Shown here: piece after piece, positions 1 to 64,000 of the stretch
How the letters are laid out: each line of letters opens with the position of its first letter
Numbering within the stretch: the stretch's first letter is position 1
NCBI GenBank assembly: GCA_964016885.1
Contig: OZ024743.1
Location: 14,756,001 to 14,820,000 of the forward strand
DNA: 64,000 bases
Direction: 5' to 3'
Source of the DNA: Eledone cirrhosa
Taxonomy: Eukaryota
The notes under the pieces: generated by a model
Databases searched by the model: none
The model's input: only the letters and a program-made list of their open reading frames with translations
Told to the model about the DNA's origin: nothing
Made by a program: the position numbers and the translations under genes

Positions 1-5
1 ATACG

Positions 6-8
<3 letters not shown>

Positions 9-80
<72 letters not shown>

Positions 81-81
81 G

Positions 82-112
<31 letters not shown>
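9..112. repeat. (AT)n microsatellite
   Basis: Direct reading; the YIYI ORFs here are translation artefacts. Confidence 0.95.
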
Positions 113-113
<1 letters not shown>

Positions 114-562
114 CGTAGTAGGAACCAGTAAGACCCCGACAGCTGAGCTCAAGCCGTTTCGACGGCTAATTCTGGACGCGAGTCGATAAAATAAAGTACC
201 AGTAATGCACTGGTTTATTGCTGGCCTTGTGTCAAAAGTAGAAACAATTATTTCATAATGCTTCTAACATAGTACTTCTCTATGCAATATTGGCAGAATA
301 TGAAACATAAGTGTTTTACCAATATTGCTTTCACCATCAATCTCAAAATACACAATCTTTCAATCATCTTCGCAATCCTCATTTCCAACACACAGTTTAT
401 GTATTATTATGGAGTGAGACGTGAGTCCAGAATTAGCCGTCGAAACGGCTTGAGCTCAGCTGTCGGGGTCTTACTGGTTCCTATTACCCACTCTACTACC
501 TCAAGTATTGAGTACTTTGGTGCGTTATGGTCCACCTGGTTCCTTACCACATTTCCTTCGTT
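114..562. mobile_element. (TA)n-associated short repeat present as two inverted arms (119-185 and ~415-562); possibly a Penelope-like terminal-repeat fragment with inversion
   Basis: 119-185 is the reverse complement of ~421-484. A homologous inverted-arm structure occurs at 58336-58530. Both are flanked by (TA)n. Confidence 0.5.
182..413 (+). repeat. 232-bp inverted duplicate of 1502-1733 (SINE 3' half plus unique flank)
   Basis: Reverse complement matches 1502-1733 essentially base for base. Confidence 0.9.
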
Positions 563-599
563 ATATATATACGTATGTATATATATATATATATATATG

Positions 600-653
<54 letters not shown>

Positions 654-690
654 CATATATATATATATAAATAGAGAGAGACAGAGGGGG
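563..690. repeat. (AT)n/(AG)n microsatellite
   Basis: Direct reading. Confidence 0.9.
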
Positions 691-1668
691 AAGAGGCCGG
701 AGTGCTCTGACTGTATATGTTTGACAATGTATGTATGCCTTCGAGCTTTTTAAGTCTTTGCATAATAATCAGTTGAGATTATTGGATAGAGAATCCCTGT
801 GAAACAGTCAGATGTCTCTTTTAGATGCAGTCTAGAAACTGTTTAAGCAGCAGTCTAGAAACTGTTTAAGCAGCAGTTTCCTCGTAGATCTTCGATCCGT
901 ATGACATTGTGCAGTCCAACGATCTTTTAGAAATTTCTGACATTTTGAGAGCTGAACATGTTTCTATCTGAAAAGGAGAAACCTATGCAGCTTTTTCTAT
1001 ATTGTGGTTGTGGGTATATGAGAGAAAACGATCACCTCTTACGTTAGGTAACATTAACGAGCCTTACAGGAATTTAATTGCACCATAGGATGGTTGAATA
1101 TAATATTGTTTTCATGGTTCTATATTTTGGCCATATATTTGTATTATTAATCACAATTAAATGCATACAATTAATTTGTATAAGCATTCGGATCATACCT
1201 TCTTAAAGCAATATTTCCTTCTTAAAGGAATATTTTCCGCCGAAAAGTTCCAATAAAATTGCCATATGTCAGTTGCTTTGAAGTCAAGACACATTTGTAT
1301 TTGCTTTCCAAACATGTAACAATGCTGAATTAATTGATGTTATTTTTCTCTTTATAATGTTTATGAAGTTATTTCTTCTAATTATATGTAAAATATCAGT
1401 TAATCAAAATTCCTCAAATACTTATATTGTGCATGGGAATCTGTACTATGTGAACATTTTCTATGGGGAACTGTTCATGTTCTATATTGATGGCTATTAT
1501 ATCCATAATAATACATAAACTGTGTGTTGGAAATGAGGATTGCGAAGATGATTGAAAGATTGTGTATTTTGAGATTGATGGTGAAAGCAATATTGGTAAA
1601 ACACTTATGTTTCATATTCTGCCAATATTGCATAGAGAAGTACTATGTTAGAAGCATTATGAAATAAT

Positions 1669-1848
1669 TGTTTCTACTTTTGACACAAGGCCAGCAATAA
1701 ACCAGTGCATTACTGGTACTTTATTTTATCGACCCCGTAAGGGTGAAAGGCAAAGTTAACCTCGGCGGGATTTGAATAGCAAGGGCCGTAACTCTATTCG
1801 TCAAAGCATGGCGTCCGATCCTCTACCGATTCTGCCAATCCACCGCCC
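1669..1848 (-). mobile_element. tRNA-derived SINE (full length)
   Basis: Minus strand has A-box-like TGGCAGAATCGG, a degenerate B-box, central GCCTTTCACCCTTACGGGGTCGATAAAATAAAAGTACCAG and 3' end GTAGAAACAATTATT; ~15 copies in the window. Confidence 0.9.
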
Positions 1849-1974
1849 TTCAAATGCCGCCGAGGTTAACTTCGTCTTTCATCCTTACGGGGTCGATAAA
1901 ATAAAAACCAGTAATACCAGTGTATTACTGGGTTTTATTTTCTAATCGCTGGCCTTGTGCCAAAAATAGAAACA
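1849..1974 (+). mobile_element. 5'-truncated SINE fused head-to-head with the preceding copy
   Basis: Starts at the B-box TTCAAAT and ends ATAGAAACA; the dimer is flanked by ATTATGAAATAAT at 1656-1668 and 1975-1987. Confidence 0.85.
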
Positions 1975-2511
1975 ATTATGAAATAATGTGCGCAAATATA
2001 TCTATTTTTATGTGTGCTTTAATGCTTAGTATCCATGTAGCCTGTTACCTAAAATATATTCTGATCTTCAATATTTGTTCACTTGATTAATTTGAATAAC
2101 ATAAGGTTATTTGTCATCTTTCATCAAATTTACTTTACACATCATAATGCATTTTACCCACATAGACAGTTATTTTTTCTATTCTTTCACAAATTATTTC
2201 CTTCTGTTATATTTTAGGCTGAATTTACACACTGGTAAAATTATTCGAAGTCGGCTGTTGTTACATATGTTTATATTCATTCTTCTGTTGAACAAATACA
2301 GCAAATTATATGAAATGAAAAACGCAAATATGATTTGTAAACACGTACGAAGAAATTTCGTTTATGACTTCAACTATTTCTTGCTACTTGATTTATCTTC
2401 TATCGTATACTGTTTTTCCTCTTTGACATCGCCGATATTTACTTACTTTTTTGTTTATTAAAGTGAATTATATCTTACTCTATGCAAAATGCAATATTTT
2501 CAATGTTAAGT

Positions 2512-2672
<161 letters not shown>

Positions 2673-3472
2673 CTGAAAATATCGAATAATATACACCATT
2701 TTTACCAGTATCACAAAAATACTGGTCCCCCCCCCCACACACACACACTTGTCTTAATAGGCATTTGAACTGTCAACACACTGCGGGTCGCACACATATC
2801 CCTGCTGACCATTATCACAACAACGAACCTCTTTACTACTACTACACAAACACACACACACACATAGTTGTCTTGAAAGACTTATTTTACAGTGACTTCT
2901 CAATCAGCCGAGACAAACCTACATTTGGCGCAGAATCAATTTTTAACATTCACATGACCTTACCGACCAATCAAAATTGTTTTGACCACAATCATGTTTT
3001 CATACATCTGGAACCACTTTTTTTTTACATAAAACAGGTAGAATTTCCAAAACTAATCAGATTAGAGCAAACATCACGGGCGCCCTATCTCAAAATTACC
3101 TTTAGAAATGCGCAACCGCTAAAACTTAAAACCAAAACTGAATACTAACCAATACTATTACTAATTTTTACTTATTCCTAATTAAACTATTTTTCACTGG
3201 GAACAATTTTTCAGCATTTTCTTTTCCTTTTACCAATATATATATACATACATATATAAGACCATTCATTTTTTTTTCCTCGCTTCAGGTATTTTAGAGT
3301 CAAAATATGATATTTGGTTGCTTCAATATTGGTAATGGAAAAACATTTTTCTGCTGGTGCAATCGTTCTAGTTGAAAATCATTTTTCAAATATCATTATT
3401 CAGTACATTTTAACGACTTTTCTAATTTTAATATTCCCGATAACTTTCGATTATTATTATTATGATTATTAT

Positions 3473-3653
3473 GGCGGTGAATTGGCAGTATTGGTACAAG
3501 ATGGGATATGCTTTCCAGCGTAGTTACGTCCCTTTACGATCTCAGTTCAAATCCCGCTGAGGTTAACTTTGCCGTTCATCCTTACGGGGTCGATAAAATA
3601 AAGTACCAGTAATGTACTGGTTAATTGCTAGCCTTGTGGCAAATGTAGAATCA
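3473..3653 (+). mobile_element. tRNA-derived SINE
   Basis: GGCGGTGAATTGGCAGTATTGG...GTTCAAATCCC...GTAGAATCA; ATTATGATTATTAT on both sides (TSD). Confidence 0.9.
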
Positions 3654-3659
3654 ATCATT

Positions 3660-4270
3660 ATGATTATTATGTTTTCTTTTATTTTGCTTTATGTTCATAC
3701 GAGTTATCACCAAGTCACAACCAGTGACATCAAGAGACAACAAGGCTCATCATGTTCAAGAGAGAACACATACACACATACATGTATCTTTAGGTCTTTA
3801 GGCTTGTGATGTAATTATATCGACATAATCTTCCTTATTATATGGGCAGTTCCATTTGTACTATCTTTTGTATTTCTTCTATACGCGGATTTCCTGGGAT
3901 TTGGGATAAGTAATCATTAGACCTCTTATGTATCAGCCCTGGAGCATTTGCAACCACTGGTTGTAAACATGTACGAATTTTTCAACTACCACATTTTTCC
4001 AATTTCTATCTCCAGGTCTTTATACTTGCTCAATTTTTCAAATGTTTTTATAGATACACTCTTGTATAGGAACGGATTTATCAATTAGCAGGTATTAAAG
4101 TCCTTCAGTATTATATCAGTTCTATTTGCATATAATTTTCGGTCTGTTTGAATGCTAAAGTTCCACAAAATTGAGATGTGACCATTTTCAAGTACGGAAG
4201 ATGGTTGATACACCCACCAATTAGTTTAATGGTTGCAGATCAAAATGTATGTATTTTGAAGCTCCGTCGT
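3660..4270 (-). mobile_element. Old 3' fragment of a second R4/Dong-like family (RLE domain and 3'UTR, AAT tail)
   Basis: Minus strand translates in pieces to ANRTDIILKD...EKLSKYKDLEIEIGKMW...QIPGNPRIEEIQKIV, typical of an RLE C-terminus. Confidence 0.65.
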
Positions 4271-4288
4271 ATTATTCTTATTATTATT

Positions 4289-4459
4289 TGGTGGATTGGC
4301 AGTATCGGTAGAGGGACGGACGCCACGCTTTCTAGTATAGTTACGTCCCTTTACATATTGAATACAAATCCCACCGAGGTTAACTTTGCCTTTTATCCTT
4401 ACGGGGTCGATTAAATAATGTACTGGGTAATTGCTGGCCTTGTGCGAAATGTAGAAACT
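4289..4459 (+). mobile_element. tRNA-derived SINE
   Basis: GTGGATTGGCAGTATCGGTAGAGGG...GTAGAAACTATTATT in an (ATT)n context. Confidence 0.9.
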
Positions 4460-4488
4460 ATTATTATTATTATTGAAGAAGGAGGTGG

Positions 4489-4525
<37 letters not shown>

Positions 4526-4703
4526 GAACGCGTTCATGCGGTCATTCTTCCCATTCAGTATAACCATGACCAGTCCTAGCTGAGGATCCGCCAAGGTGAA
4601 ACAATTGTTCTCGGTATGGTGAACCAACTGTTGTTACCACATCTACCTAACTCGTCCCATTAACTGAGTGCTCTACTCCTACGGATATTACCTTCCAGTG
4701 TAC

Positions 4704-4705
<2 letters not shown>

Positions 4706-4799
<94 letters not shown>

Positions 4800-4800
4800 T
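4706..4800. repeat. (CT)n(AT)n microsatellite
   Basis: Direct reading. Confidence 0.95.
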
Positions 4801-7662
4801 TTGCCTGGCTACTCCTGTTTCCGTCTATCTAGTTCAGCGGCTACAGTAGATATTTGCCTAGTTGGCCGCGCAGTGGGTCTGAACCAGGAAGCGAGTAGTT
4901 GCGTGTCAAACATTTCATTTATTTATTGATTTACTTTTCTTTTATATCTCGAAGTATATACTTATGCCAAATACGTCTAGAACACGCCGTGTTTAAGAGG
5001 TTACGAGAAACACAACATATACTAGCTTCGGCGTTTCACCAGTAACTTAGTGTTAATGGATAGCGTGTGTGAGATATGTTCTAATATGCTAATAGTTTTG
5101 TAAATGTGGAACACTACTTCCCGCTTGAGTAGTAGTAAATATCAATAATGTTTTGCTGTTGTGATAATTTGTATCGTCATTTCACAAAAACCGTTATTGT
5201 TTACTGTGGAAATTTATGATTTTACATTTTGTTAAATTCATTTCCTCAAACTATTATTTCTTGTGAGCTAATTATATCGTTGCTTGACTCATAACTATTT
5301 TCAAACACGTTGATAATCATGTTTGCAAATTTGTTTTATTTGTCAACTATTCGGTAAGATTATAATACATTTTATGTGTTGTATGACAAAAGGAAACAAG
5401 AATGAGGCATTTGCATAAATCCTTTCATTATAGAAAATTTGCAATGATTTATAATTCATTAGCTTTTAATACAGCGTAATTACGATGAATTCGTTTTTTG
5501 AAATTATTTTCTCGTTTGTTTTTAATGATTTTAATCTTTCATAAAGTAGCAATCTGAAAGAGATAACGAGGGTGAAAATAAATGCATAAGTTCAGAGATA
5601 ATATTAGAAAACGGTGAAGAGAGACATGTTATTTATCGCATTAATCTAACTAGATTTTGATGGATAACCATTATCAGCCTTCCTTATGACTGACAATGGC
5701 GATTTATAACAACAATACTTTCTAAGACCCTATATGCGAAGTGTTCACTACTAGGAAATCTTTTGTTGATATGAATGAGAACGTGCAATAAACAAAAGAA
5801 AAAAGCCCGAAACACAAAGGCTATGCGAAGATAGCAAAACCATGATAAAATATAATTGTTAGAAATAAGTATTGTATAAAGCGCTAAAACCATTTGTTGA
5901 AATTTTTAAACCAAAACAGTAAATATCACAATGAAATTTCTGACTTGTTATAATAACTTTCAAGTCATGATGACTTTTTTTATGGTTATGGTATTGATTG
6001 ATGACAGAAATTATGAAAGTCTGAATATGATGATTATTGCGTCAAATTAATTGTAAAAAATATTCTGACTTGATGTAGTCACCGAGCAGCCAGAACTGCA
6101 TATATGAGACCCATTACTGATTTTGTTTCCTCCTACGTTTCTTATTTTATAGTTAGTATTAATCTAACTTGCCATTTAACGTGCTCTGTCTTCATCACAG
6201 AGGTTAACATGCCTGTATGAGTAAACGTTCATGTACAGTATTGAGATGTAGTTACATTTAGCATTCCATGTGAGTCGTATTTGATAAACATGGACACATA
6301 TCTTCATGCATATCTACCTACCTACATAAATATATTCATACTAACATACAAGCACACATCCCAATGACCTAGCGTATATCTTCTATGTGGACACCATAAA
6401 AATAAATGCCACGAACATGAATTTTATGGTTTTCTTACAACATTCTCGTGGAAATAAAGATCATTTCTATGATCTTTGATCTATATTTGTATGTAATTGC
6501 TACACAAGTCAGAAATGAAAGTTAAACTTAATAGTATCTCGATAATTGGTCGGAATCGTTCTCAGATCTACAATGAAGAATGCTATATGTTTTTGACGGG
6601 TTGGACATATACTCTATGGTTGAAATTGTAACATTAATATTTTCAACACCCCTTTCTCGTGCTATGAAGAAGTTCTTCCTCCCGCTGATTGCCGTCTGAA
6701 TTACCCCTGCTTCCAAACCGGTGTCACGAACATTCTTCAACCTGGTTGTGGTGGTTGATGTCCCAAATCCTCCCAACCCATCAGGTTTCTAGGAAAGAAC
6801 TTTGTTAGCCATTTCATTGTGACCTGTCACATGTCGGCTTATGCGATCCTTCTGCGCCGTATGATGTTTGGCTATGATTAACATGTTACGAAAGCATGAC
6901 GCAGCATGGAAATCATAATGAAACTCTTACCTCTCGAATAAAGAATCATAACACCCGAAATTTTCTTGATGCCGTATGATGATGCCCCACAATATGTTTG
7001 ATGTGTGTATCATGTTAGTTGTGACTAATCAATTTATGTTAAAAGCAAATGTTAGTATATAATGTAGCAAATCATATGGGGCTATGTTATCAGACCGATA
7101 AAATGTGACAGTAGGTTATCTATGATGGTCCACAAACCGGTATGTTAGCGTTATCTTTCAATTTGCTGCGTTTGCATTCTGTGGATAAAGAATCACATAA
7201 AATATTTACTCCACAAACAGGACGATAGCACAGGTAAGGACATAGATAGGAAAACACACGCAAACTAAAACTGTTGAGGCTAGCCGTTTTATACAAAACA
7301 TTATGCACTAGTAAGAAAGGATAGTATTGAGGAATAATATAATAATCCTCCCAATAACATTGTGACCATAGCCTCTCAAAATATGAAAGCAATTAGGTGG
7401 AATCTTCTTGAAAATCTGTAAACAAATTATACGAGTTACAGCATATATATAATAAATTGTGCCACACAACTATATTACATGATATTTGTAAAGAATAGCG
7501 AAAGCCGAAAGGATATATGACGAACTAATGAGAAAGATACTGATGATTTACCTGCACTGTTGTATCCGTATGGTTCTTCCTTTTTTAGTGGGATCATGCG
7601 TCTGAAAGAAGGAAGGCAGAAATCTTGAGAATAGGGACTTCATAGAGCTGAGAATGATACAT

Positions 7663-7731
7663 CTCTTCTTCTTCTTCTTCTTCTTCTTCTTCTTCTTCTT
7701 CTTCTTCTTCTTCTATTCTATAATAATAATA

Positions 7732-7775
<44 letters not shown>
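7663..7775. repeat. (TTC)n followed by (AAT)n; left boundary of the retroelement block
   Basis: Direct reading. Confidence 0.95.
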
Positions 7776-7956
7776 TGTTTCTACTTTAGGCACAAGGCCA
7801 GCAATCACCAGTTCATTACTGGTACTTTACTTTATCGACCCCATAGGATGAAAGGCAAAGTCAACCTCGGCGGGATTTGAACTCAGATCGTAAAGAGACG
7901 TAACTATGCTGGAAAGCATGGCGTCCGACCCTCTACCGATACTGCCAATCCACGGC
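7776..7956 (-). mobile_element. tRNA-derived SINE in (AAT)n
   Basis: Same family as other copies; AAT repeats on both sides. Confidence 0.92.
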
Positions 7957-7985
7957 AATAATAATAATAATAATAATAATAATAA

Positions 7986-10900
7986 GGGAAGAAGACGCAC
8001 GAGGTGATAGAAGGTCATGAAATCGCTTCCGTAAGTTTTGAATTTTTAACATATTTAAATCATTTGTGAAATAACAACTCTTAGTACAAATGCTACGTAA
8101 AGCACCCGGCTTGAGCCCCCAAAAAATTCGGACCCAAAATATATTGTTATAAGGCTCAAATACTCAAATATTCAACTTTGTATTGTACATTGTTTATTCA
8201 AAAAAGAAAATAGCTATAAATGGAAGAAAAAACCCCTCCCCCTCCTCTGTCTACACTATATAGAACAGCCAAACAACACCAATCTCACCAACACCAGAAA
8301 CTTGATACACCACCTACCCCATCACCTCTCTGTGTACACTAAACACAACAGCCAGATAACGGCAATTTCACCACCACCACAACCAATCTTAACATAATAA
8401 GGATAATAATAAATACTATTATTATTGTCCCAAGTCTTAACAAACTGTTTAATCCCAACATTAAGGGAATTTAGGTCAACACACATATACGCGACTAACC
8501 CCATAGATTCACCGAACGGACATCAGTCCTTCATTGCTACCACCGCTACAACAACACCATCACTGCTGCCATCATTACTACCACTATCCCACCATCACCG
8601 CCGCCACCACTCCTTCATTGCTACCACCACTACAACACCATCACTACAGTAATACGATCACATCACCACCACCACTGCCTCGGTATCGACATCACCACCA
8701 CCACTGTCTCAGTATCGCTACCGCCACTACTGTCTCCCATTGCTTCTGCTAGTTGCTGCCACCACATTATAGAATTCCTACTAAAAAAGAGGAAGGTATC
8801 AAAATATATAGATAGACTCAAAAGAAAAAAGAAAGAACAAACATCAAAACCAAAACAGCACAGCAACAACAGCAAAAAACGAGAAAAACAAACAGAGAAA
8901 AACAAAAACAAAAAACAAAAAAAACGTAAAGAAAATAAGAATGAAGAGAGAAACAAGCGGACGGACAGAGAAGAGAAGGGAAACACAAAGACATTCGAAC
9001 ACTACATTACAATGAAACTTATGCTTATTCATTTTTGTTTTTTTTTATGCCTGTGTGTTTGTTTGTTTATTTGTGTTCGTCTACAGCGTGGTGATAATGC
9101 CACACAAGTGCCAAATGGAACGGCGCAACCACCGAAAACGGTGAATCCACAGATGGCTATGTAACCATACATTCGCCAATCCTCGATAAGAGTGTTTAAA
9201 TATCGAACCTAAACAGTTCGAATAACGGTGAAATGGAGACTAAAACGTCATGTGATAGACTCTCACCCAACAGGTGCTCCCTGGCTCAGCAGCAGGAACC
9301 TGACTGTCAACCAAATACTGCTGGTGTTGGGGGAAGAAGAAGAAGGAAAGGGGCCAGAACCAACTGGACGAAAGAATTGAATAGAACTGTTATGCAATGT
9401 TACCTGAAAAGTAACCCCAAGGAGAGGGGCTATAGGAGACGGATGCATAACATCTGGAACGAGATTGGTCTATTTAAATTAGATGAACAAAAATTGGACG
9501 GGCAGGCTCGGGTAATAAGAACTAATGGGTGGATAAGCGAGCTGGAACTGGAGGAACTGAGCAGAGAGAATAGCTTGGAGATGGAGGGTGTAGTATGCCA
9601 GACAAACGAGCCAGTGGGAAATGAAGGTGAAGAGGTCGAGAGAACGGAGGAACCACCCGAAGCAGACAATGATCTGAATACTGAGATAAATAATACCTGG
9701 AACAGAGATACGGCCACTGAGGAGATGAATGCTGACGGGCTAGGACAAGATTCGGTTGACATCCTAAATTTAGTGGTAGATGAATTGAGCAATGATAGTG
9801 GGAGACCTATGAAGCTAAGATTTGTAGACAGGAAAAAGTTAAAAGAAACAACAGCTAAGGTAAACAAAGTCATCCCATACCTTGAGGCGAGGAGCCTTCA
9901 CCAGTGCAACAATATCCTCAAAGCAACAGCACATACGGTGAGGAAACTACTTGGCATAAAAGCGAGAGGAAACAACAGACAAGAAAGAGCAGAGCCTTGG
10001 TGGAAGAAACGACTGAGTGGTCAAATCAAGGAAATGAGAAATGACATAGGAAAGCTTGAGTCACTACAGAATGGGACACTAAAAAACATAGGCACTAAAA
10101 ATAGACTGGAAATAAAGTACAAAACTAGGAGGAAAAAGCTAAATATGATCATAGAGGAACTGAAGCAACGCATTGTAGCAAAGAGTGCAAAAATCAGGCG
10201 ATACGAGAACAGAGTCAGTCAGTATAAACAGAACCGCATGTTCGACAACAACCAGAAGATGCTGTTTGGACAGCTTGAGGGGAAAGAAAGAGGCAACGAC
10301 TTGATCCCTGAGGCGGAACAAACTAAAACATTCTGGAGAGGAATATGGGAGCAGGATGTTAGACATAATGACCAGGCAGGGTGGATTGAGACAGTACAGA
10401 GGGAGATCGGTGAGCAGGCACACCAACAAACTGATTTGAGTATCACATTTGAAACTCTTAAGGGGCAGGCAAAAAAACTAACCAACTGGAAATCACCAGG
10501 CCCAGATGGTGTGCAGGGGTATTGGATTAAAAATTTAACATCCCTCCACGCGAAACAGACGGCCATGTTCAATGACTGCTTGGTGTCGGGTGAGGTGCCA
10601 GAGTGGTTGACAAAAGTACCACAGTTCTGATAATGAAAGACCGAATCAAGGGTAATGATGTTACCAACTATAGACCTATCACATGTCTGTCCGTAATGTG
10701 GAAACTGTTGACGAGCATTGTGTCTGAGGAAATCTACCATTACCTCCACACAAACAACTTGTTACCGGACGAACAGAAAGGATGCCGAAAGAAGTCACGT
10801 GGTGCAAAGGACCAGTTACTTATTGATAAGATGGTAATGGGGAATTGCAGAAGGAGACACACTGATCTTGCCATGGGATGGATAGACTACAGAAAGGCAT

Positions 10901-11922
10901 TTGACATGGTGCCTCACTCTTGGATCACCAAAAGCCTGGAGATCTTCAAGGTGGCAGATAACATCAGACAGTTGCTGGGCAGGAGTATGGGGTCCTGGGA
11001 GACAGAGTTGACATCAACTGGAGAATCCTTGGGAAGCGTGAAGATCAAGAGAGGTATCTTCCAGGGAGATAGCCTGTCCCCTCTGTTGTTTGTCCTTGCC
11101 CTGATGCCCTTGACCATTATGCTGCGAAAAGTGAGAGCAGGATACAAGTTGGGAAAGGGAGATTACCATCAATCACCTCCTCTTCATGGACGATTTAAGC
11201 TGTTCGGGAAGAGTGAGAAGAAGTTGGATGTGCTTGTTGACACTGTCCGTATTTTCAGCAGTGATATATGTATGCAGCTTAGTATTAGTAAGTGTGGAGT
11301 CATTATGATAAGGAGGGGTAGGTTGAGCAGAAGTAACGGAATCCAGATACCAACAGGTGAGATGATAAAGGAAATTGACTCTGAGGAAGCATACAAGTAT
11401 TTGGGCGTTCTGGAGGCTGATGGCATAAAGAACACAAAAATGAAGGAATTGTTAAGAACTGAATACATTCGGAGAATAAGGAGCGTATTGAAGTCACATC
11501 TGAACAGCAGAAATGCCATAAGCGCAGTAAATTCCAGAGCTGTGTCTATTATTAGGTACAGTGCGGGAATTCTGAGATGGAATGTTGCTGAACAAAAAGA
11601 AATGGATAGGAAGACTAGGAAGCTATTGACTATCTACAACATGTTCCACAAGAGGAGTGATGTCGATAGACTCTACCTAAGGAGATTTCCTCTTGACATG
11701 GTGCCTCACTCTTGAATCACCAAAAGCCTGGAGATCTTCAAGGTGTCAGATAACATCAGACAGTTGCTGGGCAGTTGCTTTTTGGAACGCTTCAAAAGGC
11801 ATGCTTGCAGGGAACAGCAAGAACCCTCCGATACGTCCTGAATATCTGAGGCTGCAGGTAGTGGCTTGATATTCATTCCAACGGACTTTCCAGTTAACCA
11901 GCATCAATGACTGAGATTCAAG

Positions 11923-11977
<55 letters not shown>
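7986..11977 (+). mobile_element. R4/Dong-clade non-LTR retrotransposon copy A (5' leader retained, internally rearranged)
   Basis: Starts right after (AAT)n; leader homologous to 23844-24877; RT motifs; 3'UTR and (AAT)n tail shared with other copies. Confidence 0.88.
9200..11715 (+). pseudogene. Copy A ORF (N-terminal domain plus RT), frameshifted, RLE region deleted
   Basis: [34 protein letters not shown]; frameshifts near 10615 and 11160; start ATG apparently mutated to ATA near 9200 relative to copy E. Confidence 0.85.
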
Positions 11978-11980
<3 letters not shown>

Positions 11981-14678
11981 AAATGAGAAATGACATAGGA
12001 AAGCTTGAGTCACTACTGAATGGGACACTAAAAAACATAGGCACTAAAAATAGACTGGAAATAAAATACAAAACTAGGAGTAAAAAGCTAAATATTATCA
12101 TAGAGGAATTGAAGCAACGCATTGTAGCAAAGAGTGCCAAAATCAGGCGATACGAGAACAGAGTCAGTCAGTATAAACAGAACCGCATGTTCGACAACAA
12201 CCAGAAGATGCTGTTTGGACAGCTTGAGGGGAAAGAAAGAGGCACCGACTTGATCCCTGGGGCGGAACAAGCTAAAACATTCTGGAGAGGAATATGGGAG
12301 CAGGATGTTAGACACAATGCCCAGGCAGGGTGGATTGAGACAGTACAGAGGGAGATCGGTGAGCAGGCACAGCAACAGACTGATTTGAGTATCACAGTTG
12401 AAACTCTTAAGGGGCAAGCCAAAAAACTAACCAACGGGAAATCACCAGGCCCAGATGGTGTGCAGGGGTATTGGATTAAACATTTAACATCCCTCCACCC
12501 GAAGCTGACGGCCATGTTCAATGACTGCTTGGTGTCGGGTGAGGTGCCAGAGTGGTTGACAAAAGGTACCACAGTTCTGATAATGAAAGACCGAATCAAG
12601 GGTAATGATGTTACCAACTATAGACCTATCACATGTCTGCCCGTAATGTGGAAACTGTTGACGAGCATTGTGTCTGAGGAAATCTACCATCACCTCCACA
12701 CAAACAACTTGTTGCCGGACGAACAGAAAGGATGCCGAAAGAAGTCACGTGGTACAAAGGACCAGTTGCTTATTGATAAGATGGTAATGGGGAATTGCAG
12801 GAGGAGACACACTGATCTTGCCATGGGATGGATAGACTACAGAAAGGCATTTGACATGGTGCCTCATTCCTGGATCACCAAAAGCCTGGAGATCTTCAGG
12901 GTGGCAGATAACATCAGACAGTTGCTGGGCAGGAGTATGGGGTCCTGGGAGACAGAGTTGACATCAACTGGAGTATCCTTGGGAAGCGTGAAGATCAAGA
13001 GAGGTATCTTCCAGGGAGATAGCCTGTCCCCTCTGTTGTTTGTCCTTGCCCTGATGCCCTTGACCATTATGCTGCGAAAAGTGAGAGCAGGATACAAGTT
13101 GGGAAGGGGAGAGCTTACCATCAATCACCTCCTCTTCATGGACGATCTTAAGCTCTTCGGGAAAAGTGAGAAGGAGTTGGATGTGCTTGTTGACACTGTC
13201 CGTATTTTCAGCAGTGATATATGTATGCAGTTTGGTATTGGTAAATGTGGAGTCATTGTGATGAAGAGGGGTAGGTTGAGCAGAAGTAACGGGATCCAGA
13301 TACCAACAGGTGAGATGATAAAGGAAATTGACTCTGAGGAAGGATACAAGTATTTGGGCGTTCTGGAGGCTGATGGCATAAAGAACAAAAAAATGAAGGA
13401 ATTGTTAAGAACTGAATACATTCGGAGAGTAAGGAGCGTATTGAAGTCACATCTGAACAGCAGAAATGCCATAAGCGCAGTAAATTCCCGAGCTGTGTCT
13501 ATTATTAGGTACAGTGCGGGAATTCTGAGATGGAATGTTGCTGAACAAAAAGAAATGGATAGGAAGACTAGGAAGCTATTGACTATCTACAACATGTTCC
13601 ACAAGAGGAGTGATGTCGATAGACTCTACCTAAGGAGATCTGAGGGTGGAAGAGGTCTCATCAGCATAGAAGACTGTGTTCAGATGGAGAAAAACAACCT
13701 ATACAAATACGTGACCTATAGTAAGGAGCCAATGCTCAGAGCTGTACTGAAGGAGGGGACAGTAGGCCAGGGGATACCCAAGGAGGAAATAACATCAAGG
13801 AGGAAGAGCAGCCTTAAGGGAAAATCCCTTCATAGTACCTTCTTTGAGAAAACTGAATTTAGAGATCCACAGACATGGAACTGGTTGAGAAGAGGAGACC
13901 TCAAAAAGGCTACAGAAGGAATGCTAATGGCTGCGCAGGAGCAGGCCCTCAAAACGAAGTGGTTGAAGCACCATATCTACAAGGAGGAGGCTAGCCCACT
14001 GTGCAGGATCTGTGGAGAGAGAGAGGAGACTGTGGCTCACATTGTGTCCGAGTGTAAACACCTAGCCCAGACCCACTATAAGGGCTGGAAACACGATGTG
14101 ATGGGCAGGGTGATCCACTGGCACCTGTGCAAAGTAAACAATCTACCACATTCTGAGAAATGGTATGAGCATAGGCCAGAGGCGGTGATGGAGAACAGTC
14201 AGGTGAAGGTGCTGTGGGATTTTAGGATACAGACGGACAAAAAACTGGAACACAATTGACCTGACCTGGTGGTTGTGGACAAAGAAAAAAGATCGTGCCT
14301 GATTGTGGATGTGGCCTGCCCGTTCGACACGAGAGTGCAAGAGAAGGAGAGGGAGAAAATTAACCGATACCAGGACCTAAAGTGGGAGGTGAAAAGGATT
14401 TGGAACTGCCATGAAGTCAAAGTGATCCCGATTGTCATAGGCGCACTGGGGACTATCTCCAAAGGTTTCCAGGGATGGTTAAAGAAAATCGGCCCCTTCA
14501 CGCTTTTTGGAACGCTTCAAAAGGCATGCTTGCTTGGAACGGCAAGAACCCTCCGATACGTCCTGAATATCTGAGGCTGCAGGTAGTGGCTTGATATTCA
14601 ATCCAACGGACTTTCCAGTTAACCAACATCAATGACTGAGATTCAAGGAATAACAATAACGATAATAATAATAATAAT
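11978..14678 (+). mobile_element. R4/Dong copy B (5'-truncated)
   Basis: Follows the copy A tail; ends in 3'UTR plus AAT tail. Confidence 0.92.
11983..14574 (+). pseudogene. Copy B RT-CCHC-RLE ORF with one premature stop
   Basis: LFMDD RT core, [18 protein letters not shown]; TGA at 14257-14259 replaces the R of RPDL. Confidence 0.9.
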
Positions 14679-16834
14679 GACTGCTTGGTGTCGGGTGAGG
14701 TGCCAGAGTGGTTGACAAAAGGTACCACAGTTCTGATAATGAAAGACCGAATCAAGGGTAATGATGTTACCAACTATAGACCTATCACATGTCTGCCCGT
14801 AATGTGGAAACTGTTGACGAGCATTGTGTCTGAGGAAATCTACCATCACCTCCACACAAACAACTTGTTACCGGACGAACAGAAAGGATGCCGAAAGAAG
14901 TCACGTGGTACAAAGGACCAGTTGCTTATTGATAAGATGGTAATGGGGAATTGCAGGAGGAGACACACTGATCTTGCCATGGGATGGATAGACTACAGAA
15001 AGGCATTTGACATGGTGCCTCATTCCTGGATCACCAAAAGCCTGGAGGTCTTCAGGGTGGCAGATAACATCAGACAGTTGCTGGGCAGGAGTATGGGGTC
15101 CTGGGAGACAGAGTTGACATCAACTGGAGTATCCTTGGGAAGCGTGAAGATCAAGAGAGGTATCTTCCAGGGAGATAGCCTGTCCCCTCTGTTGTTTGTC
15201 CTTGCCCTGATGCCCTTGACCATCATGCTGCGAAAAGTGAGAGCAGGATACAAGTTGGGAAGGGGAGAGCTTACCATCAATCACCTCCTCTTCATGGACG
15301 ATCTTAAGCTCTTCGGGAAAAGTGAGAAGGAGTTGGATGTGCTTGTTGACACTGTCCGTATTTTCAGCAGTGATATATGTATGCAGTTTGGTATTGGTAA
15401 ATGTGGAGTCATTGTGATGAAGAGGGGTAGGTTGAGCAGAAGTAACGGGATCCAGATACCAACAGGTGAGATGATAAAGGAAATTGACTCTGAGGAAGGA
15501 TACAAGTATTTGGGCGTTCTGGAGGCTGATGGCATAAAGAACAAAAAAATGAAGGAATTGTTAAGAACTGAATACATTCGGAGAGTAAGGAGCGTATTGA
15601 AGTCACATCTGAACAGCAGAAATGCCATAAGCGCAGTAAATTCCCGAGCTGTGTCTATTATTAGGTACAGTGCGGGAATTCTGAGATGGAATGTTGCTGA
15701 ACAAAAAGAAATGGATAGGAAGACTAGGAAGCTATTGACTATCTACAACATGTTCCACAAGAGGAGTGATGTCGATAGACTCTACCTAAGGAGATCTGAG
15801 GGTGGAAGAGGTCTCATCAGCATAGAGGACTGTGTTCAGATGGAGAAAAACAACCTATACAAATACGTGACCTATAGTAAGGAGCCAATGCTCAGAGCTG
15901 TACTGAAGGAGGGGACAGTAGGCCAGGGGATACCCAAGGAGGAAATAACATCAAGGAGGAAGAGCAGCCTTAAGGGAAAATCCCTTCATAGTACCTTCTT
16001 TGAGAAAACTGAATTTAGAGATCCACAGACATGGAACTGGTTGAGAAGAGGAGACCTCAAAAAGGCTACAGAAGGAATGCTAATGGCTGCGCAGGAGCAG
16101 GCCCTCAAAACGAAGTGGTTGAAGCACCATATCTACAAGGAGGAGGCTAGCCCACTGTGCAGGATCTGTGGAGAGAGAGAGGAGACTGTGGCTCACATTG
16201 TGTCCGAGTGTAAACACCTAGCCCAGACCCACTATAAGGGCTGGAGACACGATGTGATGGGCAGGGTGATCCACTGGCACCTGTGCAAAGTAAACAATCT
16301 ACCACATTCTGAGAAATGGTATGAGCATAGGCCAGAGGCGGTGATGGAGAACAGTCAGGTGAAGGTGCTGTGGGATTTTAGGATACAGACGGACAAAAAA
16401 CTGGAACACAATAGACCTGACCTGGTGGTTGTGGACAAAGAAAAAAGATCGTGCCTGATTGTGGATGTGGCCTGCCCGTTCGACACGAGAGTGCAAGAGA
16501 AGGAGAGGGAGAAAATTAACCGATACCAGGACCTAAAGTGGGAGGTGAAAAGGATTTGGAACTGCCATGAAGTCAAAGTGATCCCGATTGTCATAGGCGC
16601 ACTGGGGACTATCTCCAAAGGTTTCCAGGGATGGTTAAAGAAAATCGGCCCCTTCACGCTTTTTGGAACGCTTCAAAAGGCATGCTTGCTTGGAACGGCA
16701 AGAACCCTCCGATACGTCCTGAATATCTGAGGCTGCAGGTAGTGGCTTGATATTCAATCCAACGGACTTTCCAGTTAACCAACATCAATGACTGAGATTC
16801 AAGGAATAACAATAACGATAATAATAATAATAAT
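14679..16834 (+). mobile_element. R4/Dong copy C (2156-bp tandem unit)
   Basis: Same 5' junction (AAT tail into AATGACTGC) as copy D. Confidence 0.92.
14685..16730 (+). CDS. Open RT + zinc knuckle + restriction-like endonuclease frame (5'-truncated, 681 aa)
   Basis: [54 protein letters not shown]. Confidence 0.85.
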
Positions 16835-18997
16835 GACTGCTTGGTGTCGGGTGAGGTGCCAGAGTGGTTGACAAAAGGTACCACAGTTCTGATAATGAAA
16901 GACCGAATCAAGGGTAATGATGTTACCAACTATAGACCTATCACATGTCTGCCCGTAATGTGGAAACTGTTGACGAGCATTGTGTCTGAGGAAATCTACC
17001 ATCACCTCCACACAAACAACTTGTTACCGGACGAACAGAAAGGATGCCGAAAGAAGTCACGTGGTACAAAGGACCAGTTGCTTATTGATAAGATGGTAAT
17101 GGGGAATTGCAGGAGGAGACACACTGATCTTGCCATGGGATGGATAGACTACAGAAAGGCATTTGACATGGTGCCTCATTCCTGGATCACCAAAAGCCTG
17201 GAGGTCTTCAGGGTGGCAGATAACATCAGACAGTTGCTGGGCAGGAGTATGGGGTCCTGGGAGACAGAGTTGACATCAACTGGAGTATCCTTGGGAAGCG
17301 TGAAGATCAAGAGAGGTATCTTCCAGGGAGATAGCCTGTCCCCTCTGTTGTTTGTCCTTGCCCTGATGCCCTTGACCATTATGCTGCGAAAAGTGAGAGC
17401 AGGATACAAGTTGGGAAGGGGAGAGCTTACCATCAATCACCTCCTCTTCATGGACGATCTTAAGCTCTTCGGGAAAAGTGAGAAGGAGTTGGATGTGCTT
17501 GTTGACACTGTCCGTATTTTCAGCAGTGATATATGTATGCAGTTTGGTATTGGTAAATGTGGAGTCATTGTGATGAAGAGGGGTAGGTTGAGCAGAAGTA
17601 ACGGGATCCAGATACCAACAGGTGAGATGATAAAGGAAATTGACTCTGAGGAAGGATACAAGTATTTGGGCGTTCTGGAGGCTGATGGCATAAAGAACAA
17701 AAAAATGAAGGAATTGTTAAGAACTGAATACATTCGGAGAGTAAGGAGCGTATTGAAGTCACATCTGAACAGCAGAAATGCCATAAGCGCAGTAAATTCC
17801 CGAGCTGTGTCTATTATTAGGTACAGTGCGGGAATTCTGAGATGGAATGTTGCTGAACAAAAAGAAATGGATAGGAAGACTAGGAAGCTATTGACTATCT
17901 ACAACATGTTCCACAAGAGGAGTGATGTCGATAGACTCTACCTAAGGAGATCTGAGGGTGGAAGAGGTCTTATCAGCATAGAGGACTGTGTTCAGATGGA
18001 GAAAAACAACCTATACAAATACGTGACCTATAGTAAGGAGCCAATGCTCAGAACTGTACTGAAGGAGGGGACAGTAGGCCAGGGGATGTCCAAGGAGGAA
18101 ATAACATCGAGGAGGAAGAGCAGCCTTAAGGGAAAATCCCTTCATAGTACCTTCTTTGAGAAAACTGAATTTAGAGATCCACAGACATGGAACTGGTTGA
18201 GAAGAGGAGACCTCAAAAAGGCTACAGAAGGAATGCTAATGGCTGCGCAGGAGCAGGCCCTCAAAACGAAGTGGTTGAAGCACCATATCTACAAGGAGGA
18301 GGCTAGCCCACTGTGCAGGATCTGTGGAGAGAGAGAGGAGACTGTGGCTCACATTGTGTCCGAGTGTAAACACCTAGCCCAGACCCACTATAAAGGCTGG
18401 AGACACGATGTGATGGGCAGGGTGATCCACTGGCACCTGTGCAAAGTAAACAATCTACCACATTCTGAGAAATGGTATGAGCATAGGCCAGAGGCGGTGA
18501 TGGAGAACAGTCAGGTGAAGGTGCTGTGGGATTTTAGGATACAGACGGACAAAAACCTGGAACACAATAGACCTGACCTGGTGGTTATGGACAAAGAAAA
18601 AAGATCGTGCCTGATTGTGGATGTGGCCTGCCCGTTCGACACGAGAGTGCAAGAGAAGGAGAGGGAGAAAATTAACCGATACCAGGACCTAAAGTGGGAG
18701 GTGAAAAGGATTTGGAACTGCCATGAAGTCAAAGTGATCCCGATTGTCATAGGCGCACTGGGGACTATCTCCAAAGGTTTCCAGGGATGGTTAAAGAAAA
18801 TCGGCCCCTTCACGCTTTTTGGAACGCTTCAAAAGGCATGCTTGCTTGGAACAGCAATAACCCTCCGATACGTCCTGAATATCTGAGGCTGCAGGTAGTG
18901 GCTTGATATTCAATCCAACGGACTTCTCCAGTTAACCAACATCAATGACTGAGATTCAAGGAATAACAATAACAATAATAATAATAATAATAATAAT
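16835..18997 (+). mobile_element. R4/Dong copy D (5'-truncated)
   Basis: Near-identical to copy C with about a dozen differences; AAT tail. Confidence 0.92.
16841..18886 (+). CDS. Open RT + CCHC + RLE frame (5'-truncated, 681 aa)
   Basis: Same motifs as copy C. Confidence 0.85.
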
Positions 18998-19129
18998 TTT
19001 TTCTTTATTAACCACAAGGATTTACATAGAATAGACATTAAGGACAGTACAGGGAAATACAGGACGGTACAAATGGGCATTTCTGCGTGTAAAAAAAACA
19101 AGAAACAGAGGATTTAATAATAGAACAAT

Positions 19130-21729
19130 GAAAAAATTCCCCAAAAGGGGGGAGACTTCCGAGGGACATTCGTGGAGAAAGCCCATTAAAAAGACACAGT
19201 GACCCTGACCACCAGGGCAAGTGCCCTCTCCCAGTTTTGCACCTTTAATTTACAGACACATATTCAGAGTAGGCCCATTCACTCGGGCCATTCTTGCGTC
19301 TCTCACCCATCTTTCAACACAATGCTGGGAAGAGCGCACTTCCCTTTCTACCCTGATTTTCCTTTTCAAATCAAATTTGAAAAACTCAATAAGGGCATCA
19401 CCGAAGAGGTAAGTGCTCGTCTTCAGTCCTTTCAAACGTGTCCACCATACTATCTATTTCGCCATGGCCACCAGACAGATAAAAACTGCCTGCCCTTCCC
19501 GACTAAAGGAGGAGGGCGCGGCAATACTCACGATGGACTCAGATGATAGCCGGATCCGTCCTACACGCGACGGAAGGTGTTGGACATAAACCCACATGTC
19601 AGCAATTTTCGGACACTGGACGAGTGCGTGCAGGATGGTTTCGTCGCCCTGTGCGCATCTCGGACATGCCCGGCTGACGGCACCTCAATGCCTGTAGAGT
19701 TTATCTCGAACTGGCAAGGATCCTCGGTTCACTGCTAGGCCAGAGATTTCTGGAAGTTGTCCATAGGTCCCGGCCCGAAAGTTCTTCCGAAGAGATTGGC
19801 TAGTTGATTTTCGTCGACGCCTAGAGTTTCCTCAAGTACGTTGTCGCTCTTCCCCTCCACTAATCCTCTATAGAACGCCGAGCTGGAGTTTCCACCGATC
19901 ACATTGCCCGATTGGTTGAAGGCTGTGAACGCCTGAAGACATTCCAGTCTCCAGGCGCTCCCTCTCGGTATTCGCTTGACCCAGGACTGCAGCTACGTCA
20001 AGGAAACGAGCTGGGGAAATACGTGTCTAGCAAACGGCGACCACACCTGATCACCGTCGAGGAAGACGTGGAGATGTCGTAGCCTGAGCGCGTGTCTGCG
20101 CATCATTAGCCACGACATGCCCAGCCCTCCACGTAGCGGGTGTTGACATCAGATGGACCGCCTGACCATCGGAGGGCGTCCCTTCCACAAAAAGCGAAAG
20201 AGCAAACGATCCAGCGCAGTCACGCGGGGCTTAGGACAAGGTAGGACGGTCAGGTGGTAGCAGATGACAGACGCGATATACGCGTTAGCCACCTCCGCTC
20301 GACCTTTCAGGGATAGCTTCCTCTCCGCCGATTTCTGGGTGAGAGAAGCCACCCTGCTCGTCACCTCGTCCCAGTTTATGTCCGTTTGGAGGTCTGGACC
20401 GAACCAGACCCCCAGCAATTTAACCGGACCGTCCGTCCAGCGTCCGCCGACGCTGTTGGACGGCATGGACCTGCCTCTTCAGGTGCCGAGCTGCAGGCCC
20501 ACTGACTTTTTCTGGTTGATCATTGCTCCTGTCACTGCTTCGTATTCTCTTAGTGTAGTGCTGGTCGCCTCGATTTGTTTGGCGTTTGACACCAATACGG
20601 TGACATCACCCGCATATGCTGACACGGATCTTCTGTATCCTAGTTCGCGCGGGACGCCCCTCAACGTCTCCAGTTTGTGCAGTAATGGCTCGAGAGTCAA
20701 TACGTACAAGAGGGACGAGAGGGGACATCCTTGGCGGACCGAGCGCATGATGTTGAACGGTTCCGAAAGGTGACCGTTCACTCTCAGCACAGAGCAGATG
20801 TCGCTGTGCATGGCAGCGATCCAGCCTCTGAAGACGAGCCCAAAGCCAGCCGCCCTCAGGACTGCCGCTAAGTAACGATGGTCGACCCTATCGAAAGCTT
20901 TCGACTGATCTAAATTGATCAAAGACCCACCCGTGCCATGTTCCCTAGCTAATCCCTCTACGATGTATCGCATGAGGTGGAGGTTGTCGTGTATGTATCT
21001 GTCGGGTATGGCGCATGTATGCACCTCTCCCACCAGACTACCAACGACAAGCGCCAACCTCTTTGCTAGCACCTTGGCCAAAATCTTGAACTCTGTGTTT
21101 AGCAGAGTTATGGGCTTGAAAGTATCTATGTTATCCCTCTTGTTCGGATCCTTTCTCAGCAATGCCACGGCTCCTCGGCTCACAGAGCTGGGAATTCTCC
21201 CGTTCTGTTGCCAGTTGCAGTAGACGTCCGCCAAGAGGCCTCCGAATAAGTCTGGCATCTGTACGTAAAGTTCATAGGGAAGACCATCCAAACCAGGCGA
21301 TTTACCCCTTGTGCAGCCAGTCATTCTCTCCCGTATTTCAGCGGCTGTTATCGGCTTTTCACAACACTCCGCCTCTGTGGCCGAGAGCCGCGGCAGTCCG
21401 TCGAGGTAGACACTAAAGTCCATCCCTCGACTCGGCCCACCGCTGCCCTCGAACAGTTGAGCGAAGTGTCGCTGAAAAGCTTCACACATTTGCCCGGGAT
21501 CGAGTAGCATGCGCCCGTCGTGGTCCACCAAAGACCGGATCGATGGCTTTGTTGCCACGACGCGCCTCCGCCACTCGGGCCCATTGAACGGCTTTCGTCC
21601 CCTCGTGTCTGAGAGCACGCACTCTAGCTCTGACAACGCATCCTTCGTGCTTTGCATTGAAGAATTGGTCAAGGGCCCTGACGATCCCAAGTCACGCGCA
21701 TTTATGCTGCCTATTCTGAGTGAGTTCAT
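19130..21729 (-). pseudogene. Tx1 copy 1 ORF2 (RT; APE mostly deleted; YADD mutated to YAGD)
   Basis: KSPGLDGLP, LDQSKAFDRVDH, VRQGCPLS, LSLKGR; frameshifts; 3' limit approximate. Confidence 0.85.
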
Positions 21730-21763
21730 GTTGAAATGGAGTGGAAAAGATGGGAAAGACCAC

Positions 21764-23591
21764 TTACCTTACTTTTCGTAGAGGAAGGATGGGGTGTCCA
21801 TTCTTTTCACTGCTTGTGGCCTCCTCCGGAAAGATGTCCTTATAAATCCTCCTGGAGAGTGTTTGTCGGAAGTCTCCGATGTCTTTGGGGAATTCTTGTT
21901 TTAGTGTCATGTACGTTTTCTGTGTGATGCGAGTGATTTGTATGTGTGGAGGTGGTGTGAACTTTTGGGTTGTTGTGTAGTCTTTTTCTGTGATGCTGGT
22001 GTTGTGTTGCATGTAGTGTAATAATTGGTTGTTGTTCAAATTTAATGCTGTGTAGTGTGTATCGTTTTGGTTGTTTTGTTTTGTTTGCATCTGTTGTGGG
22101 TTTGTTTCTGTTACGCTTTTTGGTGACATTTGTGGTGTTGGTGATGGTGGTGTTGGGGTTAATTATGGTGATGGTGTTGGTGTTTGTGGTGATGGGGTTG
22201 GTGATACTGGTGTGGATGGTGGCATATCTGTCTTAACTTTCTTGTTTGCTAATTTATTTGTTTCCCTCTGTATTTTGTTTTTGGAGTAAAAAATCCTCCA
22301 CAGGCGTTGGTTTTGGTTGTGGCGTGGTGGATGGTGTAGGCGCTGGTGCTAGTTATGGGGCGTTGGGTGGTGGTGTTGTTGGTTTTGCTACTGTTGCTGG
22401 GGTTGTTGCTGTTACAGTTGCTTCTGTTGTTGCTGCTACAGTTGTTGCTGCTATATCTGCTGCTGGTGGTGATGATGATTGAGTCACTGGGGTGGGTAAG
22501 AGAGGTGGCCTCAACATTTAGTCTGAGGGCAAAAAGCCCTTAGGTGGGTTCCTTCTCCACAAATGACACACGTAGGTATTCTGCCCTCGACGATTACGGT
22601 GAGGTGGCTGCCGTCAGTGAGGTCTATTACCTCTGGGATCTCCTCAATGCTTTTATGGTCCGCTTGGATCAGGAGCTCCATCCCAGATCCGGGCCAGTTC
22701 TCCTGCTTTTCTTTTGCTATTTCTATTATCTTGGTGTTGGTCTCGATGCCGGCGAGGACGGCAGCCATTATCCAGGGAATTTAGATGACCGGTGGAACGT
22801 GGGTCACCCTGATATTCTCAAGTCTCTGGCCACAATAGCTTGGGATGAAAGTGAAGTCGTCACTTCTTAATGGGGCCATTGAGTGTTCTCAGAATACTCC
22901 ACGGTTCCATACTTCTGCCCACGTCTGATATGGGTTTTCTTTACCCACACATGTCCCAAAGCTTTTTGGGACTCGGATGCCGGTTCAACACGGCGCGATT
23001 TTATGTCAATTGTCCGATAAGACACGGTGCATAGGCGACGTTGCTCCATTTTATTAGGTGTGTGTGTGTGGGGGGGGGGGGGGGGGCTGACCATGTACCC
23101 ATCTTTCTTTACCATTCCTTTGGCTTCTTCTAATACCTCCTGAGTTACCTGGATCGCTTCGCACGTTTTCACTACTCTGGCAAAACTCAGGGTAGTTTTC
23201 TTAATTTCATTGTTGCTGTTGTTGTTATAGTTATTTTTACTATTGTTAATTTTAGTTTCAGTTGTGGTGGTGGTGGCGTCAGTGGTGTTCGGTGTGGAAG
23301 AGTTCACTTTGGTTGAATTCATTTCGATATCACGAGTTAATTTTTTTATTCTTCTGTTTCTGTTGTCGCTGTGGTGGTGGTGGTGGTTGTCGCGGTGGTG
23401 GTGGTGGTGGTGGTTGCAGATTTAACTCCTGAAGTCATTGGTAATGGCGGGAAATGAACGTCTGCCTGAGACAAATTTAAAATATTGCTATTGCTTACAA
23501 TTCCAGTGTTGGCAAACGTAGCAATGTTTACAATGGTGGTTTCGGTGTGAGGTGTTGGATTGTGAGGAAGGAGTGAATCTGAGTCATCCAT
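21764..23591 (-). pseudogene. Tx1 copy 1 ORF1 (T/N-rich N-terminus, CCHC knuckle)
   Basis: RRGQKYGTVE and CVICGEGTHLRAFC in split ORFs. Confidence 0.75.
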
Positions 23592-23804
23592 TATTTTCAA
23601 AGAAAAAAAATTTTGTTTGATAATTATAAAAAGTTTAAATTTTGGGCTCAAGGCTCCAATATTTTTGAGTGTCCTTTTCAGAAATCAATGTATGTGCACT
23701 TATATACAGTTAATAAAAAATTTCCATAAATGGCAATTTTAAATAACTGAAAATAACAAGCCTTTGCGGAGCTCACGACGATACGATTTACTACGTAGGT
23801 CGCC

Positions 23805-23845
<41 letters not shown>

Positions 23846-24460
23846 GGAAGAAAACGCACATGGTGGATATATATCGTTATGGAATCGCTCCCATAAGTTT
23901 TTGATTTTTACTTATTTAAAACGACTGTGATAGAATAATTATTATTACAAATGAAGTATAAGATTACATTTTAACGCTCAGCAAGCCATAACGCATTACT
24001 TTACGGCATAGGGCCACAATATTTAATATTTAATTTTAGATCAGAAATGTTATAGTCGAAAAAGGGGAAAATGGCAAAATGGCTAAATAGCTAGATAGCT
24101 AAGTGGACAGACAGGCAAATAATTTCACCACCAACACCACCACCGCCACCATCACCACTACCACGCCAAAAACTCTAGTCAAGTTACCTCAACTTCTATT
24201 TCTACTTCAACTTCAACACCATTACTACAGTACTACGATAACATCACCACCACTACTGCCTCATTATCGCTACCGCCGCTATTCTCTCCCACTACCCCCT
24301 GCTAAGACATGCATCGTAGTGTCCCCACTAAAAGAGGAAGGCATCACAAGATATAAATAGACAGATTTGATGACCCAGTCAATAAATAAAAAAAAAACAA
24401 ATATCAAAATCAAAACAGCACAGCAACAACGAAAAACGTAAAGAAAAGAAAAATGAAAAT

Positions 24461-24520
24461 ACTTTCCAATTAACTAACATCAATGACTGAGACTCAAAGA
24501 ACAATAATAATAATAATAAT
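24461..24520 (+). mobile_element. ~60-bp Dong 3'-end fragment with AAT tail, inside the copy E leader
   Basis: ACTTTCCAATTAACTAACATCAATGACTGAGACTCAAAGAAC(AAT)n matches the Dong 3'UTR end. Confidence 0.8.
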
Positions 24521-25372
24521 GATATAAATAGACTGATTTGATGACCCGGTCAAAAAAAAAAAAATAAATAAATAAAAAAAAAAAATAAATAAAATAAAAA
24601 AATAAAAACATCACAGCAGCAACGGAAAACGTAAAGAAAAGAAAACAGAAAAGAAAAACAAACAGACAGACAGACAAGAAAAAAAACTAAGTCAGACATT
24701 CAAACATTACATTACAATGAAACTTATGCTTATTCTTTTTTTTTTTTACCTATTTGTTTGTTTGTTTATTTATGTTCTTCTACAGCGTGATAGTGCCACA
24801 CTAAAATCACCGGGGGTGATGAGATCACAGGTGGTTATATAACTATACATTCACGAATCCTCGATAAGAGTGTTTAAATGTCGAACCTAAACAGTTCGAA
24901 TAACGGTGAAGTGGAGACTGGAATATCATGTGACAGACTCTCACCCAGCAGGTGCTCCCTGTCTCAGAAGCAGGGACCTGGCTGTCAAACAAATACTGCT
25001 GGTGTCGGAGGAAGAAGAAGAAGGAAAGAGACCAGAAGCAACTGGACGAAAGAATTGAATAGAACTGTTATGCAATGTTATCTGAAGAGTAACCCCAAGG
25101 AGAAAGGCTATAGAAAACGGATGCATAACATCAGGAACGAGATTGGTCTATTTAAATTAGATGAACAAAAATTGGACGGGCAGGCTCGGGTAATAAGAAC
25201 TAATGGATGGATAAGCGAGCTGGAACTGGAGGAACTGAGCAGAGAGATTAGGTTGGAAGTGGAGAGTTGAGTATGCCAGCCAAACGAGCCAGTGGGAAAT
25301 GAAGGTGAAGAGGTTGAGAGGAAGGAGCAACCATCCGAAGCAGACAATGATCAGAATGCTGAAATAAATAAT

Positions 25373-25561
25373 TGTTTCTACTTTTGGCACAAGGCCAGCA
25401 ATTATTCCAGTGTATTACTGGTACATTATTTTGTCGACCCCGTAAGGATGAAAGGCAAAGTTAAACTCGGCGGGATTTGAACTGAGAATAGCAAGGGCCG
25501 TAACTCTATGCGTCAAAATATGGCGTCCGATCCTCTACCGATACTGCCAATACAGCACCCT
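25373..25561 (-). mobile_element. SINE inserted in Dong copy E
   Basis: 16-bp TSD TGCTGAAATAAATAAT at 25357-25372 and 25562-25577. Confidence 0.92.
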
Positions 25562-27597
25562 TGCTGAAATAAATAATACCTGGGACAAAGATACGGCCAT
25601 TGAGGAGATAAATGCTGACGGGCTAGGACAAGATTTGGTTGATATCCTAAACTTAGTGGTACATGAATTGAACAATGATAGTGGGAAACCTATGAACCTA
25701 AGATTTGTAGACAGGAAAAAGTTAAAAGAAACGACAGCTAAAGTAAACAAAGTCATCCCATACCTTGAGGCGAGGAGCCTTCACCAGTGCAACAATATCC
25801 TCAAAACAACAGCAAATGCGGTGAGGAAATTACTTGTCATAAAATCGAGAGGAAACAACAAACAAGAAAGATCAGAACCTTGGTGGAAGAAACGACTGAA
25901 TGGTCAAATCAGGGAAATGAGAAATGACATTGGAAAGCTTGAGTCCCTACTGAATGGGACACTACAAAACATAGACACTAAAAATAGAATGGAAATAAAG
26001 TACAAAACTAGGAGGAAAAAGCTAAATATTATCATAGAGGAACTGAAGCAACGCATTGTAGCAAAGAGTGCGAAAAATAGGCGATACGAGAGCAGAATCA
26101 GTCAGTATAAACAGAACCACATGTTTTAAAAGTTAATATGGGAGCAGGATGTTAAACAAAATGACCAGGCAGTGTGAATTGAGACAGTACAAAAGGAGAT
26201 CAGTGAACAGGCACACCAACAAACTGATTTGAGTCTCACAGTTGAAACTCTTGAGGGGCAGGCCAAAAAAATAACCAACTGGAAATCCCCAGGCCCAGAT
26301 GGTGTGCAGGGGTAGTGGATTAAGCATTTAACATCCCTCCACCCGAAACTAACAACCATGTTGAATGACTGCTTGATATCAGGTGAGGTACCAGAGTGGT
26401 TGACAAAAGGTACCACAGTTCTGGTAATGAAATACCGAACCAAGGGTAATGATGTTACCAACTATAGACCTACCACATGTCTGTCCGTAATGTGGAAACT
26501 GTTGACAAGCATTGTGTCTGAGGAAATCTACCATCACCTCCACATAAACAACGTGTTACCGGACGAACAGAAAATGCCAAAAGAAGTCCCGTGGTACAAA
26601 GGACCAGTTATTTATTGATAAGATGGTAATGAGGAATTGCAGGAGGAGACACACTGGTTTTGCCATGCGATGGATAGACTACAAAAAGGCATTCGACATG
26701 GTACTTCATTCTTGGATAAACAAAATCCTAGAGATCTTCAAGGTGGCAGATAACATCAGACAGTTGTTGGGCAAAAGTATGAAGTCCTGGAAAACAGAGT
26801 TAACATCAGCTGGAGAATCCTTGGGAGACGTGAAGATCAAGAGAGGTATCTTCCAGGGAGATAGTTTGTACCCTCTGTTTTTTGTCTTTGCCCTGATCCC
26901 CCTGACCATTATACTGCGAAAAGTGAGAGCAGGATACAAGTTGTGAAAGGGAGAGCTTACCATCAATCACCTCCTCTTCATGGACGATCTTAAACACTTC
27001 GAGAAGAGTATTTTCAGAAATGATATATGTATGCAATCTGGTAATAGAAAGTGTGGAGTCCTTGTGATGAAGAGGGTAAATTGAGAAGAAGCAACGGAAT
27101 CCAGATAAAATCAGGTGAGATGATAAAGGAAATTGATACTGTAGACGGATACAAATATTTAGGTTTTCTGGAGGCTGATGACACCAAGAACAAAAAAATG
27201 AAGGAATTGATAAGACCTGAGTACATAAGGAGAGTAAAGAGCGTATTAAAATCACATATAAATAGTAGGAATGTCATAAGTGCAGTGAATTCCCGAGCTG
27301 TGTCTATTAGTAGGTACAGTGCCGGAATTCTGAAATGGAGTGTTGCTGTACAAAAAGAAGTGGATAGGAAGACTAGGAAGCTATTGACTATCTACAACAT
27401 TTTCCACAAGAGGAGTAATGTCGATGGACTCTACTTAAGGAGATCTGAAGGTGGAAGATATCTTATCAGCATAGAGGACTGCGTTCAGATGGAGAAAAAC
27501 AACCTACACAAATATGTGACTGATAGTAGGGACCAATGCTCAGAATTGTACTGAAGGAGAGGACAATAGACCAGGGGATGTCCAAGGAGGAAATAAT

Positions 27598-27778
27598 AGT
27601 TTCTACTTTAGGCACAAGGCCAGCAATTATCCAGTGCATTACTGGTACTTTATTTTATCGACCCCGTAAGGATGAAAGGCAAAGTCAACCTCGGCGGGAT
27701 GTGAACTCAGATCGTAAAGGGACGTAACTATGCTGGAAAGCATGGCGTCCGACCCTCTACCGATACTGCCAATCCACC
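27598..27778 (-). mobile_element. SINE inserted in Dong copy E
   Basis: Family match; inserted at an AATAA site in the ORF. Confidence 0.92.
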
Positions 27779-28829
27779 AATAACAAGGAGAAAGAGAAAC
27801 ATTCATGAAATATCCCTTCATAGAACCTTCTTGAGAAAACTGAATTTAGAGATCCACAGACATGGAACTGGTTGAAAAGAGGAGACCTTAAAAAGGTTAC
27901 AGAAGGAATGCTAATGGCTGCGCTAGGGCAGCCCTTCAAAACGAAGTGGCTGAAACACCATATTTACAAGGAGGAGGCTAGCCCACTGTGCAGGATCTGT
28001 GGAGAGAGAGAGGAGACTCTGGCTCACATTGTATCCGAGTGTAAACACCTAGACTCACTATAAAGGCTGGAGACATGATGTGATGGGCAGGGTGATCCAC
28101 TGGCACCTATGCAAAGTAAACAATTTACCACATTCTGAGAAGTGGTATGAGCATAAGCCAGAGTCGGTGATAGAAAACGATCCAGTGAAGTTGGTGTGGG
28201 ATTTTAGGATACAGACGGACAAGAAACTGGAACACAATAGACCTGACCTGGTGGTTTTGGACAAGGAAAATAGATCGTGCCTGATTGTGGATGTGGCCTG
28301 CCAATTCAAGAGTGCAAGAGAAGAGAGAGAAAATTAACCGATACCAGGACTTAAAGTGTGAGGTAAAAAAGATTTGGAACTGCCATGAAGTCAAATGGTC
28401 CCGATTGTCATAGGCGCACTAGGTACTATCTCAAAGAGTTTCCAAGGATGGTTAAAGAAAATTAGTCCTGCCCCGCTTTTTGGAACACTTCAAAAGGTAT
28501 GCTTGCTGGGAACAGCAAGAATCCTCCAATACGTCCTGAATATATGAGGCTGCAGGTAGTGGCTTGCTATTCATTTTAACAAACTTTCCAGTTAAATAAC
28601 ATCAATGACTGGGACTCAAAAAACAATAATAATAATAATAATGGTTTCTTTATTGGCCACAGGGGTTGACGCGAGGAAAAACATTAGAGACGGCACAGAA
28701 GAGTACAGGACGATACCAAGTGGGTTTTGGTCGTGTAAACATGTTATAACAAAATCGGGCTAGAAATCCAAAAAAAATTCAAACGACAAAAATTCCCCAA
28801 GAAGGGGAAAACCTCCGAGGGTCACTCGT

Positions 28830-31800
28830 GGTGAAAACCACACAAAAGACCACGGCCACCCTGACCACCAGGGCAAGCGCCCTTTCTGACGTTTTCCACA
28901 CCTCAGTCTGCGGGCCCGTTCACTCGGACCTGACTCGCTACTTTCACCGACCTTTCAACAAACTTACTAGAACACAGCACTTGCCTCTCCACACTGATTT
29001 TCCTCTTCAAGTAAAACTTGAAAAAAGTTAATCAGGGATTGGCCGGAGAGGAAAGTGTCCGTGTTCAACCCTTACAATCTTGTCCACCACCCAATCTCTT
29101 TCGCTATGTCCACCAGGCAGATGAAAACTGCCTGCCCTTCCTCCTCTTTAAAGGAGGATGGCGGGGCTATTTGCACAATGGACTCAGTCGATAACCGGAT
29201 CCGGCCTACACGCGACTGCAGCTGCGACATAGCTCCACAAGTCAGCAATCCTCGGGCACTGAACGAGTGCGTGAAGGGCGGTTACGTCGCCCTGCGCGCA
29301 TCTCTGACAGTCTCGGCTGACAGCACCTCCGTTCCTGTAGAGCTTATCCCGAACCGGCAACGCTCTCCGGTAGCACTGCCAGGCCAGGCATTTCTGGAAG
29401 TTGTCCATAGGCCCCAGTCTGAAAGTTCTTTTGAAGAGAGCGAACAGTTGATCGTCTTCGACGACTAGAGTCTCTTCGAGAACGTCGTCTCTCTTTCCCT
29501 CCACTAGCCCTCTATAGAACGCTGAAGTGGATGTTACACCGATACTAGTACACAGCCGGTAGAGGGCGGTGAGCGCTCGGAGATATTCCAGCTTCCAAGC
29601 GCTAACCCTCGGTCTTTTCTTGATCCATGACTGCAGCTCTGTCAAGGAGATGAGCTGGGGAAAAGATTTCGCAGCCTCAGCACGTGTTTGCGTATCATCA
29701 GCCACGGCATACCTAGTCCTCCACGCAACGGGTGTTGACAGAAAATGAATCGCCTGACCATGGGAGCACGTCCCTTCCACAAAAAGCGGAAGAGAAGGTG
29801 CTCCATTTTGGTCAGAGTTGGGCGGGGGGCAAGGTACGACGGTCAGGCGGTAGCAGATGGCGGACGCTATGTACGTATTCGCCACCTCCACCCGACCTTT
29901 CAGAGACAATTTCCTCTCGGCCCATTTGTGGGTGAGAGAAGCCACCTTGCTCGTCGAACAAGAGACCGAGCAATTTAACCGGTCCTTCCATCCAGCGCGC
30001 CGCGACGCTGTTGTCGGACGGCATGGACCTGCCACTCCAGGTGCCGAGTGCAAGCCCACCTACTTTTCCTGGTTTATCCTTGCTCCTGTCACCGCTTCGT
30101 ATTCCTTGAGAGCGGTGTCGAGCATCTGGACGTGTTTGGTGCCAACACCACCACAGTGACGCCGTGGGCGTAAGCTGAGACAGATCTGCCGATAACCCAG
30201 TTCGCGTGGGACCCCCCTCATCGTCTCCAATTTATGTAGTAAAGGCTCCAGGGCCAGTACGTACAAGAGGGACGAGAGGGCGCAAACCTGGTGGACCGAG
30301 CGCATGATGCTGAAAGGCTGCGACAGGTGACCATTTACCCTCACAATCTACCAGATGTCGCTTTACATCGCAGCGATCCAGCCCCTAAAAACGGGCCCGA
30401 AGCCAGCCGCCTCGAGAACCGCAGCCAGTTACCTATGGTCGACCCTATCAAATGCTTTAGATTTATCCAACTTGATCAGGGCCCCACTCGTGCCAGGTTC
30501 CTTAACCATCCTCTCTATGATGCATCGCATGAGATGGAGGTTGTCGTGGATGGGGCTGTCCGGGATGGCGCATGTCTGCGCCTCTGCCACCAGATCACTG
30601 ACGATAAGCGCCGATCTCTTTGCTAACTCCATGGCCAAAATCTTAAACTATGCGTTTAGCAGAGTTATGGACCTGAAATTGTCTATAACGTCTACCTTGT
30701 TCGGGTATTTTCTCAGCAGCGCCACCGCTCCCCGGCTCACGAAATCTGGGAATGCTCCCGTTCTGCTTCCAGTTGCAGTAGACATCTGCCAAGAGGTCGC
30801 CGACAAGTCTGGCATATACGTATAAAGCTCGTAGGGCAGAACATCCAAACCTGACGTGCTGTCAGACATCGCGCCCCGTATTTCACCTGCTGTTATCGAC
30901 TTTTTGCAGCACTGCGCTGCGGTCGTCGAGAGCTGCGGAAGTCCGTCGAGGTATGCACCGAAGTCAATACTCCGATCCGGCCCGCCGTCGCTCCCGAACA
31001 ATTGAGCAAAGTGCTGTTGAAAAGACGCCCACATCTGCTTGGGTTCGAGCAACATGCGCACGTTTGATTAGGCAAATACCTAATTGTGGACATGTTGCCA
31101 CGTCGCGACACCACCACCCGGGCCCATTGAACGGCTTTCGTCCCCTCGTGACTTAGGGCACACGTTCTAGCTCTGACAACGCTGTCTTCATGCTTTGCGT
31201 TGAAGAATTGGTCGAGTGCCAATCTCGCCGCAAGCACGTCGGTTGCGATGTCTGTCCTAAACACCTCTTTTAGCCTTCTAACTAACTCTCCCTATAATCT
31301 ATCACTACTCCTTTGCTAGACCTTATCGATTCTACTCTAATAGCCCTTTTCAGGGTAAACCACCACCTGTTGTTGACAATCGCACCCGTCAACGCACACT
31401 TCACTAATTCGCTAATCCGGTCTCTGTAAGCTTTGCGCGCCGGGAACGACGCGTTCAGCTTCCAGTAGTCGGGCCCTTGCATATGGAGTCTATCTAAGTC
31501 AACTCCACAGATCACAAATTTGTGGTCCGTGTATCGACTACTTTAAATTGTGGGCAACCTATACTAGCCTTGTCTGTTTCCCTACAGAATACCCTATACG
31601 ATCTGGATGACCCGATGCGGTTGCCCATGTCCACATTGGTACATTCGAATACTCCAGTCTATACCTGCCAGACAGTTAAAAACGTCTGAGCAGTTTGTTG
31701 AGGCTTGTATACCCCCCTTCCCTGTCTACTAGCCCCACATAATTCCAGCGTACATCTAAGATACCGTTCCAGTCGCCCACTAACACTAAAGAGCGGGACG

Positions 31801-32188
31801 TTCCAAGAAAGGTCTCTAGACGTCTGAAGAAATCTGGCCGTCCTGCCCTTGTTGGGGCGTAGATGGCTACTAGCCTGAAAGCATTCCCTTCGCTGCCGGT
31901 CACGACCAGCACCATCGACTTACCGTCAGGGTCCAGGAAGATGGCCCGTATGGCGAGATCCAAGCCTCTCCGCAATAGCACGGCACCCCCCGATCCTGGA
32001 CGGCTGGGAGATGCATATACATCGTAGCCGTCGAAGATCGGTGCGAAGGCTCGTGCTTCGGAGATTCTGGTCTCGCTGATGGCCACCACATCTATGTTTA
32101 CTGATCTCAGGTCGTTTAGCGGGTGACCCTACTTCCAAGATGACCCCAGGCCACGTACATTTATACTGCCTATTCTAAGTACGGCCAT
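28830..32188 (-). pseudogene. Tx1 copy 2 ORF2 (APE + RT)
   Basis: MAVLRIGSINVRGL, ISETR, AIYAP, VGDWN, TDHK, YWKLN, LDKSKAFDRVDH; many breaks; 3' limit approximate. Confidence 0.85.
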
Positions 32189-32224
32189 GTTGGATGAGAT
32201 ACGGGGTAAGTGAGAAAGGAATAT

Positions 32225-34167
32225 TACATTGATCGTGTGGGTAAGGGACAGTAGAACCATTCCTTTGGCTGGTCATGGGTGTTTCCAAGGGGATGTCTGT
32301 GTATATCCTCTTGGTAACCGACCCTCGTAAGTCTCCAACTGCGTTGGGAAATGTTTGCTAAAAAGTTTGTAATGTTCTATTGAGATTTCAATGTTGTTTA
32401 TGTTTGTCGGGAGAGTTCTTGATGTTGATGGGGTATAGTATTTATTTTGTGATGTATGTATGCTGCTTTATTCGTTGTATGAGTTCTTTATTTGCCACGT
32501 TTATGGCTGTGTACGTTTTTGTGTCTCTGTTGGGTGTGTGTGTTTTTTTGTGTTTGCGATGTTGGTGTTTTTGGTGATTCTGGTAGTGGTGTGGTTGTTG
32601 TTGGTGGTGATGCTTGTGATGATGGTGGTGGTGTTGCTGCAAGCCTCCTTGCAGCCTTTACCGCTCTTTGTCTGCCTTCGCTTTTGGAGGGTGAAGCTAT
32701 GGTTTTTTTTTGTTTTTTGTTTTTTGTTTTTTGTGGCAGACCGTTTCCCACTTCCCTCCCGCTTCACACTCCATGTCGGACCCCACGATGTCCGGGAGGG
32801 GCATGAGCTCCACCGATGTTGGTGGTGGTAGTGGAGCCCGCTCCAGCGATTTTACCGCCGGCGTAGCTACTGCGATGTTGGTGTTGCCGCCACTGCTGCC
32901 GCTACTTTAGTTGTCCGTGGCCTTGGTATGAATGCCACGAACGTTGCCATACTACTCATCATGGAAGGGTCTTCTGCCTCTGTTTCCTGCCCTGCTCTTG
33001 GTAGCAGTGGATCAGGCGTCGGAAGGAGGGGGCCCTCTTCTTGGATGTCTTCTGCGGGCAGAAGGCCCTCAGGTGACCCTTCTGCCTACAGAGATATTAC
33101 TTTGGGCGCCTTCCCTCCACGCTTATAGGGAGATGGAGCCCTTCTTCAAGGTCTATGAGGTCTGGGATGGCCTCGATGCACTCTTGGTCAGTCTGTATTA
33201 GCATTTGCATGACTATTCCTGAGCAGTTCTCTCTTCCCATTCTCTGTATTTGTAGTATGGTGGTCGATTCCAGCCAGTACAGACGCGGCCAGCCGAGGTA
33301 TGGTCACGTCGGGCGGGACCTTGGTCACTTTGACCCTTACACTTTTCTGCCCGCAATAGAAGGTCACCAAGACTATCCCCTCACTCTTTATGGTTTCCAA
33401 AGAGTGAGACTTCGCCTCTTGGGGGGGGGGGGCGGGCGAAAAGTACGTCTACTGTGCCCTACTTTTTGCCTCGGGTGATGTGGATTTTGCGCGCCCAGAC
33501 GCACCGCAAGGCCTTTTTGATTTGAGCCTCCGTGGCTCTCTCCACCCGATGCGACATTTTGCTTACGGTGCGGTAAGTCACCGTGCGCAGTTGCTGGTCT
33601 TTGAAGAAATCGGATGGAGGTTTCGGGGAAACTCTGTTGTCGTTTCTCGACACCCTGCTCTTGCGACCGCTATCTCCTCCTCAGTGACTAGCACTGTTTC
33701 TATATTTCGGGCCACGCCTGCGAAAGAAGTGGCACCTTTTTCAGCGGCACCATTATTGCTGACGCTACTGGTCTTGTTGTTGTTGTTGTTGCTGTTGCTA
33801 CTGCTACGAACGGTGTTGTTGGTGTTGTTGCTCTTATCACAGTTGTAGTTTTGGTGCCACCGTTGTTGTTGTTTTCTGTGCAATTTGTATTGTTGCTGTT
33901 GGTGTTGTCGTTATTTACTTTCTTGTTAGTGGTGTTAATATCGTTGTTGCATTTGTTGTCTTTTTTTTCTGTTGTCTGTATTTTCGTTGACGCTGTTATT
34001 GTTGTAGTTCGTGTGGTAATTCTTTCGAAATTAGTGTTCTCAGTATTGTCTTTGTTCACGTTGTTTGTATTTGTGTCTGTCGTAACAATGTTTGTAAACC
34101 TCCTCTCAACTTTTACGCCGTTGTCAGACGACAGCAGATATATTGCTAAGGGGCGTGGCTCAGCCAT
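32225..34167 (-). pseudogene. Tx1 copy 2 ORF1
   Basis: MAEPRPLAIYLLSSDN, LRTVTYRTV, GHLRAFCP knuckle remnant. Confidence 0.75.
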
Positions 34168-34393
34168 GTTTTTATTTTTTTTTAAACAATTTTTTTTAAA
34201 AGGTAAAATTTTCAAATATTTGGTCCAAAAGGCCCAAATATTATACTTTCCCCTTCACAGGGCAAAGACTAAGGGCTTATATCCCTAACACAACAATAAC
34301 TATTTAACAACAAATAATTTTAACAGGCAAATAAAGCGACTTACTGGGAGCAAGCAAAAAGCGTCCGAACAGACCGATAATAATAATAATAAT

Positions 34394-34573
34394 TGTTTCT
34401 ACTTTAGGCACAAGGCCAGCAATTACCCAGTGCATTACTGGTACTTTATTTTATCGACCTCGTAAGGATGAAAGGCAAAGTCAACCTCGGCGGGATTTGA
34501 ACTCAGATCGTAAAGAGACGTAACTATACTGGAAAGCATGGCGTCCGACCCTCTACCGATACTGCCAATCCAC
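34394..34573 (-). mobile_element. SINE between Tx1 copies 2 and 3
   Basis: Family match in (AAT)n. Confidence 0.92.
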
Positions 34574-34759
34574 AATAATAATGATTTCATTTATTGGCCA
34601 CAAGGGATGACATATAGGGGACAATACAAAAGACTGGGACAGTGGGGTATTACAGAAAAGTCGAGTAAACAATATGAATAACAATAACAAAGTAACAATA
34701 ACAAAGTAACAATAAAGTAACAAGAAAATAACAAGAAAAAATTCCCCAATAGAGGGGAT

Positions 34760-37700
34760 GACCACCCAGGGTTCGCTCAGGTACCCCACCAATCCTGAAC
34801 GACCCGACGCTTCGAGAGCACCCTGGAAGGGCACCTCTCTACTTCTCAAATTTACCTACCTACAGCCGCATGACCAGAGTAGGCCCACTCACACGGGCCA
34901 TTCTCGCCACATTCACCCACCTTTCAGCAAATGTACTGGGGGTTGGGGGGAAGCACTTCTCTCTCCACCCTCACCTTCCTTTCCAAGTGAAAGTTGAAAA
35001 AGTTGATGAGGGATTGGCGGAAGAGAAAAGTGTCTGTCTTCAGTCCTTTCAACCTCGTCCACCATACAACCTCTTTCGCTACTGCCACAAGACAGAGGAA
35101 AATTGCCTGCCCTTCCTGGCCAAAAGAAGGCGGCGGGTCGATCTTCACTATGGACTCGGCCGATAGCCGGATCCGCTCTACACGCGACAACAGCTGTTCA
35201 ACATAACTCCACAAGTCACTAATGCACGGACACTGGACGAGTGCGTGCAGAACGGTTTCGTCGCTCTGCGCGCATCTTGAGCAGGTCCGTCTGACAGCAC
35301 TTCCGTGCCTGTAGCGTTTATCTCCAACCGGCAGTGCCCCCCGGTAGCACTGCCAAGCGAGAGATCTTTGGAAATTATCTCCGGTACAGACTGGTTAGTT
35401 CGACTTCGTTGACTCCCAGATCCTCTCCGAGTGCGACGTCGCACTTGCCCACCACTAATCCTCTAGAGAACTCGAGAGTGGACGTTCTACTGACCGCATT
35501 GCCCGCCTGGTAGAAGGCAGTTAGTGCCTGGCAACATTCCAGATGCCAGTCACCCAGTCTCGGTCTCTTCTTGACTTAGGACTGCAGCTCAGTCAAAGAA
35601 ACGAGCTTCGGAAAGACCCCTCTGACAAACGGCGACCACACCTGTTCACCGTATAGGCAGAATATCTGGAGATGGGGCAGCATCAGCGCGTGCCTGCGTA
35701 TCATTAGCCACGGCATTCCTAGCCCTCCACGTAGAGGGTGCTGGCAGCAGATGAACCGCCTCACCAGCGGAACCTGAGCTCTCCACAAGAATATTAAGAG
35801 GAGCCGCTCCAAGATGGCGAGGCGCGAACGGGGGCAAGGGACGACGGTCAGACGGTAGAAGATGACGGACGCGATGTACGCGTTCGCCACCCCCGCCCGA
35901 CCTTGATGTGATAGCTTCATCCCAACCCATTTCTGGGTGAGACTGGCTACCCTGCCCGTCACCTGGTCCCAATTCTTATCCACCTGGAGGTCTGACCCTA
36001 ACCAAACCCCTAGCAACTTCACCGGTCCGTCCGTCCAGCGCCTGTTGGACGGCATGCACTTGCCTCTCCAGGTGCCGAGTTGCAAGCCCACCGACTTTTC
36101 CGGGTTAAGTTTTGCTCCCGTCAACCTTTCATATTCCTCCAATAAGTTGCCGACCACCTCGATTTCTGAGGTGTCCGACACCATAACGGTGATGTCGTCC
36201 GCATAAGCCGACACAGCCTTTCCGCGTCCCGGTTCGAGCGGGATGCCCTGCAACAGCTCCAGCTTCTGCAGTAAAGGCTCGAGAGTCAATACGTACAGAA
36301 GGGAGGAGAGAGGGCACCCTTGACGGACCGATCGGGAGACTTGAAACGGTTCCGAGAGGTGGCCATTAATTTTGACCATCGAGCAGGTGCCGCTGTGCAT
36401 TGCAGCGATCCAGCTTCTGAAGACGTGGCCGAAGCCAGCCGCCTTGAGGACAGCCTCCAGGTACCGATGGTCGACCCTATCGAATGATTTCGATTGATCT
36501 AAATTGATCAGAGCCCCACCGAAGCCAGGTTTACACGCTACCCTCTCTATGAAGTATCGCATTAGGTGGAGGTTGTCGGGTATGGACGTGGTTGGGATTG
36601 CGCAAGTTTGCGCCTCCCCAACCAAATCCTCGACGACAAGCGCCAACCTCTTCGCTAACACCCTGGCCAAAATCTTAAACTCTGTGTTGAGCAGAGTTAT
36701 GGGCCTGAAATTGTCTAATGTGTCCCTCTTGTTCTTGTCTTTCCTTATCAGCATCACTACACCCCGGTTCACAGAACTGGGAATACTCCCGTTTTGCTGC
36801 CAGTTGTAGTAGAGGGCTTCGAGGACATTGGAGAACAAGTCTGGCATATTTACGTAAAGCTCGTAGCGCAGACCATCCAAACCGGGTGACTTGCGCTTCA
36901 TGCAGCCGACAAGGGCATCCTGAATCTCGGCTGAAGTAATTGGCCTTTCGCAGCGCCCAACGTCAGCCGTCGAGAGTTGCGGCAAGCCATTGAGGTAGGG
37001 ACTGAAGTCCGCCACCATCTCTCACCCGCCACTTCCCCCGAACAACCGAGCAAAATGTTGGAGAAAGGCCTCACACATCCTCTTGGAATCGTTCAGCTCG
37101 TGTCTGTCTCTGTCCGTCAAAGACCGAATCGTGGTTTTCTTACCCCGCTGCGCCTCTGCCACGCGGGCCCATCGAACAGCTTTGGTTCCCTCGTTTCTCA
37201 GAGCACGCGCCTTAGCTCTAACAATGCAACTTTCGTGTTTCGCATTGAAGAAATGGTCTAATGTCATTCTCGGCGCTAGCACGTCAGTTGCAATGCCACT
37301 ACAAATAGCCTCGTCTAACTTATCTACCAACTCCCTCTCCTTTCTATTTTTCTCTAACGCTACTTCTTTGCTAAACTCTATCGACATTACTCTAATCTCT
37401 CATTTGAGAGCCCCCCACCACCTATTGTTGACGACTCCCCCTGTCAACTTTTTCTTAACTAAATTGTTGACCTGGTCCCTGTAAGCCTTACGTGCCGGAA
37501 ATGACATGTTTAGCTTCCAGCAACCAGGTCCTAACCTACGCGTCTTATCTAGGTCAACCATACAGATCACAACCTTGTGATCTGAATAGGCGACCGTTTC
37601 AAAACGTGGACAGTTTACATTATTTCTGTCTATTTTCCTAATGAATATCCAGTCTATATACGATCTAGATGACCCTATGCGGTTAGCCCAGGTCCACACT

Positions 37701-38256
37701 GGCGCATTAGGGAAATCTAGTCGGTACCTGTCAGACAGTTGGAACTGGCTGCTCAGGTTTTGAGGCTTTTTCACCCCCCGCTCCTATCGGATACTCCCAC
37801 ACAGTCCCAGCGTGTGTCTAAGATTCCGTTCCGGTCCCCCGCTAACAGTAATGGGCGAGACGTAACCAAAATGGCTTCCAGACGTCTAAAGAAGTCCGGC
37901 CGTCCTGCCCCTTTAGGAGCATAGACGTCCACCAGTCTAAAGGCACCACCTTCGTTATTGTTCACGTCCAGGACCACCAAATTTCCGTCCGGGTCCCGGA
38001 AAATCCACTTTACCTCGAGATACAGGCATTTCCGAAACAGCACTGCCACTCCGCCTCCCATTCCCGGCCGGCTAACAGATGCAAATATCTGATAGTCATC
38101 GAAAATGGGGGCTAGTGCGCGCGTGTCGGAAATCCTGGTCTCGCTGACGGCAATTACATCCATTTCTATAGACCTGAGGTCGTTGAGCAGGTGACCCTGC
38201 TTCCAGGACGATCCCAGGCCTCGAACATTTAAACATCCTACTCTTAATACGGCCAT
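34760..38256 (-). pseudogene. Tx1 copy 3 ORF2 (APE + RT with intact YADD), frameshifted
   Basis: CLNVRGL, VSETR, VYAP, SYIDWIF, SDHK, CWKLN, NFRPITLLN, VRQGCPLS, YADD; 3' limit approximate. Confidence 0.9.
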
Positions 38257-38287
38257 GTTGGCAGGTTAAAATGAGAGAGAGGAAGGT

Positions 38288-40265
38288 TTACTTACCTTCC
38301 GGGCTCTTGTGAAGGTCGGGTTGTTCGACCTCCATAGTTGGTGGGATTTCTTTAGGGAACGCCTTTAAAAGTCTTGAAGTGGGTTTTACGTTCGGGGTTC
38401 CCACGTCCCGAGGAAAGCTGTCTCGTATTTCTTTGAATAAATCGATCGACATTCGCACCAGAACCAAATCTTCCGGCACGCGAAATGTGCTCGATTTAAA
38501 AATTTCCCCCTTTTTGTATGTTTTCACTTCGTGCTACAACAGCCACCAGTTTCTTGTTGGCCCTCCTGACGAGCACGACGTTTTGTATGTTTTGTTGGTG
38601 TGATTGTATTTGTTTGCACGGCTCGGGTGGTGATGGTTTTGGTGGTGTTGTTTCGGTTGTGTCTGTGTTTGTTGTGAGTGCGGTGTCTGTGGTTTCAAAA
38701 GTTTGTGTGTATATTTGTTCTTGTGTCTGTTTAGGTTGTTTGCGTTTGGGGGATTCTGGTGATGGTGATGGTGGTGTTGATGTTGGTGTTATTGGAGAGA
38801 TGTTTGCGTGGGTGTTGTCTGCGTTTTTTATTGTGGGTGATTTTGTGCATTATTCAGTGTTTTTTTTTTTTTGTGTTTCCTTTTTTGTATTTTGGGGGAT
38901 TTTGGTTTTCCCTCATCTTCACTACTGGTAGATGAGGGATCTTTGTCTGCAAGTGTGTCTATGTGTATGTTTATGGTTTTATTGGTGTGTGTATTTTTGG
39001 GGGGAGGGGGAATTTGACAGCTTTCCTCGTTTCCCCCCTGAGTGGTCAATGTTGGTAGTGGTCTTTCTATTGGTGTTGTTTTTGGTCGTTTTGCCGGTGC
39101 TGGTGTTGTTTGTGGTCCTCGCCCCGACGTCGTCAGCAGCGGAGCCTGTCGATTCTTGCCTCTTTCAGCAGTTGAGGGCAGAAGGCTCGCAAATGGGTTT
39201 TTTACCCTCAAACAAAACACTGCGGCCTTTTGCCTTCGGTCATAATGTGAATGACCGTCCCATTCTGAAGGCGGATGTAGTCCGGGATTGTCTTCACATT
39301 CTCGGGCCTGATCTGGAGAAGGATCTCCAGGTCAACTCCGGACCACTCCTCTCTGGCCATTCTGGTCACTTCTACAGGGACGGTCGCCGTCCCCTCCATA
39401 ATCACACATCCCAGAAGCCACCACATGTCAAGTCATGGTGGGATTCTGGGAATGCGGAGACGGGCCGTTCTTTTTTCCATGTGGGAGGGGTTCATTATGA
39501 CCTTCCTGGTTTTGCAAGGAGTCATAGCGTGTTTCATAGCGAGGGCTTCTGACTTGAACAACACCGAAATGGTGCCGTACTGTCTGCCCCTCTCTATGTA
39601 TTCAGTGTCTTCTCTGATGCACCTCAGCGCGACTTCGACATCTGCTTGTGGGATTAAAGCTGCCCTTTTGGTTTGTGCTGAGATGCATCTATAATGCACC
39701 GTTCTGCGCTCCACTGCCACAATAGCTTCTACCGGGACAGTTAAGTTGGCCCAGGTTTTCTCTTGCCTGACGAGCTTCCATGCCTGAGCCAACTTTTCAT
39801 CTTTGTTTGAGAGGTCCATGTTGAAGCATGGCCTCTATTCTGCTGCTGCCGCAGCGAAAGTATTCTTCTTGTTTTCGTTGGGGGTGTTGTTGTCGTTGTC
39901 GTTGTTCTTATTGGTGTTGTTGTTATCACTGTCGCTGTTATCATTGTTGTCTTTGTTGCCTCTGTTTTTCTCGGTGCAGTTGGTATTGTTGGTGTTGGTG
40001 TTGTCGCTATTTGTTTTCATGTTAGTGGTGTTGATGTTGTTGCATTTGTCATTTTTCTTTTGTCATCTGTATTTTCGTTGACGCTGTTACAGTTATTTTT
40101 TTCAAAATTAGAGTTCTCATTGTTATCTTTGGTGTCTTTGTTTACATTGTTTGTGGTGGTGGTTGTGTTATCAATGTGTGTTAATTTCGCTGTAGCGCTC
40201 CTCTCAACTTCTACGTCGTTGTCGCACGACAGCAGACATATCGCTGGAGGGCGTGGCACAGCCAT
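38288..40265 (-). pseudogene. Tx1 copy 3 ORF1
   Basis: MAVPRPPAICLLSCDN, IERGRQYGTISV, HLRAFCP remnant; frameshifted. Confidence 0.78.
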
Positions 40266-40480
40266 ATTTTTATTTATCCCGTAAATTTTTTAACATGTAA
40301 AAAAAGTTCAAATATTTGGGCCAAAAGGCCCAAATATTATACTTTCCCCTTTCCGGGGCAAAGTCTAAGGGCTTATATCACTTACACAACAAGAAATTTT
40401 TAACAACAAATAATTTTAACAGGCAAATAAAGCGACTTACTGGGAGCGAGCAAAATACGTCCGCTTAGACCAATAATAAT

Positions 40481-40660
40481 TGTTTCTACTTTTGGCATAA
40501 GGCCAGCAATTAACCAGTACGTTACTGGTACTTTATTTTATCGACCCCGTATGTATGAAAGGCAAAGTTAACCTCGGCGGATTTGAACTAAGATCATAAA
40601 GGGACGTAACTATGCTGGAAAGCATGTCCGAGCCTCTACCGATACTGCCAATTCACCGCC
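40481..40660 (-). mobile_element. SINE with 17-bp TSD
   Basis: CTTAGACCAATAATAAT at 40464-40480 and 40661-40677. Confidence 0.93.
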
Positions 40661-40686
40661 CTTAGACCAATAATAATAATAATAAT

Positions 40687-41754
40687 ACATGTTCCACAAG
40701 AGGAGTGATGTCGATAGAATCTACTTAAAGAGATCTGGAGGTGGAAGAGGTATTATCAGCATAGAGGACTGTGTTTAGATGGAGAAAAACAACCTGCACA
40801 AATATGTGACTGACAGTAGGGAGTCAATGCTCAAAATTGTACTTAAGGAGAAGACATTAGAACAGGGGATGTCCAGCGAGGAATTAACAAGGCGGAAGAA
40901 CAACCTTCATGAAAAATCCCTTCATAGCACCTTCTTTAAGAAAACAGAATTTAGAGATCCACAGACACTGGTTAAAAAGGGGAAAACTTAAAAAAGCTAC
41001 AGAAGGAATGCTAATGGCTGCGCAAGAGCAAGCTCTCAGAACGAAGTGGCTGAAACACCGTATTGACAAGGAGGGGGCTATCCCACTGTGTAGGATCTGT
41101 GGAGAGAGAGAGAGGCGACTGTGGCTCACATTGTATCCGTGTGTAAACATCTAGCCCAGACTCACTATAAAGGCTGGAGACATGATGTGATAGGCAGGGT
41201 GATCCACTGGCATCTATGCAAAGTAATCAATTTACCACATCCTGAGAATTGGTATGAGCATAAGCCAGAATCGCTGATAGAAAACGATCAGGTGTAGGTA
41301 CTATAGGATTTTAGGATACAGACGGACAAGAAACTGGAACACGATAGGCCTGACCTGGTGGTTTTGGACAAGGAAAAAGATCATGCCTGATTGTGGATCT
41401 AGCCTGCCCATTTCATACGATAGTGCAAGAAAGGAAGTGGGAGAAAATTAACCGATACCAGGACTTAAAGTGGGAGTTAAAAAGGATTTGGAACTGCCAT
41501 GAAATCAAGGTCGTCCTGATTGTCATAGGCGCACTAATTACTATCTCAAAGAGTTTCCAAGGATCGTTAAAGAAGATTAGTATAGCCCCTCTCTTTGGAA
41601 CACTTCAAAAGGCAGGCTTGCTAGGAACAGCAAGAACCCTCCGAGACGTCCTGAATATCTAAGGCTGCAGGTAGCGGGTTGATATTCATTTCAACAAACT
41701 TTCCAGTTAAATAGCATCAATGACTGAGACTCAAAGTACAATAATAATAATAAT
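40687..41754 (+). mobile_element. R4/Dong copy F (5'-truncated, decayed)
   Basis: [10 protein letters not shown] start, [26 protein letters not shown], 3'UTR and AAT tail. Confidence 0.9.
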
Positions 41755-41830
41755 CATAGAGTGTTATGGAATCGCTCCCGTAAGTTTTTGATATTTTTAC
41801 ATATTTAAAACAATTGTGATTTACATTGAT
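41755..41830 (+). mobile_element. 5'-terminal fragment of a further Dong copy (G)
   Basis: GTTATGGAATCGCTCCCGTAAGTTTTTGATATTTTTACATATTTAAAAC matches 23876-23930 and 8015-8070. Confidence 0.7.
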
Positions 41831-41923
41831 GCTATTGAAACATTTTGCTTGGGCTTTTATCCTGGGTGTCCATCTGGTTGCACTTTTGCCTCTACACCCC
41901 ATCCGACGTTTCTTTCTAAGAAC

Positions 41924-41969
<46 letters not shown>

Positions 41970-42061
41970 GCTCTCTCTCTCTCTCACCTTCTCTCTCACT
42001 CTTTATTTATTTCTCTCTTTCTCTCTCTGTCTCTCTCTGCGTCTTTCTCTGTGTATATATA

Positions 42062-42130
42062 CAGTGGCGTAGCTAGTGTGTGGCAAGCAGGGCACATGCC
42101 ACGGGCGCCATATTGAGGGGGCGCAATTTC
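42062..42130 (+). mobile_element. hAT-like DNA transposon terminus
   Basis: CAGTGGCGTAGCTAG...GGGGCGC start is typical of hAT termini; no partner TIR found. Confidence 0.45.
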
Positions 42131-42407
42131 GACCTAGACCGATTTACATCCATGTCGTTTTTATCATTTTTAAAAATATAAGACAAAAATGAACAATGCG
42201 ATTTCTTGATAGCCGACTTCCACGCCATGTCTAGTGCACTAGACAAAGCGGATGTCTGATTTGACTTCACTCATATATAATATATATATGAGTGTATTTA
42301 TTTGTATTGGTGTGTGTCTGTTTGTTTGTGCTTCTGTGTGTGTAGTAATAATACAATAGAAATATCAACATATAAATGGTGCACATACGTACGGAAAATA
42401 TATAATC

Positions 42408-42480
42408 TCCTTATAATATATAACCAGCAATTTCTCTGTCTGTCTGTCCGACAGTGGAAACACGTGCGCGCGTGGTTGCT
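42408..42480 (+). mobile_element. Probable Helitron 5' end
   Basis: TC(T)CCTTATAATATATAA followed by (CTGT)n, like 43832. Confidence 0.4.
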
Positions 42481-42693
42481 ATCTCTCTCTCTCCAGCTAT
42501 CCCTCTCTTTTAGTCTGTCTGTTTCTCTCACTCTCACTCTTTCTCTTTGTAACACACTAACATTCCTCCCCTCTATCGCTGTGACGAATGGGGAGATGGA
42601 AGAGGAGGAGGAGTAGGAGGAGGAGAGAGTCACTTCGTCACTTCACCTCTTTCTTTCTCTCATCTCTCACTCCCTCATTACGTACATACATTA

Positions 42694-42880
42694 GGGCGGT
42701 AGATTGGCAGAATCTGTAGAGAGTCGGACACCATGCTTCATAGCATGGAGTTACGTCCCTTTACGATCTGAGTTCAAATACCGCCGAGGTTAACTTTGCC
42801 TTTCATCCTCACAGGGTCGATAAAATAAAGTACCAGTAATGTACTGGATAACTGCTGGCCTTGTGCCAAAAGTAGAAACA
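42694..42880 (+). mobile_element. tRNA-derived SINE
   Basis: GGGCGGTAGATTGGCAG...GAGTTCAAAT...GTAGAAACAATTATT. Confidence 0.9.
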
Positions 42881-43031
42881 ATTATTAGAAACATTGCTTC
42901 ATTTTTACATATCTAAGCATTAGTAAAATAACTAATAATTTCAAAAGTAATTTTTCAATTCCAATTGTTATGAACAGCAAAACATTAATAATAATTTTGT
43001 TCTAAGAAATATATATACATTTCTGTGTGTG

Positions 43032-43074
<43 letters not shown>

Positions 43075-43228
43075 GAAATATATATACATTTCTGTGTGTA
43101 ATATATATATAGACTAGAACTGTTTCATTCTTGAGAAATCACCAGGAATATATATATATATTGGTTAGTTTCAGAAGATCCCGTTAAGGGTGAAAGCAGC
43201 GATTCTTTGCTTAAACTTTAATCTTTTA

Positions 43229-43234
<6 letters not shown>

Positions 43235-43275
<41 letters not shown>

Positions 43276-43345
43276 TATATGTGTGTGTATGTGCGTGCGT
43301 GTGTGTGTTTTATATATGGGTGTGTGTTATATGTGTGTGTGTGTG

Positions 43346-43390
<45 letters not shown>

Positions 43391-43600
43391 ATATTATATA
43401 TGTATATTATGTGTGTCTCTCTATATACATACATATATATAGGTTTAAGTGTGTATGTGTGTGTTAGCGTGTGTGCATATGTGCGTATGTATGAGTGTGT
43501 GTATGGTATATGTGTGTTACACTATGTGTCTGTATGCTTGTGTGTCTGTATGTGCGTGTGTCTGTGTGTATCTGTGTAAGTGTTCGTGTGTGTGTACAGG
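43235..43600. repeat. Degenerate (TA)n/(TG)n tract
   Basis: Direct reading. Confidence 0.9.
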
Positions 43601-43831
43601 AATTCATAAGTTTCCTAAAATATGTCTGTATGCTTAATTTTTCTTAAAAATTATAAACTGGTTCTTCCTGTCAGAGATAATAATCTGATTTGAGAATAAT
43701 GCATCTCAAAATATGAACATGGGTGTATATATATATATGTATGTGTGTTTGAGTTTGTGTTTGTGTGTTTGTGTGTGTGTTAAATATATATCGACAAGCA
43801 GAAAACCACCCACCGGGTGGTTTTCTGCTAG

Positions 43832-44734
43832 TCTATATATATAAAACTGAGGTTCTCTGTCTGTCTAACTGTCTGTCTGTCTACTAAAATGGTCGGAACA
43901 CATCTCCTCCTAATCCGTACGTCCAGATTTCGGTGTAATTGCTACACTTATAGATGTAGCGGAGACATCGGTCAATAAAATTTTCAAATTGACCTAAGCC
44001 AAGTGCAAAAATCGAATTTGTATTGATTTTTCATTTCAAATGTACAAATAGAGATGAGAGACGAGTTATTTCCTTTTTATGGCGTCATTCTGTCTATCTA
44101 TTTACGTTACAAATATACGACGCGTGCAAAGGTACACAAATACGCGAACAGTTTTCGGACCAGCAACATTTTAACCTGCAAAATTCATGAGTTCGAAGTT
44201 TCAACATTAAGCTTCCATTTTGCTTCATTTCCATTAAAAAGTCTTTTAAAACAATATTTTTACTTGAAAACAAGCCTATTTAAATACACCGTAAAACTAG
44301 CAAATATTGTGTAAAAAAAGCATTGATCTGTATATATAATCTCGAATAAAGCCTTATGAGATTTTCATTTAGAAGCAATGAATTTAAACGACAGACAGAT
44401 AAAGCATTTTTTTTGTTTTGTTTTTCAGGTCCATCCAATTTCTTTGTTTCAAAATAACTGATAGTTTGTTGCAGTGTTCATATTTTTGATTTTTGTTAAT
44501 AGATTACCCGTGCAGTTTTTATCCCCAGCATCCTATTTTGTTTTAACATTCGAGTTATGGTTATGTTTTCTTAACTTCATAAGGCATACTGTTGGTTGAG
44601 GGAATATTAATCAAAAGTACCACATGAAATCTACACTGTAGACTCTACAGTTTTTAAGCCAACAAAGGAACTTAACATTGTAACTTTAACACAGCTACTG
44701 AGCAGCCCCGAGCAACGCCGGGCTTTACTGCTAG
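43832..44734 (+). mobile_element. Non-autonomous Helitron
   Basis: 5' TCTATATATATAAAA plus (CTGT)n; 3' hairpin CCCGAGCAACGCCGGG, then CTAG followed by T. Confidence 0.75.
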
Positions 44735-46813
44735 TAGTTCATAAATTAATTCATAACTCATATTTTTTAAGATGTACGACTGCTAAATTGCAAATATTTT
44801 TAGCTAATCTGCGCAGTCATTATGATGACTATCAATATGATATGAATTTTAACAGAAATATCATTACGAGAGTAAGTATACATTTTGAAGGACTAGTTAC
44901 TTGAAACTATTTAATATTTCTTTAATTTGTCTATAACTAAACAGCTGAAACGTTACTACATTTTCTATTTCAATATCATTAGTCTTGGCCCATCATAGTA
45001 TGTAGCGGACGGAGGATATACATAAAAATGTTTTTCTCTTTTTTTGTTTCTTTCATGAAGCCACACAACAGAATTCATTCTAGATTATCCCCTTGAAGCT
45101 TATGTTTATATGTCCATAATTTTTTCGATTAGTGCTATATGCACATATAAGAAACGTTTAATATCAAACTGTTTATGTCAGGTTATCCAAATGTATCTGC
45201 CCTAAAGATACTAATGACATAAAAAGAAGATAAAGTTGTTTTCTTCAAATGTCAAATATTAACCGAGTCATACATTGTAAAGCTATGATATTTCCAGATA
45301 ATGTGCCAAGAATACATATCCATTCGGATTCATTTGAGCGCATCTCAAGGAAAGCCGCTTAAATTTTGTTAACAGTGTTTATCATTAACGCATTTACCTA
45401 ATACCCAGGAAATCATATATACAATATGTGTGTCTTCTCTCATCTTATGGGTTACCACGTTAACATATTTAAACACTGTAATCCAAATACCACTCCACAA
45501 TTTAGAAATATTCGCACTGTTAACAAAGGAAGAAACGGAAGATTAAATGCATTAATTGTAATATCTGATTAAATGTAAACGGCATTCAGAAATCATGGAG
45601 CAAATAATAATACCTTGAGAAGATGCAGTACAATACATTCACCAGGGATATTTGTGGAATGAAAATAACTCTTATTAACTGTTAAATATTTAGATTGGAT
45701 AAGGTTTATTCTAACGTGGATGAAAAAGTATTTTATTCTTCTTTCCATTGTTGTATCCCCGCCGTTACTGTTTACACAATACTGGTTTTATTTATCCGAA
45801 CATAATGGTGGAGAGATAAATAGAGTGGTGATGTGTGTGATGTAATTTTGTTCATAATTTTTAGTGATGTGATGTATTTACATATTGATCGTAGTTTTAT
45901 TGTTGGAGATGTTACGTTTGTTGCAATCTCCGTAACAGAGTGTATTCAATGAGGAAAAGAATAAACAATGATATAGTACACTAGAAGAAAATAAGCTAAA
46001 AGCCTTTCTAGTTATAATAGGAATATTAGAGATAGTTTATCACCTTTGTACAGTGCTAAATTCAATTGCCCTATCATTGGTAAATGCACTAAATACTGTG
46101 TGGGATTCTTATTTACATCTTTCCTTTATAGATTTCATTATGATGCCCTTTTTAATGTTTTACATATTTTATGAATAAATTGCTACACTTTCTAAAAAGA
46201 TTTCCCACACATTATTATCCACACTATTTTGTGAATGTTTAATAAATATTTTGTCGGGGATAATTACGAAATATCTCCCATAAAATGGAATATTTCAAAT
46301 TTAAATGTGATATGCGTTTGTGTATTATCTTGTGTGAGAATAAAAGGGGAATTTATGAGAATATAAAGATAATGCTTTCAAACACGTGAATAATGAAACC
46401 ATTTTTTAATGTTTGTATGCCCATTTTATGAGTGGATATATCCTCTTAAAAATTAAATTTAACATCTGGTTTAGACTTTTGTTGTATTTGGTGAAGAAAA
46501 TGTAATCGATCAGTATAATTAATGATAAATAGTCAAGACACGAAGTGCGACAAAAAATATATTTATGCGTTTCATGGAGCCTCTAGAACTGAATGATGCC
46601 CATTAGTATTGATTTAATCTATGTAGATGATATGAGTAGTTCATTGTAGATCGTTGCAGTGAGTAGCGACACTATACCGAATTGATTGGAATTGTAATCA
46701 TGCATTTCTTGGAAAATTTACTTATATTAAAAACTACATAATAAAGACTAGTAGAAATTACATTGATGCATGGCAACCAACATACTATCAGTATTATCAT
46801 ACTTATCATAATT

Positions 46814-47001
46814 GGCGGTGGATTGGCAGTATCGGTAGAGGGTCGGACACCATGCTTTGACGCATAGAGTTACGCCCATTGCCATTCTGATTTCAAATCG
46901 CGCCGAGGTTAACTTTGCCTTTCATCCATACGGGGGTCGATAAAATAAAGTACCAGTAATATACTGGGTAATTTGCTGGCCTTGTGCCAAAAGTAGAAAC
47001 A
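46814..47001 (+). mobile_element. tRNA-derived SINE
   Basis: Family match. Confidence 0.9.
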
Positions 47002-48739
47002 ATATTATCATATTTGGTTCTAGTGAGCTAACAAATCTTCATTAAAATGTATCCATTAGAAATGAGAAAATACATTTATAATTAATATCAATTCTGATCA
47101 AGCATCTCCATAGAGAAGTCCTCAAATATTTTATTTAATCAAATTAAATTAAATAACGAATCGTGCAGCAGACGTTGTTCCGTTCTACTGACCAGAGCGG
47201 GTATATTTCAATCTGGTCAGAATACCTCTGTAATGCATAGTATTTACCAGTGCGGTATAATTCCCATAACATGAAAAGTATGTAGATATTTTCAAATAAA
47301 TTATGAAATTAGAAATGAAATAAATTGCCTGAAAACTAATTGGGACAGTTGGTGCATCCAGTTAATTAAATCGGACCGGTGGCAAAAAAGCTATTCTTTA
47401 TATTATTGATCACATTTGGTCAATAATGACAGGGACTATTTTATATTTGTTTATACATCTATAATGATAATTTTACCCCAGCTCACTCCTAAAACAGGAT
47501 AATACGATGTTAAGGTCTAAACAAACGGAATCATCTCCAAAGCTTTCAACGTCATTCAAAGATCTACGTTATATGTTACTGAAGTTGTATTAATTATGAA
47601 AATCAAAATGTTATTGTTCACTACGATAATCTGGCATAGATGCCATATATTTCTAAAAACTTGTTGGCTAGTAAAGTCAATATATCACTTAATGGTTGTC
47701 ATAATATGTAAGTAATACATTTAAAATTGCATATAGCTTTGTTAGATAAACGATTTCCTCCGACAGTTGAAGAAAATGATACAAGACGGGAATAACAAAA
47801 AGATTAAATCAGTTCGTTTCGAAAGAAAGGTGTAAGTGAAATATCTTAACCATAACCAAAACAACACTAATCAACGTTTTATATTTCACTAATGCAAGCA
47901 CAAAAAATATTACAATGATACACCTGAGACAAGCAATGCTAAATAAGACAATCAACTAAATGTATAGTTACATCAAGATTCCTGTACATTAGGAAAAACA
48001 ATTTTAAAATCTTTGCAATCTTTGTGTGTTCGAGGTGTTGGAGATTATCATTGGATCGGATCTGTTGATCTCGCGACACGATAGAATCTTCAACTGCCGA
48101 CATAAGGCAATTAAAACATTCACTATGTATAACCCTGACAATCATGTGATTAGATCATGAGTCTTTGTATCCAATATATTTTAATTATCCCACTCCTTAC
48201 ATCATATTCCTTCTCGCCGCATTTATTTGTCTTTTCCTCTGTTTGTCCCCTTTGTTAATGGTTTGTTTTGAGATAAATCTAATAATTTGCCGCTCAAATT
48301 AATTTATAACCTTTATGGTCATTTCGTTTTTCCTTTCATTTTAACTATTATCTTCTTTCCTCATCTTTCTCTTCCTCATCCTGCACTGTATGATTAGAGT
48401 AGGATTCTTGACCAGCCATATTCCTTATATTGAACATTTCTCCACTTATAATTATACTATTCTTCTCATTGATCCTTGGACTGTAATATCCTCCCACACA
48501 TACAAATCTAGTTTCTATACTTGGTATAATTGTTATTCATGTACTTAATTTGTTTTGTTTTTTGTTCACTATGTTTATTCCTTATATATATTTTTAGTCC
48601 ACTTTTCTCTGTAGACCAAAATGAAATTTGTATATTAGATTTGTCATCAGTAAGCAATGTTTATTGGTAAAATGCGGATCTCACAAATACGAATACGAAT
48701 ATCACCAACATTTTTCTGTTAACTCCTGTTTCTGATGAT

Positions 48740-50040
48740 GTGTATATGCAGGCCAAATTATACATCGCTTTTTGTCCCAATGTATATCACAACAAGCAAC
48801 AACAAAGGCAGTGACAAGAACAACACATTAGCAGCACATTTACAGCTACAGCAAAAATATCAACGGATCACAAATAACTTAGAAAACTTAGAAAACAAAG
48901 ACGTATATTTGGCACAAGCAACCGCTCTAATCAAGCACCAAAATTCATAGTGGTCCTACCTGAGTTTGGCGGCATTGCTCAGAAGAACATTGACATACAG
49001 AACAGTGGAAAACAAACGCAGACGCCCACAAGTAGCACCTGAGAATGAATGCAAAAGAACATTGAAATAAATAACGCCTAGCATAGTACAAGGCAATACG
49101 CAACCATTTCAAAGTTCTTTCAGAGAAAAGATCTGAGCGTGAAACCCTCTGTTGTCCCCCACCTGAAGGATCAATTTATACTGTACTCCTCCTACCAAAA
49201 ACGAAGAATAGTAAGGTTAAAGTTTCCTTGCGTCCACACAGGTTATAACATGAGCTGGATTCTCTCCAGCTTCTTGGAGGGAAATAAACTAAGCTATCCT
49301 AAATGTGAGTAAACCCGGAATAAACTCTGGTTAGGGACCAGTATACAAATAGTACAGAATTAAAAACCTGACAAGATAGAAGGCATGCCTCGACAGTTTA
49401 GGCTTACTGGGTAGCATAGTGCTAAACGCGGTTGCAGAAGGCTAACATCCTCGCTGTCACTTTTGGGGTGAAAAACAACTTTAGAATGTTTTGCCCTCAT
49501 CTGAAGAGAGGTGACCACAGTAATACGTTGGTGCCAAAACCAAAATCACAACATCAACCACAACAGCAGCGACAAAACACATCAACAATAGCTACACCAG
49601 CACCAGCACCAGCAATAGTGACAAACCTGCCAACAACAATATCGATGACAACACACCGATCGCCCAATCAAGCCCTCCATCTCCCTCCATTGTCAAACAC
49701 ACACACACACTTGCTAACACACTTCCTGTTAGAGAGTCTCCAGGCACATGTTCCTCCTCATTTCTAAGGAAAGCTAAGGAAACACCAAAATCAAAACAAC
49801 GAAAATGGAGACAGAAAATTACATGTTCACACATGCCATCAAGCACACAAAACACACCCACAGCAAGCACAGACACACCTACAACAATACCAGCACCACA
49901 AATGTCAACAAAAACACAACCAACAACAACAACACCGACACACCCACAATTCACGATCCACAATATAAAACAAACGCAGACACCAACAATATTAGAAACA
50001 TCCAACTTCTCGTTACTAAGAAGGCCCCCCCAAACAATTA
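48740..50040 (+). pseudogene. Highly decayed Tx1 ORF1-like segment
   Basis: RTLTYRTVE motif near 48985 (cf. LRTVTYRTV) and a T/N/Q-rich tail as in copies 1-3. Confidence 0.5.
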
Positions 50041-50047
50041 TGACCCT

Positions 50048-50084
<37 letters not shown>

Positions 50085-51083
50085 TGATTCCATTTTCAAC
50101 AATGTTACTGTGAGAGCGAATTATGTTTACATGATATGAGGGTAGAGGCAAATCATCACACAATACCAACAATATAATATGTCTCCTGTAGAGAAACATT
50201 TTCTCTACACTACTCCTTATTATGTTGGCATACGTTGTAATCTCTGGTTAATAGATACTGGGGTGAACGAATGTATGAAATACTATAAAAGAAATCACAA
50301 TTAAAACTTCCAAACACTTTACCATGCATCGTAGGTGGAAATGTTTATGTAAGTTTACAGTTGTAAAAGGATGAATGTTTACGACAAATCTAGCAATATT
50401 TTGAATCAGAATTCGCAGAGTAAAATTACGAAACTTTCCTTAAGTAAGATTACAAAAGAGATATAGCATTCAAATAGCTATTTCATTGAAATTGTTAATC
50501 CACGTGTGGTTTGAAGGGCCAATACAGTAATTTTGTTTCAAACAGAAAGCCAAAATCAATTTGGTATTAACTTAACTTCATATTAATAAATCCTATGTTA
50601 CGTCCAATTTGGCTTAATTCCAGCGTTTAAACTTACTCGATACAACGTCCAAGATTTTACCTATTCCTTATTTCTTAAAATTGTTCCCCTTCTTCAGACG
50701 GATTTCCAAGTATATTTTGCTTTCGGGTTTCAATTGTTGGCCGCACTATAAGTTCTAAATATAATATGGTCTCTGAACGACAGGGGACATTGGCGTCGAG
50801 GAGCGAATTTAATCTTTCAGGTTCGATTCATGATATATGATAAAAAGAAACCTACCGCTATTAATAACCTTAACAAAATTAAGACTATGTTTTGAAGGAC
50901 ATCAACGTTATTATATCTTCCTAAGTGAACACGAAAGAAAAAATTAAGGAGAGAAATACTGTACAATAAAACGAGATCGCGATTATATTAGAATGAGGGC
51001 ATATGTACCACATATTCCGAATAAGAAATGTTAAAAATGAACTATAAGAAAAAAGATAGGTATGAGATTAGATATTATATATC

Positions 51084-51263
51084 GGATTGGCAGTATCGGT
51101 AGAGGGTCAGATGCAATGCTTTGCAGCAAAGTGTTACGACCCTTTATGGTCTGAGTTCAAATCCCGCCGAGGTTAACTTTGCATTTCATCCTTACAGGAT
51201 CGATAACATAAAGTACCAGTAATACACTGGATAATTGCTGGCCTTGTGCCAAAAGTAGAAACA
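51084..51263 (+). mobile_element. tRNA-derived SINE
   Basis: Family match. Confidence 0.9.
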
Positions 51264-51749
51264 ATTATAAGATATATCCTAGAAATATTCGAGTAAAAAT
51301 ATCAATTGTATGGAGATCCTACGTTCATCATATGTGTCAATAACAATACAGATAACATTAAAGGTGGGCGAAATATAACAAAATACTTCAATATGTTCTG
51401 TATTATTAGTTAAGAAAATTATTATTTATTCAATTCTAAGCTATAAATGAAAGAATTACGTCTTAATTGCGTTACTGAAATTTTTAAAAAATATCATTAT
51501 TATGTATTGATATCTAAGCAATAAATGAAAGAATTACGTCTTAATTGCGTTATTGAATTTTAATTATATAATAACAACATATTATCTTAAAATTATTATT
51601 CGAAACGAAAAATATAAACAGTTACACTGTATTAATAAGAGCTAGTAGATTATTAATTAATATAGAATTTGATTTTATAGAATTTGATTTTATAGAATTT
51701 GATTTTATTAATCATAATGTATAGAAGAATCGAGGTGGAATTCGGGCTT

Positions 51750-54300
51750 ATAGGAAAACAAGTAAGACGCATCAACATCAATACCAACAAAACAACCTTC
51801 AAAATAATGCTTGCTACCACTACCGAGGCTACCAAAGCCAGAACTACCTACAACAACGGATAACATACACACAATAACGGATAACATACACACCAAACGT
51901 TGTTCCATTCATGAGGATCGATGAGGGATTGATTGCCTTCAAAGGGAATAAAGTGAGAATCTTGAGAGAAGTAGATATGCTTGGCACAAGCACATTTAAA
52001 ATGCCACAAGCATTAATCGTAGGCATGTCCCTGGAGAAATACAAACAGCCAGGAGATCTTTTCCTATGATATGGAAACATGTATCCAACAAAACCGAGGT
52101 TAAGTAAAAACTGTTTATTCTATTAACTGTTCCTGGCCATCGTGGCTGTTTTAAGTGGATGTTGCGTGTTCTGGGATCGTCAATGAAGCAAGGTTATTTG
52201 CTCAACGATCTAAGGACACTATCTAATTTAGTAATATCAGGGTTTCCGACACACGGGAACTAACCACATCTTTTACAACATGCAGCCGTACACATCTCTT
52301 ATTCGGCTTGTAATGGGAGGTGGTGAGGGATTGGTGCTTCGAAAAGTGTTGAATCTCACGTTACGGATAAACTTCCTAGAAATTGGTACATTTTTACTGC
52401 TGGGTATCCATGTCCCGACTAGTACAAGAGAGTCGGATTTCGTCAGATGTCAGAAAGGTTTGCCTGGATCATATCATCTTTTACAGTTACCGGGATGGGA
52501 AAACCATTTGACGCACGCGCTGATGGTGTGGGAATAGTAGATTCAAGTGGGTATTGCAAATGCCGCATGATCTGACATTTCTATCTGTCTGACATGTATC
52601 GCCTAGGAATCCTGTATACTCTAGCTTAGACATGGCTCAATCGCATACTCTCATCTAGATTGAATTTAGTTAGGGTTTTCGTTAGGTTAGGAGATATATA
52701 TAGCATACAGTACCCGAAACAAGAATCGATCGCCTATTCAGACTACACCTGCCTGGTAGACATAGAGAGAACAAATAAACAAGAACATGGTTACTGTAAG
52801 CTTAACGCAGAGTTCACGACGTGTAAATCATAGAGCGAACGGATTAGCACGTTAGTTAAGCATAGTTGACGGGGGAAGTAGTCACCACCCGGTGGTGAGG
52901 CACTCACAACAGATATATTTAGGTAGAAACATTACCATATCCTGTAGTAAAGAAGTCAGGATAGCAAACTAAAATGGGGGGATTAGAAACGTGCTATATG
53001 CGAAATTGATACTGGACCATTTTGTAAAAGCGAATCATGAACGTTTTATCGTCAGTGCTGAGGGACGTTCACTAAGAAACCAATAAAGGAAAGGTATTTA
53101 ATGGGCCCGAGTGACAGAGGCGCAGATTAGCAACAAAACTATGACCCGGGAAGCCCTGGCGGGTTGTAGAAACGCAAATCGCCGGGTTTGGATTTTCTGG
53201 CGGAAATGTTTTCCTGAGATATCCCAGATTGGTATCCGATGTCCTCGAGGCCATCTATTGAAACGAATAAACGAAAGGTATTTAATGCACTGATCAAATT
53301 GGGTCAAGCGAAAGTTTTCAAGATGGTCAGATTCGATTCCTTCTACATAAATTTGAGTGATGCAATATACAGTGGCATCTGCTCGGTGGCGAATGTAAAT
53401 GGCCATCTATAAGAACCTTTTCAGATCAGGCGCTGGGTCCATCAAGGTTGCCCTCTATCCTCAGGTACGTATGGACTTTCAAGCCTTTACTTCAGCAACC
53501 GGAGCTGTTGCCGGATGTCCTGCTCAAACCTGAAAAACATCGTCGACATATGCAGACGACGTCACTGTGATGGAGTTGAACAACTCTGAAATCGAGGTGA
53601 TCGGCAATTTATTGGAGGAATATGAAAAGTTAACGGTAGCAGTGATCAACTCAGAGAATTCAGTGCGTTTGTAGCTAGGCCTCATGAAATTGTAATATAT
53701 ATATCACACAACAGTTTCACAAGGCGCTTGACAGATGGACAGGTGATGTGGCTTGATATAGTTTTGTTCAGACGTCAAGTAGGATACGAACTGGGGTGAG
53801 GTAACAAGCAGGCTGGCAATACACACCCACAAATGGCCTGTAATGTCGGATGCAGGTGGTGAACGCGTATATCGCTTCCGTCATTTATTACCGCCTGTCT
53901 ATAATGCCTTGCTTCCTTCAAGCTTCACCAAAATAGAGACAATTCTTCTTCAACCTATGGAAGGGATCGACAAAGATTTGAATTGTCAAGTGGCTCATCT
54001 GCTGCTAACATCTTCTCAGTGGAGGGCTTGACATGGTGAGGCTGATTATGCGCAAACATTCTCTGAGGTTATGGCCGGCCCAGTTATACAAACATGGTGA
54101 ATAGTTTTGGCAACCTTCTTTGATCCGGGTTTACCGCAGCTCGTATGTTTGATTGAGCTGCAGCTTAGGTCAAGCGACGACCGATACTGGGTGCCTTGCA
54201 TCTGGAATGTTGTCAGGTGTTCACAACCCTCTAGCAGACGGACAATACCATCAGTGGAAATCCCATTCTAGTGTTCTATAAAGCACTAGTGGTGGGAATG
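51750..54300 (+). pseudogene. Old Tx1 LINE relic (ORF1 C-terminus plus APE-RT ORF2)
   Basis: KQGYLLNDLR near 52185, QGCPLS near 53445, YADD at 53549-53560, WGEVTSR near 53795. Confidence 0.8.
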
Positions 54301-54647
54301 TGTGATCCTATTAAAATGCGAGTTCCAAATGAGCTAATTACCAAATATAAATAACTGAACGAAGAAATGTAACTAAACACAATGCAATTTGATATTCATA
54401 TCAAATTCTTCTTTCGTTAAAAACTTCAACTATGAAACTGAAAAGATAGAAAAATTAAATAAGAATCTGAACCCTTGTTTCCTCGAATGAAGCAAGTCTT
54501 GTGTAACCAAAAGGAACATCAAATTGGTTTTAATAGAAATTTGTTATTCAAATTTCATAAATGACAACGATGCTTCAGCAAATATTGTTTAGGGAGCCAT
54601 GCAGAAATTAATGTCCAAACATGTAGAATTTCAGAAAACTGTTTTTA

Positions 54648-54722
54648 AATAATAATAATAATAATGATTTTAATAATAATGATGAGGATAACAATAACAA
54701 TAACAATAATAACAACAACAAC

Positions 54723-54778
<56 letters not shown>

Positions 54779-54798
54779 TAATAATAATAATAATAATA
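54648..54798. repeat. (AAT)n/(AAC)n microsatellite
   Basis: Direct reading. Confidence 0.95.
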
Positions 54799-56096
54799 GC
54801 GATGCGGATAATAAATAACGATAAATATGATAATAGAATACATATGTGAAAGATAAAAAAAAAGTCATTAGAAAGAAAACGTTAACCTTGTCAAATCGTA
54901 AGACAGCAGACACTAATAGAAAGAGTGAAGTAGAAAAACAATGAAATATAACCATGGCAATTCGCCTAGAGTATAGTGCCTTTTTATTCTTCTTTATGCA
55001 TGAATGTGTAGCTTTGTGCTCTCTCATTTGTTACACATGTAAATCACTTTTGAGCCAGCTTCTTCACCATGACGAGAGCAATGGATTTTTTATGTCAACA
55101 TTGTAGTTCAATACATAATAGCGATACTGTAGTCAAAATTGAAATTCCTTTTATCGCTCCTAAGGGATTTCTAATAATTTGGTCTTTGATTACTCTATTG
55201 AAACCGGAATTTTGAGATTTTGTGCCATAAAGAAGAGCACGACATCATTCATTCAGTTATTATATTTTTCTATTCATATTTTTCATCCTTTTACGAAAAC
55301 AAGGTATTCGTTATTCTTCCGAGTGATAAGAGATTTCCTTTTTTAAACCATTGAAAAGAACGTGAAGCCTGTTTATACGTTGTCAAATATGATATTCCAA
55401 GCAAGAAATAAATATTGGTTACATTAGCACTCCTACATTAACGTTGCTAAAATATTGTTTAGAATCCCGCAAAGTAAACCTTAACAATGGCCGTCGCCGA
55501 TTATCACCCCTATCTTTAACACTAGCAAAACAGAGATTACCAAAACCTTTAACCATGTAAATATGAGTACTCGTGCTCACACTTAGAATGTGTACTAATG
55601 TGAGAAATGTCAAACACTCATTCAACACGGCATACTGTTTGTGTTTTCGTATTAATGGTGATATATGAAAACCTCTTACCTGGGTGTCGTTCATAGAAAC
55701 TTTCTCCATCATATGTTAACGTCGTAGCATTGGAATTTATTTTCTAATGGGTAAAGTGATATAAAAAGAGGAAAGTGTTTTGTCAATGAACATAAGCATA
55801 TTGTTCTGAAAGAATTGCAGGTAAAATAAAATGATTTAATGAATTGTATATTCATCATTTAATGTTTTTTAATATGTATTAGGAGCATATTTTCCCAACT
55901 GCTTTTATTTATTTAATCGTTTATTTTCAGACACACTAATCACCAACAATTTGGCGAAAAGGAAAATTACACACTGTTTCATTTACCAGTGTAAATTCAC
56001 ATACAGTAATAGGAGGTGTTGAACTCTTTGTTTACCTTGAATTATCTAAGAGTGTATTATATTGTATGTGTTATCACAATTTAAAAGACAACCGAG

Positions 56097-56602
56097 GGAG
56101 AAATTCAAATATCTAGGGGACATGTCCACGCTATCATCAATTCAGTATTCGTTACCACTCTTAACTGTGGACATGAATCATGTGCAATCATCAAAAGAAT
56201 ACGTTCGCGAATACAAGCAGTGGTGATGAGGTTCCTCCAAAGGGATTTTCATGTACCGTTAGTCGATAAAATGCGAAGCTTGGAGAACAGAGAATAACTC
56301 CAGGTAGAGCCACTACTTCTCCGAAATGGGAGATCACTGCTCCGCTACTATGGACATGTGTTTAGAATTTCTCAGGTTAGAACCGCTGGACATATGTTCC
56401 GGCTCAAACCAGTCGCAGCATACCCAGGAGTAGACCCCGATAGGTGGTTTGATACATCCATAAGCTCGGCTGCTCTTACTTGAGGATGCAGCTGGATCGG
56501 TTGGAGACGGTTGACTCTGAGAGAAGCCACTGAAGGAGTGTTTGAGAACTCTGAGCGCATGACCCTCTCAGGAATAAATGGATCAAGAAGAAGAAGAAGA
56601 AT
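56097..56602 (+). mobile_element. 3' fragment of an RTE-like LINE with (AAG)n tail
   Basis: EKFKYLG at 56098, LRYYGHVFR near 56340, RWFD, ending in AAGAAGAAGAAGA. Confidence 0.6.
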
Positions 56603-57418
56603 AGGAAGGAACTGAGGTAACGGGATGTCTAAATATCAACCGAAACAAGATGGAATATGTTGAACAATTATTTTGGCCTCTAGAAACATTTGCAAACATA
56701 ACCATCCCAGACATGAAATCGATAACATTACCGTGATCAATTTAAATGCTTCGGTTTTAACGAGAAACTGGAGGTGTCGAGAGTATTTGTAATGAGGTCA
56801 ATGAGAGCAGCGTCGTGAGGAACAATTCACGCACTGTGTCGACAAAAAAGAAATTAAAGCAATTTTAGTCAATGTCCACTAGCAGCAACTATTTGGCTCA
56901 AACATGCGACGTACAATAGACAGGTGATTCTGGAGTGGAATCTTCATCAATGAGCGTATTGAATGATGAAGAAGTTACAGAATTGAGCTGTTTGGCTGCA
57001 AAGCAGAATGATGACACGTGTGACTGAAGACTCACAAATCATGCAAGATGTAGTGGATTTGTTATCAAACAAGTGATGTACGTAACCTGCATACTGAAGG
57101 TAACTAAGGATATCGTTAAAACAAATTCGAAGCTGACACATGTTTCTCAGTGAAATAAAATCTCTACAGGAATAAAAAAAAAAAAAATCTAGAATCAACA
57201 ATATGAACTAACAAGAATAGAATCAGAAATGTTTGGTTAAAGAAGACAATGGATGTGCGACAGTTCGTGATTTGAAAGCTGTTTTTTTTATGCAACAGGG
57301 ATATTTCATTTCATCCAATCCCCTAAAGATAGCATTCCCTTTTTTTCTTTCAATTAACAATATGATTATATATATATATAATATATGTGTGTGTGTGTCT
57401 GTGTGTAATGATAATAAT

Positions 57419-57630
57419 GGTTTCTTATATAGGCACAAGGCCAGCAATTTTGGGGGAGGGGAAAGTCGATTAAATAGACCCAAGTGCGTGACTGGTACTT
57501 TATTTTATCGAACCCGTAAGGATGAAAGGCAAAGTTAACCTCGGCGGGATTTGAACTCAGATCATAAAGAGCCGTAACTCTACTGCAAAGCATGGCGACC
57601 GACCCTCTACCGATACTGCCAATCCACCGT
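57419..57630 (-). mobile_element. SINE, longer subfamily with a ~35-bp extra internal segment
   Basis: Extra TTTGGGGGAGGGGAAAGTCGATTAAATAGACCCCAAG; 18-bp TSD GTGTGTAATGATAATAAT. Confidence 0.92.
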
Positions 57631-57697
57631 GTGTGTAATGATAATAATAATAAATGGGAACAAAGAATCAGTTTTGCATCATATACATATTTAATTA

Positions 57698-57737
57698 CAC
57701 TAGCAGAAAAACCACCCGAGGGTGGTTTTCTGCTAAC
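57698..57737. repeat. ~40-bp palindrome resembling two Helitron 3' ends (second copy at 43796-43831)
   Basis: CTAGCAGAAAACCACCC-GA-GGGTGGTTTTCTGCTA. Confidence 0.75.
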
Positions 57738-58288
57738 ATGTGTAGTGTGTATATTGATATTATACGCAAATATATATGCATGTAAATATGATACATCAAA
57801 TAAAATCGTAATTGAACAAAGCCTATGTTACACTTTCTTCTGTAATCAGTAATCCATGATATATTTACAAAAAAGACGACATTATATATAAACTGCATTA
57901 GGAGAAAATTAGCGACGGAAATATATACGATTATAAGTGTTATAGTATAACGGCCGCTAACCGAAACTGTTGACATTTGATAATTTTAAAGAATTGAATT
58001 TTAAAGATCTTTAAATAAGCTATAAAATATATTTAATCAACAGCCACGAAATTTAGCACATAAATTATGTAATATTCATTCATTATTTATTCAAAATAAT
58101 CCAACTTATTTTACCAACGGGGTAAACAAATATATTCTGGACGCAATCCCGCAGACCCTCCTTTATTTTAGTTAAGATATCACATATGTTTCACTGATGA
58201 TGAGCTCGAGGAACGATCGAATAGTGTTCGTTTCTGTCACTAGAATCCGAAGCTCCTCAGATATGTGTTGTCAAAGGTAGACGAACGT

Positions 58289-58335
<47 letters not shown>

Positions 58336-58337
<2 letters not shown>

Positions 58338-58530
58338 CAAAAGAATTGTGGTAAGGAACCAGATGGACCATAACATAGCAGAGTACCCAATACTTAGGTT
58401 AGTAGAGTGGCAAATAGGAAAAAGTATGACACCGACGGCAGAGCTCAAGCCGTTTCGACGGCTATTTCTAGTCCAGAAATAGCCGTCGAAACGGCTTGAG
58501 CTCTGCCGTCCGGGTCATACTTTTTCCTAT
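58336..58530. mobile_element. (TA)n-associated repeat with long arm and inverted short arm (same family as 114-562)
   Basis: GAGCTCAAGCCGTTTCGACGGCTA and its reverse complement meet near 58470; (TA)n on both sides. Confidence 0.6.
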
Positions 58531-61441
58531 ATATATATATATATTACTGTAATTGCATGTATATATATATGCACGCAATTACAGTAAATGTAATGACGCT
58601 AATTAAGATTACCTGTTTCTGCATATTACATACGCATAATAAAAGTTTCCGCGTATTTATTATAATGACATTTAAAACTTCAGTTAACTGAGATTAGCCA
58701 TGAACATAGAGTCAAATACCTATGGATATTTAATTTGTGAATGAGACATACACATATATAACTGCAATAAATGAAGCTAATCAAATTATTTGAATAATAA
58801 AGATGATGCTTATAGTTAAAGATAGGTGCTTTAAATTCAAATGTTGACAGAAATAAATATGTTTCTGTGTTATTTGCTTTCTTCAGTGATGCATGTATTC
58901 GATTGGTAAGATTTAGAAGTGATCACTATATGCTCAGAGTGTACTATGTTGCAGAATATGGAAGAGGTTTCTACTCACTAAATACACATTTTGTAAAATG
59001 CTACTCTTTCATATATATGAGCACCTACGATATATATAATATTTTCTATGTTATTAATTAGGTTTTATTGTTTTATTTATACTATTTTTATATTTACGTG
59101 TATTATTTTAGTTCAATGAGGTGGAAGAAATATTATATAAACATGAACATATTTAGTAAATGCTGCTCCGGAGAGCTAAACTCTAGTCAAATCACATTGA
59201 TTCTCTTTTCATATTTAAACATGAAATATATATTGATCTGGATGACAGTACGATAATATTACGTTATAACAACAAAGAAAAATGTACAGTTATTCTTGAA
59301 TACATACAAACAAATTTACGTGTACAGATATTGCCAAAAACATTTCAGAGTAATATGTCAGAGCAGAGTGTATTTTCTAAAGATACAAATGAAATGCCCA
59401 TGGATGAAACAATGGTCTCACATTTCTACTAATGTTAAGCTACTTATATATGAATTCTTTGAAATTCTCGTTTCCATAAAACAAACATTGTTTCATTATT
59501 GAGTACTCTTTTCACCCTATGTGTTTTAAATATAGACACTTAAATAAGAGTGAATACTATTTTAGAAAATTATTGATTCCTTTTCACGTGATAAATGAAG
59601 AAGCCTGCACTATAATGTCTAATGGAAATGTTGTTATTTATTCTTATCATTGCCAATCTATTATTGTTACTCTAGAAGGCATTACAGTAGTGGTCATTAT
59701 TTTGACACCTAATGCTTTACCAACACTACACTCAACGTTTCTTAGGAAGGCATGCCCCGATAAACAAACAACTGAAGTTGAATGATAAATAATTTTATCA
59801 TCAACACGATCCATACCAATGTATTTTCTCGCCTACAGACTTTTATAATGCAACCATTACTGATTGATCGCACAGAGAGCCGAATTGACTGACCTTGAAT
59901 AGCAGTCTTCCGTAAATGCATTCGGCCGCAATAAAAAAGCTATTCTAAAAAAGTGAATCAAAACTTTCTCATCTTATACTTGCCATCTAATTATTGCTAT
60001 TATTTTGCTCATATGGAATTGGTTTCTGGTGTATGAATAAAAAAACAAAATAAACATACTTACGTGGAAATAGATAATGTTCGCACACTTTGCCTTAGGC
60101 TGTAAAGGTATCTTCACTATTTTGAATCTATTTTTTCATTTCATTTTTTTTTCTTCACTGTCTTTACTTTCACAAGGCTATTGTAAAACAGAATTAACTG
60201 AAAGTAACATTTTCTGCTTTCGACAAATACGAACAGAAAAAGAAGATAGGGAATAACATTTAAAACTTCTAATGTCCTGCTTGTTGAAAGATTTATAAAA
60301 TAAAAATGTTAAAGTATATTGTTAAGCTTTTGTTGGTTTCTCTTTTTACTTTTATGTCATGAATCCCACTAATGAAACGAAATGTACTTCTAGTTTTATT
60401 TCAGCTGCTATCTATACTCTTAATGTTTAAATTTAGATGCCTTAGGCAAATCAGACCTAGTTAATCAGTAGGATTTTATCATTCAAAGATACGACTCAAC
60501 TAAACAAATTGGCATCACATATGCTGGGGAAATATTAAGCTATAAGCCTAAAAGACGGCAATTCATCTTCACATTGGCAAATGACTTATATGACGTATGT
60601 CTCGTGGCTATATATGACACACACTGGAACTTAGAAGATTGTTTTCCTCTGAATATGACAAATCTGGAAACATTTTATAGTTACAGTTAAACTCAATAGA
60701 GATGCAATTGTGTGTTGAAATGTGAGATGAATAACAAACATATAAAGACTGAGAAATACACACACGTTTAATCTGCATGTATACACTGTTGCTGTACGAG
60801 TGAAAAATATACATTAACAAAAAAGTTGTATATACAATTCAATATTATTTTAGTGGTTAGTCAGATGTAGTTCACTATTTTACACGCATATATTGATACA
60901 GGATTAGAAATAAATAGATGCAGTATACGTTGTTTATATACATTACACACGTCATTAGTGTAAGACTCTTTGTTTTGTCCGCTATGAATTACAATGAAGA
61001 CCGCAGTTTGTGGCTAATTGGATGTAATGCTTTAGTCACTAAATAGAGGATGCAATGTAGACAGATAAGTCGCCTTCAAATCTTCGACCTGGTTGAAAAA
61101 TGTTGCACTGTAGGAGGTAATGTAAAGGCAGATGACAAAGTCATCAGCTTCTATTCTCTTCTCAGATTTAGATATTAAATGTAATAGTGATTAATTAACT
61201 GTTGTCTTATATCAATGTTGTAGCGTTTTAAAAAGATATAGAGCAGATGGTTAGACATGTCGCCATTGAAGATACAATATTTGTCAGAGATGAGAAAATA
61301 ATAAGGAAGAACTGTAAACGACACATTAAAGTAATGTGTAAATGTCCTTGCATTCGGTTTGTGTAATAAATGTAATGAAATAAATCGTATTTTCTTTACT
61401 TTCATAACATTATATGAAATCTGACATAAACACATTAGTAA

Positions 61442-62004
61442 TATAGATATAGAATAAAATAAAGAGAATTATACAGGAATATCGCAGTAAAACCAGTACC
61501 TGTAATATTCCACGGTGATCGTGTTGTTGTTGTTGTAGTTGTTGTAGGTTCTGTGGTCCTCATAGTGGCCCTCAAGAAACCAACCAGTCAGTACCAGCCA
61601 ACGAACCAGCCAACCAGCTACATTAATCATCCTGTCTGGGAGCCTGGCCAGCCAACACACCACCCCCAACACTCCATCCAGTCAACACACACCCAGGCCA
61701 ACGCATCACCCCGCTATCACACCATCACATCACGCCGCCAACACCACAACCCGCCAACACACCACCCCACCATCACACCAACCCACCACCACCCCACCCC
61801 GCCAACATACTATGTCTGTGTGTCAGCTCCTCCAGCACTGATAACTCTTCACCCCACCCCCTCTTCGTTGTTTAGTTCAACGTACTATAACGGGCATCCC
61901 CCCACCCCAGGGTCGCACCCACTCACGCACTGCCTCATTCATTCAGTCACGCACTCATTCATTCACACACATCCACACACACACGCTCACACACACATCC
62001 ACAT

Positions 62005-62070
<66 letters not shown>

Positions 62071-62290
62071 GTGCGTTCATTTGCTTTTTTCTTCCTCTCC
62101 CCTCACTTTTTATATCTTTTCGTCCAGTTTACTCGTCTTAATGGAGGTTGGTTTACTGTACACCTCACATAAACACACACATACACCTTCTCTCAGACAC
62201 ACACACATACACACGTATAGATATAGAATAAAATAAAGAGAATTATACAGGAATATCGCAGGTAAATCCAATACCTGTAATATTTCACGG
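61442..62290. repeat. ~74-bp direct repeats (61442-61515, 62216-62290) flanking a ~700-bp C/A-rich insert
   Basis: TATAGATATAGAATAAAATAAAGAGAATTATACAGGAATATCGCAG...CACGG occurs twice. Confidence 0.85.
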
Positions 62291-62859
62291 CTCAGTATAA
62301 CAAATTAATGCCACGTTTCACTATGATCTGGTCTTGTGACTTGACAGAAGAAATATATTCAATAATATTTCGATTAGACGGAGAGAAACTGGACATTTTT
62401 CATGAATAACCTTCGTGATCAAAATTTAATTCCCAATGGTGGACACTTTTTCATTTACGTCAATAATTCCCTTCAGAAAGATATAAACGTTATAATTTCC
62501 AATTTCACCTTCGCTGTAAGATCTAAGACCCTGTGACTATACAAAAATCGTTATTCACATGAGCTTTGTAGCTTCAGCTCTATTTATAATTTAGACGTGC
62601 GACTGAATATTTTTGAAGTAAGGAGATTTCCATCAGAAGTGAATTTGAGCGTTTTCGACAATGTTGTGCAGCTTTAGTGAATAGATTTTACTGTCCAGAA
62701 AACACATAATAATTCTTCTTTTTAGATCCATCAAGCGTCAATATATTCCGAGGTCACGTTTGATGTGTATTGTGAAGAATATCATTGATAGAGAATGTAA
62801 ATATGATACAGGAATCTGGAGAGGTCTGCTAAAACATATCGTGTGGTTGGAAGATTGAG

Positions 62860-62964
<105 letters not shown>

Positions 62965-63361
62965 CATTAAGGATACTATTTATGGTTATGTAAATATTAA
63001 AACTGTTTATAGTTATGTATATTTTAAACCCTAAACAGTGAAGGTCAGTAATTTATTACTACCTTATTATCAGTAAGATAAATAGCTCAATGTAATAACA
63101 TCAGTTGTTCTACAGAGCAGTTACATAGAATTCACAAGAATCAAAGCTATGTTCAAAGCATTTATTCACTTACAAGTGTTTCACCAAACATAGGCTTGGC
63201 GTCTTCGGAGCATTTTTCAATGTTTGTAAACATAATTGACTTCCTATTTTTCCGCACACATACTTTGTTGTTCTATACAAAAAATACCTTACCACTACAA
63301 CCACCATAATAAATCTTGCTTACCCGCTTGCATTACATGTAACACCCTGCCACACAATAAT

Positions 63362-63540
63362 TGTTTCTACTTTAGGCACAAGGCCAGCAATTATCCAGTG
63401 CATTACTGGTACTTTATTTTATCGACCCCGTAAGGATGAAAGGCAAAGTCAACCTCGGCGGGATTTGAACTCAGATCGTAAAGGGACGTAACTATGCTGG
63501 AAAGCATGGCGTCCGACCCTCTACCGATACTGCCAATCCA
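63362..63540 (-). mobile_element. tRNA-derived SINE with 11-bp TSD
   Basis: CACACAATAAT at 63351-63361 and 63541-63551. Confidence 0.93.
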
Positions 63541-63920
63541 CACACAATAATAGTATAAAAATGAGACACACTTGCATGCTCCATGTGTAAATAACGCATA
63601 CACTACCTACTAGATCTGACTATCAAAATATCCTCTTGCATTATCTGTGTTATCTGCCGAATGTATTTTAATTTTGATTTTTAATTTAATTTTGATTTTG
63701 ATTTTGATTTTGAATTTGAATTGCTGTACAAAAATAGTATAGTATAATATATGTCGCTCCACTGTACATCAATATATATATGTATCTGTATGTCTCTTGC
63801 GTTGGAAAGGAGGTCAATTATGTGAACAAACATTGAAAAATGCTCCGAAGATCCAAGCCTAGGTTTGGATGAAACAATTGTAAGTGAATAAATGCTTTGA
63901 ACATAGCTTTGATTCTTGTA

Positions 63921-63923
<3 letters not shown>

Positions 63924-63999
<76 letters not shown>

Positions 64000-64000
64000 C
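63924..64000. repeat. (CT)n microsatellite
   Basis: Direct reading. Confidence 0.95.

What the first reader, a model, noticed from the sequence alone, without database searches (positions are those of the whole stretch)
7720..41830. 34-kb self-perpetuating retroelement community on an (AAT)n microsatellite, with strict strand polarity
Seen: every major junction in the block is an AAT tract. Seven R4/Dong pieces are all +, head-to-tail, and the six with 3' ends finish in (AAT)n. Three Tx1 LINEs and five SINEs are all -, ending in ATT(ATT)n on their own strand. Known: Dong (R4 clade, RLE) targets TAA repeats, and many Tx1-clade APE elements are sequence-specific, some for microsatellites. Inference: two unrelated endonuclease classes converged on opposite strands of one microsatellite. 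Each insertion regenerates or duplicates the target, so the array grows as a shared safe harbour that also hosts a SINE.
Basis: partly seen in the sequence, partly recalled or inferred. Interest (0 to 1): 0.75.

Follow-up and report, generated by a model that had tools for sequence, protein, structure and literature searches.

The report
Opposite-facing retrotransposons stacked in AAT repeats
This 34-kb stretch is a gap-free stack of two unrelated kinds of jumping gene that sit in AAT repeats facing opposite ways here and at sampled sites across the genome, likely because each primes its copying from a different DNA strand; it is a large example of a common pattern in this genome, and part of it likely grew by simple tandem duplication.

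Summary
Observation confirmed with corrections. All 14 junctions of 7722-41820 are (AAT)n tracts. Dong/R4-type LINE pieces are + (8 by my count); three APE LINEs (L1 group, Tx1-like) and five SINEs are -. Among best-matching copies genome-wide, 180 of 203 LINE ends abut an own-polarity tract and 0 of 203 the opposite one (background 0.1%). 5' ends do so too, so the tract is a target, not only a tail. 124 of 203 ends face another member; 122 obey the polarity. Corrections: pieces C and D are likely tandem duplicates of B; the SINE is not tract-specific (1 of 29) but likely uses the Tx1-like enzyme; 13-29 kb arrays occur elsewhere; 'safe harbour' is untested. Extra: two R4 families with 36%-identical proteins share a 96-99%-identical 230-nt leader that resembles the Tx1-like leaders. 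Precedents: Dong on TAA, TRAS/SART facing oppositely, Keno/Utopia (APE and RLE, one site). An ATT-targeting Tx1 was not found in the papers searched. This scan noted the same system, and the leader, before on other DNA of this genome. New variant of a known kind; interest 0.45.

The parts
7664..7775 (+). Compound microsatellite (CTT)17 then (AAT)4+13 at the left edge; likely remnant of the seeding tract
7776..7956 (-). SINE with Pol III A/B-box-like motifs (read by eye), between AAT tracts
7984..11923 (+). R4/Dong family a, copy A: intact 5' leader (96-97% identical to family b leaders), frameshifted ORF, internal deletion near 11686 with an 82-bp duplication, 3' end, then (AAT)18
11978..14663 (+). 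R4a copy B, 5'-truncated, 759-codon open frame with RT; then (AAT)5
14679..16819 (+). R4a piece C, likely a tandem duplicate of the 2156-bp 3' unit of B; then (AAT)5
16835..18973 (+). R4a piece D, same 5' junction as C; then (AAT)8
18998..23804 (-). Tx1-like LINE family A, both ends present, internal deletion removing the endonuclease region, tail-to-tail with D; (AAT)13 on its 5' side
23844..24502 (+). R4 piece E1 (older subfamily): 5' leader and UTR joined to a 42-bp R4 3' end; then (AAT)6
24521..28624 (+). R4 piece E2 (older subfamily, ORF region 88-90% identical to R4a), decayed, carrying two SINEs; then (AAT)6
25373..25554 (-). SINE inside E2 at a short AAATAAT site, 15-bp TSD
27599..27783 (-). 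SINE inside E2 at a short A-rich site
28643..34378 (-). Tx1-like LINE family B, full length, decayed ORFs (APE and zf-RVT hits); (AAT)5 on its 5' side
34394..34573 (-). Young SINE (99% identical to many genomic copies), then (AAT)3
34583..40471 (-). Tx1-like LINE family C, full length (APE, RT and zf-RVT hits); (AAT)3 on its 5' side
40481..40668 (-). SINE whose 17-bp TSD includes 8 bp of the TxC 5' end, so it inserted after TxC; then (AAT)6
40687..41739 (+). R4 piece G, 5'-truncated older copy; then (AAT)5
41755..41820 (+). R4 5' leader stub H, body absent; right edge of the array

Best explanation
The block is a nested array in which Dong/R4-type LINEs (restriction-like endonuclease) sit in (AAT)n tracts reading AAT and Tx1-like LINEs (APE endonuclease) sit in the same tracts reading ATT, likely because R4 primes reverse transcription from a nick in the ATT strand and the Tx1-like elements from a nick in the AAT strand. 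Shown: tracts at both ends, fixed opposite polarity, frequent nesting, endonuclease classes. Inferred: each insertion leaves a tract on both sides (split target plus short duplication or tail), which is a fresh landing site, so arrays grow by repeated insertion. A second route, tandem duplication of element-plus-tract units, likely made C and D. The SINE likely borrows the Tx1-like enzyme (similar last ~25 nt, same strand, TSDs starting ATTA) but needs only a short ATTA site, so it joins arrays without being confined to them.
For: Own-polarity tract of 3 or more units within 6 nt: 3' ends TxA 25/29, TxB 19/29, TxC 26/29, R4a 28/29; 5' ends TxA 29/29, TxB 27/29, R4 26/29; opposite polarity 0/203; background 250/237,600. 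5'-truncated copies: 27 of 37 R4 rows and 9 of 12 TxA rows have a tract at the 5' junction (read by eye). Neighbour across the tract is a member at 124 of 203 ends, 122 concordant. In 600 kb of evenly spaced tiles 44 of 46 member-tract contacts are concordant, and 10 of 21 tracts of 6 or more units are LINE-flanked against 8 of 79 shorter ones. Intact R4 ORFs of 1141 and 1216 aa carry CCHC and PD..D..K motifs; best solved matches are R2 by sequence and by fold. The Tx ORF2 has APE motifs and its best solved match is L1 ORF2p. The four window Tx RTs form one clade (100/100) apart from the R4 RTs at about 25% identity. B, C and D share rare alleles (BC twice, CD once) and identical junctions. 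SINE TSDs of 8 bp or more in 21 of 29; 26 of 29 3' flanks begin ATTA.
Against: No nicking or insertion assay. The search sets are the best 29 non-self matches among about 200-2,300 candidates per query, so they favour young copies, and junctions seen from two queries were not de-duplicated. TxB is looser (19/29 at 3'; by eye only 1-2 of 5 truncated copies have a 5' tract). An old Tx-clade copy at 52.5-54.3 kb shows no abutting tract. Two neighbours are discordant (L038, L125), as are two SINE contacts in the tiles. SINE-Tx tail similarity is modest: 1 to 114 of 2000 random windows score as high, and the array-type SINE tail scores higher inside the R4a body than anywhere in the Tx bodies. C is also 99.6-99.7% identical to unrelated young copies, so the duplication call rests on 3 alleles plus junction identity.
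Confidence: 0.8

Rival explanations
1. Polarity is set by RNA-primer pairing, not by endonuclease strand choice: both enzymes nick AT-rich tracts on either strand, and only the nick whose 3' end pairs with the element's (AAU)n or (AUU)n RNA tail is extended.
For: Neither class has a poly(A) tail. R4a ends in target-like AATAAC units and the Tx families end in triplet-like sequence before ATT. Several truncated 5' junctions share AAT microhomology. Annealing of target-like 3' sequence is proposed for SART1 and R1Bm (PMC7265360 passages).
Against: In TRAS/SART the endonuclease is described as the primary determinant. The two steps are compatible, so this may act together with the best explanation.
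Confidence: 0.3
2. The tracts are only the elements' own tails and co-transcribed leaders; insertion is at short AT-rich sites and clustering is passive.
For: The SINE behaves this way. Some TxB copies have only 1-2 ATT units.
Against: 5' tracts occur on full-length copies and on most 5'-truncated copies, which a 3' tail or 5' leader cannot supply. No unique-sequence TSD outside the tracts was seen by eye in 30 both-end rows (one row lacked a true 3' end).
Confidence: 0.07
3. The block is mainly an assembly artefact or a segmental duplication.
For: B, C and D are near-identical tandem units. A similar 11.2-kb tandem unit occurs at C3:112.7 Mb. Continuity could not be tested with reads.
Against: B, C and D differ at 6 and 11 sites. 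The three Tx RTs are 56-70% identical. The other junctions are distinct. Duplication accounts for about 4.3 of 34 kb.
Confidence: 0.04

Closest known systems
Dong (R4 clade; Bombyx, Anopheles, Biomphalaria, Darwinula Dong1/2)
   Same: Single ORF with RT and RLE, and a (TAA)n target reported in most insects, molluscs and cnidarians (PMC7998251 passages; PMC3812793 passages). TAA precedes the 5' end on the sense strand in the Bombyx primer (PMC3774820 passages).
   Different: Here two families 36% identical in protein share a 96-99% identical leader. No HDV-like ribozyme was detected, unlike Bombyx Dong. They interleave with APE LINEs.
Microsatellite-specific Tx1 clade: Kibi (TC)n, Koshi (TTC)n, crocodilian (TTCC)n/(TTTC)n families
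   Same: APE-RT ORF2 with zf-RVT, ORF1 with a zinc knuckle, insertion into a simple repeat (PMC4494074 passages and section 15).
   Different: The target is (ATT)n, which those papers do not list. Placement next to named Tx1 elements could not be tested.
TRAS1 and SART1 in (TTAGG)n
   Same: Two LINE families in one repeat in opposite directions (PMC7265360 passages).
   Different: Both are APE elements of the R1 clade at telomeres (clade recalled); here RLE faces APE in dispersed microsatellites.
Keno (Tx1, APE) and Utopia (RLE) in U2 snRNA genes
   Same: Parallel evolution of APE and RLE specificity for one site (PMC4640811 passages).
   Different: Same 3' flank, so the same orientation, in a gene target; no mixed opposite-facing arrays in the passages read.
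SINEU with Tx1-Mar (crocodilians)
   Same: A SINE likely mobilised by Tx1, with weaker target preference in some families (PMC4494074 passages).
   Different: The SINE here has a Pol III-box-like head rather than a U1/U2 head, and a short ATTA site.

Membership tests
R4/Dong clade | Single ORF with central RT | tested here: met
   Intact 1141-aa and 1216-aa ORFs in genomic copies with RVT_1
R4/Dong clade | C-terminal CCHC finger and PD-(D/E)xK restriction-like endonuclease, no APE | tested here: met
   Motifs at 952 and 1037 of P0001; model pLDDT 85, best fold matches R2 at E 4e-36; no Exo_endo_phos hit
R4/Dong clade | N-terminal Myb/SANT-like domain without zinc fingers (PMC7998251) | tested here: inconclusive
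   Confident helical domain at residues 53-128, no Pfam Myb hit; the domain-only model was poor (pLDDT 56) and was not searched
R4/Dong clade | (TAA)n target on the sense strand | tested here: met
   26/29 5' ends and 28/29 3' ends
R4/Dong clade | RT groups with named R4/Dong elements rather than R2, NeSL or HERO | not testable with these tools
   Homologues carry no element names; the tree has unnamed rows only
R4/Dong clade | 5' HDV-like ribozyme (reported for Bombyx Dong and R4; not clade-defining) | tested here: inconclusive
   No Rfam ribozyme hit and none with my descriptor; neither was run on a positive control
L1 group / Tx1 clade | ORF2 with N-terminal APE and RT, closer to L1 than to R2 | tested here: met
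   (L1 ORF2p E 3e-37; R2 4e-20)
L1 group / Tx1 clade | Separate ORF1 with a gag-like CCHC knuckle, and C-terminal zf-RVT (recalled as Tx1-typical) | tested here: met
   Knuckle at 349 of P0005; zf-RVT above cut-off in TxB and TxC
L1 group / Tx1 clade | RT groups with named Tx1 elements (Tx1L, Kibi, Koshi, Keno) | not testable with these tools
   The best homologue is an unnamed medaka protein at 32%; only one distant hit carries an automatic 'TX1' name
SINE mobilised by the Tx1-like LINEs | Shared 3' tail | tested here: inconclusive
   In-register terminal similarity to all three Tx tails (1-114 of 2000 random windows as high), none to R4 tails
SINE mobilised by the Tx1-like LINEs | Shared insertion-site signature | tested here: met
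   26 of 29 3' flanks begin ATTA on the SINE strand; TSD of 8 bp or more in 21 of 29
Named SINE superfamily (Meta, CORE, Deu) | Conserved central domain | not tested
   No reference consensus was available as text; Rfam gave no tRNA hit

The most novel reading that the evidence does not exclude
The shared arrays are module-exchange arenas: unrelated LINEs packed on one microsatellite swap 5' leaders, so that two R4 families with 36%-identical proteins carry one nearly identical leader, itself captured from the APE Tx1-like lineage (including its old ORF1 start), while a single APE enzyme reads long (ATT)n in cis and only ATTA in trans for the SINE.
Probability: 0.35. Interest if true: 0.7.

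Novelty: new variant of a known kind. Interest (0 to 1): 0.45.

Why it matters
It gives a high-copy, apparently recent system in which an APE and an RLE element use one three-base repeat from opposite strands, with intact R4 ORFs available. That makes the question 'endonuclease or RNA tail: which sets orientation?' directly testable. It adds (ATT)n to the Tx1-like target list and offers one mechanism for LINE hotspots; a 2026 Octopus vulgaris annotation lists Dong-R4 and L1-Tx1 as recently active and reports hotspots but has no hits for 'target' or 'nested'. These families cover about 6% of sampled DNA. Each ingredient has precedent, and this window is one of many examples.

Tried and rejected
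Read-level test of continuity: only short-read contigs and RAD reads were listed, no RNA holder; laying them on 22.5-35.5 kb was swamped by other copies and gave no verdict. HDV-like ribozyme at the 5' ends: nothing by Rfam on 4 full-length loci or my descriptor (Tx hits were AT-rich noise; no positive control). Protein homology between the R4 5' region and Tx ORF1: none (best E 0.19); ORF1 against P0136: none. The recalled Meta-domain identity of the SINE could not be checked. Thirteen 'discordant' neighbours fell to 2 after masking a SINE fragment inside the R4b library copy. Xiong & Eickbush 1993 and Kojima & Fujiwara 2004 are not held; they are known only through citing passages. Paper searches for an ATT-targeting Tx1 or a shared Dong/Tx1 target found none; one search returned only irrelevant papers. 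Repbase and subscription journals were not searched and may describe it; supplements of PMC4494074 and PMC13282606 were not read. The 'safe harbour' claim and the host species were not tested.
Full report
Anatomy. Self-BLAST, ORF and Pfam scans and direct reading resolve 7722-41820 into an unbroken series. Left to right: SINE(-), R4 A, B, C, D (+), TxA(-), R4 E1, E2 (+; two SINEs inside E2), TxB(-), SINE(-), TxC(-), SINE(-), R4 G (+) and a 5' stub H (+). All 14 junctions are (AAT)3-18 on +. The two ATT tracts inside the block are internal to R4 5' UTRs. A mirror-image mini-array (ATT on +, SINE +, R4b -) lies at 3450-4474.

What the elements are. Intact genomic copies give R4a (P0001, 1141 aa) and a second family R4b (P0002, 1216 aa), 36% identical. 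Both have RT, a CCHC finger and a PD..D..K motif. P0001's best solved relatives are R2 proteins by sequence and by fold (model pLDDT 85). The minus-strand LINEs have APE, RT and zf-RVT hits, best solved match L1 ORF2p, and an ORF1 zinc knuckle. Their RTs are 56-70% identical and form one clade with an old copy at 52.5-54.3 kb (100/100), about 25% identical to the R4 RTs (35 rows, unnamed homologues, long-branch warning at the root). The labels Dong/R4 and Tx1 therefore rest on architecture and target, not on placement beside named elements.

Target or tail? I searched G000 with element ends that exclude the tracts. Each gave 30 loci, the best of 40 scored among about 200-2,300 candidates; the window's own locus was dropped, leaving 29. 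An own-polarity tract of 3 or more units lies within 6 nt at 25, 19, 26 and 28 of 29 3' ends (TxA, TxB, TxC, R4a) and at 29, 27 and 26 of 29 5' ends (TxA, TxB, R4). The opposite polarity occurs at 0 of 203. The background is 250 of 237,600 positions in 600 kb of evenly spaced tiles. TxC 5' ends were not searched separately. 5'-truncated copies mostly have the tract too: by eye 27 of 37 R4 rows (2 more with a tract that flips polarity) and 9 of 12 TxA rows, but only 1-2 of 5 TxB and 1 of 2 TxC rows. In 30 both-end rows I saw no unique-sequence TSD outside the tracts. So the tract is a target; TxB is looser.

Polarity and nesting. Across the tract, 124 of 203 LINE ends meet another member (85 LINE, 39 SINE), and 122 follow the rule. 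The exceptions are a tract that itself flips (L038) and a site inside R4b (L125) (junctions not de-duplicated across queries). In the evenly spaced tiles 44 of 46 contacts follow it. Tx, R4 and SINE cover 4.1, 1.6 and 2.3% of that DNA, and 10 of 21 tracts of 6 or more units are LINE-flanked against 8 of 79 shorter ones. This fits positive feedback but does not separate preference for long tracts from tract lengthening. Five regions chosen because two hits lay close together hold arrays of about 13-29 kb, so the block is a large member of a common class.

A second growth route. The B|C and C|D junctions are identical, C starts at an internal AAT of B, and against 55 other copies B, C and D share rare alleles (BC twice, CD once). 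C and D are likely tandem duplicates, about 4.3 kb. An 11.2-kb tandem unit occurs in another array. Caveat: unrelated young copies are as close to C overall (99.6-99.7%).

The SINE. Only 1 of 29 genomic copies abuts a tract at each end. Instead 26 of 29 3' flanks begin ATTA and 21 of 29 have a TSD of 8-21 bp. Its last ~25 nt resemble the Tx tails in register (1-114 of 2000 random windows score as high, depending on the pair) and not the R4 tails. This suggests mobilisation by the Tx1-like enzyme with relaxed specificity; the statistics are modest.

Mechanism. By target-primed reverse transcription (established knowledge), the primer is the strand complementary to the RNA. R4 would thus prime from the ATT strand and Tx from the AAT strand. 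The Tx junction phase fits a T/A nick like that reported for TRAS1 but is ambiguous because the RNA may carry the triplets. Splitting a tract, plus a TSD of SINE-like size or a repeat tail, would leave a target on both sides. None of this was assayed; annealing of the RNA tail is a live rival.

Shared leader. The first 230 nt of R4a and R4b copies are 96-99% identical although their ORFs give no BLASTN match. The older R4a subfamily in this window (ORF 88-90% identical) has only 66-71% leader identity. This points to a recent leader exchange between the families. The leader also resembles the Tx leaders: a profile built from six Tx leaders scores it 18.8 bits (E 1e-4) and the older leader 10.2, against at most 4.0 in 200 kb of tiles. 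An ATG sits at about +225 versus +202 to +222. Pairwise tests were mixed (R4E-TxD not significant), and there is no protein homology to ORF1. Convergence on a host promoter motif is not excluded. I found this before looking it up; note e1-9948259 reports the same.

Comparison. Dong targets TAA. Known microsatellite Tx1 targets are TC, TTC, TTCC and TTTC. TRAS1 and SART1 face oppositely in one repeat. Keno (APE) and Utopia (RLE) converged on one U2 site. What I saw of each paper: passages of PMC4640811, PMC3812793, PMC4824008, PMC7998251, PMC9115989, PMC3774820, PMC7265360 and PMC4758252; passages and section 15 of PMC4494074; the first third and passages of PMC13282606; no supplements. Searches found no ATT-targeting Tx1; Repbase was not available. 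Eight earlier notes of this scan describe the same system elsewhere in this genome (391 notes fit the look-up); they are not independent evidence.

Verdict. Real, well supported as a genome-wide pattern, mechanistically inferred. New variant of a known kind; interest 0.45.

Noticed in passing
window 7984-8213; L261-L280: R4a and R4b (36% protein identity) share a 96-99% identical 230-nt leader, while the older R4a subfamily's leader is 66-71% identical; likely a recent leader swap.
   Followed up: yes
window 7984-8215, 23590-23804, 34170-34378, 40260-40471: R4 and Tx leaders share a short motif ending in a splice-donor-like GTAAG near +30 to +50, a T-rich stretch, hairpin-like GC-rich arms and an A-rich ATG context near +200 to +230.
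   Followed up: partly
window 3450-4474: Mirror-image mini-array: ATT tracts on +, SINE +, R4b 3' fragment -, SINE +.
   Followed up: partly
window 52507-54305: Old decayed Tx-clade copy on + (63-72% to TxC) with no abutting tract; the large AAT tract at 54648-54797 is 340 bp away and has no member beside it.
   Followed up: partly
L264 (R4b, about 790-860 from its 5' end); also L263, L270, L272: R4b carries a fixed fragment of the SINE's 3' end in its 5' UTR.
   Followed up: partly
L242, L244, L248: Three TxA copies hold a SINE at about the same place in ORF1, suggesting a SINE-carrying TxA subfamily or a hotspot.
   Followed up: no
L015, L107, L111, L248, L306, L019: At least three further Tx-like families, and a possible fourth leader, start directly after (ATT)n.
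   Followed up: partly
G000:C3:112.74-112.77 Mb (L312-L315); L048/L049, L202/L203, L206/L207, L268: Tandem duplication of element-plus-tract units (2.7-11.2 kb) appears to recur in other arrays.
   Followed up: partly
L038, L055, L268: Tracts that switch from AAT to ATT, with neighbours following the local half.
   Followed up: no
window 1502-1733 vs 182-413; 1655-1988; 58414-58530: A 232-bp exact inverted duplication and two palindromic stretches in the flanks.
   Followed up: no
window 57406-57650; L080, L127, L137, L172: A longer SINE variant with a different pre-tail segment, whose tail is the closer match to the Tx tails.
   Followed up: partly

What the first reader, a model, noticed from the sequence alone, without database searches (positions are those of the whole stretch)
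7986..9230. Dong leader looks like it contains a ~1-kb spliceosomal intron
Seen: ~45 nt after the 5' end lies CC|GTAAGT (8031; also 41780 in copy G; ATAAGT at 23893 in copy E). About 100 nt before the ORF is a long T-rich tract ending CTACAG| (9086; 24785 in copy E). Both ends are conserved between A and E, while the middle is low-complexity and much more diverged. Known: intron retention is documented in Penelope-like elements and splicing in L1; I know of no such report for R4/Dong. Inference: unspliced RNA would be the transposition template and spliced RNA the mRNA.
Basis: partly seen in the sequence, partly recalled or inferred. Interest (0 to 1): 0.7.

Follow-up and report, generated by a model that had tools for sequence, protein, structure and literature searches.

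The report
Leaky splice donor in Dong leader

Summary
The motifs are real: CC|GTAAGT at 8030|8031 and a T-rich tract ending CAG| at 9086, kept across subfamilies whose spacer runs 672-1740 nt. The genome has 2,050 copies with the intact donor. Of 26 hits where exon 1 is not followed by GT, 7 copies (6 events) break exactly at the donor. Two join right after a proximal AG (window equivalent 8206), two at an AG inferred inside an inserted SINE, two near but not at an AG. None joins 9087; about 28 would be expected at the human L1 rate. So the donor likely works rarely, like L1 SpIREs; the 1,056-nt intron is unshown. The first ~650 nt are shared with a second, distant R4/Dong-like lineage that lacks this acceptor, and their head resembles heads of APE-type LINEs in this window: likely a captured promoter module. 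No RNA run was on record, so a Penelope-like retained intron is not excluded. This scan's unchecked notes report the same on other DNA of this genome.

The parts
7957..7985 (+). (AAT)n target repeat before the element
   Evidence: the same kind of flank precedes most of the 30 closest copies
7986..8030 (+). 5' head ('exon 1', 45 nt) of full-length copy A
   Evidence: common start of dispersed copies
8031..8036 (+). 5' splice donor GTAAGT, likely functional at low frequency
   Evidence: 6 genomic events break exactly before it; 2,050 intact copies
7986..8632 (+). 5' module shared with a second R4/Dong-like lineage (B); likely promoter (inferred); head similar to APE-type LINE heads
8183..8206 (+). 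proximal acceptor-like site (T-rich stretch, A run, AG at 8205-8206); equivalent site used in spliced copies L182 and L183; would give a 176-nt intron here
8935..8995 (+). A/G-rich arm predicted to pair with the T-rich tract; pairing mostly not beyond shuffles
9036..9086 (+). T-rich tract and CAG: acceptor-like, never found joined to the donor
9087..9232 (+). 3' part of the leader; frame opens at 9200 (ATA here), ATG at 9233
9200..11715 (+). broken single ORF of copy A (N-terminal region and part of RT)
23845..24785 (+). leader of copy E (older subfamily): donor decayed to ATAAGT at 23893, AG at 24784-24785, nested Dong 3'-end piece at 24461-24524
41756..41819 (+). copy G: 5' relic with donor at 41780, no acceptor
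40212..40471 (-). head of an APE-type (L1/Tx1-like) LINE with TCGCTCCCA|GTAAGT, similar to the Dong head
23545..23804 (-). head of a second minus-strand LINE similar to the Dong head but without GT at the matching place

Best explanation
The leader is likely a captured, promoter-type 5' module whose donor at 8031 is likely used by the spliceosome only now and then, to whichever nearby AG is available, while the far AG at 9086 is joined to it in no genomic copy found. Shown: the motifs, their persistence across subfamilies, the sharing of 7986-8632 between two distant lineages, six donor-exact junction events and no distal junction. Inferred: that the module is an internal Pol II promoter taken from an L1/Tx1-type element; that the junction copies are reverse-transcribed spliced RNAs and dead ends, like L1 SpIREs; that one unspliced RNA serves as both message and template; that the donor is kept because it lies in a promoter motif or because U1 binding near the cap helps transcription. 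Weakly inferred: the T-rich tract is masked by pairing with the A/G-rich arm upstream.
For: (1): 26 hits with exon 1 not followed by GT = 18 point variants, 1 chance match, 7 junction copies (6 events), all cut at CCC|. L182 and L183 resume right after AAAAAAG with no microhomology; they have different flanks, are 88% alike in the leader and are 96% and 98% like different unspliced copies. L186 and L187, from different lineages, both resume at the same base of a SINE, where many SINE copies read TTTAG|GCAC. (2) Controls: with the left break free over about 25 places, 4 of 4 hits (3 events) still break at the donor; breaks two bases further in: 0 of 25 hits are junctions; P(4 or more of 6 right breaks after an AG) = 7e-5, or 1e-3 allowing one base of ambiguity. 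(3) 0 distal junctions; 95% upper bound about 0.2% of ~1,400 copies, against 131 of 6,609 for L1 (PMC5860796, section 7). (4) 20 of 90 sampled donor-bearing copies belong to lineage B (proteins 27-48% identical) and lack this acceptor; 24 of 30 sampled B copies carry part or all of the shared module and the other 6 start later, after (AAT)n. (5) Head similarity to APE-type LINE heads: 0, 0, 3 and 13 of 500 dinucleotide shuffles reach the scores. (6) In L1 the donor is kept for promoter function and rarely used (PMC5860796, sections 10 and 17).
Against: The 9086 site is the best acceptor-like site in the element (1 of 397) and positions -5..+2 are the same in all 6 subfamily groups while 9 of 31 upstream positions differ. 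Older B copies have their own TTTCTTTCTCAG|C site, 783-1009 nt from the donor in 5 of the 6 such copies where a donor match was found, and event L184 resumes 1-10 nt after it. Junction events are rarer in the lineage with the strong far acceptor (1 of ~1,412 vs 5 of ~456; p = 0.004, denominators extrapolated), which a dedicated far splice could explain. Two of six events (L181, L184) do not end at an AG, and the AG in the parents of L186 and L187 is inferred: SINE copies also read TTTTG|GCAC. Promoter activity was not tested. The hairpin beats shuffles (z at or below -2) in only 4 of 26 copies and shows no clean covariation.
Confidence: 0.65

Rival explanations
1. One reading: 8031-9086 is a real, regularly spliced intron. 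Spliced RNA is the message and is kept out of retrotransposition because it lacks a cis element in the 3' half of the intron, as Penelope-like elements retain their introns.
For: Working donor. Strong, lineage-invariant acceptor core and a spacer free to vary from 672 to 1740 nt. A separate acceptor-like site at similar distance in lineage B. Fewer junction copies in the A/E lineage, and its one event (L187) keeps the 3' half. Precedent: 5' UTR introns overlapping the promoter in Penelope and Chlamys-3 (PMC8557442, passages).
Against: 0 of ~1,400 copies spliced there, while other spliced forms were inserted, including L184, which lost nearly the whole B spacer. The lineage difference can also come from loss of the proximal AG (absent in 22 of 32 A2 copies; block absent in 8 of 8 E copies). 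The youngest subfamily trades pyrimidines for purines in the tract, and B's site went from CAG to AAG in the commoner copies. 5 upstream ATGs remain after splicing.
Confidence: 0.2
2. The meaningful intron is the short one (8031-8206), inherited with the L1/Tx1-type 5' UTR and regularly removed from mRNA; the far acceptor is unrelated.
For: 3 of 6 events end at or 5 nt before this AG. One APE-type head in the window has the same donor word.
Against: The AG follows a run of A, not pyrimidines. It is missing in 22 of 32 copies of the youngest subfamily and the block is absent in E. Only 2 precise copies were found among more than 2,000. The second APE-type head family has GCAAAG at the matching place (15 of 19).
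Confidence: 0.1
3. Nothing is spliced: the junction copies are template jumps of the reverse transcriptase or later deletions, and both motifs are look-alikes in AT-rich sequence.
For: 2 of 6 events do not end at AG. T-rich YAG sites arise in 324 of 1,000 shuffles. Antisense A-rich tails of other elements give such sites in this genome.
Against: Left breaks all fall at the donor when free to vary. Two pairs of independent events hit the same base. No microhomology in L182 and L183.
Confidence: 0.05

Closest known systems
Human L1 intra-5'UTR splicing and SpIREs (Larson et al. 2018, PMC5860796; seen: abstract, sections 7 and 10, part 1 of 2 of the Discussion)
   Same: One conserved donor near the 5' end, several acceptors, rare precisely spliced full-length insertions, most copies unspliced.
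   Different: Here an RLE-type single-ORF element; about 0.3% (6 events per 2,050 copies) against about 2%; acceptors include one supplied by an inserted SINE; no promoter or RT-PCR data.
Penelope and Chlamys-3_cRei 5' UTR introns (PMC8557442; seen: passages on 'intron')
   Same: Intron-like segment in the 5' UTR overlapping a likely internal promoter and retained in genomic copies.
   Different: There splicing is shown in transcripts; here it is shown only by rare spliced insertions, and not for the long segment. Different class of element.
Bombyx mori Dong and nematode R4 (PMC3774820; seen: passages on 'Dong')
   Same: TAA-repeat target; single ORF with RT, zinc knuckle and PD..D endonuclease motif.
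   Different: B. mori Dong self-cleaves at its 5' end with an HDV-like ribozyme; none was found here. A 1.2-kb leader with a splice donor stands in its place.
Octopus Dong-R4 families (PMC13282606, PMC9115989; seen: passages on 'Dong', 'intron', 'splic')
   Same: Abundant, recently active Dong-R4 in octopus genomes. That this host is an octopod is my inference and comes from no call.
   Different: In the main texts 'splic' occurs 0 times in both and 'intron' 0 times in PMC13282606; their sequence supplements could not be read.

Membership tests
R4/Dong clade non-LTR retrotransposon | Single ORF with RT, C-terminal CCHC knuckle and PD..D restriction-like endonuclease, no APE domain | tested here: met
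   RVT_1 and no Exo_endo_phos in window ORFs and in full-length homologs P0001, P0002; CRIC..H..SEC and RPD..D motifs read (motif names recalled)
R4/Dong clade non-LTR retrotransposon | Insertion into TAA repeats (Dong) | tested here: met
   (AAT)n flanks in most copies
R4/Dong clade non-LTR retrotransposon | RT phylogeny groups with named R4/Dong/Rex6 | not tested
   homolog search gave no informative names; no named references held
R4/Dong clade non-LTR retrotransposon | 5' HDV-like ribozyme as in B. mori Dong (a trait of members, not the clade definition) | tested here: not met
   no Rfam match of weight; 0 full hits in 7 leaders with a descriptor recalled from memory
Spliceosomal intron 8031-9086 | GT donor, T-rich tract, YAG | tested here: met
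Spliceosomal intron 8031-9086 | Sites conserved beyond their neighbours between subfamilies | tested here: inconclusive
   cores invariant, but so are flanking blocks, and the donor sample was picked by a pattern holding GTAAG
Spliceosomal intron 8031-9086 | Precise junction in retrotransposed copies | tested here: not met
   0
Spliceosomal intron 8031-9086 | Junction reads in RNA | not testable with these tools
   no RNA holder listed
SpIRE-like spliced insertion | Full-length insertion lacking exactly a GT..AG segment | tested here: met
   L182 and L183 directly; L186 and L187 with the AG inferred
SpIRE-like spliced insertion | Independent insertions with normal ends | tested here: met
   L182 and L183: different flanks, AAT runs at both ends, 94% body and 88% leader identity
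SpIRE-like spliced insertion | Reduced promoter activity, evolutionary dead end | not testable with these tools
   needs reporter assays; each junction type was found in only 1-2 copies

The most novel reading that the evidence does not exclude
An R4/Dong lineage has replaced its self-cleaving ribozyme with a captured Pol II leader and turned it into a regulated intron: spliced RNA is translated, and only intron-retaining RNA, marked by a hairpin that masks the acceptor and may be ADAR-edited, is copied into the genome. That would be a LINE that escapes cis preference by splicing.
Probability: 0.15. Interest if true: 0.75.

Novelty: new variant of a known kind. Interest (0 to 1): 0.36.

Why it matters
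It extends the L1 pattern (a conserved but leaky 5' UTR donor leaving rare spliced insertions) to an RLE-type element. It also suggests that these abundant Dong families are transcribed as ordinary spliceosome-accessible RNAs from a leader exchanged between lineages, rather than cut out of host transcripts by a ribozyme. My 8 answered literature searches (open-access library only) listed no paper whose title or abstract opening reports splicing in R4/Dong; most listed papers were not opened. The stronger claim, a regulated 1-kb intron that separates message from template, would be far more interesting but is unsupported so far.

Tried and rejected
RNA evidence: no RNA holder listed. Four of the five listed runs (contigs, kind not on record) were laid. 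No GT..AG joint appears among the rows shown (26 rows hidden) or (all joints shown; one, not GT-AG), and X4 contigs bridge both sites unspliced. This is not counted as evidence either way. Published transcriptome supplements of PMC9115989: no motif hits in the files searched, but the FASTA file gave only 84 characters, four files were not searched and two are too large; the supplement of PMC13282606 was listed, not read. These could bear on splicing in related species. HDV-like ribozyme: not found. Hairpin as the full explanation of the T-tract: predicted pairing 0.50-0.84 but z at or below -2 in 4 of 26 copies; window A z -1.15, E z -3.34; an apparent compensatory pair came from one copy and did not hold. 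Splicing to create an in-frame start: the exon-1 ATG is not conserved and gives only a short out-of-frame uORF (read from the sequence). The 221-aa open frame at 8499-9164 has only sub-threshold low-complexity Pfam hits. A native B variant explaining L184 as a precise splice: none among 18 hits.

Full report
Observation. The window holds a cluster of RT elements in (AAT)n repeats. Copy A starts at 7986. GTAAGT lies at 8031-8036 and a T-rich tract ends in CAG at 9086; the E and G coordinates are as stated. A and E are 75-86% alike at the head and in 8786-9085 and 0-61% alike between. The donor's position is unusual (21 of 1,000 shuffles put GTRAGT in the first 100 nt); an equally pyrimidine-rich YAG is not (324 of 1,000). 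By T content, however, the 9086 site ranks first of 397 sense AGs in the element. Copy G is a 64-nt relic, and E's leader is lengthened by a nested 3'-end piece.

What the element is. It has one ORF with RT, a zinc knuckle and a PD..D motif, no APE domain, and (AAT)n flanks, so it is R4/Dong-like; no phylogeny with named references was made. B. mori Dong begins with an HDV-like ribozyme (PMC3774820, passages). None was found here by Rfam or by a recalled descriptor.

Family survey. The genome has 2,050 exact matches to exon-1 end plus GTAAG. I fetched the first 90 of the 100 listed, all on contig C1: 62 belong to the window's lineage, 20 to a second lineage B, and 8 were unclassified. In the 60 A/E copies with both ends and 150 nt of downstream sequence, the spacer is 672-1740 nt across six groups of increasing internal divergence (0.02-0.19). 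Donor positions -10..+9 and acceptor positions -5..+2 have the same majority base in all groups; the donor result is partly fixed by the search pattern. In unselected listings GT is intact in 91 of 100 and AG in 97 of 100 single copies, with no recurrent variant at either dinucleotide that marks a subfamily (counted by eye). Lineage B proteins are 27-48% identical to the window's, yet B uses the same 5' module up to window 8632: 24 of 30 B loci carry part or all of it, some 96% like subfamily A and others about 78%, and the other 6 are 5'-truncated. B lacks the 9086 tract and has a different acceptor-like site, CAG in older and AAG in commoner copies. The head also aligns with the heads of two minus-strand LINEs in this window, one contiguous with APE and RT frames; 0, 0, 3 and 13 of 500 dinucleotide shuffles match the four scores. 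I took that lead from earlier scan notes and tested only the head. One of these heads has the same donor word; the other family does not at that place.

Is it spliced? A LINE's spliced RNA can be fossilised as a genomic copy. Exact and gapped searches for the proposed junction found none. A general search for exon 1 followed by a non-GT dinucleotide gave 26 hits: 18 point variants, 1 unrelated match and 7 junction copies from 6 events. L182 and L183 resume right after AAAAAAG about 167 nt into the segment (window AG 8205-8206). They are independent full-length B insertions with no microhomology at the joint. L186 (B) and L187 (old A/E type) resume at the same base of a SINE lying in the leader; many SINE copies read TTTAG| there and others TTTTG|, and the unspliced parents were not found, so the AG is inferred. 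L181 (two neighbouring copies, counted as one event) resumes 5 nt before the proximal AG, after TTCAA. L184 resumes 1-10 nt past B's own acceptor-like site. With the left break left free, 4 of 4 hits still break at the donor; breaks two bases further in gave 0 junctions in 25 hits. The patterns are exact, so copies with a mutated exon 1, and some junctions with T at +2, are missed; the distal junction of A, E and F types would have matched. At the L1 rate of 131 in 6,609 (PMC5860796, section 7) about 28 distal junction copies would be expected among ~1,400; the 95% bound from 0 is about 0.2%. No RNA run was on record, and the contig runs laid are not used as evidence.

Mechanism. Shown: motif positions, persistence, module sharing, donor-exact junctions, absence of the distal junction. 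Inferred: the module is a captured internal promoter; transcripts are accessible to the spliceosome; the donor is used rarely and with the nearest usable AG; such copies are dead ends; unspliced RNA is both message and template. In L1 the matching donor is kept because it lies in a RUNX3 site and most transcripts are unspliced (PMC5860796, sections 10 and 17); a similar reason here is an analogy, not a result. The youngest subfamily lacks the proximal AG in 22 of 32 copies, which fits selection against splicing. Why the far site is unused is open. It is predicted to pair with an A/G-rich arm, in which A>G variant sites are about twice as dense as elsewhere (35 of 227 vs 117 of 1,532 A columns, p = 3e-4; outside the arm A>G and T>C are equally frequent). 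That would fit editing of a duplex, but alignment slippage in this low-complexity arm could also give it, and the fold beats shuffles in only 4 of 26 copies.

Against my reading. The far site looks like a very good acceptor and its core is invariant. B has a separate such site at a similar distance. Junction copies are scarcer in the lineage with the strong far site (1 of ~1,412 vs 5 of ~456, p = 0.004). Penelope-like elements splice a 5' UTR intron yet keep it in genomic copies (PMC8557442, passages). So a real long intron whose spliced RNA cannot be inserted remains possible (0.2).

Verdict. Observation confirmed; interpretation partly supported. This is a new variant of a known kind, L1-type leaky 5' UTR splicing in an R4/Dong-like element with an exchanged leader. 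Earlier unchecked notes of this scan reached the same reading on other copies; they are not independent support. Interest 0.36.

Noticed in passing
window 7986-8632; L063, L152, L157, L158 and other B loci: Two lineages with 27-48% identical proteins share the 5' module; B copies carry versions close to different A-side subfamilies (96% vs about 78%), which suggests repeated exchange.
   Followed up: partly
window 40471 and 23804, minus strand: Heads of minus-strand LINEs (one with APE and RT frames) resemble the Dong head; one has TCGCTCCCA|GTAAGT about 31 nt from its start.
   Followed up: partly
window 8935-8995: The A-rich arm gains G from older to younger subfamilies at places predicted to face U; A>G variant sites about twofold enriched. 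Possible RNA editing fixed by reverse transcription.
   Followed up: partly
window 9200 and 9233: Start codon seems to have moved: older copies have ATG at the 9200 position and GTG at 9233; A and A2 have ATA and ATG. Both lineages have TAA directly before the first codon.
   Followed up: no
L181 (G000:C2:146869952 and 146875237): Junction resumes after TTCAA, where one A-to-G difference in the source RNA would make a T-rich CAG acceptor; the 5' part is duplicated around an inserted younger copy.
   Followed up: no
L097, L114, L144, L186, L187 and B leaders: A tRNA-like SINE has inserted repeatedly into the leader; in one orientation it offers an acceptor-like site near its tail.
   Followed up: partly
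window 11980-18997: Head-to-tail run of 5'-truncated copies; 12520-14674, 14676-16830 and 16832-18987 are 99.4-99.7% identical with the same truncation point, suggesting local tandem duplication.
   Followed up: no
L191, L194 (E type), donor +90: E-type leaders have a good T-rich CAG about 90 nt after the donor; no junction to it appeared among the 26 hits.
   Followed up: partly
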